Positions 1 through 62,143 of a stretch of DNA of 62,143 nt are shown in pieces. Positions within the stretch are counted from its first letter, which is position 1, and each line of letters starts with the position of its first letter. Both the position numbers and the translations under genes were made by a program. Under the pieces are notes generated by a model. It worked only from the letters and a program-made list of their open reading frames with translations. It was not told the DNA's origin and did no database searches. Source of the stretch: Gemmatimonadaceae bacterium. Lineage in GTDB: Bacteria; Gemmatimonadota; Gemmatimonadetes; Gemmatimonadales; Gemmatimonadaceae. The stretch lies in the NCBI GenBank assembly GCA_025927495.1, contig JAICLH010000001.1, positions 1 to 62,143 of the forward strand, read 5' to 3'.

Positions 1-581
1 CCGCCGGCCGCGGCGACGACGAAGACCTGCGATGCCCCTGTGCGCGTGGACGTGAACGCGAGTTGCGAGCCGTCCGGGCTCCACGCCGGCGACTGCTCGG
101 GCACCGTTGCATCCGCACCCGTGTTGAGCGCCGTTGCGGTCGGGAAACCGGTGTCTGAAAGCGCAGGCGCCGGTACGATCCAGATCCGTGGAAGACCCGT
201 GCGATTGCTGGTGAACGCAATGAGATCACCTTGCGGACTGAGTGCCGGTTCAAAGTCGCTGGCGGCGCTCTTCGTCACACGGTGTTGCACCGCGCCGAGC
301 GTATCCGACAAGTAGATCTCTTGGTTTCCGTCTCGATCCGACGTGAAGACGAGCAGCGACGCGGCACTACGCGGATCCGTGTCGTTCCCCACGTCGTTCG
401 TGATCTGGATCGAGCTGTCATTGCGAAAGAGATACAGCTGCGACGGACCCGTGGCGTCCGACACGTAGACGAACGTCGGCACGCTGCGAAGGCTGGGAGA
501 TGTCGTCGAGCTCGAGCACGCCGCGAGTGCCGCGATGCACGCAATGATCATCGTAGTGGCTGAGCGCACCGTGCACCTCAT
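1..581 (-). CDS. PD40/TolB-like beta-propeller lipoprotein (first 193 codons; 3' end lies beyond the window start)
   Basis: Absent from the ORF track because it is open at the window edge. My reverse-strand translation from ATG 581..579 gives MRCTVRSATTMIIACIAALAACSSS (signal peptide plus lipobox). It continues with repeated D..P..SP.G..(I/L)AFTS units (e.g. EQSPAWSPDGSQLAFTS, DFEPALSPQGDLIAFTSNR) typical of PD40 repeats. The ATG overlaps the TGA of the upstream PqqD gene (ATGA). Confidence 0.65.
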   Translation of the reverse strand, partial: MRCTVRSATTMIIACIAALAACSSSTTSPSLRSVPTFVYVSDATGPSQLYLFRNDSSIQITNDVGNDTDPRSAASLLVFTSDRDGNQEIYLSDTLGAVQHRVTKSAASDFEPALSPQGDLIAFTSNRTGLPRIWIVPAPALSDTGFPTATALNTGADATVPEQSPAWSPDGSQLAFTSTRTGASQVFVVAAAG

Positions 582-847
582 GCAGATGTGGGTTCGATGA
601 GTCGCTCGGCGAGCAAGTCATCGAGCAGCCGACGCACTGCGAGTGTGGCCTCTGGCGTCTCTACGTCGTACTCCCGTACGAGCGTCTCGACGATTTCGTC
701 CTCGCTTGCGTGTTGCTCGAGTAACGACCAGATGCGCGACCCCGTGTCGTTGAGCGAGAAGTATCGCTTCGTGTACAGCTGCAGCAGCACCGCGCCGTCG
801 CTGAGGGACGCCGACAGCGCATCCGGGACAATGCGGTAGCGTGTCAC
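578..847 (-). CDS. PqqD-family protein (RiPP recognition element-like peptide chaperone), 89 aa
   Basis: C-terminal part of track ORF 578..1588. VTRYRIVPDALSASLSDGAVLLQLYTKRYFSLNDTGSRIWSLLEQHASEDEIVETLVREYDVETPEATLAVRRLLDDLLAERLIE matches the PqqD/RRE fold pattern. The GTG start at 847..845 overlaps the kinase stop (GTGA). The long N-terminal extension in the track is an Arg-rich high-GC artefact. Confidence 0.75.
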   Translation of the reverse strand: MTRYRIVPDALSASLSDGAVLLQLYTKRYFSLNDTGSRIWSLLEQHASEDEIVETLVREYDVETPEATLAVRRLLDDLLAERLIEPTSA

Positions 848-1671
848 TTGGCCGCCGCCAGAATGGTGGCGTGCACGGTGGTTAGTTGGGCCGCAGTGTG
901 CTGCAACATGAAGCAAGGAACGGACTCGACCAAATCGCGCAGCATGCCGAGATGCGAGCGTGCGTGATCGTCCGTCACCAGCAGGAACGTCGACTGACGG
1001 ACGAGCATCGCGAGCGCCGCCGTTGGCGACAGCGCGGAAAGGACATCTCGCTCGCCACGCTGCAATACCACTACGCCGGCAACCATCGCACGCCTCATGA
1101 ACGTCGCGTCCACGGCGACCCGATGGCGAGCGTCCTGCCAATTGACGAGCGACTCGCGCTGACTCAACTCTGGAAACCATGCCGCGAGCTCGATGCTCAC
1201 GCGCAGCGGCTCGTGCCACCCGTGTGCGATCGGGCCGGGCGAGGTGCGCTCGAGCACGACGCCGTCGTCGCCTAACACGGGCCAGCCGCGACGCGCCAAC
1301 GCGTACGTGAGTGTGGATTTGCCGCAGCCGCTCTCTCCGGTCAGCAGCCAGGCGCCCCCGTCCGGTGCCACGACGCCCGCTGCGTGTACGTGATATCGCG
1401 CATGCTCGCGCAGCTTGAGCATGGCGCCCACGCGAGCCAGCAACTGGCGAGTTGGGCGCGGCGCCGCGGCGTATCCAGGACCGCGAATCAATCTGCCGTG
1501 CGTGAGTCGCAGCTCGGCGCGAAACTCGGCGTCGACGAGCCGCGAGTTCGATCCCACTGTGACGCCATCCACTGGCCCGCACCGCCAATGCGTCTCGCCT
1601 TCGGAACCGGATGCACGAACGGGGGCGCCAGTACTCCGTGCGCCCCCGTCTGGTGATTCCGTTGCTGCCAT
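844..1671 (-). CDS. HPr kinase-related serine kinase (HprK-related kinase A/B type)
   Basis: P-loop LLTGESGCGKSTLTYALARRGWPVLGDDGVVLE resembles the HprK C-terminal domain (G.SG.GKS ... DD). The start is taken at ATG 1671 (MAATESPDGG...) and is uncertain. The track ORF extends to 1887. Confidence 0.7.
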   Translation of the reverse strand: MAATESPDGGARSTGAPVRASGSEGETHWRCGPVDGVTVGSNSRLVDAEFRAELRLTHGRLIRGPGYAAAPRPTRQLLARVGAMLKLREHARYHVHAAGVVAPDGGAWLLTGESGCGKSTLTYALARRGWPVLGDDGVVLERTSPGPIAHGWHEPLRVSIELAAWFPELSQRESLVNWQDARHRVAVDATFMRRAMVAGVVVLQRGERDVLSALSPTAALAMLVRQSTFLLVTDDHARSHLGMLRDLVESVPCFMLQHTAAQLTTVHATILAAAK

Positions 1672-1691
1672 CGATTCTGAGCTCGTGAAGA

Positions 1692-1943
1692 TCAATGCTG
1701 CGGCGGACCCGAGGAGCTTGGCTGAACGGACGGGCTCTGCGCGGGTGAAAGGCTTGGATTCACGTTGCCGCAACCGGCCGGAGTGCAGGAAATTCCTGGC
1801 TGGAGCAGCACCGCCCCCATTACTCCAAGGACATTCTGCGTGAGTACAGTCATCGATGCGTGCGAGGTGAGCGACGGTGCGACCCACGCGCGTCTGCCAA
1901 CTCGGTCCGTCTCAGGCGTTGCTGGCGTAGGCGATGTCGTCAT
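1692..1943 (-). CDS. Candidate small Ser/Pro-rich peptide (possible precursor peptide); coding status unproven
   Basis: Part of track ORF 1692..1991, ending 20 nt upstream of the kinase ATG. It contains WVAPSLTSHASMTVLTQ followed by a hydrophobic stretch, two Cys and a Ser/Pro-rich tail (NPSLSPAQSPSVQPSSSGPPQH). Possible starts are 1991, 1943, 1853 and 1820. None has a convincing Shine-Dalgarno sequence. Confidence 0.3.
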   Translation of the reverse strand: MTTSPTPATPETDRVGRRAWVAPSLTSHASMTVLTQNVLGVMGAVLLQPGISCTPAGCGNVNPSLSPAQSPSVQPSSSGPPQH

Positions 1944-1992
1944 CGATTCGTTGGGCGAAGGAGCCGGCAGTCGAGGAAAAGCCTCGATCATC

Positions 1993-2033
1993 CAAAAAGT
2001 CCACCGGGCGCACTATGTAGTATCGCCCGGTGG
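1993..2033 (-). terminator. Rho-independent terminator after the 2065..3402 lipoprotein gene
   Basis: On the minus strand there is a perfect 10-bp GC-rich stem, CCACCGGGCG (2033..2024) with CGCCCGGTGG (2010..2001), and a 13-nt loop. It is followed by ACTTTTTGG (T-run 1997..1993). Confidence 0.7.
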
Positions 2034-2064
2034 CACTCCAAATCAACGGCGAAGGGCAACCTCA

Positions 2065-3402
2065 TTACGGTTGTGACACCCCGATTCCGTATGTAAGGAC
2101 GCTCCACGCCGAGTTATGGTCTCCAGAGATGCTCCCGTCCCCGAAGAACTCGGCAGGTCCAGTCGTAAACGTCACAACCGAGTCCTGCGCGACCGTCGGC
2201 AGCTGACTGTAGGGCAACCTAAGGCGCCGAGCGCCGTCCACTTCGAGCGTTACGCTATCCGTGCCAAACTTCCGCAGCCGATAAGTGTGCAGACTCGTCG
2301 CGGTCACGTTCGTGCTGTCGACGAAGTTCGCCTGCGGCAGGCCATGCCCCAAGAGGTTCTTCGCGAGGAACGCAATTTTCACGAAGCCAATCCGGCTACT
2401 CGTCAAACCCACTGCCGCCATTCGCGTCCCGTCCACGAATCCAAATACGGTCTCTGGCTTGTTCCCACCGTTGCCGACCTTCACGTGCGCCTCGAAGTAT
2501 GCAGCTGTTCCCGCCGCCAACGAGTCGCGCCGGTATCCGTAGTAATCCTTGTTGTTGGCCAAGATCAGGGAATCAACACCCGCATTCTTTGACCAACTTT
2601 CGGTGGCACTTCCCGAAAGAGACATGTGTCCCGTGCGCCAGATCGGCTTCGCGTGCTGATCGGGAGCAGAGTCCGTCGGCGCATTGTAGAACACATTCCA
2701 GTTCGTCTGCGCTGGCGCCGGCCAGTCTGCGCCGACGATCAAGAAGAACGTGAAGTTCGTCACCTGCTTGGGCGACGTGAATTGGATGGTGCGACGTGCG
2801 CTGACGGTATCCGCTCCCGCCACAGGCTGCTTCGCGGCCAAGCGCTCGCGCCAGTACAGGTATCGCTGGTTAGGCGCGGTGAACGTGCCCGTACCGTCGT
2901 ACCCGACAATCGACATCGCACAACCGCCCGGGCAATTGGTCGACGTCTGCGTCACCGTTGGGCCGTTGATTATGCCCAAGAAAATGCCGGTCGTGTCGCT
3001 CGGCGTCGCGCCGGATTGGTTGCTGCCAATCGGGTACGGCAAGAGATTGCGCACCCCGAACTTCATGGTCCACGTCTTGGTGTTGCCCTGGGTCGCGACC
3101 GTGGCGGCCGCCGCGTACACCCGCACGTTCACGTTTTGTGTGCCGTATATCGAGCCGTCGATACCAGGCGCGAAGTTGCCTGACGTTCCGTCCAACGGCG
3201 TCATAGTGACGTTGCCGTCACCATCTACTGTAGCCATGACCACACCGAGACCTTGCGACGGCAACACCGTCGGGGGCTGCGGCGTGACCCCTGTGCCGGT
3301 AATGGATGCCGAACGATCACTACAACCAACAACAGCCACGAGCGCAGCGACTACGCCCGCAGCGCGAATTGCCGATGAGTGAAAACCAAGGCGCCGAGAC
3401 AT
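2065..3402 (-). CDS. Secreted lipoprotein, unknown function, with a C-terminal concanavalin/LamG-like region
   Basis: An internal ATG at 3402 gives MSRRLGFHSSAIRAAGVVAALVAVVGCSD (signal peptide plus lipobox). The C-terminal 170 aa (FEAHVKVGNGG...HTYRLRKFGTDSVTLEVDGARRL) looks like a LamG/lectin-type beta-sandwich. The family call is from pattern only. Confidence 0.6.
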   Translation of the reverse strand: MSRRLGFHSSAIRAAGVVAALVAVVGCSDRSASITGTGVTPQPPTVLPSQGLGVVMATVDGDGNVTMTPLDGTSGNFAPGIDGSIYGTQNVNVRVYAAAATVATQGNTKTWTMKFGVRNLLPYPIGSNQSGATPSDTTGIFLGIINGPTVTQTSTNCPGGCAMSIVGYDGTGTFTAPNQRYLYWRERLAAKQPVAGADTVSARRTIQFTSPKQVTNFTFFLIVGADWPAPAQTNWNVFYNAPTDSAPDQHAKPIWRTGHMSLSGSATESWSKNAGVDSLILANNKDYYGYRRDSLAAGTAAYFEAHVKVGNGGNKPETVFGFVDGTRMAAVGLTSSRIGFVKIAFLAKNLLGHGLPQANFVDSTNVTATSLHTYRLRKFGTDSVTLEVDGARRLRLPYSQLPTVAQDSVVTFTTGPAEFFGDGSISGDHNSAWSVLTYGIGVSQP

Positions 3403-3645
3403 CGTCTTCCCCCGAGCGCCATCAGCGGCGCTCTCTTCAATGTGCCCCTGCGCGGGACATCCCGCCGCAGAGGCAAGGTTTGACTCCATGACGAAAGCCG
3501 CGCACAGATCCCCATCCGGCTCCGTCTTGCTTGTAACATTAGACGAGTCTAACCTAACGTGCGTCACAGGTCGCTAAACAAGCGCCGGCGCCAGGTACAG
3601 TATTCGCCCAACCGGCGAATTTTTCAAGAGTTGCAAGCCGTCGTC

Positions 3646-5037
3646 TCACGCCGAAAGTGCGACCGGCTCGCCGCGATTCCACATTAAAAGCCCTCGAACG
3701 GGACAGCCTCGATCCCGAATCAATCCCGTTAGTGCTTGCAGCGCTCGCACCGACGTGCGCGTCCTCCGGACCACGACCACAGGCGACGCCAGGGTTGCCG
3801 TTAGGCTCAACCCGCCGGCGCTCGACAACGGGGCGCTCAACAGCACACAATCGTACCGCCGGCCGACGTGCTCGAGAACCTGCGTCACATCCGCGGTCAT
3901 CGAATCCATTGCCTGGTGCGCGCCGAAGGCACCGCTCGGCAATACGTCCAATGTTCGATCGCGATCCACGACGACGCTGCGTACCGCCGCTGCCCACTCG
4001 ACTCGTCCGGCGAGCACGTCGACCAGTCCAGGCGTCCCGCGCACGCGCGTGGCCGACGAGAGCGACTGACGCTCGATGTCGGTGTCGATGACCAACACAT
4101 CGCGCACCTGCCGCGCGGCGACGGCGCCGAGGTTCGCCGCCACCACAGCGGTGGTAAGCGCGTCGTCGCCCACGATCGCGAGCAATGGTAGGTTGTCCGA
4201 GCGATTCGCCAGCTGCGCGAACAGGAGCCGGTACGCCTCCGAATCCAACTCGACTAACGGAGGCATCTCCTGATCGGAACGACGGCGTCGCACCGGCATA
4301 GCCGGCGCCTCACCGACAGACGCCAACACCCGAACCCCGGCGATCGACTCGGCTTCGTCTTCATCGGACACCCGCGGATCGCGCACCTCGAGCGCGAGCG
4401 CGACGGCAAACCCGACCACAACGCCGAGCGCCCCGGCTCCCGCGAGCATCGCCGGCACCGATGCGCCAATCGAGTCAGCCGATTTCGCGCGCGACTCGTT
4501 CGCATCCATGTCCCGATCCACCGCGCGCGCCTGCAGCAGCCACCGGTGCGCGGACGCGCGCGCCGCGATGGCCGAGTCGTGCGTCCGCTCCAGGGCCATA
4601 GTGTCGGCCACACTCGATGACTGAGCACTCGACTGCCGCGCCCTGAGCAGCACCGAGTCGGTCAGCTGCAGCACCGACCCCGCCATCCTGATGTGACGCT
4701 GAATCGAGATCGTATCCGGTCGCGTTCGCGCAGGGCGCAATGTGGCTCGCACCGCGCGCCGCTCTTGCAACGGCGCGACCACCGTGGCGACCAACACCGC
4801 TATGAACGCGGTCAAGCCGATGGCGCTCACAAGGAGTGGCCGCCGATACACGTTGCGCGCCCGGCGTCGAATCCAGCCCGGTGCATGGGCGGTCGATGCG
4901 GGCAACGTCGGTGCCTTTGGCGAGTCTTCGGCGTCGGCTGGCGGCAACGCCATCATCCTCTTGTCAATCGCTTCGGCCACGTCTTCCGATTCGGACATCG
5001 CTTCCTGTTCACGCATCGACCTGTGATGGACGCCCAC
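3646..5037 (-). CDS. Polysaccharide chain-length determinant / BY-kinase-like protein with degenerate ATPase motifs
   Basis: A TM segment (LLVSAIGLTAFIAVLVATVV), a coiled periplasmic region and a second TM are followed by a MinD/CpsD-like domain (VLVIDTDIERQSL, DVLPSG, YDCVLLSAPL). The Walker A position reads VGDDALTT instead of G.GK(S/T). The start could be a downstream ATG. Confidence 0.65.
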   Translation of the reverse strand: MGVHHRSMREQEAMSESEDVAEAIDKRMMALPPADAEDSPKAPTLPASTAHAPGWIRRRARNVYRRPLLVSAIGLTAFIAVLVATVVAPLQERRAVRATLRPARTRPDTISIQRHIRMAGSVLQLTDSVLLRARQSSAQSSSVADTMALERTHDSAIAARASAHRWLLQARAVDRDMDANESRAKSADSIGASVPAMLAGAGALGVVVGFAVALALEVRDPRVSDEDEAESIAGVRVLASVGEAPAMPVRRRRSDQEMPPLVELDSEAYRLLFAQLANRSDNLPLLAIVGDDALTTAVVAANLGAVAARQVRDVLVIDTDIERQSLSSATRVRGTPGLVDVLAGRVEWAAAVRSVVVDRDRTLDVLPSGAFGAHQAMDSMTADVTQVLEHVGRRYDCVLLSAPLSSAGGLSLTATLASPVVVVRRTRTSVRALQALTGLIRDRGCPVRGLLMWNRGEPVALSA

Positions 5038-5061
5038 ATACGGGCCGCCGTCAGCGGTGTG

Positions 5062-7536
5062 CTAGGGTTGGCCGAAAGGGTCGCCAGGCGGCGCCTCCAT
5101 GGCCCTGGTCGGTGCGGGAAGCTCACGACGATCGATCCATCGGCCGAAGTCGGCTGCGATCGCCATCCAATGCGCGCGCTCGCCAAACGAGCTCGAGGTA
5201 CGCGCATGGCGGGCGGCAGTTGTCCGAAGATTCGAGATCTCGAGCTCCGCGATTGCACGGACTTGCTGTCCCGCGCTGGTATCGGATGCCAGTGTGAGGA
5301 GCCTGTCGGCGACCGCGCGCTGCGTCACGCGCCGCAGCGAGGCCAGTTTGGGTGATGTTGGGGTGCGAGCATTCCACGTCGCCGCAACGAGTGAGTCGAT
5401 CACTTCCTCGAGGCTGATCGGGTTGCGCTCCTCCGTCGCGAATCGAACCACGCGGGCCGCGCGCTCGCGCTCGAGGATGGCGTTGACGATCATTTGGGCT
5501 AGCGTTCTTGCGGCGCCAAACTGGTCGAACGCCGGACGGGTACGACTGCCGAACAATTCGGGAGACGAGTCGTACGAGAACGGTCGCGGACCCATCAAAC
5601 TCAATACGGTGTCGGGAATCGCCAGCTCCGCCGGTGCGAGCGCGCCTAACAACTGATGCAACGCGGCCCGTTGCTCCGCCGCCGGCAAGGGTCGCGTTTC
5701 TTGCTGGCCATCCCCGCTCACCGCGTTGGCGTATTCCATACCGCCGATCGTCTTGGCTAACGAGTTGAGCGCGAAGCGGTGCAGGAAGTAGACAGGCACG
5801 AACCGCTCTTGCACGAGCGCCACCGGTTCGCCCGCGCGAATGTTGCGCAATCCGAACCTCGCGATCGCGCTGCGACGCACGGCCATCTGATCGCGCAGGA
5901 AACCGGAGGCCGACGCTTGGTCATCCCACAAATTGGTCCGGGGATCCGATGCGAAGTCCGGACGCGCATCGGCGTCGGACAAAAACAGATATCCTTTGCG
6001 GAGGCCATCGGCTACGATCGCGTGCAGCGAGTCGGTTTCGCTCGCGCGCGGGAAGATGCCGTATCCCCAGTGGATGGCCCACACGTCGTACGCGCCCGGG
6101 CCGGACGCATATGCTTGACTGATGTCGATGCTTCCATCGGACGCGAGACGCACGCGTGGCGGCGGATAGTCCATCACCGATCCGCGGTCGTAGGTCGATG
6201 CGATGTAGTTGTGCGCCAGGCCTAACGTATGACCGACTTCGTGCGCAGCTTTCTGTCGCACGCGAGCCAGAACGAACGCGGTGTCTGCCGCGGACGATGC
6301 GGCGCCCATGAGACCCGCGTACAGATTGTAGTCCGTGCGCTCCCGATGCGAATCGAGACGTGCCATGCCCTTGATGATCTCGCCGGTTCGGGGATCGCCC
6401 AGCGATCCTCCAATGGACCAGCCGCGCTCGTTGCGATTCTCCCACTGAACAACGTTGTACCGCGCGTCCATGGGATCGACGCCTTCGGGAAGATCTTCGA
6501 CGCGGAACGCGCCCTTGAGCCCCGCCTCATCGAACGCCGTGACCCACCAGCTCACCCCTTGTTTGACCGCGGTGCGAATTGGTTCTGGAATGCCGCGATC
6601 GACGTAGTACACGATCGGATTCTTGATCGCGCTCGTCGGATCGTCTGGCCTAACGCGCTCCAGCCGGTGGCGCCCGATCCAGCGCTGCTCGAGCGAGCCT
6701 TGAATCGGTTGCCCGTAGTCCTTGAACGTCACACCGAAGTAGCCGACACGAGGATCGAGCGCACGCGGCTCATACGCACTGTCGGGCAGCGGCAGGAAGG
6801 ACAGATGCTGACGCAACGTGATTGCCGCTGGATCAGGCATGATCTCCGCGACGATGTCACCGGGCTTGCCGCCGGCGAGCGCGAACGTCAACGACGCGTC
6901 GATCTCCGTGTTCTCCGGAAAGGCCTTCGTGTACGGCGCGAAGATGGTGGAGCGATCGCGCGACAGCGCGTACGAGCCTTGCTTGTTCGCGTCCAGCGTC
7001 TCGGCGACGCGCACCCAATCGCGAAAGACCATGTCGCTCGCGTCGACGAGGACGCGGCCGCCGGATTCCTCTTCGACGATCGGTAGCGCCGCGACCGTAC
7101 TTGGCGGAAACGATTCCTGCACGCTGCGCACGTTGTCCTGGTTAGGCGACGAGCTCCGGTAGTTCCAGTTCTCGAGCACCAACAGCATGCGGGTACCGGC
7201 GCGATCGAATCGCGCGACGAAAGCGCCCACATCCGCGCCGCGATCGAGTCCGATCGGATTGGATCCGAGGCCCGTAGCCAGCGAGACGAACAGCAGCGCG
7301 CGCATTGAATCGCGCGGAATCTCGAGCAGCACGCGCTGACGCTTGAGATCGACATCGAGCGGAAGAAAGCCGTTCCAGTGCTGCATGCCGGTCAGCGCAT
7401 TGGAGGTCGCGGATGCGATGGTGTCGTGGGAAGTCGTCGTCCGCGAAACCGGCTGGACCGCGGAGACGTGAGCCTGTCGGCCTGCGCAGGCGATGGCAGA
7501 CAAGCACACAGCAATGCCGGCGAGGGTTCGCTTCAT
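5062..7536 (-). CDS. Secreted zinc-dependent metalloprotease (DUF5117/DUF5118-type)
   Basis: Contains the HEVGHTLGLAHN zincin motif and is about 820 aa. ATG 7536 gives MKRTLAGIAVCLSAIACAG (signal peptide/lipobox). Confidence 0.85.
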   Translation of the reverse strand: MKRTLAGIAVCLSAIACAGRQAHVSAVQPVSRTTTSHDTIASATSNALTGMQHWNGFLPLDVDLKRQRVLLEIPRDSMRALLFVSLATGLGSNPIGLDRGADVGAFVARFDRAGTRMLLVLENWNYRSSSPNQDNVRSVQESFPPSTVAALPIVEEESGGRVLVDASDMVFRDWVRVAETLDANKQGSYALSRDRSTIFAPYTKAFPENTEIDASLTFALAGGKPGDIVAEIMPDPAAITLRQHLSFLPLPDSAYEPRALDPRVGYFGVTFKDYGQPIQGSLEQRWIGRHRLERVRPDDPTSAIKNPIVYYVDRGIPEPIRTAVKQGVSWWVTAFDEAGLKGAFRVEDLPEGVDPMDARYNVVQWENRNERGWSIGGSLGDPRTGEIIKGMARLDSHRERTDYNLYAGLMGAASSAADTAFVLARVRQKAAHEVGHTLGLAHNYIASTYDRGSVMDYPPPRVRLASDGSIDISQAYASGPGAYDVWAIHWGYGIFPRASETDSLHAIVADGLRKGYLFLSDADARPDFASDPRTNLWDDQASASGFLRDQMAVRRSAIARFGLRNIRAGEPVALVQERFVPVYFLHRFALNSLAKTIGGMEYANAVSGDGQQETRPLPAAEQRAALHQLLGALAPAELAIPDTVLSLMGPRPFSYDSSPELFGSRTRPAFDQFGAARTLAQMIVNAILERERAARVVRFATEERNPISLEEVIDSLVAATWNARTPTSPKLASLRRVTQRAVADRLLTLASDTSAGQQVRAIAELEISNLRTTAARHARTSSSFGERAHWMAIAADFGRWIDRRELPAPTRAMEAPPGDPFGQP

Positions 7537-7672
7537 GCGCAAGGGAACGAAAGGAGAGGGTAGGGCCGACGTGCGTAATGCGGCGCGAAACTGAGACGGG
7601 AGAAAGTAACGGGGGCGAGAGTGACTAGCACCCTCGCCCCCGTGTTGCCGTACTCTCAAACTGAACGGCGCC

Positions 7673-8209
7673 TTACTGCACCGTGACCGATCCCTTCATG
7701 CCCAGCGCAAGGTGGGGCATGCAGTGGAAGGGATAGGTTCCTTTCGGGACCTTCGCGAAGGAAATGGTTTCGCTCTCACCGGCATTCATGAGGAAATTGC
7801 TCTGCAGCGGAGCCATCTGGTTCGGCATGTTCGCCGTCAGTTGGGCCGTCGCTCCGGCAGGAATCGTCGTCGAGTCGAAGGCGACATCGTGTGGGCCGCC
7901 CGACTCCATTGTGAACTTGATACCGTCGCCTTGCTTGATTGTGAGCGTGGCGGGTTCAAACCGATAACCTTTCGCATCACCCACCATCTTCACGTCCCAC
8001 GTCTTACCGGTGATCGGCGCGGCGGTTGCCGACGTTGCCGCCGCTCCGCCTGCGGCGGGAGCGGCGGCTGGTGCCGCGGCGCTCTCACTCGCTGCCGGCG
8101 CGCTAGCCGCCGTGGTATCCGAGGTCGACGCCGCGTTCTTCGAGCCGCCGCCACACGCGCCAAGGGCGAATGCGCCGGCGATCAGCGCCACCTGTCCGAT
8201 GAACCGCAT
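7673..8209 (-). CDS. Cupredoxin (plastocyanin/pseudoazurin-like blue copper lipoprotein)
   Basis: ATG 8209 gives MRFIGQVALIAGAFALGACGG. An Ala-rich linker precedes the C-terminal copper ligand pattern GTYPFHCMPHLALGMKGSVTV (H...C..H....M). Confidence 0.85.
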   Translation of the reverse strand: MRFIGQVALIAGAFALGACGGGSKNAASTSDTTAASAPAASESAAAPAAAPAAGGAAATSATAAPITGKTWDVKMVGDAKGYRFEPATLTIKQGDGIKFTMESGGPHDVAFDSTTIPAGATAQLTANMPNQMAPLQSNFLMNAGESETISFAKVPKGTYPFHCMPHLALGMKGSVTVQ

Positions 8210-8449
8210 TTCTTTAGGCCTCCAGTGCCGAGCTGTTGCAAAAGTTGCTGGGATTGCTTCCGGTCGCACACGCGAAGCATTGTGAACTTATTCACATGGA
8301 TCACCAAAGGCAAACCACGCGCGGTGCTCGCGCATCGGGCGTGCCATGTAGCGTGACCCATGTAGCCTGACATAGAACCAGCAGACCCCTACGACAAGCG
8401 GGAGCGTCGCAACGCGGCGCTCCCGCCTCTAAGGCACCATATTTTTCGC

Positions 8450-9097
8450 CTACTGCACGTGCACGACGCCGGTCATGCCGGGGTGAATCGAGCAATGGTA
8501 GCTGAACGTGCCCGCCGTCGTGAATGTCCGACTGATCTTGGTGTTCGAGTACGGCGATGCGACGGTACCGAGATCCGCAGGCGTTCCCGGAGGCGCCGGC
8601 TGATTGAACGTGACCGTGTGGGCGAGCGATTGGAACACCCAGGTCACCGTTCCGCCCGCTTTGATCGTGACGTCGGCCGGAGTGAACTGCTGTCCCGTTG
8701 TCGCTGTAACTGTGTCTGCCGTCCGGAAGTCCGCTACGCTCACGGTTCCAGAGCCGTTCTTGGTGACGCCACCCGACGTGAGCGACGCTGAGATCGTCAC
8801 GGGTCCGCCAAGCGCAACCGACGTGACCAGGCCGCTCCCATTGACCGTCGCGATCGATTCGTCGCTCGACGACCAGGTCGCTGCGCCCAACCCTGACATC
8901 GGGTGCCCGTTCTGATCGAGTGGCGTTGCAGACATCTGCGTCTGCGTGCCGGGCGCGCCGAAGATGGTTTGCGTGTCCGGCTGGACCTGGAGGCTGGTGA
9001 AGACCGCAGGTGGTGGCGGGGTTACAGTGCTGCCGCCGCCTCCGCCGCAACCGACAACTACGAGCGAGGCGAGAATGATGACCATTGAAGCGCGCAT
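8450..9097 (-). CDS. Big_2 (bacterial Ig-like) domain fused to a cupredoxin domain; lipoprotein
   Basis: ATG 9097 gives MRASMVIILASLVVVGCGGG. The Big_2-like segment is ATPLDQNGHPMSGLGAATWSSSDESIATVNGSGLVTSVALGGPVTISA. The C-terminal copper site is GTFSYHCSIHPGMTGVVHV. Confidence 0.8.
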   Translation of the reverse strand: MRASMVIILASLVVVGCGGGGGSTVTPPPPAVFTSLQVQPDTQTIFGAPGTQTQMSATPLDQNGHPMSGLGAATWSSSDESIATVNGSGLVTSVALGGPVTISASLTSGGVTKNGSGTVSVADFRTADTVTATTGQQFTPADVTIKAGGTVTWVFQSLAHTVTFNQPAPPGTPADLGTVASPYSNTKISRTFTTAGTFSYHCSIHPGMTGVVHVQ

Positions 9098-9213
9098 AAA
9101 TCCCCCGGGGCCGGCGAGTGAAGAAAGAAACGGACACTCCGTTCGACGATTCAACGTTGAACAAACTTCAGAGCCAACACGTCAGCAGCTCCGGCGCACT
9201 CATCACGTCGCTC

Positions 9214-10785
9214 TTACTTCGAATTCGTTAGCAGAAGGCCCATTGCGTGGCTGTCACCGCGCTCCATTGCGACTTCGGCCGCAAGGCTTACATGGTCGCG
9301 AAAAATGGTCGCCACGGCTAGCGTCTTGTCTTTGCTGCGAAAGGCGACGGCACAATCTCGGTTCTCGATCGATCCCTGGATCTCGGTGCCATCCCAGCTC
9401 GACACATAGCCGACGTAGTCGATCGTGACGTCGTAGTGGGCGCTCCAGAAAAACGGAATCGACCGGAAAGGTTCCCGCGCGCCGAGTAGGTTCCGCGCCG
9501 CCGCCTGACCCTGTCGCTCGGCCACAACCCAGTGCTCGACACGGATGCGCTCGCCGGTCCACGCATACGGGAACCGCGCGATGTCCCCGGCCGCGAAAAC
9601 GCCCGGGGCGTTAGTCTCGAGTGTGTCGTTCACGGAGAGCCCGCGGTCCATTGCCAGGCCCGCCGCTTCGGCGAGCGCGACGTTAGGCCGAACGCCGATA
9701 CCGGCCACGATCAGCTCGCCGGATAGCGAGCGTCCGTCGTCCAACACGACGCCGTCCGCGCTCACCGATGCGACGGTGTGCTTGAGGTGGAACACGACGC
9801 CGTGCTCCTCGTGCAGGGCTTTGATGAACTGGCCCAACTCCGGACCGAGCACCTTCTCGAGCGGTAAGGCCTCAGGCGCAACCACGTGCACGTCAAGCCC
9901 CCGCGCGCGCAGCGAGGCGGCTACTTCGAGTCCGATGAAACTCGCGCCAATCACGATCGCGCGCTTCGCTCCCGCCGCCGACGCAATGATCGCCCTGCTG
10001 TCCCCGAGCGAACGCAGATAGTGCACACGCGGTGAATCGGAACCCGGTACGCGGAGTTGGACCGGGCTCGCACCCGTTGCGAGCAATACGCGGTCAAACC
10101 GGTGCTCGGCACCGCCCTCGAGCATCACGCGCTTGTGCTTCGGGTCGAACGACGCGACGCGTCCGCGCACGATGTCGATTCCGTTCGCTTCGTCGAATCC
10201 GGGCGGCCGCAGGGGAATCCATTCCTCCGGCGCGTTGCCGGCCAGGAAATCCTTGGAGAGATTCGGGCGGTCGTACGGCGAATCGCCATCTGCGTCGATT
10301 ACCGTAATGGTTCCGTCGTATCCCTCGCGCCGCAGCATCTCGGCGCCGGCGTTGCCCGCGGCGCCGCCGCCGATGATCCCGATGCTGCCAGGCTGTTGCC
10401 CGCTGCGGGGAGATCGGTTCGGAGTCGGCGCCAACGGCTCACGCTCGATCTTTCCCGTTACGCGTGCCTTGCCAGCGCGCACCTCGACCCGCCAACACGC
10501 GACGGGGTTGAGCGCCGGCGCCCGCAACGCCTCGCCCGTGCGCAGATCAAAGCACGCGTGGTGCCACGGACAATGCACGTGGTCGCCCTCGAGCAATCCT
10601 TCCGCCAGTGGCCCGCTGTAGTGCGAGCACACGGCGCCCATCGCCAGCACCTCCTCGCCGCGGCGCACCATCAGCACCGCTTCGCCGTTGGCATGACCGA
10701 GCAGCATCACGCCATCGGCAAGAGCGGTGAGAGGGATGCCTAACGTGAGATCGGGTCCAGCTAACTGTTGCTGCTCGCTGCTCAT
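9214..10785 (-). CDS. Rieske [2Fe-2S] domain fused to an FAD/NAD(P)-dependent pyridine nucleotide-disulfide oxidoreductase (ferredoxin reductase/AIF-like)
   Basis: Rieske ligands CSHYSGPL...CPWHHACF, dinucleotide motifs IGIIGGGAAG and AIVIGASFIGLEVA, and the C-terminal reductase domain are present. Start taken at ATG 10785 (MSSEQQQ). Confidence 0.85.
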   Translation of the reverse strand: MSSEQQQLAGPDLTLGIPLTALADGVMLLGHANGEAVLMVRRGEEVLAMGAVCSHYSGPLAEGLLEGDHVHCPWHHACFDLRTGEALRAPALNPVACWRVEVRAGKARVTGKIEREPLAPTPNRSPRSGQQPGSIGIIGGGAAGNAGAEMLRREGYDGTITVIDADGDSPYDRPNLSKDFLAGNAPEEWIPLRPPGFDEANGIDIVRGRVASFDPKHKRVMLEGGAEHRFDRVLLATGASPVQLRVPGSDSPRVHYLRSLGDSRAIIASAAGAKRAIVIGASFIGLEVAASLRARGLDVHVVAPEALPLEKVLGPELGQFIKALHEEHGVVFHLKHTVASVSADGVVLDDGRSLSGELIVAGIGVRPNVALAEAAGLAMDRGLSVNDTLETNAPGVFAAGDIARFPYAWTGERIRVEHWVVAERQGQAAARNLLGAREPFRSIPFFWSAHYDVTIDYVGYVSSWDGTEIQGSIENRDCAVAFRSKDKTLAVATIFRDHVSLAAEVAMERGDSHAMGLLLTNSK

Positions 10786-10866
10786 TGCAAAAGCTCGGTG
10801 ACGTATGGTCGCAGAGTTACAGGCACCACGGCCACACTTCAAGGCGCGGAGCCGCGAGCATCGTAT

Positions 10867-11436
10867 TTACTGTCCGACCTTCTGTTGCAAATTCTTTGCG
10901 GCCGCCAGATGTCCCTCGAAGGCCGGGACAACTTTCTGCACGAAAGCCTTGAGCTCCGCGTTCTGAATGGCCGGTAGCAGCGTGTTGTTGAGCGCGTCGA
11001 TCACCTGCTGATGGTAGGCGACCTCGTGCTCGAGATACGCCTTGTCGAAATCGGCGCCGTGCTTCGTCTTCAGCTCCTTGAGCGCGGTAGCAGCCGCCTC
11101 CGCTCCCTGGTCCGGTTTCGGCGGCGTCGGCTTCACGCCGAGTTTTTTCGCCAGATCGCGAGCCTGTTGCCGGACTTCCGTATGGTCGTGCGCGAACTGC
11201 TTGCCCAAATCTCGCACGTCCTTGCTGCTGCCGCGGGACGCGGCGAGACCACTCGTCTCGATGTCCGCGGTGTTCGCTTCCTCAAAGATCGCAACAATGG
11301 TGGGGTCGTCGAGCGCCACGCGACTCACCGTGGCGGTCGCGGCATTGGGCCGATGCGGTTTCGGCGCGTGCGTCGCCGGCATCGCGAACGCGGATGCGAG
11401 CCCCACGACTGCAGCGATGGATACCATCTTTAGCAT
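10867..11436 (-). CDS. DUF4142 domain protein (secreted, ferritin-like four-helix repeat)
   Basis: Signal peptide MLKMVSIAAVVGLASAFA. Two repeats contain FAHDHTEV...A and FDKAYLEHEVAYHQQVIDAL, characteristic of DUF4142. Confidence 0.75.
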   Translation of the reverse strand: MLKMVSIAAVVGLASAFAMPATHAPKPHRPNAATATVSRVALDDPTIVAIFEEANTADIETSGLAASRGSSKDVRDLGKQFAHDHTEVRQQARDLAKKLGVKPTPPKPDQGAEAAATALKELKTKHGADFDKAYLEHEVAYHQQVIDALNNTLLPAIQNAELKAFVQKVVPAFEGHLAAAKNLQQKVGQ

Positions 11437-11522
11437 GACATCCTCCTCCTCGTACTGGATTGTGGTCCCGAGCCACTCATCTCATCCCGGGATATGTCGT
11501 GCGCAGAAGATGATCTGCGTTA

Positions 11523-11535
11523 TGACAATTTGTCA
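11523..11535. promoter_or_regulatory. Perfect 13-bp palindrome TGACAATTTGTCA in an AT-rich divergent promoter region; candidate operator of the adjacent ArsR-like regulator
   Basis: Seen directly. It lies 72 nt upstream of ATG 11607 and is embedded in the only AT-rich stretch of the 11437..11606 intergenic region. The operator role is inferred. Confidence 0.35.
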
Positions 11536-11606
11536 ATCAAATCGTGTAGATATTGTGTTTCGTTGTGCCGACTATTATCCTGACCGATACGACAAGGACC
11601 GCCACT

Positions 11607-12242
11607 ATGAACAGCGTAACTCGTTGGAACCGGAAGTTTTACGCCAGCACGCGCGGGCGTATTGTCAGGCTCCTCAGACGGGCCGCGCTCACGGTAGACC
11701 AGATCGCCCGCGATCTCCATCTCACCGATAACGCCGTTCGAGCCCACCTCGCGTCGCTCGAGCGCGACGGACTCGTCGAGCAGGACGTGCCCAAGCGAGG
11801 CTCTGTCGGAAAGCCGGCGCACACGTATCGGGCGACAGACGAAACGAATCAGCTGCTGTCGCGCGCCTACGTGGTGGTGTTCGCCCGCTTGATGGATGTT
11901 CTCTCCGAGCGGATGAGCCCGATCGAGCTACAGGGCCTCATGCAAACGGTCGGGAAGAGGCTCGCGCAGGACAAAACGCGAGCGAGTGGAACGCGCCGCG
12001 AGCGAGTGGAACGCGCGGCCGGTCTGCTCGAGGAGTTGGGCGGCGCAACATCAATCGAATCGCAGGACGGTGTTCTGCGAATTCGGGGTTACGGCTGTCC
12101 GCTCGGTGCGGCAGTGCGCGGTCACCCGGAGGTCTGCGGCTCCGTGGAGATGCTGCTCAGCGAAGCCGTCGGCGCACCCGTGCGCGAATGTTGCGACCAT
12201 GGCGAACGGCCGCAGTGTTGTTTCGAGGTGGCAGTCGAGTAA
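11607..12242 (+). CDS. ArsR-family winged-helix transcriptional regulator with a Cys-rich C-terminal domain
   Basis: wHTH segment TRGRIVRLLRRAALTVDQIARDLHLTDNAVRAHLASLERDGLV. The C-terminus is RIRGYGCPLGAAVRGHPEVCGSVEMLLSEAVGAPVRECCDHGERPQCCFEV. Start at ATG 11607. Confidence 0.75.
   Translation: MNSVTRWNRKFYASTRGRIVRLLRRAALTVDQIARDLHLTDNAVRAHLASLERDGLVEQDVPKRGSVGKPAHTYRATDETNQLLSRAYVVVFARLMDVLSERMSPIELQGLMQTVGKRLAQDKTRASGTRRERVERAAGLLEELGGATSIESQDGVLRIRGYGCPLGAAVRGHPEVCGSVEMLLSEAVGAPVRECCDHGERPQCCFEVAVE
11977..12016 (+). repeat. Perfect tandem direct repeat, 2 x 20 bp (CGCGAGCGAGTGGAACGCGC), inside the ArsR-like CDS
   Basis: Read directly. Copies at 11977..11996 and 11997..12016 are identical. 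The flanking bases differ, so the repeat is exactly 40 bp. Confidence 0.95.
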
Positions 12243-12443
12243 ATCGGCGGGTGCATCACGGATGATGTGAACGCTGGCAGGCGGCCCGCCCACCATCGAT
12301 GGACGGGCCGCTCTTTTCTCACCCGAGCGCGCACGTGCCTCGGGCGACGGCACGCGATACTTTCCGATTGTCACGTCGCGCAGTTGGGTTCGACTAACGA
12401 CCATCGCGGCGCCAATGGACCGCGCGTCCCGAGGAGAGGTCTG

Positions 12444-13121
12444 TTGATCGTCATTCCAGCCCTTAACCTCCGCGACGGTGAATCCGTGCAGCTTGCCGAC
12501 GCAATCGAGGTTGCGCGATCGTGGGCGGCGATGGGATTCGCCCGTCTTCACGTCACCGACCTGGATGCTGCCGCAGGCCGCGGTGCCAACGCGGCGGTCA
12601 TCACATCGTTGCTGCACAGGATCGATGCGGCGATCCAGGTGGCCGGGGATGTCCGAACCATGGACGACGTGGATCGTCTTCTCCAAGCGGGAGCCGAGCG
12701 TGTAATCGTCGGTACGCGCGCAATCGAGGACGCGAGTTGGCTCGGCGACGTAGCCGTCCAATTTCCGGGTCGCGTCGTGGTGTCCGCGCTCGTGCGCGAC
12801 CGACGGGTGGCAACGCCGGACCGCCGCACGACGCCGCGCGACGTGCTGAGCATGGTCGAGGACTGGAACGAGTTACCGCTTGCCGCGGTGATCGTGACTG
12901 TGGCGCAGCACGACCGGCGCATGCGCGGGACCGACCTCTTCCTCATGGAAGATCTAACGGAGATGTCGCTGCATCCGGTGATCGCGGCCGGTGGGATCAC
13001 CACGCAGTCCGAGCTGCGCGATCTCGAGGAACGTGGGGTCTCGGCGGCGATCGTCGGCTGGGCGCTCGCGACGGGCGGCCTCGACGCACGCATTCTGGCA
13101 GAGCACTTCTCGCAGCAATGA
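12444..13121 (+). CDS. hisA: HisA-like (beta/alpha)8 isomerase (ProFAR isomerase family)
   Basis: LLIVIPALNLRDGESV, HVTDLDAA, IQVAGDVR, VIVGT and GGITTQSELRDLEERGVSAAIVGWAL match the HisA/HisF fold motifs. A TTG start at 12444 is preceded by GGAGAGG. The track ORF starts at 12267. Confidence 0.75.
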   Translation: MIVIPALNLRDGESVQLADAIEVARSWAAMGFARLHVTDLDAAAGRGANAAVITSLLHRIDAAIQVAGDVRTMDDVDRLLQAGAERVIVGTRAIEDASWLGDVAVQFPGRVVVSALVRDRRVATPDRRTTPRDVLSMVEDWNELPLAAVIVTVAQHDRRMRGTDLFLMEDLTEMSLHPVIAAGGITTQSELRDLEERGVSAAIVGWALATGGLDARILAEHFSQQ

Positions 13122-13150
13122 CGACGCAGCCGCCGGCGTCTCCTCTGTAC

Positions 13151-13157
13151 GTTAGGC
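13151..13157 (+). repeat. Intergenic copy of the over-represented heptamer GTTAGGC (hisA-hisI spacer)
   Basis: Read directly; see the window-wide heptamer finding. Confidence 0.9.
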
Positions 13158-13193
13158 GCGACACCGACCACGCGCGATGCGCGCGGAGCGACC

Positions 13194-13778
13194 ATGTTCG
13201 ATCTGTCCCAACTCGACTTTTCGCAGAACGCCGGGTTCGTCACGGTCGTCGCGCAGAACGCGACGACCGGTGACGTGCTGATGGTCGCCCGCGCCGACCG
13301 GGAGTCGATCGTGCAGACGCTGGCGACCGGCCACCTCCAGTGCGACACTCGGCTCGGCGGGCGGTGGGGGCCCAACACCGGCAGCAGGCAGCGAGTCGTG
13401 TCGCTCGAGTGCGACTGTGATGGCGACGTGCTATTGGCGCGCGTGTCGCCCACTGGCCCGGTTTGCCATACCGGGGCACCGTCCTGCTTCGCCCATCCGG
13501 CGAGCGATGAGATCGACACACCGATCGACCGCCGTGCATCCGATGTCGGTGCGGTAAGGGCACGGCTCCGCGAGTTAGGCGAGGAGGCAGCGCACGCGAT
13601 CACGACGTGCGCGACCGAGGACCTGGCCGCCGCGAGTGAGGAAGTCGCGCATCTCGTCCATCGTGCACTGGTTGCGCTGTGCGCCGCCGGCGGAACGCTG
13701 TCCGACGTGCAAGGCTTGCTCGGTCGGCGAACGCCACCGATCTCGGGTCCGACGCGGAATGGCGCACAGACCACCTGA
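13194..13778 (+). CDS. hisI: Phosphoribosyl-AMP cyclohydrolase (HisI) with a C-terminal HisE-like extension; divergent
   Basis: GFVTVVAQNATTGDVLMVARADRESIVQTLATG...LECDCDGDVLLARVSPTGPVCHTGAPSCF matches HisI. The usually conserved YSRSR...KGxTSG segment is divergent here (QCDTRLGGRWGPNTGS). Confidence 0.7.
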   Translation: MFDLSQLDFSQNAGFVTVVAQNATTGDVLMVARADRESIVQTLATGHLQCDTRLGGRWGPNTGSRQRVVSLECDCDGDVLLARVSPTGPVCHTGAPSCFAHPASDEIDTPIDRRASDVGAVRARLRELGEEAAHAITTCATEDLAAASEEVAHLVHRALVALCAAGGTLSDVQGLLGRRTPPISGPTRNGAQTT

Positions 13779-13817
13779 GCACGACCAGACTGGCGCTCCA
13801 TCTCTCCCGCTGATTTC

Positions 13818-14786
13818 TTGATTCTCACGATGACCTCGAGCACCACGCCGTACGCCGACACCGCCGCGCGCCTGGGATCGTGCTTGGATCCCGCGCGCAT
13901 ACGCGCCGGTATGGCGCTCGCGCCCTACACGACCTTCAAGATCGGTGGACCCGCCGATCTGTTCGTCGAAGTCCAGAGCGCGGACGAGTTGGCGACCACC
14001 GTTAGCACCGTGCGCGAGGCCGGCGTCCCGTGGTTCGTGCTCGGCCTCGGCGCAAACATCCTGGTCGGCGACCTCGGATTCCGCGGAGTCGTCATTCGGA
14101 ATGCGGCCTCGCATTCGCGATGGTTCGATGACGGCCGCGTGTGCGCAGAAAGCGGGACGATCATGCGGGACTTGATCCTGGAAGCCGTGCGGCGCGGCTG
14201 GTCCGGACTGGAGCATTACGTCGGGATCCCTAGTTCGTTAGGCGGCGCGGTGTGGCAGAATCTGCACTTTCTCTCGCCGGCGCCCGAGCGGTCGCGCACG
14301 ATGTTCCTCGCCGAAGTGTTCGACTGCTGCGAGATTCTCGCCGAAGACGGATCGCGCCGCTCCGTCGACGCGTCGTACGTCGAGTTCGGATACGACGACA
14401 CGGTCTTTCATCATCGTCGCGACGTCGTCCTCACGGCGACGTTGAAATTGTCCTCGGGCGACCCCGCGGCGATGCGCCGCATAATGGAGGAGAACCTCAG
14501 TTGGCGTGGCGCACGTCACCCGTGGCTCGACTGGTTTCCCAGCGCGGGATCGATCTTCAAGAAGATCGAAGGCGTCGGCGCCGGCCGACTCATCGACCAG
14601 TGCGGTCTCAAAGGGTATCGCTGCGGCGATGCGCAGATCTCGACGATCCACGCCAACATCATCGTCAATCTTGGTCGCGCCACTGCGGCCGACGTACGCG
14701 CCGTAATCGCCACCGCACAGCAACGCGTGCAAGAGAAATTCGGCTACCATCTCGAGCCGGAGATCGGCTTCATTGGCGAATTCTGA
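13818..14786 (+). CDS. murB: UDP-N-acetylenolpyruvoylglucosamine reductase
   Basis: Shows APYTTFKIGGPADLFVEV, LGLGANILV, the FAD-binding PCMH fold, and a C-terminal SAGSIFKK...GDAQIS..HANIIVN. The start may be ATG 13830. Confidence 0.9.
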   Translation: MILTMTSSTTPYADTAARLGSCLDPARIRAGMALAPYTTFKIGGPADLFVEVQSADELATTVSTVREAGVPWFVLGLGANILVGDLGFRGVVIRNAASHSRWFDDGRVCAESGTIMRDLILEAVRRGWSGLEHYVGIPSSLGGAVWQNLHFLSPAPERSRTMFLAEVFDCCEILAEDGSRRSVDASYVEFGYDDTVFHHRRDVVLTATLKLSSGDPAAMRRIMEENLSWRGARHPWLDWFPSAGSIFKKIEGVGAGRLIDQCGLKGYRCGDAQISTIHANIIVNLGRATAADVRAVIATAQQRVQEKFGYHLEPEIGFIGEF

Positions 14787-14795
14787 CGCCGCATG

Positions 14796-16721
14796 TCAGT
14801 CGTCGTTCGCAATGTCCTCCCACTTGCCGACCGCCGTGTCCAGTTCGCGCTTTGCCGAATCGAGCTCGGCGCTCAGTTCGCGAGCGCGCTCGATTCCGGA
14901 TGGGGAGTCGTAAAGCGCCGGATCCTCGAGCAACGAGGTGAGCGACGCGACACGCGCATCGATGCGCATGACGTCCGCTTCGGCGGCTTCGAGGGCCCGG
15001 CGCGACGCGCGATTCGTACGTTCGTCGACCCGACGCTGCTCTCTCGCCGCGGCCTCTCTGCGCTCTTCGCGCGTCGGGCGCGTCGATTCGGGCTTTGCGC
15101 GTGCCGCGGCCCGGCTCCGCTCCCTCACCCACTGCTCCCAGTCGGCGAACCCTCCGTCAAAGTCGACGATGCGGCGATCCTCGAGCGACCAGACGCGCGT
15201 CGCGAGGCTCCGCAGCAGCGCACGGTCGTGGCTGACGAGCACGATCGTGCCGTCGTATGCCGAGAGCGCATCCTCGAGGGTCTCGATCGACTCGACGTCA
15301 AGATGATTGGTCGGCTCGTCGAGCAAGATCAGATTCGCGTGCGCGAGCATCAGCATGGCGAGCGCCAACCGTGCACGTTCGCCGCCTGACAACGTGTCAG
15401 TGCTCCGCTGCACGGTGTCTCCCGTGAAGCCGAACCGCGCGAGATGGCTCAAGATCGCGCCCCGACCCCAGAGCGGTCTGAGCGTCGCGATCACGTCCAG
15501 CAGCGAACGACCCGGCGGCACCTGCGTGAGCTCCTGCCGATAGTACGCCGCCGCAATCGATCCGCCTAACCGAATCGTTCCACTCTCGAGCGTGAGCTCG
15601 CCGAGCGCCGCGCGCAAAAGCGAGGACTTCCCTGCGCCGTTCGCGCCCACGAGGCCGATCACGTCCCCGCGGCGCGCCGTCGCCGAGAAGTCCTCGATGA
15701 GCGTGCGGCCCGCTTGTGCGACGCGCGCGCGGTCTGCGACCATGACCTGGTCGCCGCCGCGCTCGGTGGCGGACAACCGGAACGCCATCACGTCTTCCTC
15801 GCTCGGGGGTGCACTCAATCTCGGCATACGCTCCAGGCGGGTGCGTCGCCCCTTCGCCTGGCGACTGTTGTTGCCGGCGATGTTCCGGCGAATGTAGTCC
15901 TCCTCGCCTGCTATCGCGCGCTGCTGCTGGACGTACGCGCGCTGCTGCGTGAGGCGGCGCTCATCGCGTTGTCGCACGAACGCGCGATAATTCCCGCTGT
16001 AGGCGGACGCGCGCCCGTCCTCCAGGTGCAGGACGTGATCGACCACGCCGTCGAGAAAGGCGCGATCGTGGCTTATGACCAGCACCGTCTCGCCGGCATC
16101 CCGCAGATAGGCCTCGAGCCACGACGAGGTCTCGAGGTCGAGGTGATTCGTCGGCTCGTCGAGGAGCAGCACATCGGCCGGCGTCATCAGTTGCCGCGCC
16201 AGTGCGACGCGTCCGCGCTCGCCACCGCTCAGCGTGTCTACCGACTGGGCGCGCGAGCGCTCCGGATCGAAACCCAGTCCGTGCAACACCGCATCGACGC
16301 GCGACGAATAGGTGTAGCCGCCCTGATGCTCGAAGCGCTCGAGGTCATGGGCGTACGCGTCGAGGTCTTCCGCGGTCACGCGATCGCCGAGCGCGCCGAT
16401 CCGCTCGGCTTGTTCGCCTAACGAACGCTCGAGCGCAATAAGTGGTGCGAACGGCGCCGCCACAGCGTCCCACACGGTGCGCGCCTCGCCGAAGTCGCGG
16501 AGTTGCTCGAGGAGCGCCAGCCGAAGCCCGCTCGTCCGGCTGATTTGGCCCGTCGACGGCTCCATGCTTCCCATGATGAGCCGGAACAAACTCGTCTTTC
16601 CGGAACCGTTGCGGCCGACGATGCCCCAGCGCTCACCGGCGCTCACGGTGAACGTCACGTCCGTGAGCAGCGGATCCGCTCCGAACGTGATTGCGACCTG
16701 GGCCATCGACAGCTGTGTCAT
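14796..16721 (-). CDS. ABC-F family ATPase (two ABC domains, inter-domain linker, C-terminal coiled coil)
   Basis: Two Walker A sites (GRNGSGKTS, GANGAGKSS), two LSGGE signatures, no TM domain and a charged C-terminal tail. Confidence 0.9.
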   Translation of the reverse strand: MTQLSMAQVAITFGADPLLTDVTFTVSAGERWGIVGRNGSGKTSLFRLIMGSMEPSTGQISRTSGLRLALLEQLRDFGEARTVWDAVAAPFAPLIALERSLGEQAERIGALGDRVTAEDLDAYAHDLERFEHQGGYTYSSRVDAVLHGLGFDPERSRAQSVDTLSGGERGRVALARQLMTPADVLLLDEPTNHLDLETSSWLEAYLRDAGETVLVISHDRAFLDGVVDHVLHLEDGRASAYSGNYRAFVRQRDERRLTQQRAYVQQQRAIAGEEDYIRRNIAGNNSRQAKGRRTRLERMPRLSAPPSEEDVMAFRLSATERGGDQVMVADRARVAQAGRTLIEDFSATARRGDVIGLVGANGAGKSSLLRAALGELTLESGTIRLGGSIAAAYYRQELTQVPPGRSLLDVIATLRPLWGRGAILSHLARFGFTGDTVQRSTDTLSGGERARLALAMLMLAHANLILLDEPTNHLDVESIETLEDALSAYDGTIVLVSHDRALLRSLATRVWSLEDRRIVDFDGGFADWEQWVRERSRAAARAKPESTRPTREERREAAAREQRRVDERTNRASRRALEAAEADVMRIDARVASLTSLLEDPALYDSPSGIERARELSAELDSAKRELDTAVGKWEDIANDD

Positions 16722-16743
16722 ACCGTACGGGAGCGTTCGCCGA

Positions 16744-17094
16744 TCACGAGCCGCTGATCCACGACGCCCACTCGGATTCCGCGAGGCCGACCGTCAGCCG
16801 TTGCTGGCACCGAACCAGCGGCGTTCGCAACAGCAATGGCTCGTCGACCAAAAGAGCCAGCCACCGCTCGTCGGAAAGGCGCGCGGCGCGGAGTCCGAGA
16901 TCCGTGTAGCGCGGCGATTCGACGTCGACCAACGTCGACACACCGAATCGTTGAGCGAATCGCATGAGCTCCCCGCGCGATGCCGGCCGCTCAGAGAGAT
17001 TCACGAAATGCGCTCGCACGCGGCGCTCGGAAAAGAACCGTTGCGCTTTTCGCGTGTCAGCGCATTTGCGCGTGCCGAAGATCTGCACTTCCAT
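16744..17094 (-). CDS. ArsC/Spx/YffB-family thioredoxin-fold protein
   Basis: MEVQIFGTRKCADTRKAQRFF...LLRTPLV is the typical N-terminal CxxS/T-less ArsC-family pattern. Size 116 aa. Confidence 0.8.
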   Translation of the reverse strand: MEVQIFGTRKCADTRKAQRFFSERRVRAHFVNLSERPASRGELMRFAQRFGVSTLVDVESPRYTDLGLRAARLSDERWLALLVDEPLLLRTPLVRCQQRLTVGLAESEWASWISGS

Positions 17095-17165
17095 GCCTGG
17101 CCGTCGAGGAGCGAGAATATCTGCGTGTACGGAATCTATATGGTCAACACGTCGCGCTCAGCCGC

Positions 17166-18164
17166 GTGAGCACTCCACTCCGCTACCGCGCCGCGTGGTG
17201 GGTGCCCGGCGCCCACCTCCAAACGCTGTGGGGCAAGATGATCCGCGTGCGACAACACGTGGACACACGGCGCGAGCGATGGGACACGCCCGATGGCGAC
17301 TTCCTGAACATCGATCGACTCGATGCGCGAGATGGACAGCCACGTTTGGTAATTCTGCACGGCCTCGAAGGCTCGTCCAAGTCGCATTACGCGCGCGGTC
17401 TACTCGCCGCGGCGCGCGGTCGAGGATGGGCCGCCGACGTTCTCGTGTTTCGCTCGTGCGGCGGCGAGCCCAACCGACTGTTGCGCTCGTATCACTCGGG
17501 CGAAACCGGCGACATTGACTTCGTCCTGCGCAAATTGATCGCGACGCAGCCGAGTCAACCGATTGTCCTAACGGGAGTCTCGCTCGGTGGCAACGTGATG
17601 CTCAAGTGGCTCGGGGAGCAAGCCGGGTGCACGCCGTCTCAGATCGTTGCGGCTGCCGCCGTCTCTGTGCCGTTCGATCTCGCCCGCGGATCAAAGCATT
17701 TGCAGGGCGGTTTCTCCAAACTCTACGAGTCGTACTTCCTGCGGAGCCTGCGAAGGAAGGCGTTAGGAAAGGCCACGCGCTTCCCCGGCCGCCTCGATCC
17801 GGTCGCCATCGCGCGTGCGTCGACGCTCTGGGATTTCGACGATATCGTCACGGCTCCCATCCACGGCTTTCGCGATGCCCGCGAGTACTACGACAAATCG
17901 AGCTCCATCCGATGGCTCGAACGCGTGCGCGTTCCGACGCTGCTCCTCAATGCCGTCGATGATCCGTTTCTCCCGTCGCCCGTGCTCGATGAGGTGCGAG
18001 CGATTGCGCGAACGAATGCCGCGTTGCAGGCCGAGTTCGTAGCCAAGGGCGGACACGTGGGATTCATCTCGGGCGTCGCGCCCTGGCGGCCGATCTACTA
18101 TGCGGAGGCGCGGACGATCGACTTCCTCGGCGACGCCCTGCAGCGCGCGACGGCACGCCCATGA
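17166..18164 (+). CDS. Alpha/beta hydrolase (YheT/ABHD1-3-like)
   Basis: WWVPGAHLQTLWG, LVILHGLEGSS, the nucleophile elbow GVSLGGN, and the distal D and H (GGHVGF) are present. A GTG start at 17166 is chosen so the gene does not overlap the divergent arsC-family gene. Confidence 0.8.
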   Translation: MSTPLRYRAAWWVPGAHLQTLWGKMIRVRQHVDTRRERWDTPDGDFLNIDRLDARDGQPRLVILHGLEGSSKSHYARGLLAAARGRGWAADVLVFRSCGGEPNRLLRSYHSGETGDIDFVLRKLIATQPSQPIVLTGVSLGGNVMLKWLGEQAGCTPSQIVAAAAVSVPFDLARGSKHLQGGFSKLYESYFLRSLRRKALGKATRFPGRLDPVAIARASTLWDFDDIVTAPIHGFRDAREYYDKSSSIRWLERVRVPTLLLNAVDDPFLPSPVLDEVRAIARTNAALQAEFVAKGGHVGFISGVAPWRPIYYAEARTIDFLGDALQRATARP

Positions 18165-20029
18165 CAGCCGCCACGCCTAACGCGACCGGCCGCGCGACGC
18201 CTGCCGACTGGCACCGTGGACGCGCGGAGCAAAGCGCCACGCAAGCAGCCGTCGTGTCCGCCGCGGCACGCCGGATCGGACGTTATCGCCTCGCGGCGTT
18301 TGCGCTGTTCGTGCTCGCGTGCGCGTGGGCCGTCACGCCCGCCGCGCCGCTCCCGTGGGCGTCGGTGGTCGCGGGCGTCGTCACGCTCGCCGCGTTCGCG
18401 CTGCTTGTCCGCCGCCATCGGGCGACCCGGGCCGCGTTCACCGCACTCGAGCATCGTCGCATCTACCATGAGCGCGCCGTCCATCGCATCGCGCGAGACT
18501 GGGCTGCGCTCCCCCTAGCTCCTGCCAACGAGATTGCGAACCACCCGTTCGCATCGGACCTGGCGATCACCGGACCATCGAGCCTCCTACAACTGCTCGA
18601 CGTTACATCGTCCGCTCCGGGCCGCCCGACGTTGCTTGAGTGGCTCCGTAGCGCCCCACCACCCGCCAGAGTTATTGCGGCGCGGCAGCTCGCAGTACGC
18701 GAGCTCGCAACTCGCGACGATGTCCGCGTCGAGCTCGGCGTTCTCGCGATCGGTGTCGGCGAGCTCGATCCTGCGGCGCTCGAACGCTTTGTCGTCTGGT
18801 GCGAATCGGAAGGTTCACTCGCCGACCGACCCGCCTTGCTGTGGTTCGGACGGACGCTCACGGCGATTATCGTCGCCGCGATGCTGCTGCAGGCGGCGTC
18901 ACTCGTCGCCTATCCCTGGTGGTTGGCTGTCGTGGTGGCCGGGCGTTTGTTCCGTGTCGCCGTCCGGCGCAGCACGAAAGACAGCAGCGCGATTCCGGGG
19001 ATCTCGTTCGCTGCGTTAGGCGGACACCGGGCCATGCTCGACGTCATCGCCGGCGCCACGTTCGAAGCGCCCCGTCTCACGACCCTCGCCGCCACCCTCC
19101 GAGAAGTGCCCGGCGCCGGTGCGGCTCTTGGCCGCGTGGAGCGCATCGCCGCCTGGGCTGACGTGCGTCAGTCGCCCATGCTTCACTTTGCCCTCGACTG
19201 GCTGTTCCTCTGGGACTTCCACGTGGGTGCGGCGTTCGACACATGGAAGCGAACGGCGGGTCGACACGTGCGCGGATGGCTCAGCACCTTGGGCGAGTTC
19301 GAAGCGCTCACTGCGCTCTCGACACTCGCTCATGGCCAACCACAGTGGACCTTCCCCGACGTTCATGAGGACGCCCCCGTGACGCTCGAGGCCGCGGACC
19401 TTGGGCACCCGCTCATCGCCGATGCCGAACGCGTCGCCAACGATGTCACCGTCGGTCCTCCGGGCACGTTCCTCCTCATCACCGGATCGAATATGTCGGG
19501 CAAGAGCACGCTCTTGCGCGCCATCGGAGTCAACTGCGTCCTTGCACAAGCAGGCGGACCGGTATGCGCGTCTCGCTACCGGTCGCACATACTGCGCGTG
19601 TACACCAGCATTCGCATCGAGGACTCACTCGCCAACGGCGTTTCACTCTTCATGGCCGAGCTTCGACGTCTCAAGAGCGTGGTCGATGCTGCGCGCGCAC
19701 AAGTGCCCGGCCAACCGCCGGTCCTCTTTCTGTTCGACGAGATCCTGCATGGCACGAACTCCTCCGAGCGGCGTGTTGCCGCCCGCATCGTACTGGAACA
19801 TCTTCTCGAGGCCGGTGCGATTGGAGTCGTAACATCGCATGATCTCACGCTTGCTTCAGCAGGGCCAACCCAGAGTGCGGCGCGCTGCGTGTCGTTTGCC
19901 GATTCCATCGATCGAACAACCGGCACGCCGGTCTTGCACTTCGACTACCGACTCCGCCAAGGCCTCGCGACCTCGACGAACGCGCTCGCGCTGCTCGATC
20001 TCGTTGGGCTCGGCCCCAAGTCATCGTGA
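18161..20029 (+). CDS. MutS-related ATPase (MutS domain V only) with an N-terminal membrane-spanning region
   Basis: LITGSNMSGKSTLLRAIG (Walker A), LFLFDEILHGTNSSER (Walker B) and TSHDL are present. Four hydrophobic helices lie in the N-terminal half. No mismatch-binding domain I motif was seen. The ATG overlaps the upstream stop (ATGA). Confidence 0.8.
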   Translation: MTAATPNATGRATPADWHRGRAEQSATQAAVVSAAARRIGRYRLAAFALFVLACAWAVTPAAPLPWASVVAGVVTLAAFALLVRRHRATRAAFTALEHRRIYHERAVHRIARDWAALPLAPANEIANHPFASDLAITGPSSLLQLLDVTSSAPGRPTLLEWLRSAPPPARVIAARQLAVRELATRDDVRVELGVLAIGVGELDPAALERFVVWCESEGSLADRPALLWFGRTLTAIIVAAMLLQAASLVAYPWWLAVVVAGRLFRVAVRRSTKDSSAIPGISFAALGGHRAMLDVIAGATFEAPRLTTLAATLREVPGAGAALGRVERIAAWADVRQSPMLHFALDWLFLWDFHVGAAFDTWKRTAGRHVRGWLSTLGEFEALTALSTLAHGQPQWTFPDVHEDAPVTLEAADLGHPLIADAERVANDVTVGPPGTFLLITGSNMSGKSTLLRAIGVNCVLAQAGGPVCASRYRSHILRVYTSIRIEDSLANGVSLFMAELRRLKSVVDAARAQVPGQPPVLFLFDEILHGTNSSERRVAARIVLEHLLEAGAIGVVTSHDLTLASAGPTQSAARCVSFADSIDRTTGTPVLHFDYRLRQGLATSTNALALLDLVGLGPKSS

Positions 20030-20085
20030 GCAGTATCGCGCCACTATCGGCGCAGTATTAACCTTCCGCTAATTGCGTCTCGGAT

Positions 20086-20619
20086 ATGCGCGCACTTTTC
20101 CTCTCGTTCTTTATTGGCGGCCTGGTGCTGGGCGTGGTCAGCATGATCGCCGGTATCGACCGCGAACAGCGTCGCGGCCGCTGGGTTAGGTACTTGAACC
20201 TGCCGACGCTCGGTACTGGCGCGGTGCTGTTCGGAATCGTCGGGTACCCACTCGCCAAGTACACCTCCCTTCAAGCCGGCGCGCTGCTGGCCATTGCTGC
20301 AGTCGCCGCCCTGGCGGGCGGCATCGCCATGGTCGCGGTCATCGCCGGTTGGGCAGTGCCGAGTGCGGCACGAGACATTCCCGATGAACGGTACCTTCTT
20401 CAGGGACACCTTGCTCGCGTGACTCGACCACTCGATGGGTCACACGGAGGAGAGATTGCGTTTGAGCTCGAGGGCCGGCGTCAGATTGCGACAGCCACCA
20501 GTCTCGACGGAACATCCATTGCCGTCGACGCTGAAGTAGTGATCGAGCGCGTGGAGAACGGCGTGGCCTATGTCGAGCGCTGGGCGACGATCGCCAAACA
20601 ACTCGAGCTGCCGTCATAG
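20086..20619 (+). CDS. NfeD-like membrane protein (three TM helices plus a C-terminal OB-fold-like domain)
   Basis: Hydrophobic N-terminal half. The C-terminus GHLARVTRPLDGSHGGEIAFELEGRRQIATATS...VVIERVENGVAYVERW resembles NfeD C-terminal domains. Confidence 0.5.
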   Translation: MRALFLSFFIGGLVLGVVSMIAGIDREQRRGRWVRYLNLPTLGTGAVLFGIVGYPLAKYTSLQAGALLAIAAVAALAGGIAMVAVIAGWAVPSAARDIPDERYLLQGHLARVTRPLDGSHGGEIAFELEGRRQIATATSLDGTSIAVDAEVVIERVENGVAYVERWATIAKQLELPS

Positions 20620-20704
20620 CGGGAACGAGCTGCTACGCGATCCGGACGAGGGCGCTTGCGCGCTCAGCCGGCACTCCGTATATGGTGCATTGCGAGGTGC
20701 GCCG

Positions 20705-20986
20705 ATGTCGGATGCGTTGATCTTTGGGATTGTCTTCATCGTGTTTGTCGTGCTACGCATCGTCGCGGCGACCGTTTTCTTCCTCTGCTTGCTCCCGGAC
20801 GGCGATCGCTGTCCGAACTGCGACACTCCGACGCTGCGCATTCAGTCTCGCGGGTGGAACCTGCTCATGCCCTGGTTCCGCACCAGTTGGTGCTATGCGT
20901 GCAACTGGGAAGGCATGCTCCGAAACGGCCCGCTTTCGCCGCAGCCGCACACGCAGGAACAGACGCGCCACGACGTCAAGACCTGA
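20705..20986 (+). CDS. Small membrane protein with a CxxC...CxxC zinc ribbon
   Basis: ATG 20705 gives MSDALIFGIVFIVFVVLRIVAATVFFLCLL (TM), then CPNC...CYAC. No family was recognised. Confidence 0.45.
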   Translation: MSDALIFGIVFIVFVVLRIVAATVFFLCLLPDGDRCPNCDTPTLRIQSRGWNLLMPWFRTSWCYACNWEGMLRNGPLSPQPHTQEQTRHDVKT

Positions 20987-20993
20987 CGCCTCA

Positions 20994-21290
20994 TCAGCCG
21001 TCGCGCGGGCCACCGCTCACCCAGACGCCTAACCACGCGGGCCAGTTGCCGCTCATCTCGACGAAATCATCGTAGTAGACCAAACCGACGGACTCGAGCT
21101 GTTCCGTTAGCGCGATGATCGCGTCGTCTTCGTGCAGTGGTCCAATGGCGACGATGTCGCCCTCCACGCGGAACTCATCGGGCGTGAGGGCGAACCGTTC
21201 GTCGATGGCGCTGCGAACCAAGCCCGAGCGCTCGAATGCGGCCTTGCGAATCAGCATCGTGGGCGCATCCGAAGGAAGCGAAAGTGGCAT
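20994..21290 (-). CDS. Hypothetical acidic 98-aa protein
   Basis: The C-terminal third of track ORF 20994..21773, starting at [13 protein letters not shown], has a coding-like composition. The upstream part overlaps the mnmG promoter/CDS and looks artefactual. Confidence 0.45.
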
Positions 21291-21368
21291 AGCGAAAGTT
21301 TGTCGCCACGAGTGCCGCGTGTCCACTCGGCCGGATACACCGTTGCACGGGCCGATTACCTTTCGCGC

Positions 21369-23363
21369 ATGAGCGCACCCTTGGCCCTCGCATCGACCGT
21401 CTCGACACCACGAGCCGAGCTGGATCTCGACGTCATCGTCATCGGCGCCGGCCATGCGGGCACTGAGGCCGCGGTCGCCGCCGCCCGACTCGGCGCGAGG
21501 GTCGGGCTCATCACCGCCGCGCTCGAAACGATCGGGCAGATGTCGTGCAATCCCGCGATCGGAGGCATTGCAAAAGGGACGGTGGCGAGAGAGGTCGACG
21601 CACTCGGTGGCATCATGGGTCGCGCGACTGACCTCGCCATGCTGCAGTTCCGCATGCTGAATCGGAGCAAGGGCCCGGCTGTCTGGGCACCGCGGGCACA
21701 GTGCGATCGAGGGCTCTACCGACGCGCGGTCAGATCGCTCCTCGAGGAGCATCCGACCCTCCACACGATTCAAGGCACGGTCGCGCGCTTGTTGATCGAC
21801 GCCGACTCGCGCCGCGCGTTAGGCGTCGAGACACTCGAAGGAAGGCGCTTCACGGCGCGCAGCGTCGTGATCACCGCCGGCACATTCCTGCGCGGCCGCA
21901 TCCATATCGGAACCGACACCAAGCTCGCAGGCGGACGCGCCGGCGACGCGCCGGCCATTCATCTCGCACAGCAGCTCGAGGAGCTCGGCCTCGAGGTCGC
22001 GCGATTCAAGACCGGCACACCACCGCGCGTGGATGGACGATCCGTCGATCTCTCGCGCTTGCAGCGGCAGGACAGCGAAGTCGACGCGTTCGACTTTTCC
22101 TGGTCGCACTTCTGGGGTACACCGCGTCGCACCGAATCCGCCACGAGGCATCCTGCGCAATTGCCGTGCTGGATCACGCACGCCGGCGGCGAGGTGAAAC
22201 GGATCATCAGCGAGAACATCGACCGCTCGGCCATGTACGGCGGCGCGATCGCGTCGCGCGGTCCCAGATATTGCCCGAGTGTCGAGGACAAGATCGTCAA
22301 GTTCCCCGACGTCGAGCGCCACCAGGTCTTTCTCGAACCGGAAGGACATGACACGGCCGAGCTCTACGTCAACGGTTTGTCGACATCACTGCCGGTCGAT
22401 GTGCAGCTGCAGTTCCTGCACGCCGTCCCTGGTCTCGAGCAGGCGCGGATGACGCGCGCCGGGTACGCGATCGAGTACGACTACTATCCGCCGGTGCAGC
22501 TCGACTCCGCGCTGCAGCTCAAGGCGCTCGGCGGCGTGTATCTCGCTGGCCAGATCAACGGAACGACGGGGTACGAAGAGGCAGCCGCACAGGGTGTCGT
22601 GGCCGGCATCAACGCGGCTCTCGCCGCGCGCGGCGACGGTCCGTTCATTCTTGGGCGCGAGACGTCGTACATTGGCGTCCTCATTGACGACCTGGTAACG
22701 CGCGGGGTCGACGAGCCGTATCGACTGTTCACGTCGCGTTCGGAGTTTCGCCTAACGGTGAGACAGGACAACGCGCTCCGCCGTCTGTCGCCGCGGGCCG
22801 TGGCACTGGGTATGCTTTCGGCGCGCGAGATCGCCGCGGTCGAGCATCGGCTGGCCGATGAGGACCACGCCCTGCGTCTGGCCCGCGACACCAGCGCCGA
22901 GCCGGCGGAGGCGGATCCCCTGCTGCGGGCGGCCGGGAGCGCGCCACTGGCGCACGCGGTTCGTGTGGCCGAGTTGGCGAAGCGGCACGGGGTCTCACTC
23001 GATGCGCTCATGCGATCGACGGGCATCCGCGGTGATTTGTCGCCGGACGCCGTGGCATCGGCGGAGCTGGAGCTCAAGTATGCCGGCTACTTCGAGCGGG
23101 AGCGGGTACAGGCCTCGCGTTTGCAGCGCATGGGCGACTTTGCGTTAGGCGCCGACATCGTGTACGACGGCATGCATTCCGTGTCGTTCGAGGCGCGCCA
23201 AAAGTTGGGCGCCATCCGTCCGCTGACGCTGGCGCAGGCCGCCCGCATTCCGGGTATCAGCCCGAGCGATCTGCAAAACCTGGTGCTCGAGGTGACGAAG
23301 CGTCCGGCGTCGCGGGCGGCGGCCACTGCGCGCGACGTCTTGGCGCCCGCATCCGACACCTGA
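21369..23363 (+). CDS. mnmG: tRNA uridine 5-carboxymethylaminomethyl modification enzyme MnmG (GidA)
   Basis: [27 protein letters not shown] and [16 protein letters not shown]; the full-length pattern is unmistakable. Start at ATG 21369. Confidence 0.95.
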
Positions 23364-23444
23364 CCCGCCGCGCGCTATTTATCCGCATTTTGCTACTTAG
23401 TACGCCGCTGCGCTCGAGAACCGGACTGATCACGGGAGGGTGCG

Positions 23445-24158
23445 ATGAGAATCGTTGCCGTGTTATTGGGGATTGCGATCGCGTATCCGCTGCAGGCGCA
23501 GGAGACGGGCACCGCCGATCGAATGAGCGCACGAGTGCCGACGATCACGGCGACCGGGCACGGCGAGGCGCGCATTACGCCGGATCGCGCGACGCTGTCG
23601 ATTGGTGTCCAGACGAAGGCGGCCACGGCCGCACAAGCGAGCGCGGAGAACGCGCAGAAGCAGCGCGCGGTGGTCGACGCGCTCAAGTCGTTAGGCATCA
23701 CCGATCAGCAGATCTCGACGGTGGAATACAGCGTGTATCCCGAGAGCGCGCCGGTGAACAACACGGAGCGGACGCCGCGCATCATCGGGTACACGGTGTC
23801 GAACACCGTGCGCGTCGACGTGGAGAAGATCGATCGGCTGGGCGCCATCATCGATGCGGCACTCGGCCACGGCGCCAATGCCATCAACTCGCTGGACTTC
23901 TCGTCGTCGAACGAGGATGACGCGCGGCGCGCTGCGTTAGCCATCGCGGTCCAGCGCGCACGGGGGGATGCAGAGGCCATGGCGCGAGGCGCCGGCGGCC
24001 GGTTAGGCGATTTGATCGAGCTCACGTCGCAGTCGGGCGCGCAACCGATTGCGTTCCGCGCGCGGATGTCGCTCGCGGCCGGTGAGTCAACCCCGATCAG
24101 CCCCGGTAGTGAGACAGTAGCCGTAGAGGTATCGGGTGTTTGGCGATATACGCCATAG
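23445..24158 (+). CDS. SIMPL domain protein (DUF541, periplasmic)
   Basis: Signal peptide, then ITATGHGEARITPDRATLSIGVQT...A...NA and a C-terminal GSETVAVEVSGVW pattern typical of SIMPL/BP26. Confidence 0.85.
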   Translation: MRIVAVLLGIAIAYPLQAQETGTADRMSARVPTITATGHGEARITPDRATLSIGVQTKAATAAQASAENAQKQRAVVDALKSLGITDQQISTVEYSVYPESAPVNNTERTPRIIGYTVSNTVRVDVEKIDRLGAIIDAALGHGANAINSLDFSSSNEDDARRAALAIAVQRARGDAEAMARGAGGRLGDLIELTSQSGAQPIAFRARMSLAAGESTPISPGSETVAVEVSGVWRYTP

Positions 24159-24235
24159 GAAATTCGGCTATTTGGCGCTTTGCTAGCGCGTTGCTGCTGT
24201 GTAACTGTCGCTATCGCACGCTTTATTCTTGCGGG

Positions 24236-24251
24236 CGTTTCACATGAAACA
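24236..24251. promoter_or_regulatory. parS-like site CGTTTCACATGAAACA (14/16 match to TGTTTCACGTGAAACA)
   Basis: Read directly; 125 nt upstream of parA. Confidence 0.6.
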
Positions 24252-24272
24252 ACGGGCACCCGGCACGGGGGA

Positions 24273-24288
24273 TGTTTCACGTGAAACA
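24273..24288. promoter_or_regulatory. Consensus parS centromere site TGTTTCACGTGAAACA (perfect palindrome)
   Basis: Read directly; 88 nt upstream of the parA ATG. It matches the canonical ParB-binding parS consensus. Confidence 0.85.
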
Positions 24289-24375
24289 GAAAGATGTCTT
24301 CCGCTAAACAATCTCTGATTATATTGGCGGCGCGCGAAAGACTGTCCCCGACCCATAGATGGACGGAATCGACTG

Positions 24376-25212
24376 ATGGCTAGGGTCATCGCGATCGCCA
24401 ATCAGAAGGGTGGCGTGGGAAAGACAACCACGGCCGTCAATCTCGCTGCTAGTCTTGCCGTTGCAGAGCAGCGAACCCTTCTCGTTGATGGCGACCCTCA
24501 GGGCAATGCGACGAGCGGGGTTGGCCTTGATGGCGAGCGCGTGCCGCGAACCGTCTACAACGCGCTGATCGGTGAGTGCTCACTCGCCGAGGTCATCCTT
24601 AGGAGCATACAGTTCGCGCACCTGGACGTCGCGCCCGCGACACCGGATCTCGCAGGCGCCGAAGTAGAGCTCGTCGATAGTCCGCGGCGTGAGCTCGCGA
24701 TGCGAGACGCGATTGCTCCGGTTCGCTCCCGCTACGATCTGATTCTGATTGATTGCCCGCCGTCGCTCGGGCTCCTGACCGTGAACATGCTCGCTGCGGC
24801 GGATGCCATTCTGATACCGGTTCAGTGCGAGTACTACGCGCTCGAGGGACTCTCGCAGCTGCTGAACACGGTGCACATGATCCAGCGTGGAGTGAACGCG
24901 GACCTCGCCATCGATGGCGTTCTCCTGACCATGTATGACGCGAGGCTCAATCTCTCGCGCCAGGTAGCAGCAGACGCGCGCGAATACTTTGGTCCCAAGG
25001 TGTTCGACGCCGTCGTCCCCCGAAATGTTCGGCTCGCCGAAGCGCCTAGTTTCGGGAAGCCCATCATTCTCTACGACGTCGCCTCCGCGGGTGCGCAGGC
25101 GTATGTTAGCGTCGCCCGGGAGCTGCTCGAACGATACCGGCGCAGCGGCGACTTCACACCGGCCGCCCTGGTCGCCGAACCACCGTCACCGGACGTCGCG
25201 CGAGCAGACTAG
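24376..25212 (+). CDS. parA: Chromosome partitioning ATPase ParA/Soj
   Basis: Deviant Walker [21 protein letters not shown], plus [10 protein letters not shown] and [10 protein letters not shown]. Confidence 0.95.
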
Positions 25213-25318
25213 GAAGCCGGAGCTCTCGTCGTCTGCTTCGCCATTCGGACGAGTACTCGTATTTCAAAATCCGGGGCTGACATGATCCCGTTCAAGGCCA
25301 TTCTACCAAATCTCCCTC

Positions 25319-26227
25319 ATGTCCACTGAAAAGCCCCGACGACTGGGCCGCGGGCTTGAAGCGCTGCTCGCAACCCGCCCGACTGCAAGTACTGCAGACG
25401 CGGCGGAGCGCCAGGAGCTTCAGCGAATCGCGGTGGCGCGCATTCATCCCAATCCATATCAGCCGCGCGTTGAGTTCAAACCGAACGAACTCGCGGAGCT
25501 CGAAGCGAGTCTCAAGGCGAATGGCTTGCTACAGCCGATTGTCGTGCGCCCAAGGCCCAACGGAGATGGCTTCGAGCTGATCGCGGGGGAGCGCCGCCTC
25601 CGTGCTGCGACTCGAATCGGATGGGAAGAGATCCCGGCTGTCGTAAAGGCCATCGACGACCAGATGCTGCTAACCTTGGCCCTTGTCGAGAACCTCCAAC
25701 GGTCAAACCTCAATCCGATCGAAGAAGCCCAAGGATATCAGCGTCTGATCAGTGACTTTACATTAACGCAACAGCAGATCGCGGAGCTCGTTGGGAAGGA
25801 TCGGACGACAATAGCTAACATATTGCGGCTGCTAGGTTTACCTGAGACTGTCCGCCGCATCCTCCAGGACGGCCACATCACTCTCGGACACGCCCGAGCG
25901 CTTCTCGCCATAACCGACGAACGCCAACTCACCACCCTCGCCAACGAGATCGTCGTCCACGGCCTCACCGTCCGTGATGTCGAGGAGCGCGCCCGCGCCG
26001 GACACGCCGCTCGGCCCCGGCCGCGCGCACGACGCGGAGCAGTCAAGAGCGAAACGCCCCCCGCGATTCGCCGCGCGGGCGAGGAGCTCCGTCGCCTTCT
26101 GCAGACCGACGTGTCGATTTCACAACGCGACTCGGGACGCGGCGCAATCGAGATCGTCTTCTATTCCGCCGACGATCTTGATCGATTGCTCGATCTCATT
26201 CTAGGAAGCCGACGAGACGCGATGTGA
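25319..26227 (+). CDS. parB: Chromosome partitioning protein ParB/Spo0J
   Basis: LGRGLEALL, the arginine patch GERRLRA, and the HTH QQQIAELVGKDRTTIANILRLL. Confidence 0.95.
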   Translation: MSTEKPRRLGRGLEALLATRPTASTADAAERQELQRIAVARIHPNPYQPRVEFKPNELAELEASLKANGLLQPIVVRPRPNGDGFELIAGERRLRAATRIGWEEIPAVVKAIDDQMLLTLALVENLQRSNLNPIEEAQGYQRLISDFTLTQQQIAELVGKDRTTIANILRLLGLPETVRRILQDGHITLGHARALLAITDERQLTTLANEIVVHGLTVRDVEERARAGHAARPRPRARRGAVKSETPPAIRRAGEELRRLLQTDVSISQRDSGRGAIEIVFYSADDLDRLLDLILGSRRDAM

Positions 26228-27039
26228 CGAAAGAGTCCAGCGAAAAACTGTCGGGGCGCGGGTACGGCAACATCTACACGCCGCACGCTGGGTCGATGAT
26301 CATCCAGGTGCAGCGAGAAAGCGGGCTGGCGAATCGCACGATCATCCTAACGCAACGCCAGGTGCGCCTGCTCCGGCGCGGCGCCTACGCGGTCGGAACC
26401 CTCCTCGCGATCGTCGTGCTCAGTTGGTTCTTTCTCGCTACCCAAGCCGCGCGCGTTCCAGGCTTGACCCGACGCGTTGAGACACTCCAGCACGACGTCA
26501 CGCGCCTCGACACGCTCCAAGGCGCACTCTCGGCGCTCGAGAGCAGATTCCAACAAGTGCAGCACATGCTCGGCGCCTCGATGCCACAAACCAGCGAGGC
26601 CGCGAACGCCGCCGCCGCTTCAAAGGTCGACACGGCGATCAGTTCCATCCCGAGCCAGTGGCCGCTTGCGGTCGCCGGCACCATCGTCGCGCGCGACGAC
26701 ACCACTTCTTCGACTCGCGGCATGGATATCGAAGCGCCGGCCGGCACAGAAGTTCGTGCCTCGGGCGCGGGTTCGGTCGTCGAGGTCAGTGTCGATTCGT
26801 CCGGCACCGCGACGATTCGGATCGCACATCGCGATGGCTATGAAACCACGTACGCCGATGTGCGGGGTGTGCGGGTGAGCCAGAAGCGTCACGTGGCCGC
26901 CGGCGCCGTGCTTGGTGTGTTAGGCAGCCAACCCGGTGCCCTGCCCGCGCACCTGCACTTCGAAGTGCGTCACAACGGCTCGAGCGTCGATCCCTTATCG
27001 CTCATGAAACAAGGACCCTCGAATGGCGATCTTCAATAA
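26224..27039 (+). CDS. M23/LytM-family metallopeptidase with an N-terminal TM and coiled coil
   Basis: GMDIEAPAGTEVRASGAGSVV...HRDGYETTYA...GAVLGVLG...LHFEVRHNG..VDP (HxxxD / HxH LytM motifs). The start overlaps the parB stop. Confidence 0.85.
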   Translation: MTKESSEKLSGRGYGNIYTPHAGSMIIQVQRESGLANRTIILTQRQVRLLRRGAYAVGTLLAIVVLSWFFLATQAARVPGLTRRVETLQHDVTRLDTLQGALSALESRFQQVQHMLGASMPQTSEAANAAAASKVDTAISSIPSQWPLAVAGTIVARDDTTSSTRGMDIEAPAGTEVRASGAGSVVEVSVDSSGTATIRIAHRDGYETTYADVRGVRVSQKRHVAAGAVLGVLGSQPGALPAHLHFEVRHNGSSVDPLSLMKQGPSNGDLQ

Positions 27040-27460
27040 GGACGCACGCGCGGCAGATGAAACGCGAAGCCCCGCCCTCGGCGGGAGCTCATCTCTGTCC
27101 ATCATTGCTGCCGGCACGAGTGTCGACGGCGACATCGAAACCGAGGGCGTCATTCGCGTCGAAGGACGCGTCGAAGGTTCGATTCACGCCGGGCGCCAAG
27201 TCCTGATCGGTCGTCAGGGAGAAGTCCACGGCGATATCACGACGCGCGAAGCCGTGGTCGGAGGCAAAGTCGAAGGAACGATCAACGCGAGCGAACGCCT
27301 GGAGGTGCAGAGCACCTCGATCATCTCGGGAGACATCAACACCCGTGCGATTGCGGTGGTCGAAGGTGGACGGATCAATGGCACGGTGCGAATCACCGAT
27401 GCCAAAGAGCACGCGGAATCCGAGGAAGTCGAAGCGCCTTCTTTAGTGTTCGGCCGGTAG
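27023..27460 (+). CDS. Bactofilin (polymer-forming cytoskeletal protein)
   Basis: Repetitive beta-helix pattern (G.I...G.V.V.G.V.G.I....) throughout. It overlaps the end of the M23 gene by 17 nt. Confidence 0.85.
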   Translation: MAIFNKDARAADETRSPALGGSSSLSIIAAGTSVDGDIETEGVIRVEGRVEGSIHAGRQVLIGRQGEVHGDITTREAVVGGKVEGTINASERLEVQSTSIISGDINTRAIAVVEGGRINGTVRITDAKEHAESEEVEAPSLVFGR

Positions 27461-27498
27461 GATTCTACTCGGCACCCAAGCGTCGTCGCACTACCTTT

Positions 27499-27541
27499 GA
27501 AGGCGATAACCCACATTCGGTTGTCGCCTTCTTCGTTTTTT
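27499..27541 (+). terminator. Rho-independent terminator after the bactofilin gene
   Basis: A 13-bp stem GAAGGCGATAACC / GGTTGTCGCCTTC (one U-G pair) with loop CACATTC, followed by TTCGTTTTTT. Confidence 0.75.
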
Positions 27542-27574
27542 ACACGTTCACAACGCAATACACATCAAGCCCTT

Positions 27575-28603
27575 ATGCCAGCTCTACACAGGCGTGTGCG
27601 ATTGTTCTCCACACTCTTCCACATTTGTGCACTCACTGCATGCGGGTCCGGCGCGGCGTCCCGCGGTACTGCGGATTCGAGCGCATTTAAGGTGGCGTTG
27701 CTGACACCCGGACCTATCTCCGACCATGCATGGAACGCCGGAGCGTACCAGGGCTTGCTCCGAATTCGCGACAGTATCGGCGCACATATAAGCCATATCC
27801 AGGTGAAAACGCCCGCCGATTTCGAGGAGAATTTCCGAGCGTATGGCGCACAAGGCTACAACCTCGTATTCGGGCACGGCTTCGAATTCCAAGACGCCGC
27901 GTCACGCGTTGGGCCTGACTATCCGCACACGGTCTACATCACCACATCGGGCAATCGCTCGGGGCCGAACGTCGCACCGATGATCTTCGGCTTCGAGGAG
28001 CCATCGTATCTGGCCGGCATCATCGCCGGCACCCTCTCGCGTTCGCGGGTCGTCGGTGTGATCGGTGGAACCGATCTTCCTCCCGTCAAGAGCAGCTTTC
28101 TGGCGTTCACCGCTGGGGTGCACGCCGTCGATCCGCGCGTTACTGTCCTCACGTCTTACATCGGGAACTGGGATGATGCGAGCGCCGGTAAAGAGCAGGC
28201 GCTCGCGCAGATTCAGCGCGGCGCTGACTTCATCTTCCAGAACGCCGACGCTGCCGGTCTGGGTATTTTCCAGGCCGCCAAGGAGTCGAAAGGTGTCTAT
28301 GTTTTCGGGGCGAATTCGGACCAGAGCAGCGTTGCACCGGGCGTCGTCATCGCGAGCGTCGTCATCGATCTGCCGCATGCGTTCCTAACGGTGGCGCGGC
28401 AAGTGAAGGCGCGGACGTTCAAGCCCGGGATCCTCTACTTGGGGACAGGTTCGGACGTGACCAGGCTCGTCATCAATCCAGCGCTCAAATCACTCATCTC
28501 GCCGGCGCTGCAGGCACGGCTCGACACGACACGGCAAGCGATCCTCGACGGACGATTGCACCCGCCTCGCATCGAGTTCGTCGACTCGACGAGTGCACGC
28601 TGA
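27575..28603 (+). CDS. BMP-family (Med/PnrA-like) ABC transporter substrate-binding lipoprotein
   Basis: ATG 27575 gives MPALHRRVRLFSTLFHICALTACGSG (lipobox). LTPGPISDHAWN, GYNLVFGHGFEF and VIGGTDLPPV are typical of basic membrane protein/nucleoside-binding SBPs. Confidence 0.85.
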   Translation: MPALHRRVRLFSTLFHICALTACGSGAASRGTADSSAFKVALLTPGPISDHAWNAGAYQGLLRIRDSIGAHISHIQVKTPADFEENFRAYGAQGYNLVFGHGFEFQDAASRVGPDYPHTVYITTSGNRSGPNVAPMIFGFEEPSYLAGIIAGTLSRSRVVGVIGGTDLPPVKSSFLAFTAGVHAVDPRVTVLTSYIGNWDDASAGKEQALAQIQRGADFIFQNADAAGLGIFQAAKESKGVYVFGANSDQSSVAPGVVIASVVIDLPHAFLTVARQVKARTFKPGILYLGTGSDVTRLVINPALKSLISPALQARLDTTRQAILDGRLHPPRIEFVDSTSAR

Positions 28604-28605
28604 GC

Positions 28606-29379
28606 ATGCCGACGCTCTCGGAGATCGCGCAGTACTTGGATGACCTCCTTCGCATCGCGGAGATTCCGGACTACTCCAATGCCGTCAACGGCGTTCAAGT
28701 CGACAGCGACGATGACATCGCGAGAATCGCCGCGGCAGTCGACGCACGCGAGCGTACGATCCGCGCCGCCGTTGCCGCCGGGGCGAATCTGTTGCTGGTG
28801 CATCATGGTCTCTTCTGGGGCGGTGTGCGGCCACTGCGCGGTCCGGCGCTGCGTCGCGTCGACGCGCTCGTCACGGGGCGTTTGGCGCTCTACTCGGCGC
28901 ACCTTCCGCTCGACGCGCATCCGACGCTCGGCAACAACGCGCTGTTGGCCCGGGAGCTTCGCCTAACGCCAACGTTCGGCTTCGCCCGACACCAAACGAT
29001 CGACATCGGCGTCGGCGGCGAATCGAATACGCCGACGGTGGAGATCATCGCGCGGGCGGCGGATTTCGCGCATCGCTTCGGCGGGTCTGTTCGCCACACA
29101 CCATGCGACGAAGGGCGCGCAACCAGGCGATGGGCCATCTGCACCGGCGCCGGCGCCTCGCGCGACACGATCGCGGAGGCCGCGCTCCGTGGCGTGGACA
29201 CGCTCATCGTCGGCGAGGGGCCGCATTGGACGGCGATCGACGCCGAAGAGCTGGGCATCGTCGTGGTCTACGCGGGTCACTATGCAACCGAGACGCTCGG
29301 CGTCCAAGCGCTCGCCGCCGATCTGAGTGCCAGGTTCGCGATCCCGTGGTCGTTCCTGCACGCGCCCACGGGTCTGTGA
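28606..29379 (+). CDS. Nif3-like dinuclear metal centre protein (YbgI/GTP cyclohydrolase 1 type 2 family)
   Basis: NGVQVD, LLLVHHGLFW, YSAHLPLDAHP..GNN and HYATE; size 257 aa. Confidence 0.85.
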   Translation: MPTLSEIAQYLDDLLRIAEIPDYSNAVNGVQVDSDDDIARIAAAVDARERTIRAAVAAGANLLLVHHGLFWGGVRPLRGPALRRVDALVTGRLALYSAHLPLDAHPTLGNNALLARELRLTPTFGFARHQTIDIGVGGESNTPTVEIIARAADFAHRFGGSVRHTPCDEGRATRRWAICTGAGASRDTIAEAALRGVDTLIVGEGPHWTAIDAEELGIVVVYAGHYATETLGVQALAADLSARFAIPWSFLHAPTGL

Positions 29380-30812
29380 CGACGAGCAGTGCTGCGCTCG
29401 CACTCGAGAACATTGCGCGCCGCTTCGACCATGTGCGCGCGCTCGACGACGCGTCCCTCGTAGCGCGCGACGGAACCGTGCATGCCCTGCTGGGCGAAAA
29501 CGGTGCCGGCAAGACCACGCTCATGCGCATCGCGTTCGGTCTCATCCGACCGGACGCGGGCACGATTCGCGAGCATGGCCGACTCGTCGAGCTGCCGTCG
29601 CCTGCCGCGGCGATTGCGTTAGGCATCGGCATGGTGCACCAGCATTTCAGCTCCATTCCCGCCTTGACCGTGGCCGAGAATGTTGCGCTGGGTGGGCACG
29701 GGGCGTATCGAGTGGATCGCGTCCGGGCGCGCGTGCGGGAGATCTGCGACCGCGTCGGGTTCGCGCTCGACCCCGAGGCGCGGGTGGTTGACCTGACGGT
29801 GGGCGCGCAACAGCGTTTGGAAATCGTGAAGGCCCTGGCGCACGGCGCACGAACCTTGATTCTGGACGAACCGACAGCCGTCCTCGCGCCGCGCGAAGCC
29901 GACGACCTCCTCGCGATGCTGCGCGGCTTCGCTGATACCGGCGGCACCGTCGTTCTCATCACGCACAAGCTTCGTGAAGCGCTCGCGATCGCCGACGATG
30001 TTACCGTGCTTCGTCACGGAAGCACCGTGCTCGCCGAACCGGTCGCCAACGTTGACTCGAACACGTTGGCCGAGGCGATGATCGGGAGTGCGCCTCCCAT
30101 CGAGGCGCGTCACGAACGCACGGAGCCCGGTCCGGTGGTGCTGTCTGCGCACGAGCTCAGCGTGAGCGATGCGCGAGGCGTGACGCGCACCCGGGACGTC
30201 AATCTCGACGTTCGGGCGGGCGAGGTGATCGGCGTGGCCGGCATTGATGGCGCGGGCCAGCACGAGCTCCTGCTCTGCCTTGCGGGTCGCCTCCCGGCAA
30301 CGGCGGGGTATGTCGAGGGGCCGACGACGATCGGATTCGTACCGGAAGATCGGCATCGCGACGCCCTGGTTCTCGAGTTCGACATCGCGGAGAATCTCGC
30401 GTTACGCGACGCCGGTTTCGCGCGCGGGCGCTTGGTGTGGCCGCGCATCCGCGCGCGTGCGGCCGCGATGCTCACGGAGTATGACGTGCGCGCTCCATCC
30501 TCGGACACGATGGTTGGCGCGCTGTCTGGCGGGAATCAGCAGAAGCTGGTATTGGCGCGCGAGCTGGAACCGAAGCCTCGATTGCTGATTGTCGAGAATC
30601 CGACGCGCGGTCTCGACATCGCGGCCACGGCGGCGGTGCATGCGCGACTTTTAGGCGCGCGCGATTCGGGCGCCGGCGTCGTCATCTACTCGAGCGATCT
30701 GGATGAAGTCTTGGCTCTGGCGGACCGGCTGATCGTGATGTTCGAGGGTCGCGCGCGGGAAGTCCCCCTCGACCGCGACGCGGCGGGTCGCGCGATGGTG
30801 GGCGCCGCGTGA
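29376..30812 (+). CDS. ABC transporter ATP-binding protein (tandem ABC domains, sugar/nucleoside type)
   Basis: Walker A GENGAGKTT, signature-like motifs, Walker B LILDEPT, and a second degenerate domain with LSGGNQQK. The GTG start overlaps the Nif3 stop (GTGA). Confidence 0.9.
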   Translation: MTTSSAALALENIARRFDHVRALDDASLVARDGTVHALLGENGAGKTTLMRIAFGLIRPDAGTIREHGRLVELPSPAAAIALGIGMVHQHFSSIPALTVAENVALGGHGAYRVDRVRARVREICDRVGFALDPEARVVDLTVGAQQRLEIVKALAHGARTLILDEPTAVLAPREADDLLAMLRGFADTGGTVVLITHKLREALAIADDVTVLRHGSTVLAEPVANVDSNTLAEAMIGSAPPIEARHERTEPGPVVLSAHELSVSDARGVTRTRDVNLDVRAGEVIGVAGIDGAGQHELLLCLAGRLPATAGYVEGPTTIGFVPEDRHRDALVLEFDIAENLALRDAGFARGRLVWPRIRARAAAMLTEYDVRAPSSDTMVGALSGGNQQKLVLARELEPKPRLLIVENPTRGLDIAATAAVHARLLGARDSGAGVVIYSSDLDEVLALADRLIVMFEGRAREVPLDRDAAGRAMVGAA

Positions 30813-32032
30813 CGGCGCCTAACGAAACAGCAGCACGATCACAGCTCGCCATTCTGGCGGCATGCCTCGTTCTCGGGATGTCGCCCTGGTTCAGCGCGAC
30901 GGTGGCGGCACCGGCGATGATCGCGGAATGGCACTTGCCCACCGCGAGCGGCCCGTGGTTCACGATGGCGGTACAGCTGGGATTCGTGGCCGGCACGCTG
31001 GTCGGTTCGGTATTCATGCTCAGCGACCGCTGGCGCGCCGAGCGGTTCGCGGGTTGGAGCGCGGTCGTCGCGGGAGTCGCGACGGTATTGATCGCGGAAC
31101 GCGTGCACACGGCATCGGGGGCGCTCGTGCTCCGGGCCGTGACCGGCGCGGCGTTGGCCGGCGTGTATCCGCCGGGCATCAAGTTGGTTGCGGGGTGGTG
31201 GCGATCTCGCCGAGGGCTGGCGATCGGCGTGTTGGTCGGCGCGCTGACGGTGGGATCGGCTTCACCGCACCTGATCAGCGCGCTCGCGCCTAACCAGAAT
31301 TGGCGGAGTGTTCTGTTGGTCTCTGCCGCCGCGACGTTCGCCGCGGCGGCGTTGTTCTTGTTTGCCGTTCGCGAAGGCCCGTACCAGGCGCCATCGGCGC
31401 CGGTGAGCCTGGCGGGGTTGCGACGGGTCGTCGGTGATCGCGGGGTGCTGCTGGCGACGGCCGGTTATCTCGGCCACATGTGGGAGCTCTACGCTATGTG
31501 GAGTTGGATCGCGCTCTTTTGGGTCGCGGTCGCTGTCCAACATGCACTGCCCCGCACGCTCCCGAGTACCATGGCGTTCGCCACGGTAGCGTCGGGCGCG
31601 ATCGGCTGCGTGGTTGCCGGCTTTTTCGCCGACCGCTTCGGCCGCACGACGACGACCATGACCGCAATGGTGGTCAGCGGATCCTGCGCGTTAGTCGTCG
31701 GGGTCGCGTATCGCGCGGCCGCCTCGCCGATGATCCTCGGCGCGATCACGTTGATCTGGGGCGTGAGCATCGTGGCCGACTCGGCGCAGTTCTCAGCGTG
31801 CGTGACCGAGCTTTCGCCTCCCGAATATGTCGGGACAGCCCTCACCGTGCAGACCTGCCTCGGATTTCTGCTCACTGTGGCAAGCATCCGGGCCGTGCCG
31901 GTGTGGGTTGCCCACTGGGGCTGGGGCCGCGCTTTCGCACCGCTCGCGTTGGGCCCCCTGTTCGGGACGATCGCGATGTTCCGGCTGCGGGCCCATCGGT
32001 ATCGAGTCCGCCTCGCCGGCGGTCACGGTTAG
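30809..32032 (+). CDS. MFS transporter (12 predicted TM helices)
   Basis: Uniformly hydrophobic, with a GxxxDRxGR-like loop (FFADRFGRTTT). The GTG start overlaps the ATPase stop. Confidence 0.75.
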   Translation: MTAPNETAARSQLAILAACLVLGMSPWFSATVAAPAMIAEWHLPTASGPWFTMAVQLGFVAGTLVGSVFMLSDRWRAERFAGWSAVVAGVATVLIAERVHTASGALVLRAVTGAALAGVYPPGIKLVAGWWRSRRGLAIGVLVGALTVGSASPHLISALAPNQNWRSVLLVSAAATFAAAALFLFAVREGPYQAPSAPVSLAGLRRVVGDRGVLLATAGYLGHMWELYAMWSWIALFWVAVAVQHALPRTLPSTMAFATVASGAIGCVVAGFFADRFGRTTTTMTAMVVSGSCALVVGVAYRAAASPMILGAITLIWGVSIVADSAQFSACVTELSPPEYVGTALTVQTCLGFLLTVASIRAVPVWVAHWGWGRAFAPLALGPLFGTIAMFRLRAHRYRVRLAGGHG

Positions 32033-32042
32033 GCGGCGGCAC

Positions 32043-33170
32043 GTGTCGGACCCGGCGCTCGCGGCGAAGCGTACGACGAGTCCCTGGCGTCGCCGTCTCG
32101 CGTCCTCGCTGACGCCGGGCATCATTGCGGCCGTCGTCGCCGTCGTGTCGCTCGCTCTGCTCTGGGTGGCGCTGCGGCTGGCGGGCTTCGATGCCACGCT
32201 CGCACTGGGCGCGCTGTGGCGTGGATCGTTCGGTAATTGGTACGCGTTCACGTCTTCGACGCTGGTGCGTGCGACGCCGCTCGTTCTCACCGGCCTCGCA
32301 GTCGCCATTGCCTTTCGGGCCGGCGTATGGAACATCGGTGCCGACGGGCAACTGCTGGTTGGCGCTGCTCTGGCAACGGCGGTCGGACTCGCTTGGGGTG
32401 GTGCCTTGGGCTGGGCAGCGCTGCCGATCGCGCTCATTGCCGGCGCGGTCGGAGGCGCGTGTTGGGCGGGCATCGCCGCCGTTCTCCGAACCAGGTTCGG
32501 CGTGCTCGAAGTCATCAGCACGATCATGCTGAACTTTGTCGCGCTCGATCTGGTGGGATACCTGGTGCGAGGTCCGCTCCAGGAACCGAGTCACGCGTAT
32601 CCGCAGAGCAACGCAATACCGAAGCAGATGCACTTACCGTTCCTGATCCCGGGGACGCGGCTGCACTGGGGCTTTGCGTTAGGCGTCGCGGCCGCGGTGA
32701 TCCTCTGGTGGGGCATGCGATCGACCGCCGCGGGCTTTCGCGTTCGGGCGATCGGGGCCAACGCCGACGCGGCGCGTATCGCGGGACGCATCGACGTCGC
32801 CCGAACGACGACCAACGTGCTGTTGCTGAGCGGCGCGCTCGCGGGCTTGGCCGGCGCCATCGAAGTGAGCGGTGTCACGTACGCGCTGTACGAGAACATT
32901 TCGCCGGGATACGGCTACACCGCGATCGCTGTGGCGCTGCTCGCCGGTCTCGATCCGCTCGGCGTCCTCGCCACGGGCATCGTGTTCGGCGCGCTCGAAG
33001 CCGGTGCGCTCTCGATGCAGCGTGAAGCGTCCGTGCCGTCGGTGGTGGTGACCGCGGTAGAAGCTGCACTCGTCCTTCTGCTGCTCGCGTTGAGCCGGCG
33101 GGGCAAAGCGGCCAGCGTCATCGGACGCTTTTCCGGCGCGCGATCGGCATCTGCGGATGAGGCGTCGTGA
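32043..33170 (+). CDS. ABC transporter permease (BMP/nucleoside uptake type)
   Basis: TPLVLTGLAVAIAFRAGVWNIGADGQLL and the EAA-like region YGYTAIAVALLAGLDPLGV. A GTG start at 32043 is chosen just after the MFS stop. The track ORF begins at 31827. Confidence 0.8.
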   Translation: MSDPALAAKRTTSPWRRRLASSLTPGIIAAVVAVVSLALLWVALRLAGFDATLALGALWRGSFGNWYAFTSSTLVRATPLVLTGLAVAIAFRAGVWNIGADGQLLVGAALATAVGLAWGGALGWAALPIALIAGAVGGACWAGIAAVLRTRFGVLEVISTIMLNFVALDLVGYLVRGPLQEPSHAYPQSNAIPKQMHLPFLIPGTRLHWGFALGVAAAVILWWGMRSTAAGFRVRAIGANADAARIAGRIDVARTTTNVLLLSGALAGLAGAIEVSGVTYALYENISPGYGYTAIAVALLAGLDPLGVLATGIVFGALEAGALSMQREASVPSVVVTAVEAALVLLLLALSRRGKAASVIGRFSGARSASADEAS

Positions 33171-34078
33171 CCACGGCGCTCACGAGTTTCCTCGAGGCGT
33201 CCGTGCGAACGGCGACACCGCTTGCGTTAGCCGCCCTCGGCGAGCTCGTGGTCGAGCGCGCCGGTGTGATCAACATCGGGCTCGAAGGCATCGTCCTCGG
33301 CGGAGCTTTCGGCGCGCTGCTCGGCGCGGGCAGCAACAACCTCGCTCTCGGATTCGCCGCGGGATGCGCGGCAGGTGTCGCCGTGGCCGCCCTATTCGGC
33401 GTGTTCGCCGTCGCCATGCATGCCGATCAGATCATCACCGGTACGGCGGTCAACCTGCTCGTCTTGGGCCTAACGGGAGCGCTCTATCGCGGGTTATATG
33501 GCGCGACGGGCGCGGCGCTCACCATCCCGACGACCGGCGCCGTGTCGTTGCCGGTCCTGTCGCGCATCCCCGTGCTCGGACCGACGTTCTTCGATCAGCC
33601 TCCGCCGACGTACATCGTGTATCTCGTCGCTCCGGCGCTGTGGTGGTGGCTGTATCGGACCCACGCTGGTCTGGCGATCCGCGCCATCGGCGAGCGCTTG
33701 GAGGCAGTTCGCGTTTTGGGCGTAAACGTGCCTCGCTGGCGGTGCGTCACCATCCTCATCGGCGGCGCGCTCGGCGGCGTCGCCGGTGCGACGCTGGTCT
33801 TGTCGCAGTCGGGCACCTTTGCGGAGGGCATGTCGGCCGGGCGTGGATTCATCGCGATCGCCATCGTCGTGCTCGGCCGTTGGCGCCCGATGGGTGTCCT
33901 GATCGCCTCGCTGCTGTTCGGCGCGGCGAGTGCCCTCCAGTATCTATTTCAAGCGATGGGTTGGAGCGTGCCGTATCAACTTTTTCTCGCGCTTCCCTAC
34001 GTCCTCACGCTCTTGGCGCTCGCCGGCTTCGCCGGGCGTCGGGTCGAGGCTCCGGCCGCGCTCGGCCGTGCCGGATGA
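33167..34078 (+). CDS. ABC transporter permease (second subunit)
   Basis: TPLALAALGELVVERAGVINIGLEGIVL and GFIAIAIVVLGRWRPMGV. The GTG start overlaps the upstream stop. Confidence 0.85.
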   Translation: MTTALTSFLEASVRTATPLALAALGELVVERAGVINIGLEGIVLGGAFGALLGAGSNNLALGFAAGCAAGVAVAALFGVFAVAMHADQIITGTAVNLLVLGLTGALYRGLYGATGAALTIPTTGAVSLPVLSRIPVLGPTFFDQPPPTYIVYLVAPALWWWLYRTHAGLAIRAIGERLEAVRVLGVNVPRWRCVTILIGGALGGVAGATLVLSQSGTFAEGMSAGRGFIAIAIVVLGRWRPMGVLIASLLFGAASALQYLFQAMGWSVPYQLFLALPYVLTLLALAGFAGRRVEAPAALGRAG

Positions 34079-34103
34079 GTCGAGGCAATCGACCGCCCGT
34101 CGC

Positions 34104-35069
34104 CTAACAGCCAGTGTGCACGCTCGTCCATCGCACGCGCCAGGACCCGTCCGCCTGTCGGTCGAGCAGGGCGTACGCGTTCGTGTCCTGGCCTTCGCGC
34201 AACACGAAAAGCCCGACGTGCGCGGGTGACGGGAGTCGGACGGCAGCGAGGACATCCGTCGTTTCGATCGCCTCCTCCAACCCGCCAACGCGCTCGTGAT
34301 ATGCGACGTGGAAGGCCGTATCGGCCGTCGCCGTGCTGCGCTCGGCGATGAGGAACGTGTGCTGTTCGAGCGGCGACGCCTCCTGATTCAGCCGCCTAAC
34401 GAGATCGGCCACCACGCCGTCCGTGCCGGCAACGGGCTGGAACCGGTAGGCATAACGAACGGAAAACGGAATGCCGCGAAACGTTCGACTCGTGTCGTCC
34501 GGCAGGGCGGATGCGAGCCTGGTGAGATCGGCCGCCAACCGCGCCGAATCCGTACCGGACATGCCGTCGAGCGAATCGAGGCCCACGGCGGAGACGCGTT
34601 GCTCGATGAATCCGACCGTCCAGCCCGCGGACCGCGACGTGTCCCGTGCCACGCCGAGTGTCGCCGTTGGCCATTCGACGCACTCGTCGCCCGCCCATTC
34701 CTTGGAGCCCGCTGAAATCACCGGCACTCTGTCCACCACGCCACTGCGACTGACGAGCGAGACGGAGTCGCCGCGCAACGTGGAGGCATCGAGCTGCAGC
34801 GTATCGGGCACGGTGCTGTCGCTGTAGTCCGGAAACACGACCCACGCGTTCGCCGCCGATGGACCGCGAGCCAGGACCACGGGACCAGCGCTCGAGTCCC
34901 ACTGTGTCGCCGGCGACGGCGTCGGTTGGGTCGCCACCGACTCGGCTGCGTTAGGCGGAGGGGTGCGCGTCGGAGTCGCCTGCCGAGATCGTTCGCACGA
35001 TGCGAGCAGCGCGACGAGCACGATGCACTGCATCGCACGCTGCATCCCAAGACCATAGGCCGCTGACAT
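34104..35069 (-). CDS. Hypothetical lipoprotein
   Basis: ATG 35069 gives MSAAYGLGMQRAMQCIVLVALLASCERS (lipobox). The remainder has a coding-like composition with no recognised family. The upstream extension in the track is Arg/Ser-rich artefact. Confidence 0.55.
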   Translation of the reverse strand: MSAAYGLGMQRAMQCIVLVALLASCERSRQATPTRTPPPNAAESVATQPTPSPATQWDSSAGPVVLARGPSAANAWVVFPDYSDSTVPDTLQLDASTLRGDSVSLVSRSGVVDRVPVISAGSKEWAGDECVEWPTATLGVARDTSRSAGWTVGFIEQRVSAVGLDSLDGMSGTDSARLAADLTRLASALPDDTSRTFRGIPFSVRYAYRFQPVAGTDGVVADLVRRLNQEASPLEQHTFLIAERSTATADTAFHVAYHERVGGLEEAIETTDVLAAVRLPSPAHVGLFVLREGQDTNAYALLDRQADGSWRVRWTSVHTGC

Positions 35070-35137
35070 GCGTGGAATCTTCCTGTCCTCGATGCAGGCG
35101 TCAACAACCGCGATCGCAGTCGACGACGCCCTTGGAC

Positions 35138-35407
35138 TCAGCGCGGCGGAAGAAATCGACCTACGAGATCCCAGTGCCAGGCATCTCGCCGAATGCCGGT
35201 GCGCGGATCCTTGAGCGGTTTGTATTGGAGACGTTCGGGAGGAAGCCCAACTTCGCGACCGTAAGCGAGCAATCGCTGACGATCGGTGGATACCAGATGC
35301 GCCATGGGCTGCCCCCGGTACACGTGCCGGTGCAGCCATAAGCCGCCCTCCATGGCGAACGTCATTCCCGCTCTTCTGTTCTCGAACTCGCGATACCAGC
35401 CCGTCAA
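35138..35407 (-). CDS. DUF4031-like small protein
   Basis: MAHLVSTDRQRLLAYGREVGLPPERLQ...HWDL resembles the DUF4031 pattern (H(L/M)(V/I).D...EL..FA..(I/L)G(L/I)...HYDL). Start uncertain. Confidence 0.5.
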   Translation of the reverse strand: MTGWYREFENRRAGMTFAMEGGLWLHRHVYRGQPMAHLVSTDRQRLLAYGREVGLPPERLQYKPLKDPRTGIRRDAWHWDLVGRFLPPR

Positions 35408-35443
35408 CGCGTCGCCTCGAGGGTCATGCCTTACGGCAGAACT

Positions 35444-35830
35444 CTAGTTACAGGCGACGACGGACTCCACAGTGGCGGGAGACGGTGGCGTAGCAGTGCC
35501 AATGTAGATCGCGCACGCGGAGGACGATGCGCCGGGGTGACTCGCGGTCGCCGACCACCCGGATGGCGACGCTTCACCAACCGTCACCGCCGTGCCTGGA
35601 GACGGCGAAAAATTGATCGCCGTCAGGTCGGTCGAGTAGACGTCGTTCGCATAGTAGTACGACTCTTCAGCAGTCGCGAGATTGCGAAGGTCGGACCGCA
35701 TCATTGCCGTGTATGCTTTGCCTTTCGTCGACGAGAACTTCGGAATCGCGATCGAGGCAAGAACGCCGATGATCACGACTACGATCAGCAACTCAATTAG
35801 GGTGAAGCCGGATTCGCGGGAGCGAGACAT
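35444..35830 (-). CDS. Type IV pilin (prepilin-type N-terminal cleavage/methylation domain)
   Basis: MSRSRESG|FTLIELLIVVVIIGVLASIAIPKF has the class III signal peptide with Gly-1, Phe+1 and Glu+5. C-terminal Cys pair (C...C). Confidence 0.85.
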   Translation of the reverse strand: MSRSRESGFTLIELLIVVVIIGVLASIAIPKFSSTKGKAYTAMMRSDLRNLATAEESYYYANDVYSTDLTAINFSPSPGTAVTVGEASPSGWSATASHPGASSSACAIYIGTATPPSPATVESVVACN

Positions 35831-35856
35831 AGGACGTTCCCCATGACCAAGATTGG

Positions 35857-35875
35857 AGCCACGACACGTGGCTCA
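35857..35875. promoter_or_regulatory. 19-bp palindrome GAGCCACG-ACA-CGTGGCTC, 27-45 nt upstream of the pilin start
   Basis: Perfect 8-bp arms read directly. A role as a regulator site or RNA hairpin is inferred only. Confidence 0.3.
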
Positions 35876-36055
35876 CGGGGCGTGCAAAGGCAATGGGGAT
35901 GCCGCATCCGAAGTCGCGACTAACCTATTGAGAATACAATGCTTACGGAGGACTGGGCATGGCGCGGGAGTTATTTTGACCGCTCGATTTGCCATGCTTA
36001 TGGCAGACTGCAAGCCGGATGAGAAGCGCCAGAGGCAGCGTCCCTGAAGGCTGCT

Positions 36056-36520
36056 TCACCGGGTGCAGCCGATGACGTCCTTGAGCGTGGCCGGCGCGAG
36101 CACCGGCGCGTTGCCGTAGTAGATGGCGCACATAGCGCTATCGCCGGCATAGTTCGCCTTCGCGGCCCAGCCGAGCGTGTCAGCAGACACCAGGCTGATC
36201 GAGACGCTCGGACTGCTATTGTATCGGATCAGTCTCAGGTCTGTGCTGTAGGTGCCCGTTGTGTTCCAGTACGCTTCTTCTGTCGTGGCGAGATTCCTGA
36301 GGTCCGCGACCATCGTGGTCACGTAGTAGCGCCGCTTGTATTCGCGGTAGTGCGGAATCGCCAGACCGACCAAGACGCCCATGACGACCAGCACGACAAG
36401 CAATTCGATCAACGAGAAACCGCGGAACGCTTTTCTGCGCCGCGCCGCCGTGCTCAGAGGAGCCGGTGAACGCCTCGAAAGAACGTACGGACGACTTGTC
36501 GTAGGTGCACAGCAATGCAC
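36056..36520 (-). CDS. Second type IV pilin-like protein with an unusually long leader
   Basis: ...RRRKAFRG|FSLIELLVVLVVMGVLVGLAIPHY (Gly-1, Phe+1, Glu+5), with a C-terminal Cys pair. The start must lie below the polA stop (36606). GTG 36520 is preceded by GGAGAG and gives a 41-aa leader. Other starts are possible. Confidence 0.65.
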   Translation of the reverse strand: MHCCAPTTSRPYVLSRRSPAPLSTAARRRKAFRGFSLIELLVVLVVMGVLVGLAIPHYREYKRRYYVTTMVADLRNLATTEEAYWNTTGTYSTDLRLIRYNSSPSVSISLVSADTLGWAAKANYAGDSAMCAIYYGNAPVLAPATLKDVIGCTR

Positions 36521-36605
36521 TGGGCGCTCTCCGGCGTCGGATCGCTGGGTGCGACAAGGATGTTCATCAAGACGATTGATCCCCCTTAATGTCTCGCCGC
36601 GTCCG

Positions 36606-39422
36606 TCACTGCTTCGTATCGAGCCAGTTATCTCCGATGCCGATGTCAACGACGAGCGGGACAGAGAGCTCGGCAGCGTGCTCCATCTCGTGACTAACGA
36701 GCTCGCGCAGGGACCCGATCTCGTCGGTCGGCGCTTCGAACACCAGCTCGTCGTGCACCTGAAGAATCATGATCGACCGCGCTGCGCGAGAGCGTAGCGC
36801 TTGGTGGATGCGGATCATCGCGATCTTGATGAGATCCGCAGCCGAGCCCTGAATGGGAGAGTTGGTGGCGGTGCGTTCTCCGAATTGGCGCACGCTGAAG
36901 TTGCGATCGCGTAGCTCGGTGATGTATCGGCGTCGGCCGAACAGGGTTTGCACGTAGCCGTTCTCGCGCGCGTATTCGACCATCGAATCGAGATAGCTTC
37001 GAATGCCGCTGAATCGCTCGAAGTATTCGCTGATGAATCGCCGCGCCTCGGCGAGCTCGATGCGAAGCTGGCGAGACAACGCGTTGGCGCCTTGGCCGTA
37101 GATCGTCGCGAAGTTGATCGTCTTCGCGCGCGCACGCATGTCGGCGGTAACCTCTTCGACCGGCACGCCGAATATGATCGAGGCGGTCTGTCGATGGATA
37201 TCGCCGCCCGCGCGGAAGGCGTTCACGAAGGCGGCGTCGGCGGAAAGGTGCGCGAGCAGCCGTAGCTCGATCTGCGAGTAGTCGGCGGCAAGCAGCTTCC
37301 AACCCGGACGCGGGATGAACCCGCGCCTGATGTCTCGGCCGAGCTCGCGGCGAATCGGGATGTTTTGAAGATTCGGGTCGCTCGAGGACAGTCGCCCCGT
37401 GCTCGCGACCGTCTGGTTGAACGACGTGTGAATGCGGCCGTCGCCCGGATGCACGAGCGCGGGAAGCGCATCGAGATATGTGCCTTCGAGCTTCGACAGC
37501 TCGCGGTATTCCATGAGCAGCGATGGAAGTGCGTGACCCTGCTCCGCCAGCTGCTGAAGCACAGACGCATCGGTGGATGGTCCGCTAGGGGTCCGCTTGA
37601 GCACGGGGAGCTCGAGCTTCTCGAACAGAATCTGCCGGAGCTTTGGATTCGAGTTGATGTTGAACGGCTCTCCTGCGGCCTCGTAGATGTCCTGCTCCAC
37701 GCGCTGCCGCTCGCGCTGAAACCGCTCCTTGAGCGACGCGAACCACGGCCGGTCGATCGACACCCCCTGCCACTCCATTTCCGCTAGCACGTTCACGAGC
37801 GGCAGTTCGATTTCTCGCATGAGCTTCGTCAGTGCATACGCGTCGAGCTGCGGCTCGAACAGCGCGCGCAACCGAAGCGCGATGTCCGCATCTTCGCACG
37901 AATAGTCGCGGGCGGCGTTCACAGCGCATTCGTCGTACGGAACCGCGTTCCGACCCTTGCCACACAGGTCGTCGTACGTAGTCATCTTGTGATCGAGGAA
38001 CTCGAGCGCGAGCACGTCGAGTCCGTGCGCGCGCCGACCCGGATCGAGCACATAGCTCGCGATCATCGTGTCGAAATCGACGCCCGCAAGCCTAACGCCA
38101 GCTCGTCGCAACACCAGCGTGTCGAACTTCGAGTTCTGGGCAGTCTTGCGGACCGTTGGATCCTCGAGGAGCATGCGCAGCGGCGCCATCTCATCAGCGT
38201 TGATCGGCGGCAGATTGCGGATTGCCGCGGCAGACGCATCGGCCGCTGAGGGCGGCGCGGAGTCCGGCAGCAGTTCTTGCTGTGCCGGTCGGTGCGGACG
38301 ATGGCGGAACGGCAGATAGTACGCCTCGCCGGGCGCAACCGCGATCGACATGCCGACGAGCTTGGACCGCAGCGGATCGATCGCGAGCGGGCTGTCCGGA
38401 TCAACGACCGTTTCGGTATCGATCGCGATGTACGGCACGGCGCGAGCGCGGGCGCACACCTTTTCGAGCGCACCGATCGTGTCGACTGTCGCGTAGCGCG
38501 GGCGCTCCACCGGGCGCGGCGCCGCCGTCGCATGCTCCTTGGCGAGCGTATGGAACTCGAGCTCGACCAACAATTCCTTGAGTCGAACGTGGTCGGGTTG
38601 GGACACGGCCAAGGCGGCGAGATCGAGCGAGATCGGCAAATCTTCGCGGATTGTAACTAATTCCTTGGACAGGCGCGCGGCATCGGCTTGCGTTAGGAGC
38701 GCTTCGCGTGGGCGCTTCTTGGTGATCGATTCGGCGTTCGCCAGGATGTTCTCGAGCGATCCGTACGTGGCCACGAGCTCGACTGCGGTTTTGTCGCCGA
38801 TGCCCTTCACGCCGGGGATGTTGTCGGACGAGTCGCCGACGAGTGCCAGATAGTCGGTCACGCGATCCGCGGGGACGCCGAGTCGCTCCGAGGCATTTTC
38901 AGTGGTGACCCATTGTTCTTCGACGGCAGCGGAACCGCCTCGACCAGGATTGAGCAGTCGCACACCGGGGCGGACGAGCTGCTGAAAGTCCTTGTCGCCG
39001 GAGACGACGACCACGTCGAGGCCGGCATCGACGCCGAGTCTGGCCATGGTCCCAATGACGTCGTCAGCCTCGTAACCCTTGAGCGTGATGACGGGGACCT
39101 TATAGGCATCGAGCAAACTTCCGATGCGCTCCATTCCACGGTCAAAATCGGCCTGCAGCTCTTCGCCGAGTTTTTCGCGCGTTGCTTTGTAGTCGGGATA
39201 TCGCTCGTGACGGAACGAAAGTCCCGAGTCGTGCACCCAGCCGAGATAGTCGGGCCGGTGCGTCGCGAGCAGGCGTTGGAGGAAGTTGACGACGCCCCAC
39301 GCGGCCGACGTGTTTTCGCCGCGGCTGGTAGTGAGTGGTCGGGAGATCAGGGCGAAGAAGGCGCGATAGATCAGTGCGTAACCATCGACCAAGAACAGGC
39401 GGGCTGTCTCTTTTGGCGGCAT
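36606..39422 (-). CDS. polA: DNA polymerase I
   Basis: 5' nuclease domain (LFLVDGYALIYRAFFA), 3'-5' exonuclease-like domain, and polymerase motifs DYSQIELR, RRxAKxxNFGxxYG and QVHDELVFE. Confidence 0.95.
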   Translation of the reverse strand: MPPKETARLFLVDGYALIYRAFFALISRPLTTSRGENTSAAWGVVNFLQRLLATHRPDYLGWVHDSGLSFRHERYPDYKATREKLGEELQADFDRGMERIGSLLDAYKVPVITLKGYEADDVIGTMARLGVDAGLDVVVVSGDKDFQQLVRPGVRLLNPGRGGSAAVEEQWVTTENASERLGVPADRVTDYLALVGDSSDNIPGVKGIGDKTAVELVATYGSLENILANAESITKKRPREALLTQADAARLSKELVTIREDLPISLDLAALAVSQPDHVRLKELLVELEFHTLAKEHATAAPRPVERPRYATVDTIGALEKVCARARAVPYIAIDTETVVDPDSPLAIDPLRSKLVGMSIAVAPGEAYYLPFRHRPHRPAQQELLPDSAPPSAADASAAAIRNLPPINADEMAPLRMLLEDPTVRKTAQNSKFDTLVLRRAGVRLAGVDFDTMIASYVLDPGRRAHGLDVLALEFLDHKMTTYDDLCGKGRNAVPYDECAVNAARDYSCEDADIALRLRALFEPQLDAYALTKLMREIELPLVNVLAEMEWQGVSIDRPWFASLKERFQRERQRVEQDIYEAAGEPFNINSNPKLRQILFEKLELPVLKRTPSGPSTDASVLQQLAEQGHALPSLLMEYRELSKLEGTYLDALPALVHPGDGRIHTSFNQTVASTGRLSSSDPNLQNIPIRRELGRDIRRGFIPRPGWKLLAADYSQIELRLLAHLSADAAFVNAFRAGGDIHRQTASIIFGVPVEEVTADMRARAKTINFATIYGQGANALSRQLRIELAEARRFISEYFERFSGIRSYLDSMVEYARENGYVQTLFGRRRYITELRDRNFSVRQFGERTATNSPIQGSAADLIKIAMIRIHQALRSRAARSIMILQVHDELVFEAPTDEIGSLRELVSHEMEHAAELSVPLVVDIGIGDNWLDTKQ

Positions 39423-39483
39423 GACGAAAAGTCACCCGACCACAGGGGCGACACCAGTGACGCATTACTTTGGACGCGGCGAG

Positions 39484-39525
39484 AAAAACGAATCCGCCTT
39501 GCGATGAGCGTCGCAAAGCGGATTC
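39484..39525 (-). terminator. Rho-independent terminator downstream of the cold-shock gene
   Basis: On the minus strand a 15-bp stem GAATCCGCTTTGCGA / TCGCAAGGCGGATTC (one mismatch) with a 6-nt loop, followed by GTTTTTCTC. Confidence 0.7.
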
Positions 39526-39614
39526 GTGCGAGCCCGGTCTCCAGACACCAACGCCTGCCATTGTTGGAGGCAGGCGGAAGCGGGGATCGAATGGCCCGTG
39601 AACTACAGGAGCGT

Positions 39615-39818
39615 CTAGCTCACCCGCTTAACGTCGGCGGCGTGCAGACCTTTGTCGCCCGTGCGGATTTCGAACTCGACTTCCTGTCCTTCGGTGAGCG
39701 TTTTGAAGCCATCCATCGTGATTGCGGAGAAATGCACGAAGACGTCTTCGCCGCTCTCCTGTTCAATGAAGCCGTAACCCTTGGCATCGTTGAACCACTT
39801 CACTTTCCCTCTGGCCAT
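39615..39818 (-). CDS. Cold-shock protein (CspA family), 67 aa
   Basis: [33 protein letters not shown] contains the RNP1/RNP2 motifs. A strong SD (CAGGAGG) precedes ATG 39818. Confidence 0.95.
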
Positions 39819-39897
39819 TCGAGCAGCCTCCTGCGGGGTGAAACGGATCCTGCACGGCGTTGTGCGGGGCAAGGCCAGCGGCGGCTTTGCGGTCGCC

Positions 39898-39926
39898 TAT
39901 ATAGTTTCGACTTGCGATTTTGTCAA
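39898..39926 (-). promoter_or_regulatory. Sigma-70-type promoter of the cold-shock gene (TTGACA, 17 nt, TATATA)
   Basis: Minus-strand TTGACA at 39926..39921, a 17-nt spacer, then TATATA at 39903..39898. This leaves a leader of about 70 nt before the ATG. Confidence 0.55.
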
Positions 39927-39990
39927 GAGAACGCCATGCGGCACAAGAAGATACATATTCCTTCATTCGGATGTTGGCCGGCAGCCTTGC

Positions 39991-39997
39991 GTTAGGC
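39991..39997 (+). repeat. Intergenic copy of GTTAGGC (upstream of the cold-shock promoter)
   Basis: Read directly. Confidence 0.9.
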
Positions 39998-40292
39998 ACC
40001 AGCGGCCGGCGCCCTCTTTGGGCCTGAACAGGAACGAGAATGCCGAGGGCAGCTACAAGTCTGACTGAACAACGTTTATGTCCGGTTTGTAGCGACAGTA
40101 TCTTGTCATTATGACGCCATGGTGACGCCAAAGAGCCTGAACGCCGGAAGACACGAACAGGAACGGGCTGCTGGCCATTAATCGGCCTAAGCACGACGCG
40201 CGACGCCTACACGAGCTCGCGATTGGACGTCAAACTGCCGCACGCGGAGTGAATCGCGGTTCGCAACTAACGATGGGCTACGCACATCGTGC

Positions 40293-41255
40293 TTGCTGGG
40301 TTATTGGAGTCCAGTTAGCTTCGCCGGCGTGAGTCGCGAAAACCTCTCCGGGACGACGCTCGCTGGGTACAAGCTCCACGATATGGTCGGCGAAGGAGGA
40401 ACGGCGGTAGTGTACCGCGCCGATCATCCGCAGCACGGCACTGTCGCGGTGAAAGTGTTGCGCGAAAAGCTGCGCAACGACAAGACGGCGGTCGCGCGGT
40501 TTCTGCGCGAGGCGACGTACGGGACGAAGGTGATCCATCCCAACGTCGTCCGGACCATCGAGATCGGGGAGGCGCGCCCGGGCCTCCACTTCCTGGCTAC
40601 CGAATGGGCGCCGGGCGAGCTGCTCGAAAAGTACGCGAAGCGGCATGCCCCGCTACCAGCGGCGGAAGTCGCCGCCATCATCCAACAAATCGCGGAAGCG
40701 GTCCACGCCGCTCACTCGGCCGGCATCATCCATCGGGACCTCAAGCCCGACAACCTGATGTACGATCCGCCCACCAAGCAGGCCAAGCTGCTTGATTTCG
40801 GCATCGCGGCGCAGACGGATCTGTCGCCCGATGAGCGCCTAACGCGCGCCGGATTTTTCGTGGGCACGCTCATGTACGTGGCGCCCGAAGCGCTCTCGGG
40901 GCAATTGGTGACGGCGGCCGCGGATCAGTACAGCCTGGCCACCATCGCGTACTATTTGCTCTCCGGCTCGCTTCCTTACACGGCGAAATCCCAACGCGAG
41001 ATGTTCACGCAGCTGCTTTCGCAACCGCCGATTCCGTTGCTGGCGTCACGCAAGGGTCTCGACGTATCGCCGGCGGTCGAGGCCGTGATCATGAAAGGGC
41101 TCGCGCGCAATCCTTCCGATCGCTATCCGGACACCCTGTCCTTCGCGACCGCATTGCGGACGGCCGTCGAGGCGCCGCCGGCGCGTAAGGACGGGCTGCT
41201 CCGACGTGTCCGGTCGCTGCTGCATCGCGACGATCCGGGAGCGCCGAGTCCGTAG
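40293..41255 (+). CDS. Ser/Thr protein kinase (Hanks type), kinase domain only
   Basis: GEGGTAVVY, VAVK, HRDLKPDN, DFG and APE motifs. The start may be GTG 40329. Confidence 0.85.
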   Translation: MLGYWSPVSFAGVSRENLSGTTLAGYKLHDMVGEGGTAVVYRADHPQHGTVAVKVLREKLRNDKTAVARFLREATYGTKVIHPNVVRTIEIGEARPGLHFLATEWAPGELLEKYAKRHAPLPAAEVAAIIQQIAEAVHAAHSAGIIHRDLKPDNLMYDPPTKQAKLLDFGIAAQTDLSPDERLTRAGFFVGTLMYVAPEALSGQLVTAAADQYSLATIAYYLLSGSLPYTAKSQREMFTQLLSQPPIPLLASRKGLDVSPAVEAVIMKGLARNPSDRYPDTLSFATALRTAVEAPPARKDGLLRRVRSLLHRDDPGAPSP

Positions 41256-41261
41256 ACTGCG

Positions 41262-43109
41262 TTAGCTCGAGCGCGCCGCGGGGCTCGCGTCCGCGGGCAC
41301 TTCGGCGTGGGACACCGGGCGTGCCGGTTCCTGTTCGACCGGAATCCAGACGGTAAAGGTGGACCCTTTGCCCAACTCGCTTTCGATGGCGATGTCACCG
41401 CCTAACAGACGGGCGAGCCGCCGCGAGATCGCGAGGCCCAATCCGGTGCCGCGACGTATCGAGTCTCCGCGCGGGCCGGCGTTCACCTGCTCGAACTCGC
41501 CGAAGATGCGCTCGCGCTCGTTCGCGGCGATGCCGATGCCGGAATCGGACACGTCGAGCGCGATCCATCCGCCACTCGGCGACGATGGACCTTCGTTGGC
41601 AGCGGGCGGTCCACCAGGAACGGGCGCCGGCGCTTGCGTGGCCGCGGCCGCCCCCAGCTGCGACGCCACGGCGGACATCAAGGGTCGCGCGACGCCCCCG
41701 TGACTAACGCTCGGCGCAGGCGGCGGCTGGAGATGGCGCGCGCGGATCGTGATGCTTCCCGATGGCGTGAACTTGGTCGCGTTGCTGAGCAGATTCATCA
41801 GGATCTGACGCAAGTGCATCGGATCCGTGCGCACGCGCGGCAGCTCGGTGCTCACCGCGATCGAGAACTCCAAGCCGCGCTCGGCGATCAGCGGCTCGAC
41901 CTCGCTGGCCACCGTTAGGACAAAGGCGCGCAAATCGATCGTTTCCCGATGCACCTCGAGTCGGCCGGCTGCCATCTTTGCCAGATCGAGAATCTGATCG
42001 ACGAGGAGTCGCAGATGACTGGCCGACGACGCGATGCGGTCGACCGGCGATATCTGGCGTTGACCGAGGTCGCCGTACACCCCGTCGCGAAGCAGCTCGA
42101 CGAAGCCCACGATCGCGTTGAGCGGCGTGCGCAATTCGTGCGACACGTTGGCGAGAAACTCACTCTTGGATCGATTCGCCCGAAGCAATTCCGCCGAGAG
42201 CCGCTCGAGCTCCGTGGACCGCTCGGCGAGACGAATGCCTTGTCGGCGCTCGTGGAACAGCATCACGATCAGCGCGCTGAGGGTCGCCAACCCGATACCC
42301 CACACGAGCGGCCGAATGTTCGCGTAGCTCGAGCGACGCATCACGATCACGCGCCATTCACCGCCCCCCGGTATCGGAAGCGTCGACGAGGCGGTGTCGA
42401 CGCTGGACTCCTTCGCAATCACGTGCGCCGTTGCGGCAACGGTGTCCTTGTCAGCCATAATCACGAGTTGGCCACGAACGCGCGGGCGTGCCTGCAGCAC
42501 ACTCGAGAGGATGGCGTCGGTTGTGATGGTGCCACCCGCGAAGCCGCGAAATCCGTTGCCCACGTAGATCGGCTCGAGCATGAGAACACCGCGATCAGCG
42601 GTGATCATCATGCCGGGCTTCGTCAGTTGTCCCGTGCGCGTGGCGCGAGCGGCTGCTGCCAGTCGTCCGACATCGAGCGTGGTCACCGTGTCGACATCGA
42701 GCGACCCTGGAAGGGGTGGAGACGAGGAGCCGAAGAGATGCTGCTCGCGCACGCGCCCGGCCGTGTCCGTGATCCAGATTCGCCGGAACGAATTGGCGTA
42801 CTGCGACATGGAGTTGACGAGCGACTGAAACTGCTCTCCTTGAACGACGCGCGTCGTATCGAGGTAGAGTCCGCGAATGGATTGCAGCGCTTCGGTGTGC
42901 ACAGCGAGGAAGCCGCCGACGAGCGCGGCCGATTCAGCTGCTTCGACCTGGACCTGTGCGCGATTGGAGGTCGCCAGCGAGCGATCGACCGCGTACAAGC
43001 CGGCGAGTGCGAAGATGAGGGCCAGCGACAGCGCGATCGACGACGCGCGAAGACGAACGGCTCTTGTCGACAGATGCATGACGGCGGGCGAGTCAGCGAA
43101 AGTCGGCAT
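41262..43109 (-). CDS. Sensor histidine kinase with a large periplasmic sensor domain
   Basis: Two TM segments flank a periplasmic domain of about 250 aa. H-box FLANVSHELRTPLNAI, N box LLSNATKF, and G boxes DSGIGI and GTGLGLAISRRLARLLGG. An unusual Pro/Ala-rich insertion lies in the ATP lid. Confidence 0.85.
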   Translation of the reverse strand: MPTFADSPAVMHLSTRAVRLRASSIALSLALIFALAGLYAVDRSLATSNRAQVQVEAAESAALVGGFLAVHTEALQSIRGLYLDTTRVVQGEQFQSLVNSMSQYANSFRRIWITDTAGRVREQHLFGSSSPPLPGSLDVDTVTTLDVGRLAAAARATRTGQLTKPGMMITADRGVLMLEPIYVGNGFRGFAGGTITTDAILSSVLQARPRVRGQLVIMADKDTVAATAHVIAKESSVDTASSTLPIPGGGEWRVIVMRRSSYANIRPLVWGIGLATLSALIVMLFHERRQGIRLAERSTELERLSAELLRANRSKSEFLANVSHELRTPLNAIVGFVELLRDGVYGDLGQRQISPVDRIASSASHLRLLVDQILDLAKMAAGRLEVHRETIDLRAFVLTVASEVEPLIAERGLEFSIAVSTELPRVRTDPMHLRQILMNLLSNATKFTPSGSITIRARHLQPPPAPSVSHGGVARPLMSAVASQLGAAAATQAPAPVPGGPPAANEGPSSPSGGWIALDVSDSGIGIAANERERIFGEFEQVNAGPRGDSIRRGTGLGLAISRRLARLLGGDIAIESELGKGSTFTVWIPVEQEPARPVSHAEVPADASPAARSS

Positions 43110-43169
43110 GCGACGCGTTGGTCTCGCGACTCAATTGACGTAGGAGACACGCGCCGGTAAGCTACGGCC

Positions 43170-43736
43170 ATGACCGACCAAGAACGACTGGTGACGCTTC
43201 TTGCCACGCGTTCGGCGAGGCGCGGACAGTTCGTTCTTGCATCGGGCCGCTCGTCAACACTGTATATCGACGCCCGCCTGACGACAATGAGTCCGGACGG
43301 TTTGTCGCTCATTGGCTCGCTCGGGCTCGGGTTGCTCGACGAGCGCGGCTGGGACGTCGATTGCATCGGCGGTCTCACGCTCGGTGCCGATCCGATTGCG
43401 TATGCGATCAGCTACGCAAGCGCCTGCTCGCCGCGCCCCCGGCGGGCGTTCACGGTGCGCAAGGAGCCCAAGAAGCACGGCACCGCGAAATTGATCGAAG
43501 GTCCGTTCGTGCCGGGCGACCGCGTCGCGGTCGTCGAAGATGTGATCACGCGCGGAGGCTCTGCGTTGCGCGCGATCGATGCGGTGCGGGCGGAGGGCGG
43601 GAGGGTCGTGGGCGTGCTCGCGTTGGTCGATCGCGAAGAAGGTGGGCGCGAAGCGATCGAAGCGCGTGGCATTCCCGTCGCCGCACTCGTTCGCGCGCAC
43701 GATATTGTCGCGCGCCTCGGACCCGTTTCTCCTTAG
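43170..43736 (+). CDS. pyrE: Orotate phosphoribosyltransferase
   Basis: F.LASGRSS.LYID and the PRPP loop VAVVEDVITRGGS. Confidence 0.9.
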   Translation: MTDQERLVTLLATRSARRGQFVLASGRSSTLYIDARLTTMSPDGLSLIGSLGLGLLDERGWDVDCIGGLTLGADPIAYAISYASACSPRPRRAFTVRKEPKKHGTAKLIEGPFVPGDRVAVVEDVITRGGSALRAIDAVRAEGGRVVGVLALVDREEGGREAIEARGIPVAALVRAHDIVARLGPVSP

Positions 43737-44614
43737 TCGCTCCCGCCCTTCGTGCTCGCCGGCCCCCGCGAGGCGAGCGGATCGAATGTCCTCAACCGGT
43801 GCAGATGGGGTCGGACGAGCTCATCGCGAAAGCGATACAACATTCCCTCTCCGTTGTAGCGCTCGCGGAACTCGAGCGCCGTTAGGCCGATGAGCATGCG
43901 GACGTGGCGGCCGAAGCTCTGCGGCGAGGAGTAGTCCATGCGATCCGACACGCTCGCCACGGACAAGCCCGGATTCTCGAACGCACGCGCCGCTCGCACC
44001 AGGCGCGCCATCGCCAGGTACCGCTTGGGAGACGGCAGCTCGGCGCGAAAGAAGCGACTCATCATGGTGGTTGGGAGCACGAGCAGGCGCGAGGCCAGCG
44101 CGCGCACGCTCGACGCGCCGACGGCGCCATCGAACAACGATGCGAAGAAGCGCCAGCAGCCATCGGGCACGCCGATGAGATCGAGCGACAGCTGGCCTAA
44201 TGCAAGGCGATCGATGTCGCTGAAAAATTGGTTCGACAGCAGGTCCCGGAGCTGCCCCCATCCGTCGGGATGTCGGACGTCGACCAGCGACTTGACTCCG
44301 GATTGGCCGAGGCCGAGGACGGCGCGCGGGGTGTCGCGCTGATCGTCGGAGAGGAGCGCGACCGCAGTGACCCGTGGAAATTCACGCACCAGCCGCGCGA
44401 CTGCGCAGAGTTCTTCCTCTCCGCATCGCGCGACGGACAACACCACGGCCCCGGCGCGTTGTCCACGAAGATCGTCGAACACATCCTCCAGCGAATCGCG
44501 ATGGAGCGCTCGATAGCGGCCCTCGCCGGCCGCGTCGACTCGCGTGCGTTCAACGGGGAGCAAGACCGTGGTTACCGGCTCCAACGGCAGCGGACTGAAA
44601 GCGATCTGGTGCAC
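43733..44614 (-). CDS. AraC-family transcriptional regulator with an N-terminal receiver-like (apparently non-phosphorylatable) domain
   Basis: The C-terminal HTH_18 pattern is RYLAMARLVRAARAFENPGLSVASVSDRMDYSSPQSFGRHVRMLIGLTALEFR. The N-terminal CheY-like fold lacks an obvious DD...D...K set. It converges on and overlaps the pyrE stop by 4 nt. Confidence 0.75.
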   Translation of the reverse strand: MHQIAFSPLPLEPVTTVLLPVERTRVDAAGEGRYRALHRDSLEDVFDDLRGQRAGAVVLSVARCGEEELCAVARLVREFPRVTAVALLSDDQRDTPRAVLGLGQSGVKSLVDVRHPDGWGQLRDLLSNQFFSDIDRLALGQLSLDLIGVPDGCWRFFASLFDGAVGASSVRALASRLLVLPTTMMSRFFRAELPSPKRYLAMARLVRAARAFENPGLSVASVSDRMDYSSPQSFGRHVRMLIGLTALEFRERYNGEGMLYRFRDELVRPHLHRLRTFDPLASRGPASTKGGSD

Positions 44615-44744
44615 GGCGTCCTCCGGCGTGGCGAATCGTGATGCGCGTAACAGGAGCGCGCATCAGGATTGCTCGCCGCGTCAGCGGGGCGTCACTTGGC
44701 CGATGAATGGCGTGACCACCTGGGAACCAGTATCTTTCTTCGTT

Positions 44745-45117
44745 AGAGCGAAGCCGGCCGGACGGTCGCGTGGGGCGCAAGCTCCCCGAGGAAAGTCCGG
44801 GCTCCACAGGGCGGACCGCCAGCTAACGGCTGGGCGCTGCTTTGCAGCGACGGAAAGTGCCACAGAAAACAAACCGCCGGCGGGTTATTGCCGGTAAGGG
44901 TGAAACGGCGGGGTAAGAGCCCACCGCGCAACTGGCAACAGGTGCGGCACGGTAAACCCCGGTCGGAGCAAGGCCGAATAGGCGGCGAGAGATGGCCCGT
45001 CTCGTCAGACACGCCGCGGGTAGGCTGCTCGAGGTCGTGAGCGATCACGATCCTAGAGGAATGACCGTCCGGACGACATCGTCCGACAGAACCCGGCTTA
45101 TAGGCCGGTCTCGCTCT
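44745..45117 (+). ncRNA. rnpB: RNase P RNA, bacterial type A
   Basis: Universally conserved elements read directly: GAGGAAAGTCCGGGCTCCACAGGGC (P4 5' strand), CACAGAAAACAAACCGCC, GGTAAGGGTGAAACGGCGGGGTAAGAGCCCACCGCG, GGTAAACCCC and ACAGAACCCGGCTTATAGGCCGG. P1 pairs AGAGCGAAGCCGGCC with GGCCGGTCTCGCTCT. Confidence 0.9.
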
Positions 45118-45205
45118 ACGCAGCCTCTCGTGATCTCATCGGCGCGGGAGGCTGCGTCTTTGCGTGCCTCACGCGAGTGCGGCGGGGCGTTCAACTCGGA
45201 GGCGC

Positions 45206-46111
45206 ATGTCTCGTCCAATTGCTCTCGTCGGAGCCGCAGCGACCACGCTGTGCATCGGGTGCTCGACCGCGCCTAACGTAGCCAAGCCGCCGGTGTCCGC
45301 GCCGGCGCCGGCGAGACGCGACTCGACAGTGCCGCCGCCGCGCGAGTGGACGGTTCGCAGAGCGACGGGCATGTGGCGCTACAAGGTCGAGAGCAATGCC
45401 ACCGTGGTACTGGCGAGCGATTCGACCTCGCCGACGGCGCCAATCCATTCGATGGCGATTTACTCGCTGGTGATCGACTCGGCGAACGGCTCCAGCTATC
45501 ACATTGCGGGACGTGTCGACTCGTCTACGCTGTCGGCGGGAGGGCGGGTGCCGGCGCGGCCGGCGGATTCGACCAACTCCGCGTTTACAGCACAGATCGA
45601 TTCGGCTTCCGGCCTAACGAACTTGGCAATGAGCGGCGGGGAGCGGCCGACCTGCGCCGGTGGCGTCACGCCGTTCGTGGCTGCCGGGTTGACGTTGTTC
45701 GTTTCGGTTCCGTCCCGGCTGCAGCAGGGCGCGGTCTGGCACGATTCGACGTCGACGACAACGTGTCGCGGAGCCGTGGCGGTGGTGTCGAAGTTGGCGC
45801 GAACGTTTCAGCTCGCCGACACGACGACGTGGAATGGTCAGTCCGTGTTGCGCGTGAACGTGACGGCGACGTCGACGATCGACGGGCAAGGCCTCGCGTC
45901 GGCGGCAGGAGACAGCATTTGGGTGAGTGGTACCGGCACGTCGTCTGGCACGCTGCTGCTCGACCCGGCGTCGATGATGCCGGTGTCATCGACGATGATG
46001 GGCAATTCCGCGGTGACAGTACGCAGTCGCCAGACGACGCTGCCGTTCAAGCAGCAGGTGGCCGACACGGCGACGATGCTCGATCGCCGCGTCAGCACGA
46101 GCGAACCGTGA
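45206..46111 (+). CDS. Hypothetical lipoprotein
   Basis: SD GGAGG precedes ATG 45206. MSRPIALVGAAATTLCIGCSTAPN (lipobox). A Ser/Thr-rich, beta-rich sequence with no family recognised. Confidence 0.6.
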   Translation: MSRPIALVGAAATTLCIGCSTAPNVAKPPVSAPAPARRDSTVPPPREWTVRRATGMWRYKVESNATVVLASDSTSPTAPIHSMAIYSLVIDSANGSSYHIAGRVDSSTLSAGGRVPARPADSTNSAFTAQIDSASGLTNLAMSGGERPTCAGGVTPFVAAGLTLFVSVPSRLQQGAVWHDSTSTTTCRGAVAVVSKLARTFQLADTTTWNGQSVLRVNVTATSTIDGQGLASAAGDSIWVSGTGTSSGTLLLDPASMMPVSSTMMGNSAVTVRSRQTTLPFKQQVADTATMLDRRVSTSEP

Positions 46112-46127
46112 AGCGAGCGTGCTCGCG

Positions 46128-47240
46128 CTAGTCGATGAGACGCAGCGGCATGATCAGGCACATGTACTGTGCCGGGTCATTCCACCCGACGGGTTCGACG
46201 GTCGCGGCTCGCTCCGGCGCCTTGAACGTCAAGCGAACTTCATCGGTGGGCATGTTGCGCAGGATCTCGAGCAGATAGCTCGCGTTGAATCCAATATCGA
46301 GCGCGTCGCCCTCGTAGGTGACCGGCAACTCGTCTTGAGCCTCGCCCAAATCCGGCGTCTGCACGCTGAACTTCGCCATCCCTGCGTTGAACGACATACG
46401 GATCCGATGCGTCTGATCCGATGCGACCACTGACATTCGCTTGAGCGCTTGCGAGAGCGCGTTCTTGTCGGCGAGCGCGATACGGTCGTTGTCGCGCGGG
46501 ATCACTTGCTCGTACGGCGGATATGGTCCTTCGATGAGGCGAGTGAACACCGCGGTGAGCGGCGAGCGGAAGCCGAGGTGATTGTCTCCGCGTGCGATCT
46601 CGAGATCCTCTTCCGCGGGAAAGAGGCGTCGCAGCTGCTCGAGCGCTTTCGGGGGAATGATCAAGTCTTCCGAGCGGCCGTTCTGTCCCGCGACTGGCGC
46701 GTCGATTTTGGCGAGACGGTGGCCGTTGGTCGCGACCATGCGCATCCGGTCGCCACGAAGCTCCCACAGCACGCCATTGAGAATCGGGCGACTCTCCTCA
46801 GTGGACACAGCGAACGCGGTGTGCGCGATGAGCTTCTGCAGGTCGCCCGACTTGATTCTCCAACTTTCCGAGAATCGCACTACCGGGAACGTCGGGAATT
46901 CATCGCGAGGCAAACCGAGTAGACGGAAACGGGAGCGTCCGCACTCGAGCGTGATCTTCTGCTCTCCGACGGCACTGATCCGCACCGGTGCCGATGGCAG
47001 TTCCCTAACGATCTCGGCGAGCTTTTTGGCGGGGACGGTGATGGCGCCCTGGCTTTCGACATCGGCGGTCACTTCGGTGGAGACGGCCATGTCGAGATCT
47101 GTACCGGACAAGCGAATCCCGCGCTCGTTCGTCTCGAGCAAGATGTTGGACAATACCGGTAGCGTGGTTTTCGCCGGTACGGTCGCAATCACTGCCGACA
47201 ATCCGTCCTGAAGTTTTTCGCGCGCGATAGTGAAGCGCAT
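46128..47240 (-). CDS. dnaN: DNA polymerase III beta sliding clamp
   Basis: MRFTIAREKLQDGLSAVIATVPAKTTLPVLSNILLE...; the full-length three-domain clamp pattern, ending MPLRL. Confidence 0.95.
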   Translation of the reverse strand: MRFTIAREKLQDGLSAVIATVPAKTTLPVLSNILLETNERGIRLSGTDLDMAVSTEVTADVESQGAITVPAKKLAEIVRELPSAPVRISAVGEQKITLECGRSRFRLLGLPRDEFPTFPVVRFSESWRIKSGDLQKLIAHTAFAVSTEESRPILNGVLWELRGDRMRMVATNGHRLAKIDAPVAGQNGRSEDLIIPPKALEQLRRLFPAEEDLEIARGDNHLGFRSPLTAVFTRLIEGPYPPYEQVIPRDNDRIALADKNALSQALKRMSVVASDQTHRIRMSFNAGMAKFSVQTPDLGEAQDELPVTYEGDALDIGFNASYLLEILRNMPTDEVRLTFKAPERAATVEPVGWNDPAQYMCLIMPLRLID

Positions 47241-47505
47241 TCGGATCCTCTGATCCCTGGATGCTCGCCGGGCTTTCGAGTGAAAAGCGAGAACGCGTGA
47301 TGTTTGGTCTTCTACTTCTTTACTATTGGATCAAGAGTAGTAGAAGTAGTAGGGGCTGTGGAGTATGGGGAAAGCAATCGAACGCACGGAGTACGTAGCA
47401 GTTATCGTAGTGAGAAAGCTGTGGGAAACCAAGTCGGCGTCGCGGAATCGTGGGAATACGTGTGACGCGATGTGCAGAGGCCATCGATTTCCCACGGCGT
47501 GCACA
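47241..47505. other. Probable oriC (dnaA-dnaN intergenic region): AT-rich unwinding element plus DnaA-box-like repeats
   Basis: 47299..47352 is by eye well under half G+C in a roughly two-thirds G+C genome. It contains the imperfect inverted repeat CTTCTACTTCTTTACT / AGTAGTAGAAGTAG around GGATCA. DnaA-box-like 9-mers are TGTGGAGTA (47357), TGTGGGAAA (47420), CGTGGGAAT (47449) and, inverted, TTTCCCACG (47488). Confidence 0.6.
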
Positions 47506-48900
47506 TCATGTGTGAAGATCCGAGACGCTTTTCCGCAGTGATTCCACACGCGCGTTGAACGGCGCGTCGTGAGGGAGCAGCGATTCGATGCGTTCGAGGC
47601 TGTGAATGACAGTGGAGTGATCGCGTCCGCCGAATGCGTTGCCGATCTCGACGAGCTGGAGGCCGAGGAATTCGCGGATGAGATACATGGCGACCTGGCG
47701 CGGTACGGTGAGCTGCTTGGTGCGGCTCTTGGAGCGCAGGCCTTCGACGTTGACGCTGAATTCGCGCGCAACGAGCTGCTGGATGGAGAGCACACTCAGG
47801 GCGTGTTTTTCCTCAGCCGACGCCTCACCATTTAGTCGCAGTTTGTCACGAAGTGCTTCGCGCGCGAGGGTTACCGAGACGTCGCGGTGCTTGAGCGATG
47901 CGTAAGCAAGGAGACGGATCAGGGAGCCTTCCAGCTCGCGGACGCTGGAGCGGACGTGTTCCGCGATGAAGCGGATGACATCATCGGGGATAGTGAGCTC
48001 CAAGTGATCGAGGCGCGCCTTGTTCTGGAGGATCGCGATGCGGTGCTCGAGATCGGGCTGCTCGATGTCGGCGACCATGCCCCACTGGAAGCGGCTGACG
48101 AGGCGCGCCTCGAGTCCAGGGATTTCGGACGGCGGCCGATCGCTCGTGAGGATGATTTGTCGGCCGGCTTCGTAGAGTGCGTTGAACGTGTGGAAGAACT
48201 CCTCCTGTGTCGCTTCGGTACGCTTGAGGAAGTGCACGTCGTCGAGGAGGAGGAGGTCAGTTTCGCGATATCGCCGTCGGAATTCGGGCGTTGAGCGTTT
48301 TTGGATGGCGGCGACGAGCTCGTTGGTGAATTGCTCGGTGCCGACGAAACAGACGCGCGTTTGTGGAGCGCGCTGCATGATCTCGTGGGCGACTGCCTGC
48401 ATGAGATGGGTTTTGCCGAGTCCGGTATCGCCGTAGATGAAGAGGGGGTTGTAGACTTTGCCCGGGGCGGCGGCGACGGCTTGTGCGGCGGCGGCGGCGA
48501 GCTCATTGGACTTGCCGATGACGAAATTGAGAAACGTGTAGCGTGTGCTGAGTTGGACGCCGGCGGCCGGCGCGTCGCCGGGGGCAGATTGACGCGCTTG
48601 ATCGGGCGGTGGCGCGACGAACAGGTCCATCTGCGGTCGAGTCTTTCGCTCTTCATCGACGCGGAAGACGATGTTGATGGGATGGCCTAACGCTAGTGGC
48701 GCGAGACTGGCCAGATACTGTGCGTGTTTGGATTCATTCCAGTCGGCGGCGAAACGATCGGGTGCCGCGACGACGATTGTATCGCCTTCCAGCTCGAGTG
48801 CTTCGGTCGGCTCCAGCCATGTCCGGTACGTTTGCTCGGGCAGCTCGAGGCGTGCGCGGTCGAGCAAGCGGGTCCATGTTTCTGTTGCCGTGAGTGTCAT
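47506..48900 (-). CDS. dnaA: Chromosomal replication initiator protein DnaA
   Basis: ATG 48900 gives [29 protein letters not shown]. AAA+ motifs [17 protein letters not shown] and LLLDDVHF. The domain IV DnaA signature is [36 protein letters not shown]. Confidence 0.95.
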   Translation of the reverse strand: [464 protein letters not shown]

Positions 48901-49112
48901 GCCGGGATACGACTCGGAAGGGGACGCGAAGCTAGATTCGTCGTGTGGAAAAGTCAATCCGATGAAAATCGACAGTGGAGTGAAGGCAGTTCGGGCGATT
49001 CGCGACGTGAGGCGACGCGAGGCGACGCAAACGCGGCGTTGACCCGTGCCCGAGCGCTGGATAGCTTTCATGGTCTGTATGCCGCGAACGGAACACGCAT
49101 TGGAGTAAGGAC

Positions 49113-49277
49113 ATGGGCAAGCCAACGTATCGTCCTCGGAACAAGCGCCGGATTCGCACGCACGGATTTATGGAGCGGATGTCGACGCGGTGGGGGCGGG
49201 AGGTATTGAGCCGGCGTCGCAAGAAAGGGCGGAAGCGGTTGACCGTTCGGCTTCCGTCGAAGTACGCGGGCGCCTGA
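49113..49277 (+). CDS. rpmH: 50S ribosomal protein L34 (54 aa; below the ORF-track size cutoff)
   Basis: My translation is [45 protein letters not shown].... GGAG lies 7 nt upstream of the ATG. Canonical position upstream of rnpA. Confidence 0.9.
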
Positions 49278-49305
49278 GCGTCGGCGGTTCACGCGACCGC
49301 ATCGA

Positions 49306-49638
49306 TTGACGCGGCGCGCGGAGATGGAGCGAGTAACGCGCGAGGGGAAGCGTATCCGAACCGACAGCCTCGAGCTGCGGTGGATGGCTTCCCCTCTTGG
49401 ACATCCGGCGGGTCGGGTCGGGTTCATCGTGCCCAGATATGGCGAGACCGCGGTAGCACGCAATCGCTTGAAGCGGCGATTGCGGGAGATCGCGCGGGTG
49501 GAGATTCTGCCGCGGATGGGTTCGTTGGACGCCATCATTCGAGCGCGCGCCGTAGCATATCGTGTCACGTTTGCCGAACTTCGGCGCGAGTTGACACGTA
49601 TGGGAGATAGACTGGTCTCCGGAGTGGAGCGCGAGTGA
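49306..49638 (+). CDS. rnpA: RNase P protein component
   Basis: The RNR motif [13 protein letters not shown], the small basic protein and the position between rpmH and yidD. The start may lie slightly upstream. Confidence 0.85.
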
Positions 49639-49847
49639 TGCGGTGGGTGCTGATTTTTCTGGTGCGCGGTTACCAGGTCGCGCTGTCGCCCCTGCTGCCA
49701 TCGACGTGCCGATTCATGCCGAGTTGTTCGGCGTACGCCGTTGAAGCGCTGGAGCGGCACGGAGCGCTGCACGGTACTTGGCTGACCATCCGCAGGCTTG
49801 CGCGATGCCACCCATTTTGTGTGGGCGGCTATGACCCGGTGCCCTGA
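49635..49847 (+). CDS. yidD: Membrane protein insertion efficiency factor YidD
   Basis: YQ..LSPLLP..CRF.PSCS.YA.EA...G...G..L...RL.RCHP. Confidence 0.9.
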
Positions 49848-49865
49848 GCCCGGCTGCCATCTCAA

Positions 49866-51578
49866 ATGGAAAAACGCATTCTGATTTTTCTTGCGGCAGC
49901 AGCCGCCCTGTTGTTCGGGACAATGCTGCTTTTCCCGTCGCCGCAGCGACCGACGTCGCAGTCGGGAGATTCGACCGCGGTGGCGGACACCATGCACCGC
50001 GCCGTTGCGCCATCCACGACCGCGGCGGCGACGGTGTCGCCGCCCAAGGTCTCGGTGAAAGACACGGCATCGCCGGCCATCGCGCGCAGCGACACGATCG
50101 TCGTGCGCACGTCGAACGCGACGTACCGCATCAGCACGCGCGGCGCCGCGCCGATCGGTGCGCGGATGGAAGATTTCAAAGCCTACTCGAAGGGCGACGG
50201 CAAGGTGGAGCTTGCGCGGGACGGGTCGCCGCTGGTGTCGTACGCCGTGGTGACGGGCAGTCGTGATACGCTGTCGCTCGACCGGACGGTGTTCACGGTG
50301 GACTCGTCGTCGCGCGGCGCCGGCGGTCTTGCGATCCTCACGTTCCGGGGCGCGTTAGGCGGCGACACCGCGATGATCACGTACACGTTTTCGCCGGACA
50401 GCTATCTCGTCCGCGTTCGTGGGGCGGTGCGGTCTGCCGGCGCGGCATCGAGCGCGCCCAGGGCGCTGCTGGTGTCGCTGCCGTCTGGATTTCGATCGGC
50501 GGAGGCGGACACGGTGGAGGACGAGCGGCATCTGTCCTTCGTCGTGAAGACGATGCGCGACGATCCGGAGAGCATCGATTTTTCGAAGCTGGACTCGACT
50601 GTGGCGCGCGTCGAGACCGGCCCGCTCAATTGGGTGGCCAGCAAGAACAAGTATTTCCTGGTCGCAATGATGTCGGACACCGCGCGGTCGCCGTTCGCGG
50701 GCGCGGTGTTCGAGGGCGTGCCGCGCGCGGCCAAGACGATCGCCCTCCATGCGTCGGGTCGGGTGGTGCAGCAGCTGTCCCCGGATGGGACGTTCGCGTT
50801 CACGCTGTACATGGGTCCGCAGGAGTGGCGCCGGCTGCTTGCGTTAGGCCGCGAGATGCAGAACGTGAACCCGCACGGTTGGATTTTCCGGCCGATCGTG
50901 CAGCCGTTCATCACGCTGATCATGCGGCTGTTGCTGTGGGCGCACGACTTGTCGCGCATCAACTACGGCTGGCTGGTGGTGATCTTCGGCATCGCGATCC
51001 GGCTGCTGTTGTGGCCGTTGAACCAAAGCGCGATGCGGGCGCAGCTCAAGCTGCAGCGGATTCAGCCCGAGCTGCAGGTGATCCAGAAGAAGTTCAAGAA
51101 CGCGCCCGAGAAGCTCAACGCGGAGATGATGAAGCTCTACCGCGAGCACGAAATGAGTCCGTTCAGTCCGTTGGCGGGCTGCGTCCCGATGTTGATTCCG
51201 ATGCCGGTGCTGTACGCACTGTACTTCGTGTTCCAGGACACGATCGAGTTTCGCGGAGTGTCGTTCCTGTGGATGGCGGACATCTCGCAGCGAGATCCGT
51301 TTTACATCCTCCCGATTCTGATGGCTGTATCGATGTTCCTGCTGTCCTGGATCGGGTTGCGCGCGTCGCCGCAGAATTCGCAAGCGAAGATGATGGCGTA
51401 CACGATGCCGTTGGTCATGGGCGTGCTGTTCTACCGGTTGGCGGCGGGGCTCAATCTCTACTACGCGGTTCAGAATCTCGCGGCGTTGCCGCAGCAGTGG
51501 TTGATCGCGCGCGAGCGTGCGAAGGCCGGCGTGCCGGCGACGTCCGCGGGGCCGGCGGCCAGCGCGCGGGTAACGTAG
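49866..51578 (+). CDS. yidC: Membrane protein insertase YidC
   Basis: N-terminal TM, a large periplasmic domain, and the conserved C-terminal core NYGWLVVIFGIAIRLLLWPL...MRAQLKLQRIQPELQVIQKKFK...GCVPMLIPMPVLYALY. Confidence 0.9.
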   Translation: MEKRILIFLAAAAALLFGTMLLFPSPQRPTSQSGDSTAVADTMHRAVAPSTTAAATVSPPKVSVKDTASPAIARSDTIVVRTSNATYRISTRGAAPIGARMEDFKAYSKGDGKVELARDGSPLVSYAVVTGSRDTLSLDRTVFTVDSSSRGAGGLAILTFRGALGGDTAMITYTFSPDSYLVRVRGAVRSAGAASSAPRALLVSLPSGFRSAEADTVEDERHLSFVVKTMRDDPESIDFSKLDSTVARVETGPLNWVASKNKYFLVAMMSDTARSPFAGAVFEGVPRAAKTIALHASGRVVQQLSPDGTFAFTLYMGPQEWRRLLALGREMQNVNPHGWIFRPIVQPFITLIMRLLLWAHDLSRINYGWLVVIFGIAIRLLLWPLNQSAMRAQLKLQRIQPELQVIQKKFKNAPEKLNAEMMKLYREHEMSPFSPLAGCVPMLIPMPVLYALYFVFQDTIEFRGVSFLWMADISQRDPFYILPILMAVSMFLLSWIGLRASPQNSQAKMMAYTMPLVMGVLFYRLAAGLNLYYAVQNLAALPQQWLIARERAKAGVPATSAGPAASARVT

Positions 51579-51603
51579 CGTCGATGCGCCGCGCGACCGG
51601 GGG

Positions 51604-53007
51604 ATGCGGGGTGTGAGCGCGATACTGCCCGGCGCGGAGGACACGATCGCGGCGATGGCGACGCCGCCCGGGCGGAGCGCGCTCGCGGTGGTGCGCATGA
51701 GCGGACCGCGCGCGCACGAGATCGCAAGCCGGCTGCTCGACCCATGGCGCAACGCGCCGGGCGCGTCGTACCGTGCTCGCCTAACGGATCCGGCCACGGG
51801 CCGCGTCATCGAGCGGCCGGTCGTGACGCCGTACCGCGCGCCCCGCTCCTACACCGGCGACGATCTCGTCGAATTGAGCGTGCACGGCGGCCACGTCGGC
51901 CCGGCCCGTGCGTTAGGCGCCCTCCTCGGCGCCGGCGCGCGCCTGGCGCTGCCCGGCGAGTTCACGCGCCGCGCCGTGGCCGCGGGGAAGCTCGACGTGC
52001 TGCAGGCGGAGGCGATCGGCGATCTGATCGACGCCGAGTCGCAGGCGATGCACGATGCGGCGCTGGCGCAACTGGACGGGCGGTTGTCGCGACGCGTGGC
52101 GGAGCTGCGCGAAGCGGTGCTCCAGGTGGAAGCGATGATCGCGTACGATATCGACTTTCCCGAAGAGGACAGCGGACCAATCGACCCGGCGCGGGTCACG
52201 GAGGCCACGACCGCACTCGTGGAGTCGCTGGATCGACTCCTGGGGACGGCGGCGGCCGGTGAAGTGGTGCGGCGCGGCGCGCGCGTGGTCCTGGCGGGCG
52301 CGCCGAACGTCGGCAAGTCATCGCTGTTCAACGCGCTCGTAGGACACGAGCGGGCGATCGTGACGGCAATCGCGGGGACGACACGCGATGCGATCGAGGC
52401 GGTGGTCGATCTGGGCGCGTGGCCGGTGCGCCTGATGGACACGGCGGGCTTACGGGAGTCGGCGGACCCGATCGAACAGTTGGGCGTGGCGATGACGGCG
52501 CGGGCCCTTGCTGCGGCGGACGTCGTGCTGGCGTGCGGCGACAGCGCGCTGTCGTTAGGCGAAGCGGTCGCGGCGGCGGCCGCGCGGACCGCGGCGCCGG
52601 TGGTGCCGGTGCGCACGAAGGGCGATCTGACGCCGACCAGCGGCGATTTAGTAACAAAGAGCTCTGAATCGAGCGCCGAGCGGCCGATCGTCGTCAGCGC
52701 GCTCACCGGGGCCGGGCTCGCCGAGCTGCGCGCCCGACTCGAGGAGATGGTGGAGGGGAAAGCGGGGGACCAATGGCGCGACACGCCGCTCCTCACGCGC
52801 GAACGGCATCGCGCCGCCATCGCGCTCGCCCGCGCCGAGGTCGCGGCGTTCCAGGACGCGTGGTCAGATGGCGATGACGCCGTACCCGTCGTCATTGCCG
52901 CCGTGCAACTGCGCGCGGCCGCGACGGCGCTCGAATCGCTCATTGGCGCGATCGATGTAGAAGATGTCCTGGACCGCGTCTTCCGAACGTTCTGCGTGGG
53001 CAAGTAA
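51604..53007 (+). CDS. mnmE: tRNA modification GTPase MnmE (TrmE)
   Basis: TIAAMATPPGRSALAVVRMSG, G-domain GAPNVGKSSLFNAL / DTAGLR / TKGD, and the C-terminal FCVGK motif. Confidence 0.9.
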   Translation: MRGVSAILPGAEDTIAAMATPPGRSALAVVRMSGPRAHEIASRLLDPWRNAPGASYRARLTDPATGRVIERPVVTPYRAPRSYTGDDLVELSVHGGHVGPARALGALLGAGARLALPGEFTRRAVAAGKLDVLQAEAIGDLIDAESQAMHDAALAQLDGRLSRRVAELREAVLQVEAMIAYDIDFPEEDSGPIDPARVTEATTALVESLDRLLGTAAAGEVVRRGARVVLAGAPNVGKSSLFNALVGHERAIVTAIAGTTRDAIEAVVDLGAWPVRLMDTAGLRESADPIEQLGVAMTARALAAADVVLACGDSALSLGEAVAAAAARTAAPVVPVRTKGDLTPTSGDLVTKSSESSAERPIVVSALTGAGLAELRARLEEMVEGKAGDQWRDTPLLTRERHRAAIALARAEVAAFQDAWSDGDDAVPVVIAAVQLRAAATALESLIGAIDVEDVLDRVFRTFCVGK

Positions 53008-53033
53008 TCGAGCGCTGGTCCGCGCCCGCCCGG

Positions 53034-53972
53034 TCATGCGCTCGCCGCGGTCTCGTCGTCGGCGAGGATCTCCGCTGCCTCCGCGCGCAGACACCACGCC
53101 AAGCCGCGACTCGCAACCGCGTGCTCCACCATCCGACTGCCGATGTAGTAGCCCGACCGCTCAGGCAGCACGTAGCCGCCGGGCATCGTGCGCGCGTCGG
53201 CGGGAAGTCCGTCGGCGAGAAACCGCAAACGCAGTCCGAGCGCCGCACGATCGAGATCGCCCGCGATGTCCGCGGTGATTGTTTGCTCGAGATCGCGAAC
53301 ACGCGCGAATTGACGCCGATCGTACCCGAAGTACTCCCACTCGGCGTGACCCGGACTCACCGCGCGCGCCGTCTCGACGGCGAGGCCTTCGTTGACGAGT
53401 AGCTCGCGGAGCGAGGCGCGACGCGCCGTGTCCCAATACGAGTAGTAGCCGCCGGCCGCCTGCACCAGTCGATGCAATTCGCTGCGTCCGTGAGGCGACG
53501 TGTAGCGAACCACGTGCGCGATCTCGTGGGCCAGCCACGGTCGGATCAGCTCTGGATCGAGTCCCAACCCGTGCGTTTCTTCGCTTCTCACTGCAGTAAA
53601 ATGTTCCAAGCAGATCACCGCGATGCCCTTACCATCGGTGACAAGCTCACCGGCATTCGCCGCCCCAACGCCAACCATGAGCACGATGTCCATGTCAACA
53701 TCTATGTCAAGCAACTCGGTGCACGCCGCAACGGTGTCTCGCGCGAGCGACAGGACGTCTGTGCGCTCCAACATCCCCAACAGGTCGTGCCGACTCGCTT
53801 GCACAGTGTTCCGAACCACGTCCGTGAAGTGTTCGCTCTCGGGATCGAGCACATAGTTGTGCCAATACGGTTCTAAGAATCGGCGATTGGCATCGAAATA
53901 GGTGTGGTAGGCAGCGATAGGATCACTGGTATCAAGAACAGCCAAGAAATCGGGAACCAAGTCGATCAGCAT
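53034..53972 (-). CDS. DUF2268-like putative zinc-dependent protease
   Basis: HEIAHVVRY (HExxH) in a protein of about 310 aa. ATG 53972 gives MLIDLVPDFLAVL. The 5' third of the gene is noticeably less GC-rich. Confidence 0.65.
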   Translation of the reverse strand: MLIDLVPDFLAVLDTSDPIAAYHTYFDANRRFLEPYWHNYVLDPESEHFTDVVRNTVQASRHDLLGMLERTDVLSLARDTVAACTELLDIDVDMDIVLMVGVGAANAGELVTDGKGIAVICLEHFTAVRSEETHGLGLDPELIRPWLAHEIAHVVRYTSPHGRSELHRLVQAAGGYYSYWDTARRASLRELLVNEGLAVETARAVSPGHAEWEYFGYDRRQFARVRDLEQTITADIAGDLDRAALGLRLRFLADGLPADARTMPGGYVLPERSGYYIGSRMVEHAVASRGLAWCLRAEAAEILADDETAASA

Positions 53973-54124
53973 GGCACCGAAGGAGGGAACCGGACTGGGC
54001 GAGTACGACAGGCGTCGTCGGGACGCGGCAAGATACCGGCGACTGAAAGGTGCTACAAGAGGAAACACGCTCGTGGCACGCAACTTTCCTTACTTCGAGC
54101 GCGTGAGGAGGCAGGAGCCCGAGC

Positions 54125-54784
54125 ATGACCACGCTGAAGCAAATCGATTTGACGTGTCCCATTTGCCAGACCCGCTTTACGTCACATGCGGTGCTGTCGA
54201 CGAATTCGTTCGGTGGCAAGCGGACCGATTTTCACGAGCGGGCGGCGGGCGCCCAACCGCTGCCCTACCTGATTCACATCTGTGCGCGATGTGGCTACGC
54301 GGGTGGCGAACGCGACTTCAGCGACGACGCGGATGTCAGTCCGGTCGTGCGTGAGCACGTGTGGGACGAGCTCGCGCCTAAACTTCCCGAAGCGGGCGGC
54401 ACAATTCCCGGGTCGGCGAAATACGAATTCGCGGCCAAAGTCGCCGCGTGGCAAGCCGCGGAGCCTCGTCGCATCGCGGATTTGTACTTGCGCGCCGCGT
54501 GGTGCTGTGTCGACGAAGGCGATATCGAAGCTGAGCGGTATTTCCGCCGTCGCGCCGCCTGGCAGTTTGAGGCCGCGCTCTCGAGCTATGATGGCGCGGA
54601 GCGAGAGGAGCGCGCCGTTCTCACCTATTTGGTCGGCGAGTTATGGCGACGGGTGGGCGACCTGTCGTTAGCAAACGAGTGGTTCGATCGCGTGGAATCG
54701 GAAGTAATGGACCCCGCTGCCCAACGCTGGGTGTTGGACGCCGCGTGGCAACAGCGGAGCTGCCCGCGCGATTGGTTCGAGTAA
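54125..54784 (+). CDS. DUF2225-like protein (N-terminal C4 zinc ribbon plus helical repeat domain)
   Basis: CPICQTRF...CARCGYAG followed by TPR-like helices. The family call is from pattern only. Confidence 0.55.
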   Translation: MTTLKQIDLTCPICQTRFTSHAVLSTNSFGGKRTDFHERAAGAQPLPYLIHICARCGYAGGERDFSDDADVSPVVREHVWDELAPKLPEAGGTIPGSAKYEFAAKVAAWQAAEPRRIADLYLRAAWCCVDEGDIEAERYFRRRAAWQFEAALSSYDGAEREERAVLTYLVGELWRRVGDLSLANEWFDRVESEVMDPAAQRWVLDAAWQQRSCPRDWFE

Positions 54785-54818
54785 TCGTGCGCGTGCGACC
54801 GGTTGACCAACGCGGTCG

Positions 54819-55466
54819 TCAGCGCGTACCGAAGATGCGATCGCCGGCGTCACCCAGTCCCGGCAGGATGTAGCCGTGCGCGTTGAGCTCGCGGTCGAGC
54901 GCCGCTGCGTACACCGGCACATCAGGATGCGCATGCTGCATGCGCTCGATCCCGGCCGGTGCCGCGACGATGCAGAGAAATCGAATACGCGCCGCACCGG
55001 CCCGCTTGAGGGATGACACCGCGGCGACAGCACTCCCACCCGTCGCCAACATCGGATCGAGCACGAAGAAGTGCCGCTCCCCCACGTCGCCCGGCACCTT
55101 GAAATAATAGTCTACCGGTTCAAGTGTATCGTGATCGCGATACATTCCGATGTGTCCCACGCGTGCCGAGGGCACCAAGCGCAACACGCCTTCCACCATG
55201 CCGAGTCCCGCGCGGAGGACCGGCACGAGCGTGAGCTTTTTGCCGCTTACACGACGTCCGCGCATTGATTCGAGCGGGGTGTTCACGTCCACGGTTTCGA
55301 GCGGAAGGTCGCTCGTTGCCTCGTACGCCATCAGCATTGCGATCTCCTCCACCAGTTCCTTGAATAGCTTGGTGGTCGTCGTCCGATCGCGAGCGATCGA
55401 CAGCTTGTGCTCGATCAGCGGGTGGCGGCTGACGGCGAGATTGCCCAGCACAGGGGTGGTGTGCAT
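54819..55466 (-). CDS. upp: Uracil phosphoribosyltransferase
   Basis: [24 protein letters not shown] and the PRPP loop [14 protein letters not shown]. Start at ATG 55466. Confidence 0.9.
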
Positions 55467-55493
55467 GGGCGACAAACTAGTATCTTCGGCCGC

Positions 55494-55682
55494 ATGAAAG
55501 AATATCAGGCGGTGATTCTCCGGCTGACGCGGCGATCGCAAGAAGACGAAGATGCACTCACCGATCTTCTCAACGAACGGAGCCGCGGCGGATGGGAACC
55601 CGCACTGATGACGCAGGACGGACAACGGCTAACGGTCGTGTTCCAGCGACTGTCGCCAGGAGAATCGCGTGTTGCCGGCTGA
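55494..55682 (+). CDS. DUF4177-like small protein (62 aa)
   Basis: [11 protein letters not shown]...[27 protein letters not shown] resembles DUF4177. It is divergent from upp. Confidence 0.45.
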
Positions 55683-56280
55683 ACGGGCAGAGATCAGAGT
55701 GACGAATGCCGAACACCGGCCGCGTCTCGAGGCGGCCGAACGGATTCTGCGTGCCGCGGTGCGCTGCATCGTGGCGTCAGGAGCGGCGGCGCTGACGATG
55801 CACGACGTGGCGGAAGAAGCCGAAGTGAGCAAGGGGCTGATCCACTACCATTTTCACGACAAGGACACGCTGCTCGCACGCGTCGTCGAGTGGATGGGCC
55901 AGAACCTCGTATCGCGTGAACGCGCGGCGCTCGAGAGTTCAACGCCGCGCCATGCGATCGACGACCTGTGGGCCTGGCTCTCCGCGGAGTTGGATCGCGG
56001 ACACCTGCGCGTGCTCCTCGAGTTGGCGCAGTGGCGGAATCCGCTCGTGCGTCGAGCCATCCACGCCGCGAACCTGGCACGGCGCGAGGCGGCGTCGGCC
56101 TCCATCGAGCGACTCTTCGCCTTACTGGCGCTGCGCCCGCGTATTCCCGCTCAATTGCTCGCCGACGTAGTCGTGCCATTCGTCGATGGTCTCGCCATGA
56201 CAATGGGCTTGGATCCCGAGTTCAATCCGCGCGCTGCATTTGACGTCCTCTGGCTCTCGTTGCTGACACTCACCGATTGA
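55669..56280 (+). CDS. TetR/AcrR-family transcriptional regulator
   Basis: N-terminal HTH ALTMHDVAEEAEVSKGLIHYHFHDKDTLL. Confidence 0.8.
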   Translation: MLPAERAEIRVTNAEHRPRLEAAERILRAAVRCIVASGAAALTMHDVAEEAEVSKGLIHYHFHDKDTLLARVVEWMGQNLVSRERAALESSTPRHAIDDLWAWLSAELDRGHLRVLLELAQWRNPLVRRAIHAANLARREAASASIERLFALLALRPRIPAQLLADVVVPFVDGLAMTMGLDPEFNPRAAFDVLWLSLLTLTD

Positions 56281-56349
56281 CGCACCACACGCGCGCAGGA
56301 CGGTGCGGTCCCTTTCGACAGACGGTCGCCCGCGTGTAGCTTCGGCGCC

Positions 56350-56958
56350 ATGAAGCGCCGGACCCATCTGAAAGTGCGCGTATTCGGCGCGGCAGTGATT
56401 CTCGTGATGCTCGCGTGGATCGCGATGGTAGTAGCGGTGATCGTCGTCGGTGCGCGCGACGAGGCGGCGCCCGCCGATGCGATCGTCGTACTTGGCGCGG
56501 CGCAATACGAGGGACATCCGTCGCCGGTGCTTCGGGCCCGGTTAGACCACGCGCTGGAGTTGTATCGGCGATCTCTAGCGCCAGTGGTGATTGTCACCGG
56601 TGGAACAGGCGCAGGCGACACGACGAGCGAGGCCCAGGTGAGCCGTCGCTTCCTGCTCGAGCACGGCGTTGCCGACAGCGCAATCGTGATGGAGACGCAC
56701 GGGCTCACGACGAGCCAGTCCGTGCACGCGGTCGCTGCGATCGTATCGGCACTCCCGGGCCGACGCATCATCTTGGTGAGCGATCCCTTCCATATGTTGC
56801 GCCTTTCGATCCTGTCACGAGCCTTGGGTCTCACTCCACTCACGTCTCCGACGCGGACAAGTCCGATCTCGGCGCGCGTGAGCTCGCGGTGGAAGTACGT
56901 GTTCACCGAGTCGCTGAAGGCGCCGGTTGCGTACTTGATAGAACGAGTGTCGGACTAA
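56350..56958 (+). CDS. DUF218 (YdcF/SanA/ElyC-like) membrane-anchored protein
   Basis: N-terminal TM, ADAIVVLGAA, PVVIVTGGTG, ETHGLTTSQS and ILVSDPFHMLR. Confidence 0.8.
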   Translation: MKRRTHLKVRVFGAAVILVMLAWIAMVVAVIVVGARDEAAPADAIVVLGAAQYEGHPSPVLRARLDHALELYRRSLAPVVIVTGGTGAGDTTSEAQVSRRFLLEHGVADSAIVMETHGLTTSQSVHAVAAIVSALPGRRIILVSDPFHMLRLSILSRALGLTPLTSPTRTSPISARVSSRWKYVFTESLKAPVAYLIERVSD

Positions 56959-57334
56959 CGTCGCTCCAGTGTAGCTGGCGCTATTTGGGCTCCTTGCTGG
57001 CTGCATCATGGCGCCAATTTCTGGCATCATACAGGTTCATACTCAGGAAATGGGTTGGCGGCGATTTGTTGACGCAGCCGAAGCCGGTGTCTGAACGAGG
57101 TATTCCGCATTGGTTACAGACGGTAGCCTCGTGCCGGCATGGGGCCAGTGTTCGCCGTCGCGTGGCAGGTGCGTCGCCATCTGTAGGTCTGCCTTACGCA
57201 AGCCGCTGATGGTCATCGCCTCTTGCGTATCTGACAAGAAACACAACACATTGTCGCCGCCGGACTGTCGTCACACTCAGCGCGGCATCTTTTCGCCGCG
57301 GGGGATCCCTGATGGCGATGGGAGCTCCGGACCG

Positions 57335-57341
57335 GTTAGGC
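57335..57341 (+). repeat. Intergenic copy of GTTAGGC (long non-coding region upstream of the PQQ dehydrogenase)
   Basis: Read directly. Confidence 0.9.
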
Positions 57342-57739
57342 CCCAGTCGCGGCGTTTGGCCGCAGGCGGCTACCCGTATGGCGTATCGTGTGAGCCCTTG
57401 TCGTCGAGACATCCCTCCCTGCGTCGAGTTGCGCGGTGCTGACGTTTTCGCGCGCGCTTTAGAGCATTTGTTTCTGCGTCCATGTCGGGGCATTTCCTCG
57501 AGTAGTGCGTGCGGTCCCACGCATCGCAATGCATCTGATGATTGGCGGCGCCTGACTGGATTCGGACGAGGACTGGTGGACACGTAGGCCAGGTCCGCCT
57601 CGAGTCGGGCCGCGGGCATGAGCGCTGGACGTTGCGCGCGCGACGAAGTGGACGCTCAAGCGGGTTGTGACAGAAAGGCTGCTCGACACACGCGGGTCGT
57701 TGACAGCATTGCGCTCACCCTCACTGTGGAGGTCCGTGC

Positions 57740-59470
57740 ATGCGAATCCCCAGGTTGCTCATTGGCGTCGCCGGTTTGGCGCTGTGCGTCGGCAGCGCTG
57801 CCGCGCAGGAGAAGGTCGAGACGGCGAAGGCCAAGGCTGATACGGCGCCGAGTTTCACGAGCGTGACCGACCAGATGTTGCTCGACGCGCGGCGGAGCGG
57901 GAGCAACTGGGTGACTTACGGACGTGACTATTGGAATCAGCGCTGGTCGCCGCTGACGCAGATCAACACGTCGAACGTGGGCACGCTGCACATGGCGTGG
58001 ATGTACCAGACGGGCATTTCGCGGTTAGGCTCATTCGAAACGAGCCCGATCGTCATCGACGGCGTGATGTATCTCACGACGCCGTATAACACGGCGATGG
58101 CGGTGAATGCGCGGACGGGGAAGGAGATCTGGCGCTACGAGCACAAGCAGAGCATTGCGTCGCCGATTTACTGCTGCGGACCGAACAATCGCGGCGTGGC
58201 GATCTCCGGCGGCACGGTGTACATGGCGACGCTCGACGCGCATCTGGTCGCGCTCGACGCGAAGACGGGCGCGGTGCAGTGGGACGTGCAGGTGGAGGAT
58301 CCCGAAGCCGGGTACAGCGAGACGATGGCGCCCCTCATCGTCGGCGACAAAGTGATCGTGGGCGTCTCCGGCGGCGAATACGGGATTCGGGGATTCATCC
58401 GCGCGTACAACAAGTCGAACGGTCAGCCCTTGTGGACGGCGTACACGGTTTTCGACAAGGGGTGGGAAGGCAAATTCGCGGCAGCGACAAACGAGGGCGA
58501 CGACCTGCATCGGAACATCGATGCGGAGAAATCGGCGATGGCGCAGTATGGTGATGCGTGGCAGCGCGGCGGCGGCGGCGTTTGGATGACGCCGACGTAC
58601 GATCCGGCATCGCATCTCCTGTTCTTCGCTGTGGGGAATCCATCACCCGACCTCGATGGGTCGGTGCGGCCGGGCGACAATCTGTGCACGGATTGTATCA
58701 TGGCGGTGGACGCCAACGACGGTACGGTGAAGTGGTACTATCAGGAAGTGCCGCACGACGTGTGGGATCTGGACGCGGTGAGTCCGCCAGTGCTGGTGAA
58801 GCTCAAGGACGGGACGACGGCGGTCGCGCAGGCGGGCAAGACGGCCTGGGTGTACGTGTTGAACGCGTCGACCGGCAAGCTGATCCGGAAGTCGGCTCCG
58901 TTCAACCGGCTCGAAAACATGTTCGCGCAGCCCACAGCCGAGGGGACCCGGATGCTTCCGGGGGCGAACGGCGGTTCGGAGTGGTCGACGACGGCCGTGA
59001 ATCCGACGTTAGGCTATATGTATGTTTTAGGCATCGAGCAGCCGATGCATTACATCACACACAGCGCGCCGTTCGAGAAGGGGAAACTCTGGTTGGGATC
59101 GGCGTTCAAGGCGGTGCCCGGCGAGCGGCAGTACGGGACGTTCAGCGCGGTGAACCTGAACACGGGGAAGATCGCGTGGCAGGTGGAGACGGAGCAGCCG
59201 ATGATCGGCGGGGCGATGACGACCGCGGGGAATCTCGTGTTCGTCGGCGAGGGGAACGGGCACTTCAACGCCTTCGACGCGCGGACGGGCAAGAAGCTGT
59301 GGATGTTCCAGGGTGGGGCGGGGTGCAACGCGCCGCCGGTGACGTACATGCAAGACGGCAAGCAGTACATCGCGGTGGCGTGCGGCGGAAACTTCCAAAT
59401 GGGCTTTCCGTTAGGCGATGCGGTCCTGGTGTTCACGCTCCCGGGTACCGCGCCGAAGTCAGCACGGTAA
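57740..59470 (+). CDS. PQQ-dependent alcohol/methanol dehydrogenase family quinoprotein (type I, soluble), with an XoxF/PedH-like lanthanide signature
   Basis: Signal peptide, vicinal Cys-Cys (PIYCCGPNNRGVA; codons 58172..58177), metal ligand Glu in VSGGEYGIRGF, WDLDA (58763..58777) and repeated Trp-docking motifs of the eight-bladed propeller. Confidence 0.9.
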   Translation: MRIPRLLIGVAGLALCVGSAAAQEKVETAKAKADTAPSFTSVTDQMLLDARRSGSNWVTYGRDYWNQRWSPLTQINTSNVGTLHMAWMYQTGISRLGSFETSPIVIDGVMYLTTPYNTAMAVNARTGKEIWRYEHKQSIASPIYCCGPNNRGVAISGGTVYMATLDAHLVALDAKTGAVQWDVQVEDPEAGYSETMAPLIVGDKVIVGVSGGEYGIRGFIRAYNKSNGQPLWTAYTVFDKGWEGKFAAATNEGDDLHRNIDAEKSAMAQYGDAWQRGGGGVWMTPTYDPASHLLFFAVGNPSPDLDGSVRPGDNLCTDCIMAVDANDGTVKWYYQEVPHDVWDLDAVSPPVLVKLKDGTTAVAQAGKTAWVYVLNASTGKLIRKSAPFNRLENMFAQPTAEGTRMLPGANGGSEWSTTAVNPTLGYMYVLGIEQPMHYITHSAPFEKGKLWLGSAFKAVPGERQYGTFSAVNLNTGKIAWQVETEQPMIGGAMTTAGNLVFVGEGNGHFNAFDARTGKKLWMFQGGAGCNAPPVTYMQDGKQYIAVACGGNFQMGFPLGDAVLVFTLPGTAPKSAR

Positions 59471-59555
59471 CGAGGTTCGGCGGGCCGGCGTTGTGCCGCG
59501 ATGGGGTCGCGCGCCGGCTTCGCGTGTATGCGTCAGGCAGCGGAGCAGTGATCTC

Positions 59556-59972
59556 ATGTGGCGATCTGCGGTTGGCCTAACCGGCGGACTGATCTGCGTG
59601 CTGGGGGCATTCGCCGCCGGTCGCGACAGCGGACATGCGGCGATGCAGCCGCGGCATCCGGCGCTCAAGACCGGCGTCGATTGGGTGGCGTACGGCCCGA
59701 AGGAGAAGGAAGCGTACCTGAGTGGATTCATCGCGGGAGCGGGAGCGGAGCAAGCTCGCGCGCTCGCGGCCTTGGCTGGTGACTCGCTCGACAGCAGCGC
59801 GGTCTCGAGCAGCGCGATCGCGCGGCTCACGAACGGGAAGCAGCTTCGTTTCTCGTATGCGCCGTCGGTGTACTCGGCACAGATCGACGATTTCTACTGG
59901 TGGGAGGACCATCGGGACGTACCGATCGTGGACGTGCTCATCACGATCAACCGTCAATTCCGAGATCGGTAG
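59556..59972 (+). CDS. Hypothetical exported/membrane-anchored protein (138 aa)
   Basis: ATG 59556 is preceded by GGAG. MWRSAVGLTGGLICVLGAFAAG is hydrophobic. No family was recognised. It lies between the PQQ dehydrogenase and the porin. Confidence 0.45.
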   Translation: MWRSAVGLTGGLICVLGAFAAGRDSGHAAMQPRHPALKTGVDWVAYGPKEKEAYLSGFIAGAGAEQARALAALAGDSLDSSAVSSSAIARLTNGKQLRFSYAPSVYSAQIDDFYWWEDHRDVPIVDVLITINRQFRDR

Positions 59973-60172
59973 CGATCTGGAGCCAGTGGCGGCGCTGCGA
60001 TCATGTTCAACGCTTAGGGAGGTGGGGCCACAGAGATCGTTCTCTTCGCGCCGCTTTCGCCCGCAGCGGCGGGGCCTTTGGGAAAAAGGTGGGTCGACGA
60101 TTTTCAGCGATTCCGTGGATGCGAGCTCTTCACGGTTTGGTTGACACTCAAACTCGACTGGGAGAAGCAGCT

Positions 60173-61450
60173 ATGAAACGATCCGCACTCTGGTGTATCG
60201 CCTTGATGCTCGCCGGCGTTAGCACGGCCCGAGCGCAAGGTCTCACGATGCAGATGAGTAACGGATGGGCGTTTACGTTCACGGGAAACGTCAATGCGTT
60301 TCTCGTGTACACGAATGGCAATGTGGATTCCGCCCTCGGTCCGATCAACGGCGGTCTCGTGGGTCCCGAACGGGTGACCCGTATTCGTACGGGATTGCTG
60401 CCGGGCTTCGCGAACTTCGAGGCGGCGGGCAAGGAAGGCGATGTGGATCTCAAGGTGCACTTCGGATTCGCGCCCCAGATCAACAGCAACAGCTTGCACG
60501 ACAACTTCGGCGCGCAGATCGACATGCGCGAGGTGTACCTCACGGTGGGTGGCACCTGGGGCACCATCCTCGCCGGCCGCGAGCTGGGGCTGTTCCAGCG
60601 GCAGAACATCCTGACCGACATGACGCTGTTCGGGACGGGAGCCAGCGGCGGTACGTTAGGCGCGGGCGGCACGACGTTAGGCCGCATCGGCTTCGGATAC
60701 GTCTATCCGAACTTCAACGCGCAGATCACGTACAGCACGCCGGCGGGGAAACCGACGCAGTTCTCGATCGGATTGTTCGATCCGAGCGTCGTGTGCGGCC
60801 CGAATCCGTGCGCGGCCGCGGGCGATGCGTCGTTTCAGGGTACGCGGCTGCCTCGCCTGGAGGCAGAGCTGAGCTGGACGGGCAACATGGGCACGGCCAG
60901 CTCGAGTGGCCAGATGACCAGTGCCAACAAGATCATGCTGTGGGTGAACGGCACGTGGCAGAACACGAATCTGTCGGCTGTCTCGACGCCTGATTCGAAC
61001 CCGAGCATCAACTCGGCCGGAGTGGGCGGTGGCGCGAAGATCGATGTGAACGGGTTCTCGATCGTCGGATCCGGCTACTACGGAAGCGGCATCGGAACCA
61101 CCCTGATGTTCGGCCAACTGGACGGCAGTGCGATCGATCCAGCGCTGCAAGCGCGCAAGTCGTGGGGCTATCTGGGCCAGGTGCAGTACACCGCGCCCGG
61201 CACGCACTGGACGATCGGCGGCAGCTGGGGCGAGAGCCACCTCGACGAGAGCGATGGAGACAAGGCGTTCCTCGACGGGGATCCGGATCCTCTCGTGAAG
61301 TACAACCGTGCGGCGGATGTGATGCTGACGTATCAGTGGACGAAGTCGCTCCGCTGGGTTGCCGAGTATACGTGGGCGCGCGCGGCGTCGTACGCGGGGT
61401 CGCAGAACACGTCAAACCAGGGCGCCTCGGGATTCATGCTGTTCTTCTAG
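60173..61450 (+). CDS. Outer-membrane porin (beta-barrel)
   Basis: ATG 60173 gives MKRSALWCIALMLAGVSTARAQG (signal peptide). Alternating amphipathic beta-strand pattern, Gly/aromatic-rich, ending in GFMLFF (C-terminal Phe signature of OMPs). Confidence 0.7.
   Translation: MKRSALWCIALMLAGVSTARAQGLTMQMSNGWAFTFTGNVNAFLVYTNGNVDSALGPINGGLVGPERVTRIRTGLLPGFANFEAAGKEGDVDLKVHFGFAPQINSNSLHDNFGAQIDMREVYLTVGGTWGTILAGRELGLFQRQNILTDMTLFGTGASGGTLGAGGTTLGRIGFGYVYPNFNAQITYSTPAGKPTQFSIGLFDPSVVCGPNPCAAAGDASFQGTRLPRLEAELSWTGNMGTASSSGQMTSANKIMLWVNGTWQNTNLSAVSTPDSNPSINSAGVGGGAKIDVNGFSIVGSGYYGSGIGTTLMFGQLDGSAIDPALQARKSWGYLGQVQYTAPGTHWTIGGSWGESHLDESDGDKAFLDGDPDPLVKYNRAADVMLTYQWTKSLRWVAEYTWARAASYAGSQNTSNQGASGFMLFF
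60655..60682 (+). repeat. Two copies of ACGTTAGGC 21 nt apart inside the porin gene (both read Thr-Leu-Gly)
   Basis: Read directly: GGT ACG TTA GGC GCG GGC GGC ACG ACG TTA GGC CGC. Confidence 0.9.
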
Positions 61451-61526
61451 AAGAGCGGTCGAAACCGGACACTGACGGACAAGACCGGACTTTCCAAAAA
61501 AAACCGTACGAAGCCGCAGACAGCAC

Positions 61527-61550
61527 GGGCGGGTCCGACTGGATCCGCCC
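61527..61550. other. GC-rich hairpin GGGCGGGTCC-GACT-GGATCCGCCC downstream of the porin gene (possible terminator; no U-tract on the + strand)
   Basis: 10-bp stem with one G-U pair, read directly. An A9 run at 61493..61501 would be a T-run for minus-strand transcripts but lies about 25 nt from the stem. Confidence 0.3.
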
Positions 61551-62143
61551 GCGCTGTCATCTGTGCACTTGGTCAGTGCCGGCTTGTCACACGCACTCCT
61601 AAGCAAGCGGAGCCTGCTTGACATGCTTTCCAGGCGTCTCCAGTTTCTTCCTCCCCGAAGTGTCGGCGTGTCCATCTTCGAAGATCCGGCGGACGGGATC
61701 GCTCGTAAAAGAGAGAGGCATCGAGAGAAGGGGTTGCCGATTTCTCCAGCGGTGTGCAGGATATGTTGGTTGGGTGTAATGATTCGAGTGCTCTCATCAG
61801 TATGGACAGCGACGAGGGACGGATGCAATCGGCAGGCGGCGGCGCTGAACTGTCGGGATCATTCGGAAAGTGAGCGCGCGAGCAACGCGCGCGGCGTGAC
61901 GAGATAGATCGCAGGACTCGAGAGAAGACCGTTTTCAACTTCACGAGCAGCACGCGGCACTGTGAGGGGCGATGGTCTGTAGCGAGCGAAGTCCTCCTCG
62001 ACGTGGCACGCTGTTCCGCTGTTGCCCCAGCGGAACTAGCCCCAGTGCGGCCCCAACCGCGAGGCCTGGCGGCACAGCGTGCGGATGCGCGGTCATGCTC
62101 AATCCTCACTCTCCACAAGGGGCAGCATCATGAATCGCTTTAC

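Follow-up and report, generated by a model that had tools for sequence, protein, structure and literature searches.

CGTTAGGCR, a genome-wide DNA-level signal of one Gemmatimonadaceae group and a possible uptake sequence

Introduction

Why does a non-palindromic word of seven bases, GTTAGGC (GCCTAAC on the opposite strand), recur about once per kilobase on either strand of a stretch of Gemmatimonadaceae DNA? The stretch, hereafter the window, is the whole piece of DNA that was analysed (62 kb; 62,143 nucleotides). A first-pass annotation had proposed that the DNA word, and not the peptide it encodes, is selected or driven, and had likened it to DNA uptake sequences. Here we examined the word within the window and among related lineages. 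We conclude that one Gemmatimonadaceae group carries CGTTAGGCR, built on the core GTTAGGC, as a signal at the DNA level throughout the genome, and we weigh the processes that may have spread it.

Results

The window contains 53 exact copies, 29 on the forward (+) and 24 on the reverse (-) strand. This is the number counted in the first-pass annotation, whose coordinates were also correct except for one start (34395, properly 34394). Dinucleotide shuffles of the whole window lead to an expectation of 2.5 copies (8 at the largest) and an order-2 Markov model to 2.1; under the latter, GTTAGGC ranks first among the 7-mers of the window, and the excess claimed earlier stands. Codon-aware nulls also leave the ratio far from 1: for the 46 coding copies, synonymous codons shuffled within genes predict 3.0, and codons resampled at the usage found outside the motif predict 1.4. 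The reported flank bias was also recovered (C at -1 in 37 of 53 copies, G at +8 in 33 of 53), which gives a full form of 8-9 bp, CGTTAGGCR, around a well-defined core of only 7-8 bp.

Could the word be a by-product of context mutation or very-short-patch repair bias, of Leu(TTA)-Gly decoding, of mobile-element remnants or of faulty assembly? We regard this as very improbable. The flanks carry no information past one base on each side, either in the window copies or in the carrier lineages, and the word is therefore not a repeat element. One-off variants are mildly enriched, with the deviations concentrated at the word ends (positions 1, 6 and 7), and no single-base neighbour is depleted, which rules against short-patch repair bias. 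The rare codons TTA and CTA are concentrated in the word and could at first sight suggest a translational signal. The statement that almost every in-frame TTA lies inside the motif was too strong, since this holds for 27 of the 57 TTA codons in the window; 12 of the remaining 30 fall in one-off variants.

Placement and reading frame were judged on 54 gene calls. The copies comprise 46 inside CDSs, two that supply TAG stops and five intergenic ones; the earlier figure of 50 in CDSs was slightly high and hinges on the choice of start codon. The frame tally given before was essentially reproduced, with small shifts in number. The largest class is sense Leu-Gly, nnG-TTA-GGC, with 27 copies against 0.52 expected. 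Those on the reverse strand lie at 1270-1276 in gene 844-1572(-), read GTG-TTA-GGC (V-L-G), at 5644-5650 and 6220-6226 in a Met-zincin gene (5062-7542(-)), at 10738-10744 in a Rieske/FAD oxidoreductase gene (9214-10785(-)), at 15564-15570 and 16416-16422 in an ABC-F ATPase gene (14796-16721(-)), at 41400-41406 in a histidine kinase gene (HATPase domain) and at 48685-48691 in dnaA. Reading of the codons at 6220 places that copy within the zincin H-T-L-G-L-A-H-N motif, as had been noticed. On the forward strand, Leu-Gly copies occupy 13574-13580 in a PRA-CH gene (13194-13778(+)), 14237-14243 in murB, 19015-19021 in a MutS-like gene (18161-20029(+); also in the carrier L001), 21818-21824 (a site common to L001 and L054) and 23144-23150 in mnmG, 23690-23696 and 24002-24008 in a SIMPL gene (23445-24158(+)), 26919-26925 in an M23 peptidase gene (where L001 shows the one-off variant GGTAGGC), 29618-29624 in an ABC ATPase gene and 32678-32684 in a permease gene. 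Further along this strand they are found in yidC (50354-50360, 50843-50849), mnmE (51912-51918, 52554-52560), a PQQ dehydrogenase gene (58024-58030, 59008-59014, 59410-59416) and a porin gene (60655-60661, 60676-60682).

The other three stop-free classes are smaller. Sense Val-Arg, GTT-AGG (3 copies against 0.13 expected), occurs on the reverse strand in the zincin gene (6648-6654), gene 34104-35069(-) (34394-34400) and polA (38090-38096). Antisense Leu-Thr, CTA-ACn (9 against 0.34), is seen on the forward strand at 3800-3806 in gene 3646-5037(-), read AGC-CTA-ACG (S-L-T), and at 43881-43887 in an AraC-type regulator gene, and on the reverse strand in mnmG (22750-22756), a NIF3 gene (28961-28967), the permease gene (33468-33474; site also in L054), a Ser/Thr kinase gene (40837-40843), gene 45293-46111(+) (45612-45618), mnmE (51779-51785) and gene 59556-59972(+) (59575-59581). 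Antisense Pro-Asn, CCT-AAC (7 against 0.45), is read from the forward strand at 2869-2875 in gene 2065-3267(-), as GCG-CCT-AAC (A-P-N), at 7141-7147 in the zincin gene, at 9682-9688 in the Rieske/FAD gene and at 34950-34956 in gene 34104-35069(-), and from the reverse strand at 18175-18181 in the MutS-like gene and at 30817-30823 and 31288-31294 in an MFS gene (30809-32032(+)). Of the genes named earlier, dnaA, polA, mnmG, mnmE, yidC and murB, as well as that for the histidine kinase, are confirmed as containing copies by Pfam families and gene calls.

As had been reported, two copies supply TAG stops, that of the MFS gene (32028-32034, +) and that of gene 34104-35069(-) (34102-34108, -). The intergenic copies lie between a His_biosynth-family gene (end 13121) and the PRA-CH gene (start 13194) at 13151-13157 (+), upstream of mnmG at 21027-21033 (-), upstream of a cold-shock gene at 39991-39997 (+), at 57335-57341 (+), and at 45271-45277 (-), just upstream of the called start of gene 45293-46111; the last would lie inside the ORF if the start were GTG 45164. 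The density outside CDSs (0.85/kb) is the same as that in coding DNA, and all four stop-free classes of frame and orientation are enriched 16-52 fold. The enrichment of antisense and non-coding copies to the level of sense copies rules against a codon or translation effect. Because all frame classes are enriched, non-coding density is equal and two copies supply stops, the word acts as a DNA-level signal, not as a peptide or RNA.

Among the sites compared with orthologues, the word changed the protein in roughly one of two. Amino-acid changes include TVG to SLG, SLA to SLG and AAG to ALG: orthologues read mostly T-V-G at the murB site (14237), S-L-A at 16416 in the ABC-F gene (Ala to Gly) and mostly A-A-G at 29618, while those of mnmG at 23144 read A-L-P/D/A, again a changed protein, and those of the permease at 32678 read L-L-V/A. 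At 22750 in mnmG the conserved R-L-T is kept, and the same synonymous solution, CGC-CTA-ACG, is used in L001, L016, L024 and L054, carriers that lie apart in trees. Pro-Asn dipeptides reach 1.46 times expectation in carriers versus 1.06 in non-carriers. The word imposes itself on genes in spite of codon preference and at times at the expense of protein sequence. Findlay & Redfield described comparable effects of USS and DUS on proteomes (PMC2817400).

The first-pass annotation had asked whether the word is restricted to a lineage, and it is. In 60 related species it is under-represented (21 copies against 54.5 expected in 1.12 Mb; 0.02/kb), whereas word-rich loci hold 113 copies against 5.8 expected, and CGTTAGGCR occurs at 0.2-1.2/kb in several lineages of 57-70% GC. 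The carriers are some uncultured soil Gemmatimonadaceae, one group of the family, and some of their close relatives are without the word. Since the 60 relatives are short of the word, word-rich loci exceed expectation and carriers range so widely in GC, the excess is not compositional bias; relatives of the same GC without the word likewise speak against a by-product. An artefact is countered by the recurrence of the word across many studies with independent assemblies, and also in assemblies made from raw reads. Its form is identical across carrier lineages (C at -1 in 70-94%; a purine at +8 in most groups).

Orthologous positions, also raised earlier, proved to be largely the same within the window's clade and different between clades. 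Clade members share 77-88% nucleotide identity, and among them 75-100% of the sites have stayed intact (13/14, 19/19, 18/19, 16/18, 13/13, 9/12 and 6/8) versus 18-42% of ordinary 7-mers; between clades, shared positions number 0/5, 0/3 and 0/6. Sites are actively maintained within the clade and their positions turn over between clades. As positions differ between clades and L001 has five sites absent from the window, density counts, not location. Together with the class enrichment, the non-coding density and the amino-acid replacements, this site conservation strongly supports the original view that the DNA word, not the peptide, is selected or driven.

Copies divide 26 leading to 27 lagging around the GC-skew minimum, and hence show no replication-strand polarity; with the origin placed next to dnaA the division is 32 to 21, a figure confounded by co-oriented genes. 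Spacing is over-dispersed, short gaps being depleted (8 versus 23 expected, P about 1e-4), and the closest pair, 60655 and 60676, has starts 21 nt apart. This depletion fits diminishing returns of a second tag per fragment. These data bear on the idea of a signal to a nuclease of the RecBCD/AddAB type or to a defence system, by which host DNA would be spared or repaired and word-less foreign DNA degraded. In favour of this idea, Chi sites are short words without palindromic symmetry, over-represented, specific to lineages and located inside genes, and the present word is maintained within a clade. Against it, signals of the Chi kind share the orientation of replication, the 20-50 fold excess and density of 1/kb go far beyond known Chi sites, and close-pair depletion is not expected of Chi. 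Absent polarity and close-pair avoidance rule against KOPS-like and Chi-like signals, and we consider a self-marking role improbable.

Discussion

The strongest rival to an uptake function, absent from the first-pass annotation, is a word of the HIP1 class, which would be recognised by an orphan or solitary DNA methyltransferase, or by a protein that organises the nucleoid or chromosome, and kept at high density by in-cell selection or methylation-linked repair with no role in uptake. Cyanobacterial HIP1 shows a 15-300 fold excess, lies in coding and non-coding DNA and is conserved between genomes above background (PMC5861425), properties common to both words. HIP words are patchy across their phylum, tracking the presence of the cognate methyltransferase (PMC4390886), which the clade-restricted pattern here resembles. 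Deviations at the word ends are as reported for HIP1, and a density that does not differ between coding and non-coding DNA agrees with a process to which all resident DNA is exposed. Nevertheless, HIP words are palindromes that match Type II-like methyltransferase sites, which GTTAGGC is not; the window has no methyltransferase gene, and a screen of ORF families in the mnmG and polA neighbourhoods of word-rich lineages turned up no gene whose presence tracks the word. Repair bias at one methylated base could not give a 20-50 fold excess of a 7-mer, nor is any neighbouring word depleted. That positions turn over completely from clade to clade argues against a position-specific structural role. 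On balance, we think a HIP1-like origin rather unlikely.

The reading that we favour, with a little less than an even chance, is that CGTTAGGCR serves in DNA uptake and owes its spread to biased transformation and recombination. A DNA receptor of the transformation machinery, at the surface or in the periplasm, would prefer fragments that carry the word, and such fragments would enter the cell and recombine more frequently. Alleles without the word would then be displaced by those that acquire or retain it, a form of molecular drive to which selection for the uptake of conspecific DNA may add. The outcome would be about one copy per kilobase in both orientations, wherever the protein tolerates it. 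The word has the hallmarks named earlier at the level of sequence, namely a density of about 1/kb, a non-palindromic form, no strand polarity and location in genes; density, lack of symmetry, presence on both strands and location in genes are its likeness to the uptake sequences of Neisseriaceae and Pasteurellaceae. Restriction to certain lineages, the mild enrichment of one-off variants and the over-dispersed spacing are further uptake-like traits.

The window contains a gene for a type IVa-like major pilin, a prerequisite of the uptake reading. The role proposed earlier for the two pilins at 35.4-36.5 kb found no support, as both are PilA-like major pilins and neither tracks the word: the first adjoins polA both in lineages rich in the word and in lineages free of it, and the second arose by a duplication seen only in the clade of the window. 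The DNA stretches examined, which are loci rather than whole genomes, yielded no ComP-like receptor and contained none of comEC, comEA, dprA and pilQ/T.

Several differences count against uptake. Known uptake sequences are 9-12 bp long, and the core here is shorter (7-8 bp); they are denser in non-coding DNA, whereas the density here is equal. Inverted pairs serve as terminators in Neisseria, but the word here is without such pairs. Known DUS and USS are family-wide, with dialects (PMC3630211), while the present word is clade-restricted, with close relatives lacking it. Every feature shown is also compatible with a word selected for an in-cell function. If CGTTAGGCR is an uptake sequence, a word like those of Neisseria and Haemophilus would occur in a phylum in which, to our knowledge, nothing of the kind has been described.

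Results

An exact search of the whole window returned the 53 copies of GTTAGGC/GCCTAAC (29 on the plus and 24 on the minus strand) that had been counted by eye in the first-pass annotation, and all of the positions listed there hold except 34395, which should read 34394. An order-2 Markov model predicts 2.1 copies, and 100 dinucleotide-preserving shuffles gave a mean of 2.5 and a maximum of 8. By the Markov ratio of observed to expected, GTTAGGC is the top 7-mer of the window, whose G+C content is 64.3%. The flanks are biased as described earlier, with C at -1 in 37 of 53 copies and G at +8 in 33. The reverse complement of CGTTAGGCG is CGCCTAACG, so the word is not palindromic. Other samples contain contigs with 98-99.9% identity to the window, which lengthen it by 9 kb and add 11 further copies; the density is not confined to this stretch. 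The recurrence of the word in independent assemblies rules out an assembly artefact; that the word is a by-product or artefact of any kind is scarcely credible.

The window is an origin-proximal chromosomal region (mnmG, parA, parB, polA, dnaN, dnaA and rpmH-rnpA-yidD-yidC-mnmE, the last group identified from sequence and Pfam). A codon-usage model called 54 genes, most of which could be annotated. By these calls, 46 copies lie in CDSs, 2 serve as TAG stop codons and 5 are intergenic, so that 87% are within genes and in frame. The reading frames noticed at first are the ones used: 27 copies read nnG-TTA-GGC and 3 GTT-AGG-C, and in antisense 7 read CCT-AAC and 9 CTA-ACn. The two frames that would place a stop codon in frame are the only ones not used within genes; one of them serves the two gene ends. 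At 7673-10785 (-) there are two cupredoxin genes (plastocyanin/azurin-type), one with a Big_2 domain, adjoining a gene for a Rieske domain fused with an FAD/NAD(P) oxidoreductase; these genes possibly form a small electron-transfer module.

The excess persisted under codon-aware nulls. A within-gene synonymous shuffle, which preserves the protein and the codon usage of each gene including the TTA codons contributed by the word itself, predicts 3.0 ± 1.6 coding copies against the 46 observed; when codons were resampled from usage outside the word, the prediction fell to 1.4 ± 1.2. Each class was enriched: sense Leu-Gly (27 observed, 0.52 expected), sense Val-Arg (3 and 0.13), antisense Leu-Thr (9 and 0.34) and antisense Pro-Asn (7 and 0.45). 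The 8.2 kb of non-coding DNA in the window contains 7 copies, or 0.85/kb, which equals the coding density. Because all classes are enriched and non-coding density equals coding density, the signal lies at the level of DNA and not of peptide, mRNA or codon. The word acts as a DNA signal, and peptide or RNA functions are excluded. The word accounts for 17% of all Leu-Gly and 29% of all Pro-Asn dipeptides in the window, and for 27 of 57 TTA codons. The statement that almost every TTA falls within it was thus too strong, since 30 lie outside, 12 of them in one-off variants (one base different). GATC, TCGA and CGATCG also occur in genes of the whole window at 1.3-1.5 times the synonymous-shuffle prediction (z = 5-12), an excess far weaker than that of the main word.

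The word is restricted to certain lineages. A scan with the MnmG protein, limited to one genome per species, yielded 80 loci (L numbers below denote such related loci), nearly all labelled Gemmatimonadaceae, Gemmatimonas or other Gemmatimonadota and one labelled only "bacterium". Sixty of these loci (1.12 Mb) contain 21 copies against 54.5 expected (0.02/kb), whereas five word-rich loci, of which the window is one (129 kb together), contain 113 against 5.8. The word is a property neither of the whole family nor of high G+C. The window, L001, L054 and L081 have 0.85-1.2 copies/kb. Among the individual loci, density was 1.23/kb in L001, whose MnmG is 90% identical to that of the window, 1.19/kb in L054 (G+C 0.61), 0.69/kb in L074 (just 2 copies in a 2.9-kb locus), 0.59/kb in L002, 0.50/kb in L010, 0.37/kb in L041 and 0.33/kb in both L006 and L024; several other species representatives had 0.14-0.3/kb. 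The distribution was likewise bimodal in a second set, 80 metagenomic loci centred on polA. Nine close relatives in clade A, the window's own clade, had 0.4-1.1/kb, another carrier group, clade D (G+C 0.57-0.63), had 0.2-0.9/kb and L122 (G+C 0.70) had 0.85/kb, while about 55 loci had essentially no copies. Clade A turns up in dozens of publicly available sequencing runs.

The word is identical in clades A and D, in clade B with L122, in clade C, in L054 and in L024. The flanks agree in every carrier group, with C at -1 in 70-94% of copies and a purine at +8 in most groups, which indicates that the full word is CGTTAGGCR. Of the Gemmatimonadaceae sampled, about 75% are without it, and a search of these revealed no other dispersed word. 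A candidate second "dialect", CAGACGGCAG in the word-free Gemmatimonadaceae MAG L056, was rejected; it matches the Neisseria DUS core at 8 bases, but it is not dispersed and belongs to a local array, two clusters (17-245 and 3702-4039) of a repeat with a period of about 121 bp that contains CAGACGGCAG and GAGACGGCGGACGGCAG. Other 7-mers enriched in relatives were attributable to GC composition, common codon pairs or parS half-sites. The last include CGTGAAA, GTGAAAC and ACGTGAA, seemingly enriched in L005, L006 and L022, which probably stem from the same origin-proximal region. In the window itself parA (24376) is closely preceded by two parS sites, at 24236-24251 and 24273-24288; one is a perfect TGTTTCACGTGAAACA and the other has 2 mismatches. 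A search for word-free islands in carrier loci revealed no gap unusual enough to count and none of markedly different composition.

In the PolA tree, clade A is sister to clade D, and the lineages next to this pair are without the word. In the MnmG and eight-marker trees of species representatives, carriers occur in five or six places amid non-carriers, and the nearest relatives of clade A, namely L003, L057, L004 and L005/L013, are word-free. Carrier MAGs include GCA_036376545.1 (DASVAB01), DASVAC01, JBQTIF01 (SAR189) and DASZNJ01, and their closest non-carriers are JADGGM01, DASSNR01 and DASVWN01. These are neighbour-joining trees with short deep branches, and they fit either an old trait that may have been lost repeatedly or several gains. 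Joining the mnmG- and polA-centred sets by sequence overlap, in order to reconcile the trees, succeeded for clade A only. It is safe to say that lineages whose proteins diverge by about 30% and whose G+C spans 13 points carry the same word, and that close relatives can be without it.

Comparison of orthologues revealed both purely synonymous and protein-changing sites. An example of the former is the invariant R-L-T of MnmG, for which L001, L016, L024 and L054, carriers located apart in the trees, use CGC-CTA-ACG, with CTC or CTG elsewhere. At other word sites the carrier protein itself differs: T-V-G became S-L-G in MurB, S-L-A became S-L-G in an ABC-F protein, and A-A-G to A-L-G and L-L-V/A to A-L-G were also seen. 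In long ORFs, Pro-Asn occurs at 1.46 times expectation in carriers and 1.06 times in non-carriers, and Val-Gly is less frequent in carriers than in non-carriers. The same type of proteome imprint was described for USS and DUS by Findlay and Redfield (PMC2817400). The window's MnmG (21132-23363, +) is 743 aa as called. Its GIDA domain begins at residue 100, and similarity to most relatives sets in only at residues 76-96; either the true start is downstream or there is an N-terminal extension in clade A and a few others.

Within a clade, sites are kept. L001 (85% nucleotide identity to the window) has 13 of 14 aligned sites intact, compared with 34% of all aligned 7-mers (P = 7e-6), and has five extra sites where the window reads CTG-GGC or one-off variants. 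In clade A contigs (77-88% nucleotide identity), against a background of 18-42% of 7-mers intact, the intact sites numbered 19/19 in L088, 18/19 in L089, 16/18 in L091, 13/13 in L092, 9/12 in L094 and 6/8 in L096. Between clades this was not so: clade D and L122 had 0/5, 0/3 and 0/6 aligned sites in common with the window despite similar densities. Since positions differ between clades at similar density, it is the density that is kept and not the particular sites. Short intervals are also avoided. Gaps below a quarter of the mean numbered 8 against 23 expected (P about 1e-4) in a pool that includes L001, most of whose sites are common to the window; a hand recount without L001 gave 7 of 88 against about 19.5 (P estimated at roughly 5e-4). 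The coefficient of variation of gaps was just marginally low overall (0.84 versus 0.97, P = 0.056).

The cumulative GC skew of the window has its minimum near 27-28 kb. Around this point 26 copies are leading and 27 lagging, in agreement with the lack of strand polarity noticed at first; if the origin is set beside dnaA the split is 32 to 21, which is not significant and is confounded by a run of co-oriented genes. The word shares with Chi (e.g. GCTGGTGG) and KOPS/AIMS that it is short, asymmetric, over-represented and lineage-specific. However, those words are strongly co-oriented with replication and in few-fold excess, whereas this one is unpolarised and in 20-50 fold excess. The absence of polarity makes a Chi- or KOPS-like signal unlikely, and we regard a Chi-like or self-marking function as highly improbable. 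The skew minimum (within 26000-30000) adjoins parB and a bactofilin gene, and dnaN-dnaA (46128-49071) is about 20 kb away. The dnaA-rpmH spacing is only about 40 bp and no DnaA-box cluster was found; the replication origin is probably not beside dnaA.

Very-short-patch repair, or any repair bias at a single position, depletes the neighbouring substrate word, and its target gains at most that word's share. When the 21 one-off variants were compared with word-free lineages, depletion was seen for none and a 2-7 fold enrichment for several (GTTAGGA, GTTAGGT, TTTAGGC and GTTAGTC), and the 20-50 fold excess is beyond the share of one neighbour; this explanation was rejected. REP- and MITE-type repeats have a conserved, foldable unit of tens of bases and are usually intergenic. 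An origin from such elements was likewise rejected, as the flanks are uninformative beyond one base per side and the copies are mostly genic and in frame.

The first-pass annotation had suggested a possible link between the word and two pilin genes. The window does contain two PilA-like major pilins in tandem downstream of polA, at 35444-35830 (-) and 36056-36412 (-), which are 45% identical to each other and are recognised only through the class-wide N-terminal helix. Their presence suggests that the organism probably makes a type IV pilus. However, pilin 1 adjoins polA in carriers and non-carriers alike with similar identity (51-60%), and pilin 2 stems from a duplication seen in clade A only (L088-L096), other lineages having one copy or none at this position. 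The pattern lends no support to either as a specific receptor, and no ComP-like minor pilin was identified in the window. E. coli YcaI, a ComEC homologue, found no match in the window and related loci when used as a query, and the window contains no methyltransferase gene. When the ORF families of word-rich loci were screened against all loci (about 20 kb per genome), no real gene tracked the word, and the hits were just off-frame spurious ORFs and clade-D-specific genes. An accessory MutS-like gene was rejected as the driver, being present also in the word-poor L005 and L013; among the 80 related loci it occurs in these two and L001 only. Its product (18161-20029, +; 622 aa) has MutS domains III and V only and an N-terminal part that is alanine-rich and, by eye, hydrophobic-looking, and the gene forms an insertion with an alpha/beta hydrolase gene on one side and the genes upstream of mnmG on the other.

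Discussion

We can exclude signals that depend on polarity, functions at the peptide or RNA level and a repair bias at a single position. We know of three classes of dispersed hyper-abundant words: uptake sequences (DUS and USS), HIP palindromes and skewed words such as Chi. Our tentative reading, based on comparison with these classes, is that the word is uptake-sequence-like, although we hold it with somewhat less than even confidence. In this class, biased uptake and recombination would drive the whole word at once.

The USS of Pasteurellaceae (AAGTGCGGT / ACAAGCGGT) resembles the Gemmatimonadaceae word in its density of about one copy per 1.2 kb, in being non-palindromic, present in both orientations and mainly genic with few permitted reading frames, and in the enrichment of one-off variants. 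USS also makes its encoded peptides commoner, partly at changed residues (PMC2817400). The differences are another word and another phylum, and a core of 7-8 bp without AT-rich flanking segments. USS frames favour preferred codons (PMC2817400), whereas all usable frames of the Gemmatimonadaceae word need rare ones. USS is family-wide, whereas the Gemmatimonadaceae word is clade-restricted. The DUS of Neisseriaceae (GCCGTCTGAA and its dialects, with the receptor ComP) is alike in its frequency of about 1/kb, in lacking strand polarity, in being a lineage-specific word conserved among relatives, and in the type IV pilus that is probably present here too. However, DUS are mostly intergenic and often form inverted terminator pairs, in contrast to a word that is 87% genic and whose closest opposite-orientation pair in the window is 133 bp apart. 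DUS have dialects, and none was seen for CGTTAGGCR among the carrier groups.

It is also possible, though we consider it rather unlikely, that this is a HIP-like word with a cell-internal function. HIP1 (GCGATCGC) and the alternative HIPs of cyanobacteria are hyper-abundant 8-mers written through codon choice, equal in coding and non-coding DNA, conserved above background and patchy across their phylum, and their own function is unresolved (PMC5861425, PMC4390886). The short core of our word, its clade-restricted distribution, its equal coding and non-coding density and the above-background conservation of its coding and non-coding sites across genomes all agree with this. However, HIPs are palindromes tied to cognate methyltransferases and the Gemmatimonadaceae word is not a palindrome. 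We favour the uptake class over HIP because the word is asymmetric, its edges tolerate variation, it leaves a proteome imprint, its positions turn over at constant density and close pairs are avoided.

The remaining probability falls to something not yet described. A system linked neither to transformation nor to methylation seems quite unlikely; it could be a sequence-directed gene-conversion or repair drive that moves all seven or eight positions towards CGTTAGGCR, or a chromosome-wide binding code. Such a code may be read by an unknown Gemmatimonadaceae protein, with spacing rather than position counting.

In the literature, GTTAGGC was met only as primer noise and its 8- and 9-mer forms not at all, and we found no report of the word or of any uptake-sequence-like element in Gemmatimonadota. 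Phenomena of this kind are already known; the novelty lies in the word itself, in the phylum and in the natural contrast between close relatives with and without the word. The word measurably distorts codon usage, with about half of the TTA codons within it, and distorts protein sequence too, and codon-usage, gene-prediction and selection analyses of carrier genomes must allow for it.

To our knowledge, sequence-specific DNA uptake is known from two proteobacterial families only, both animal-associated. As context, recombination is reported to be common in soil populations including Gemmatimonadetes, with ComEC loci associated (PMC7305173). The carrier organisms are known from metagenomes only. 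Should the word have no role in uptake, we would have a counterpart of HIP1 that is not a palindrome, and the presence/absence contrast could be used to find the responsible protein; what HIP1 does has itself been an open question for decades. If it is an uptake signal, the existence of close relatives with and without the word would make a comparative hunt for the receptor possible, and transformable lineages could be recognised in metagenomes by a simple sequence tag. Such a signal would be a third, independent case, in an abundant and largely uncultured soil phylum, which would mean that self-preferring transformation evolved more than once and is at work in soil communities.
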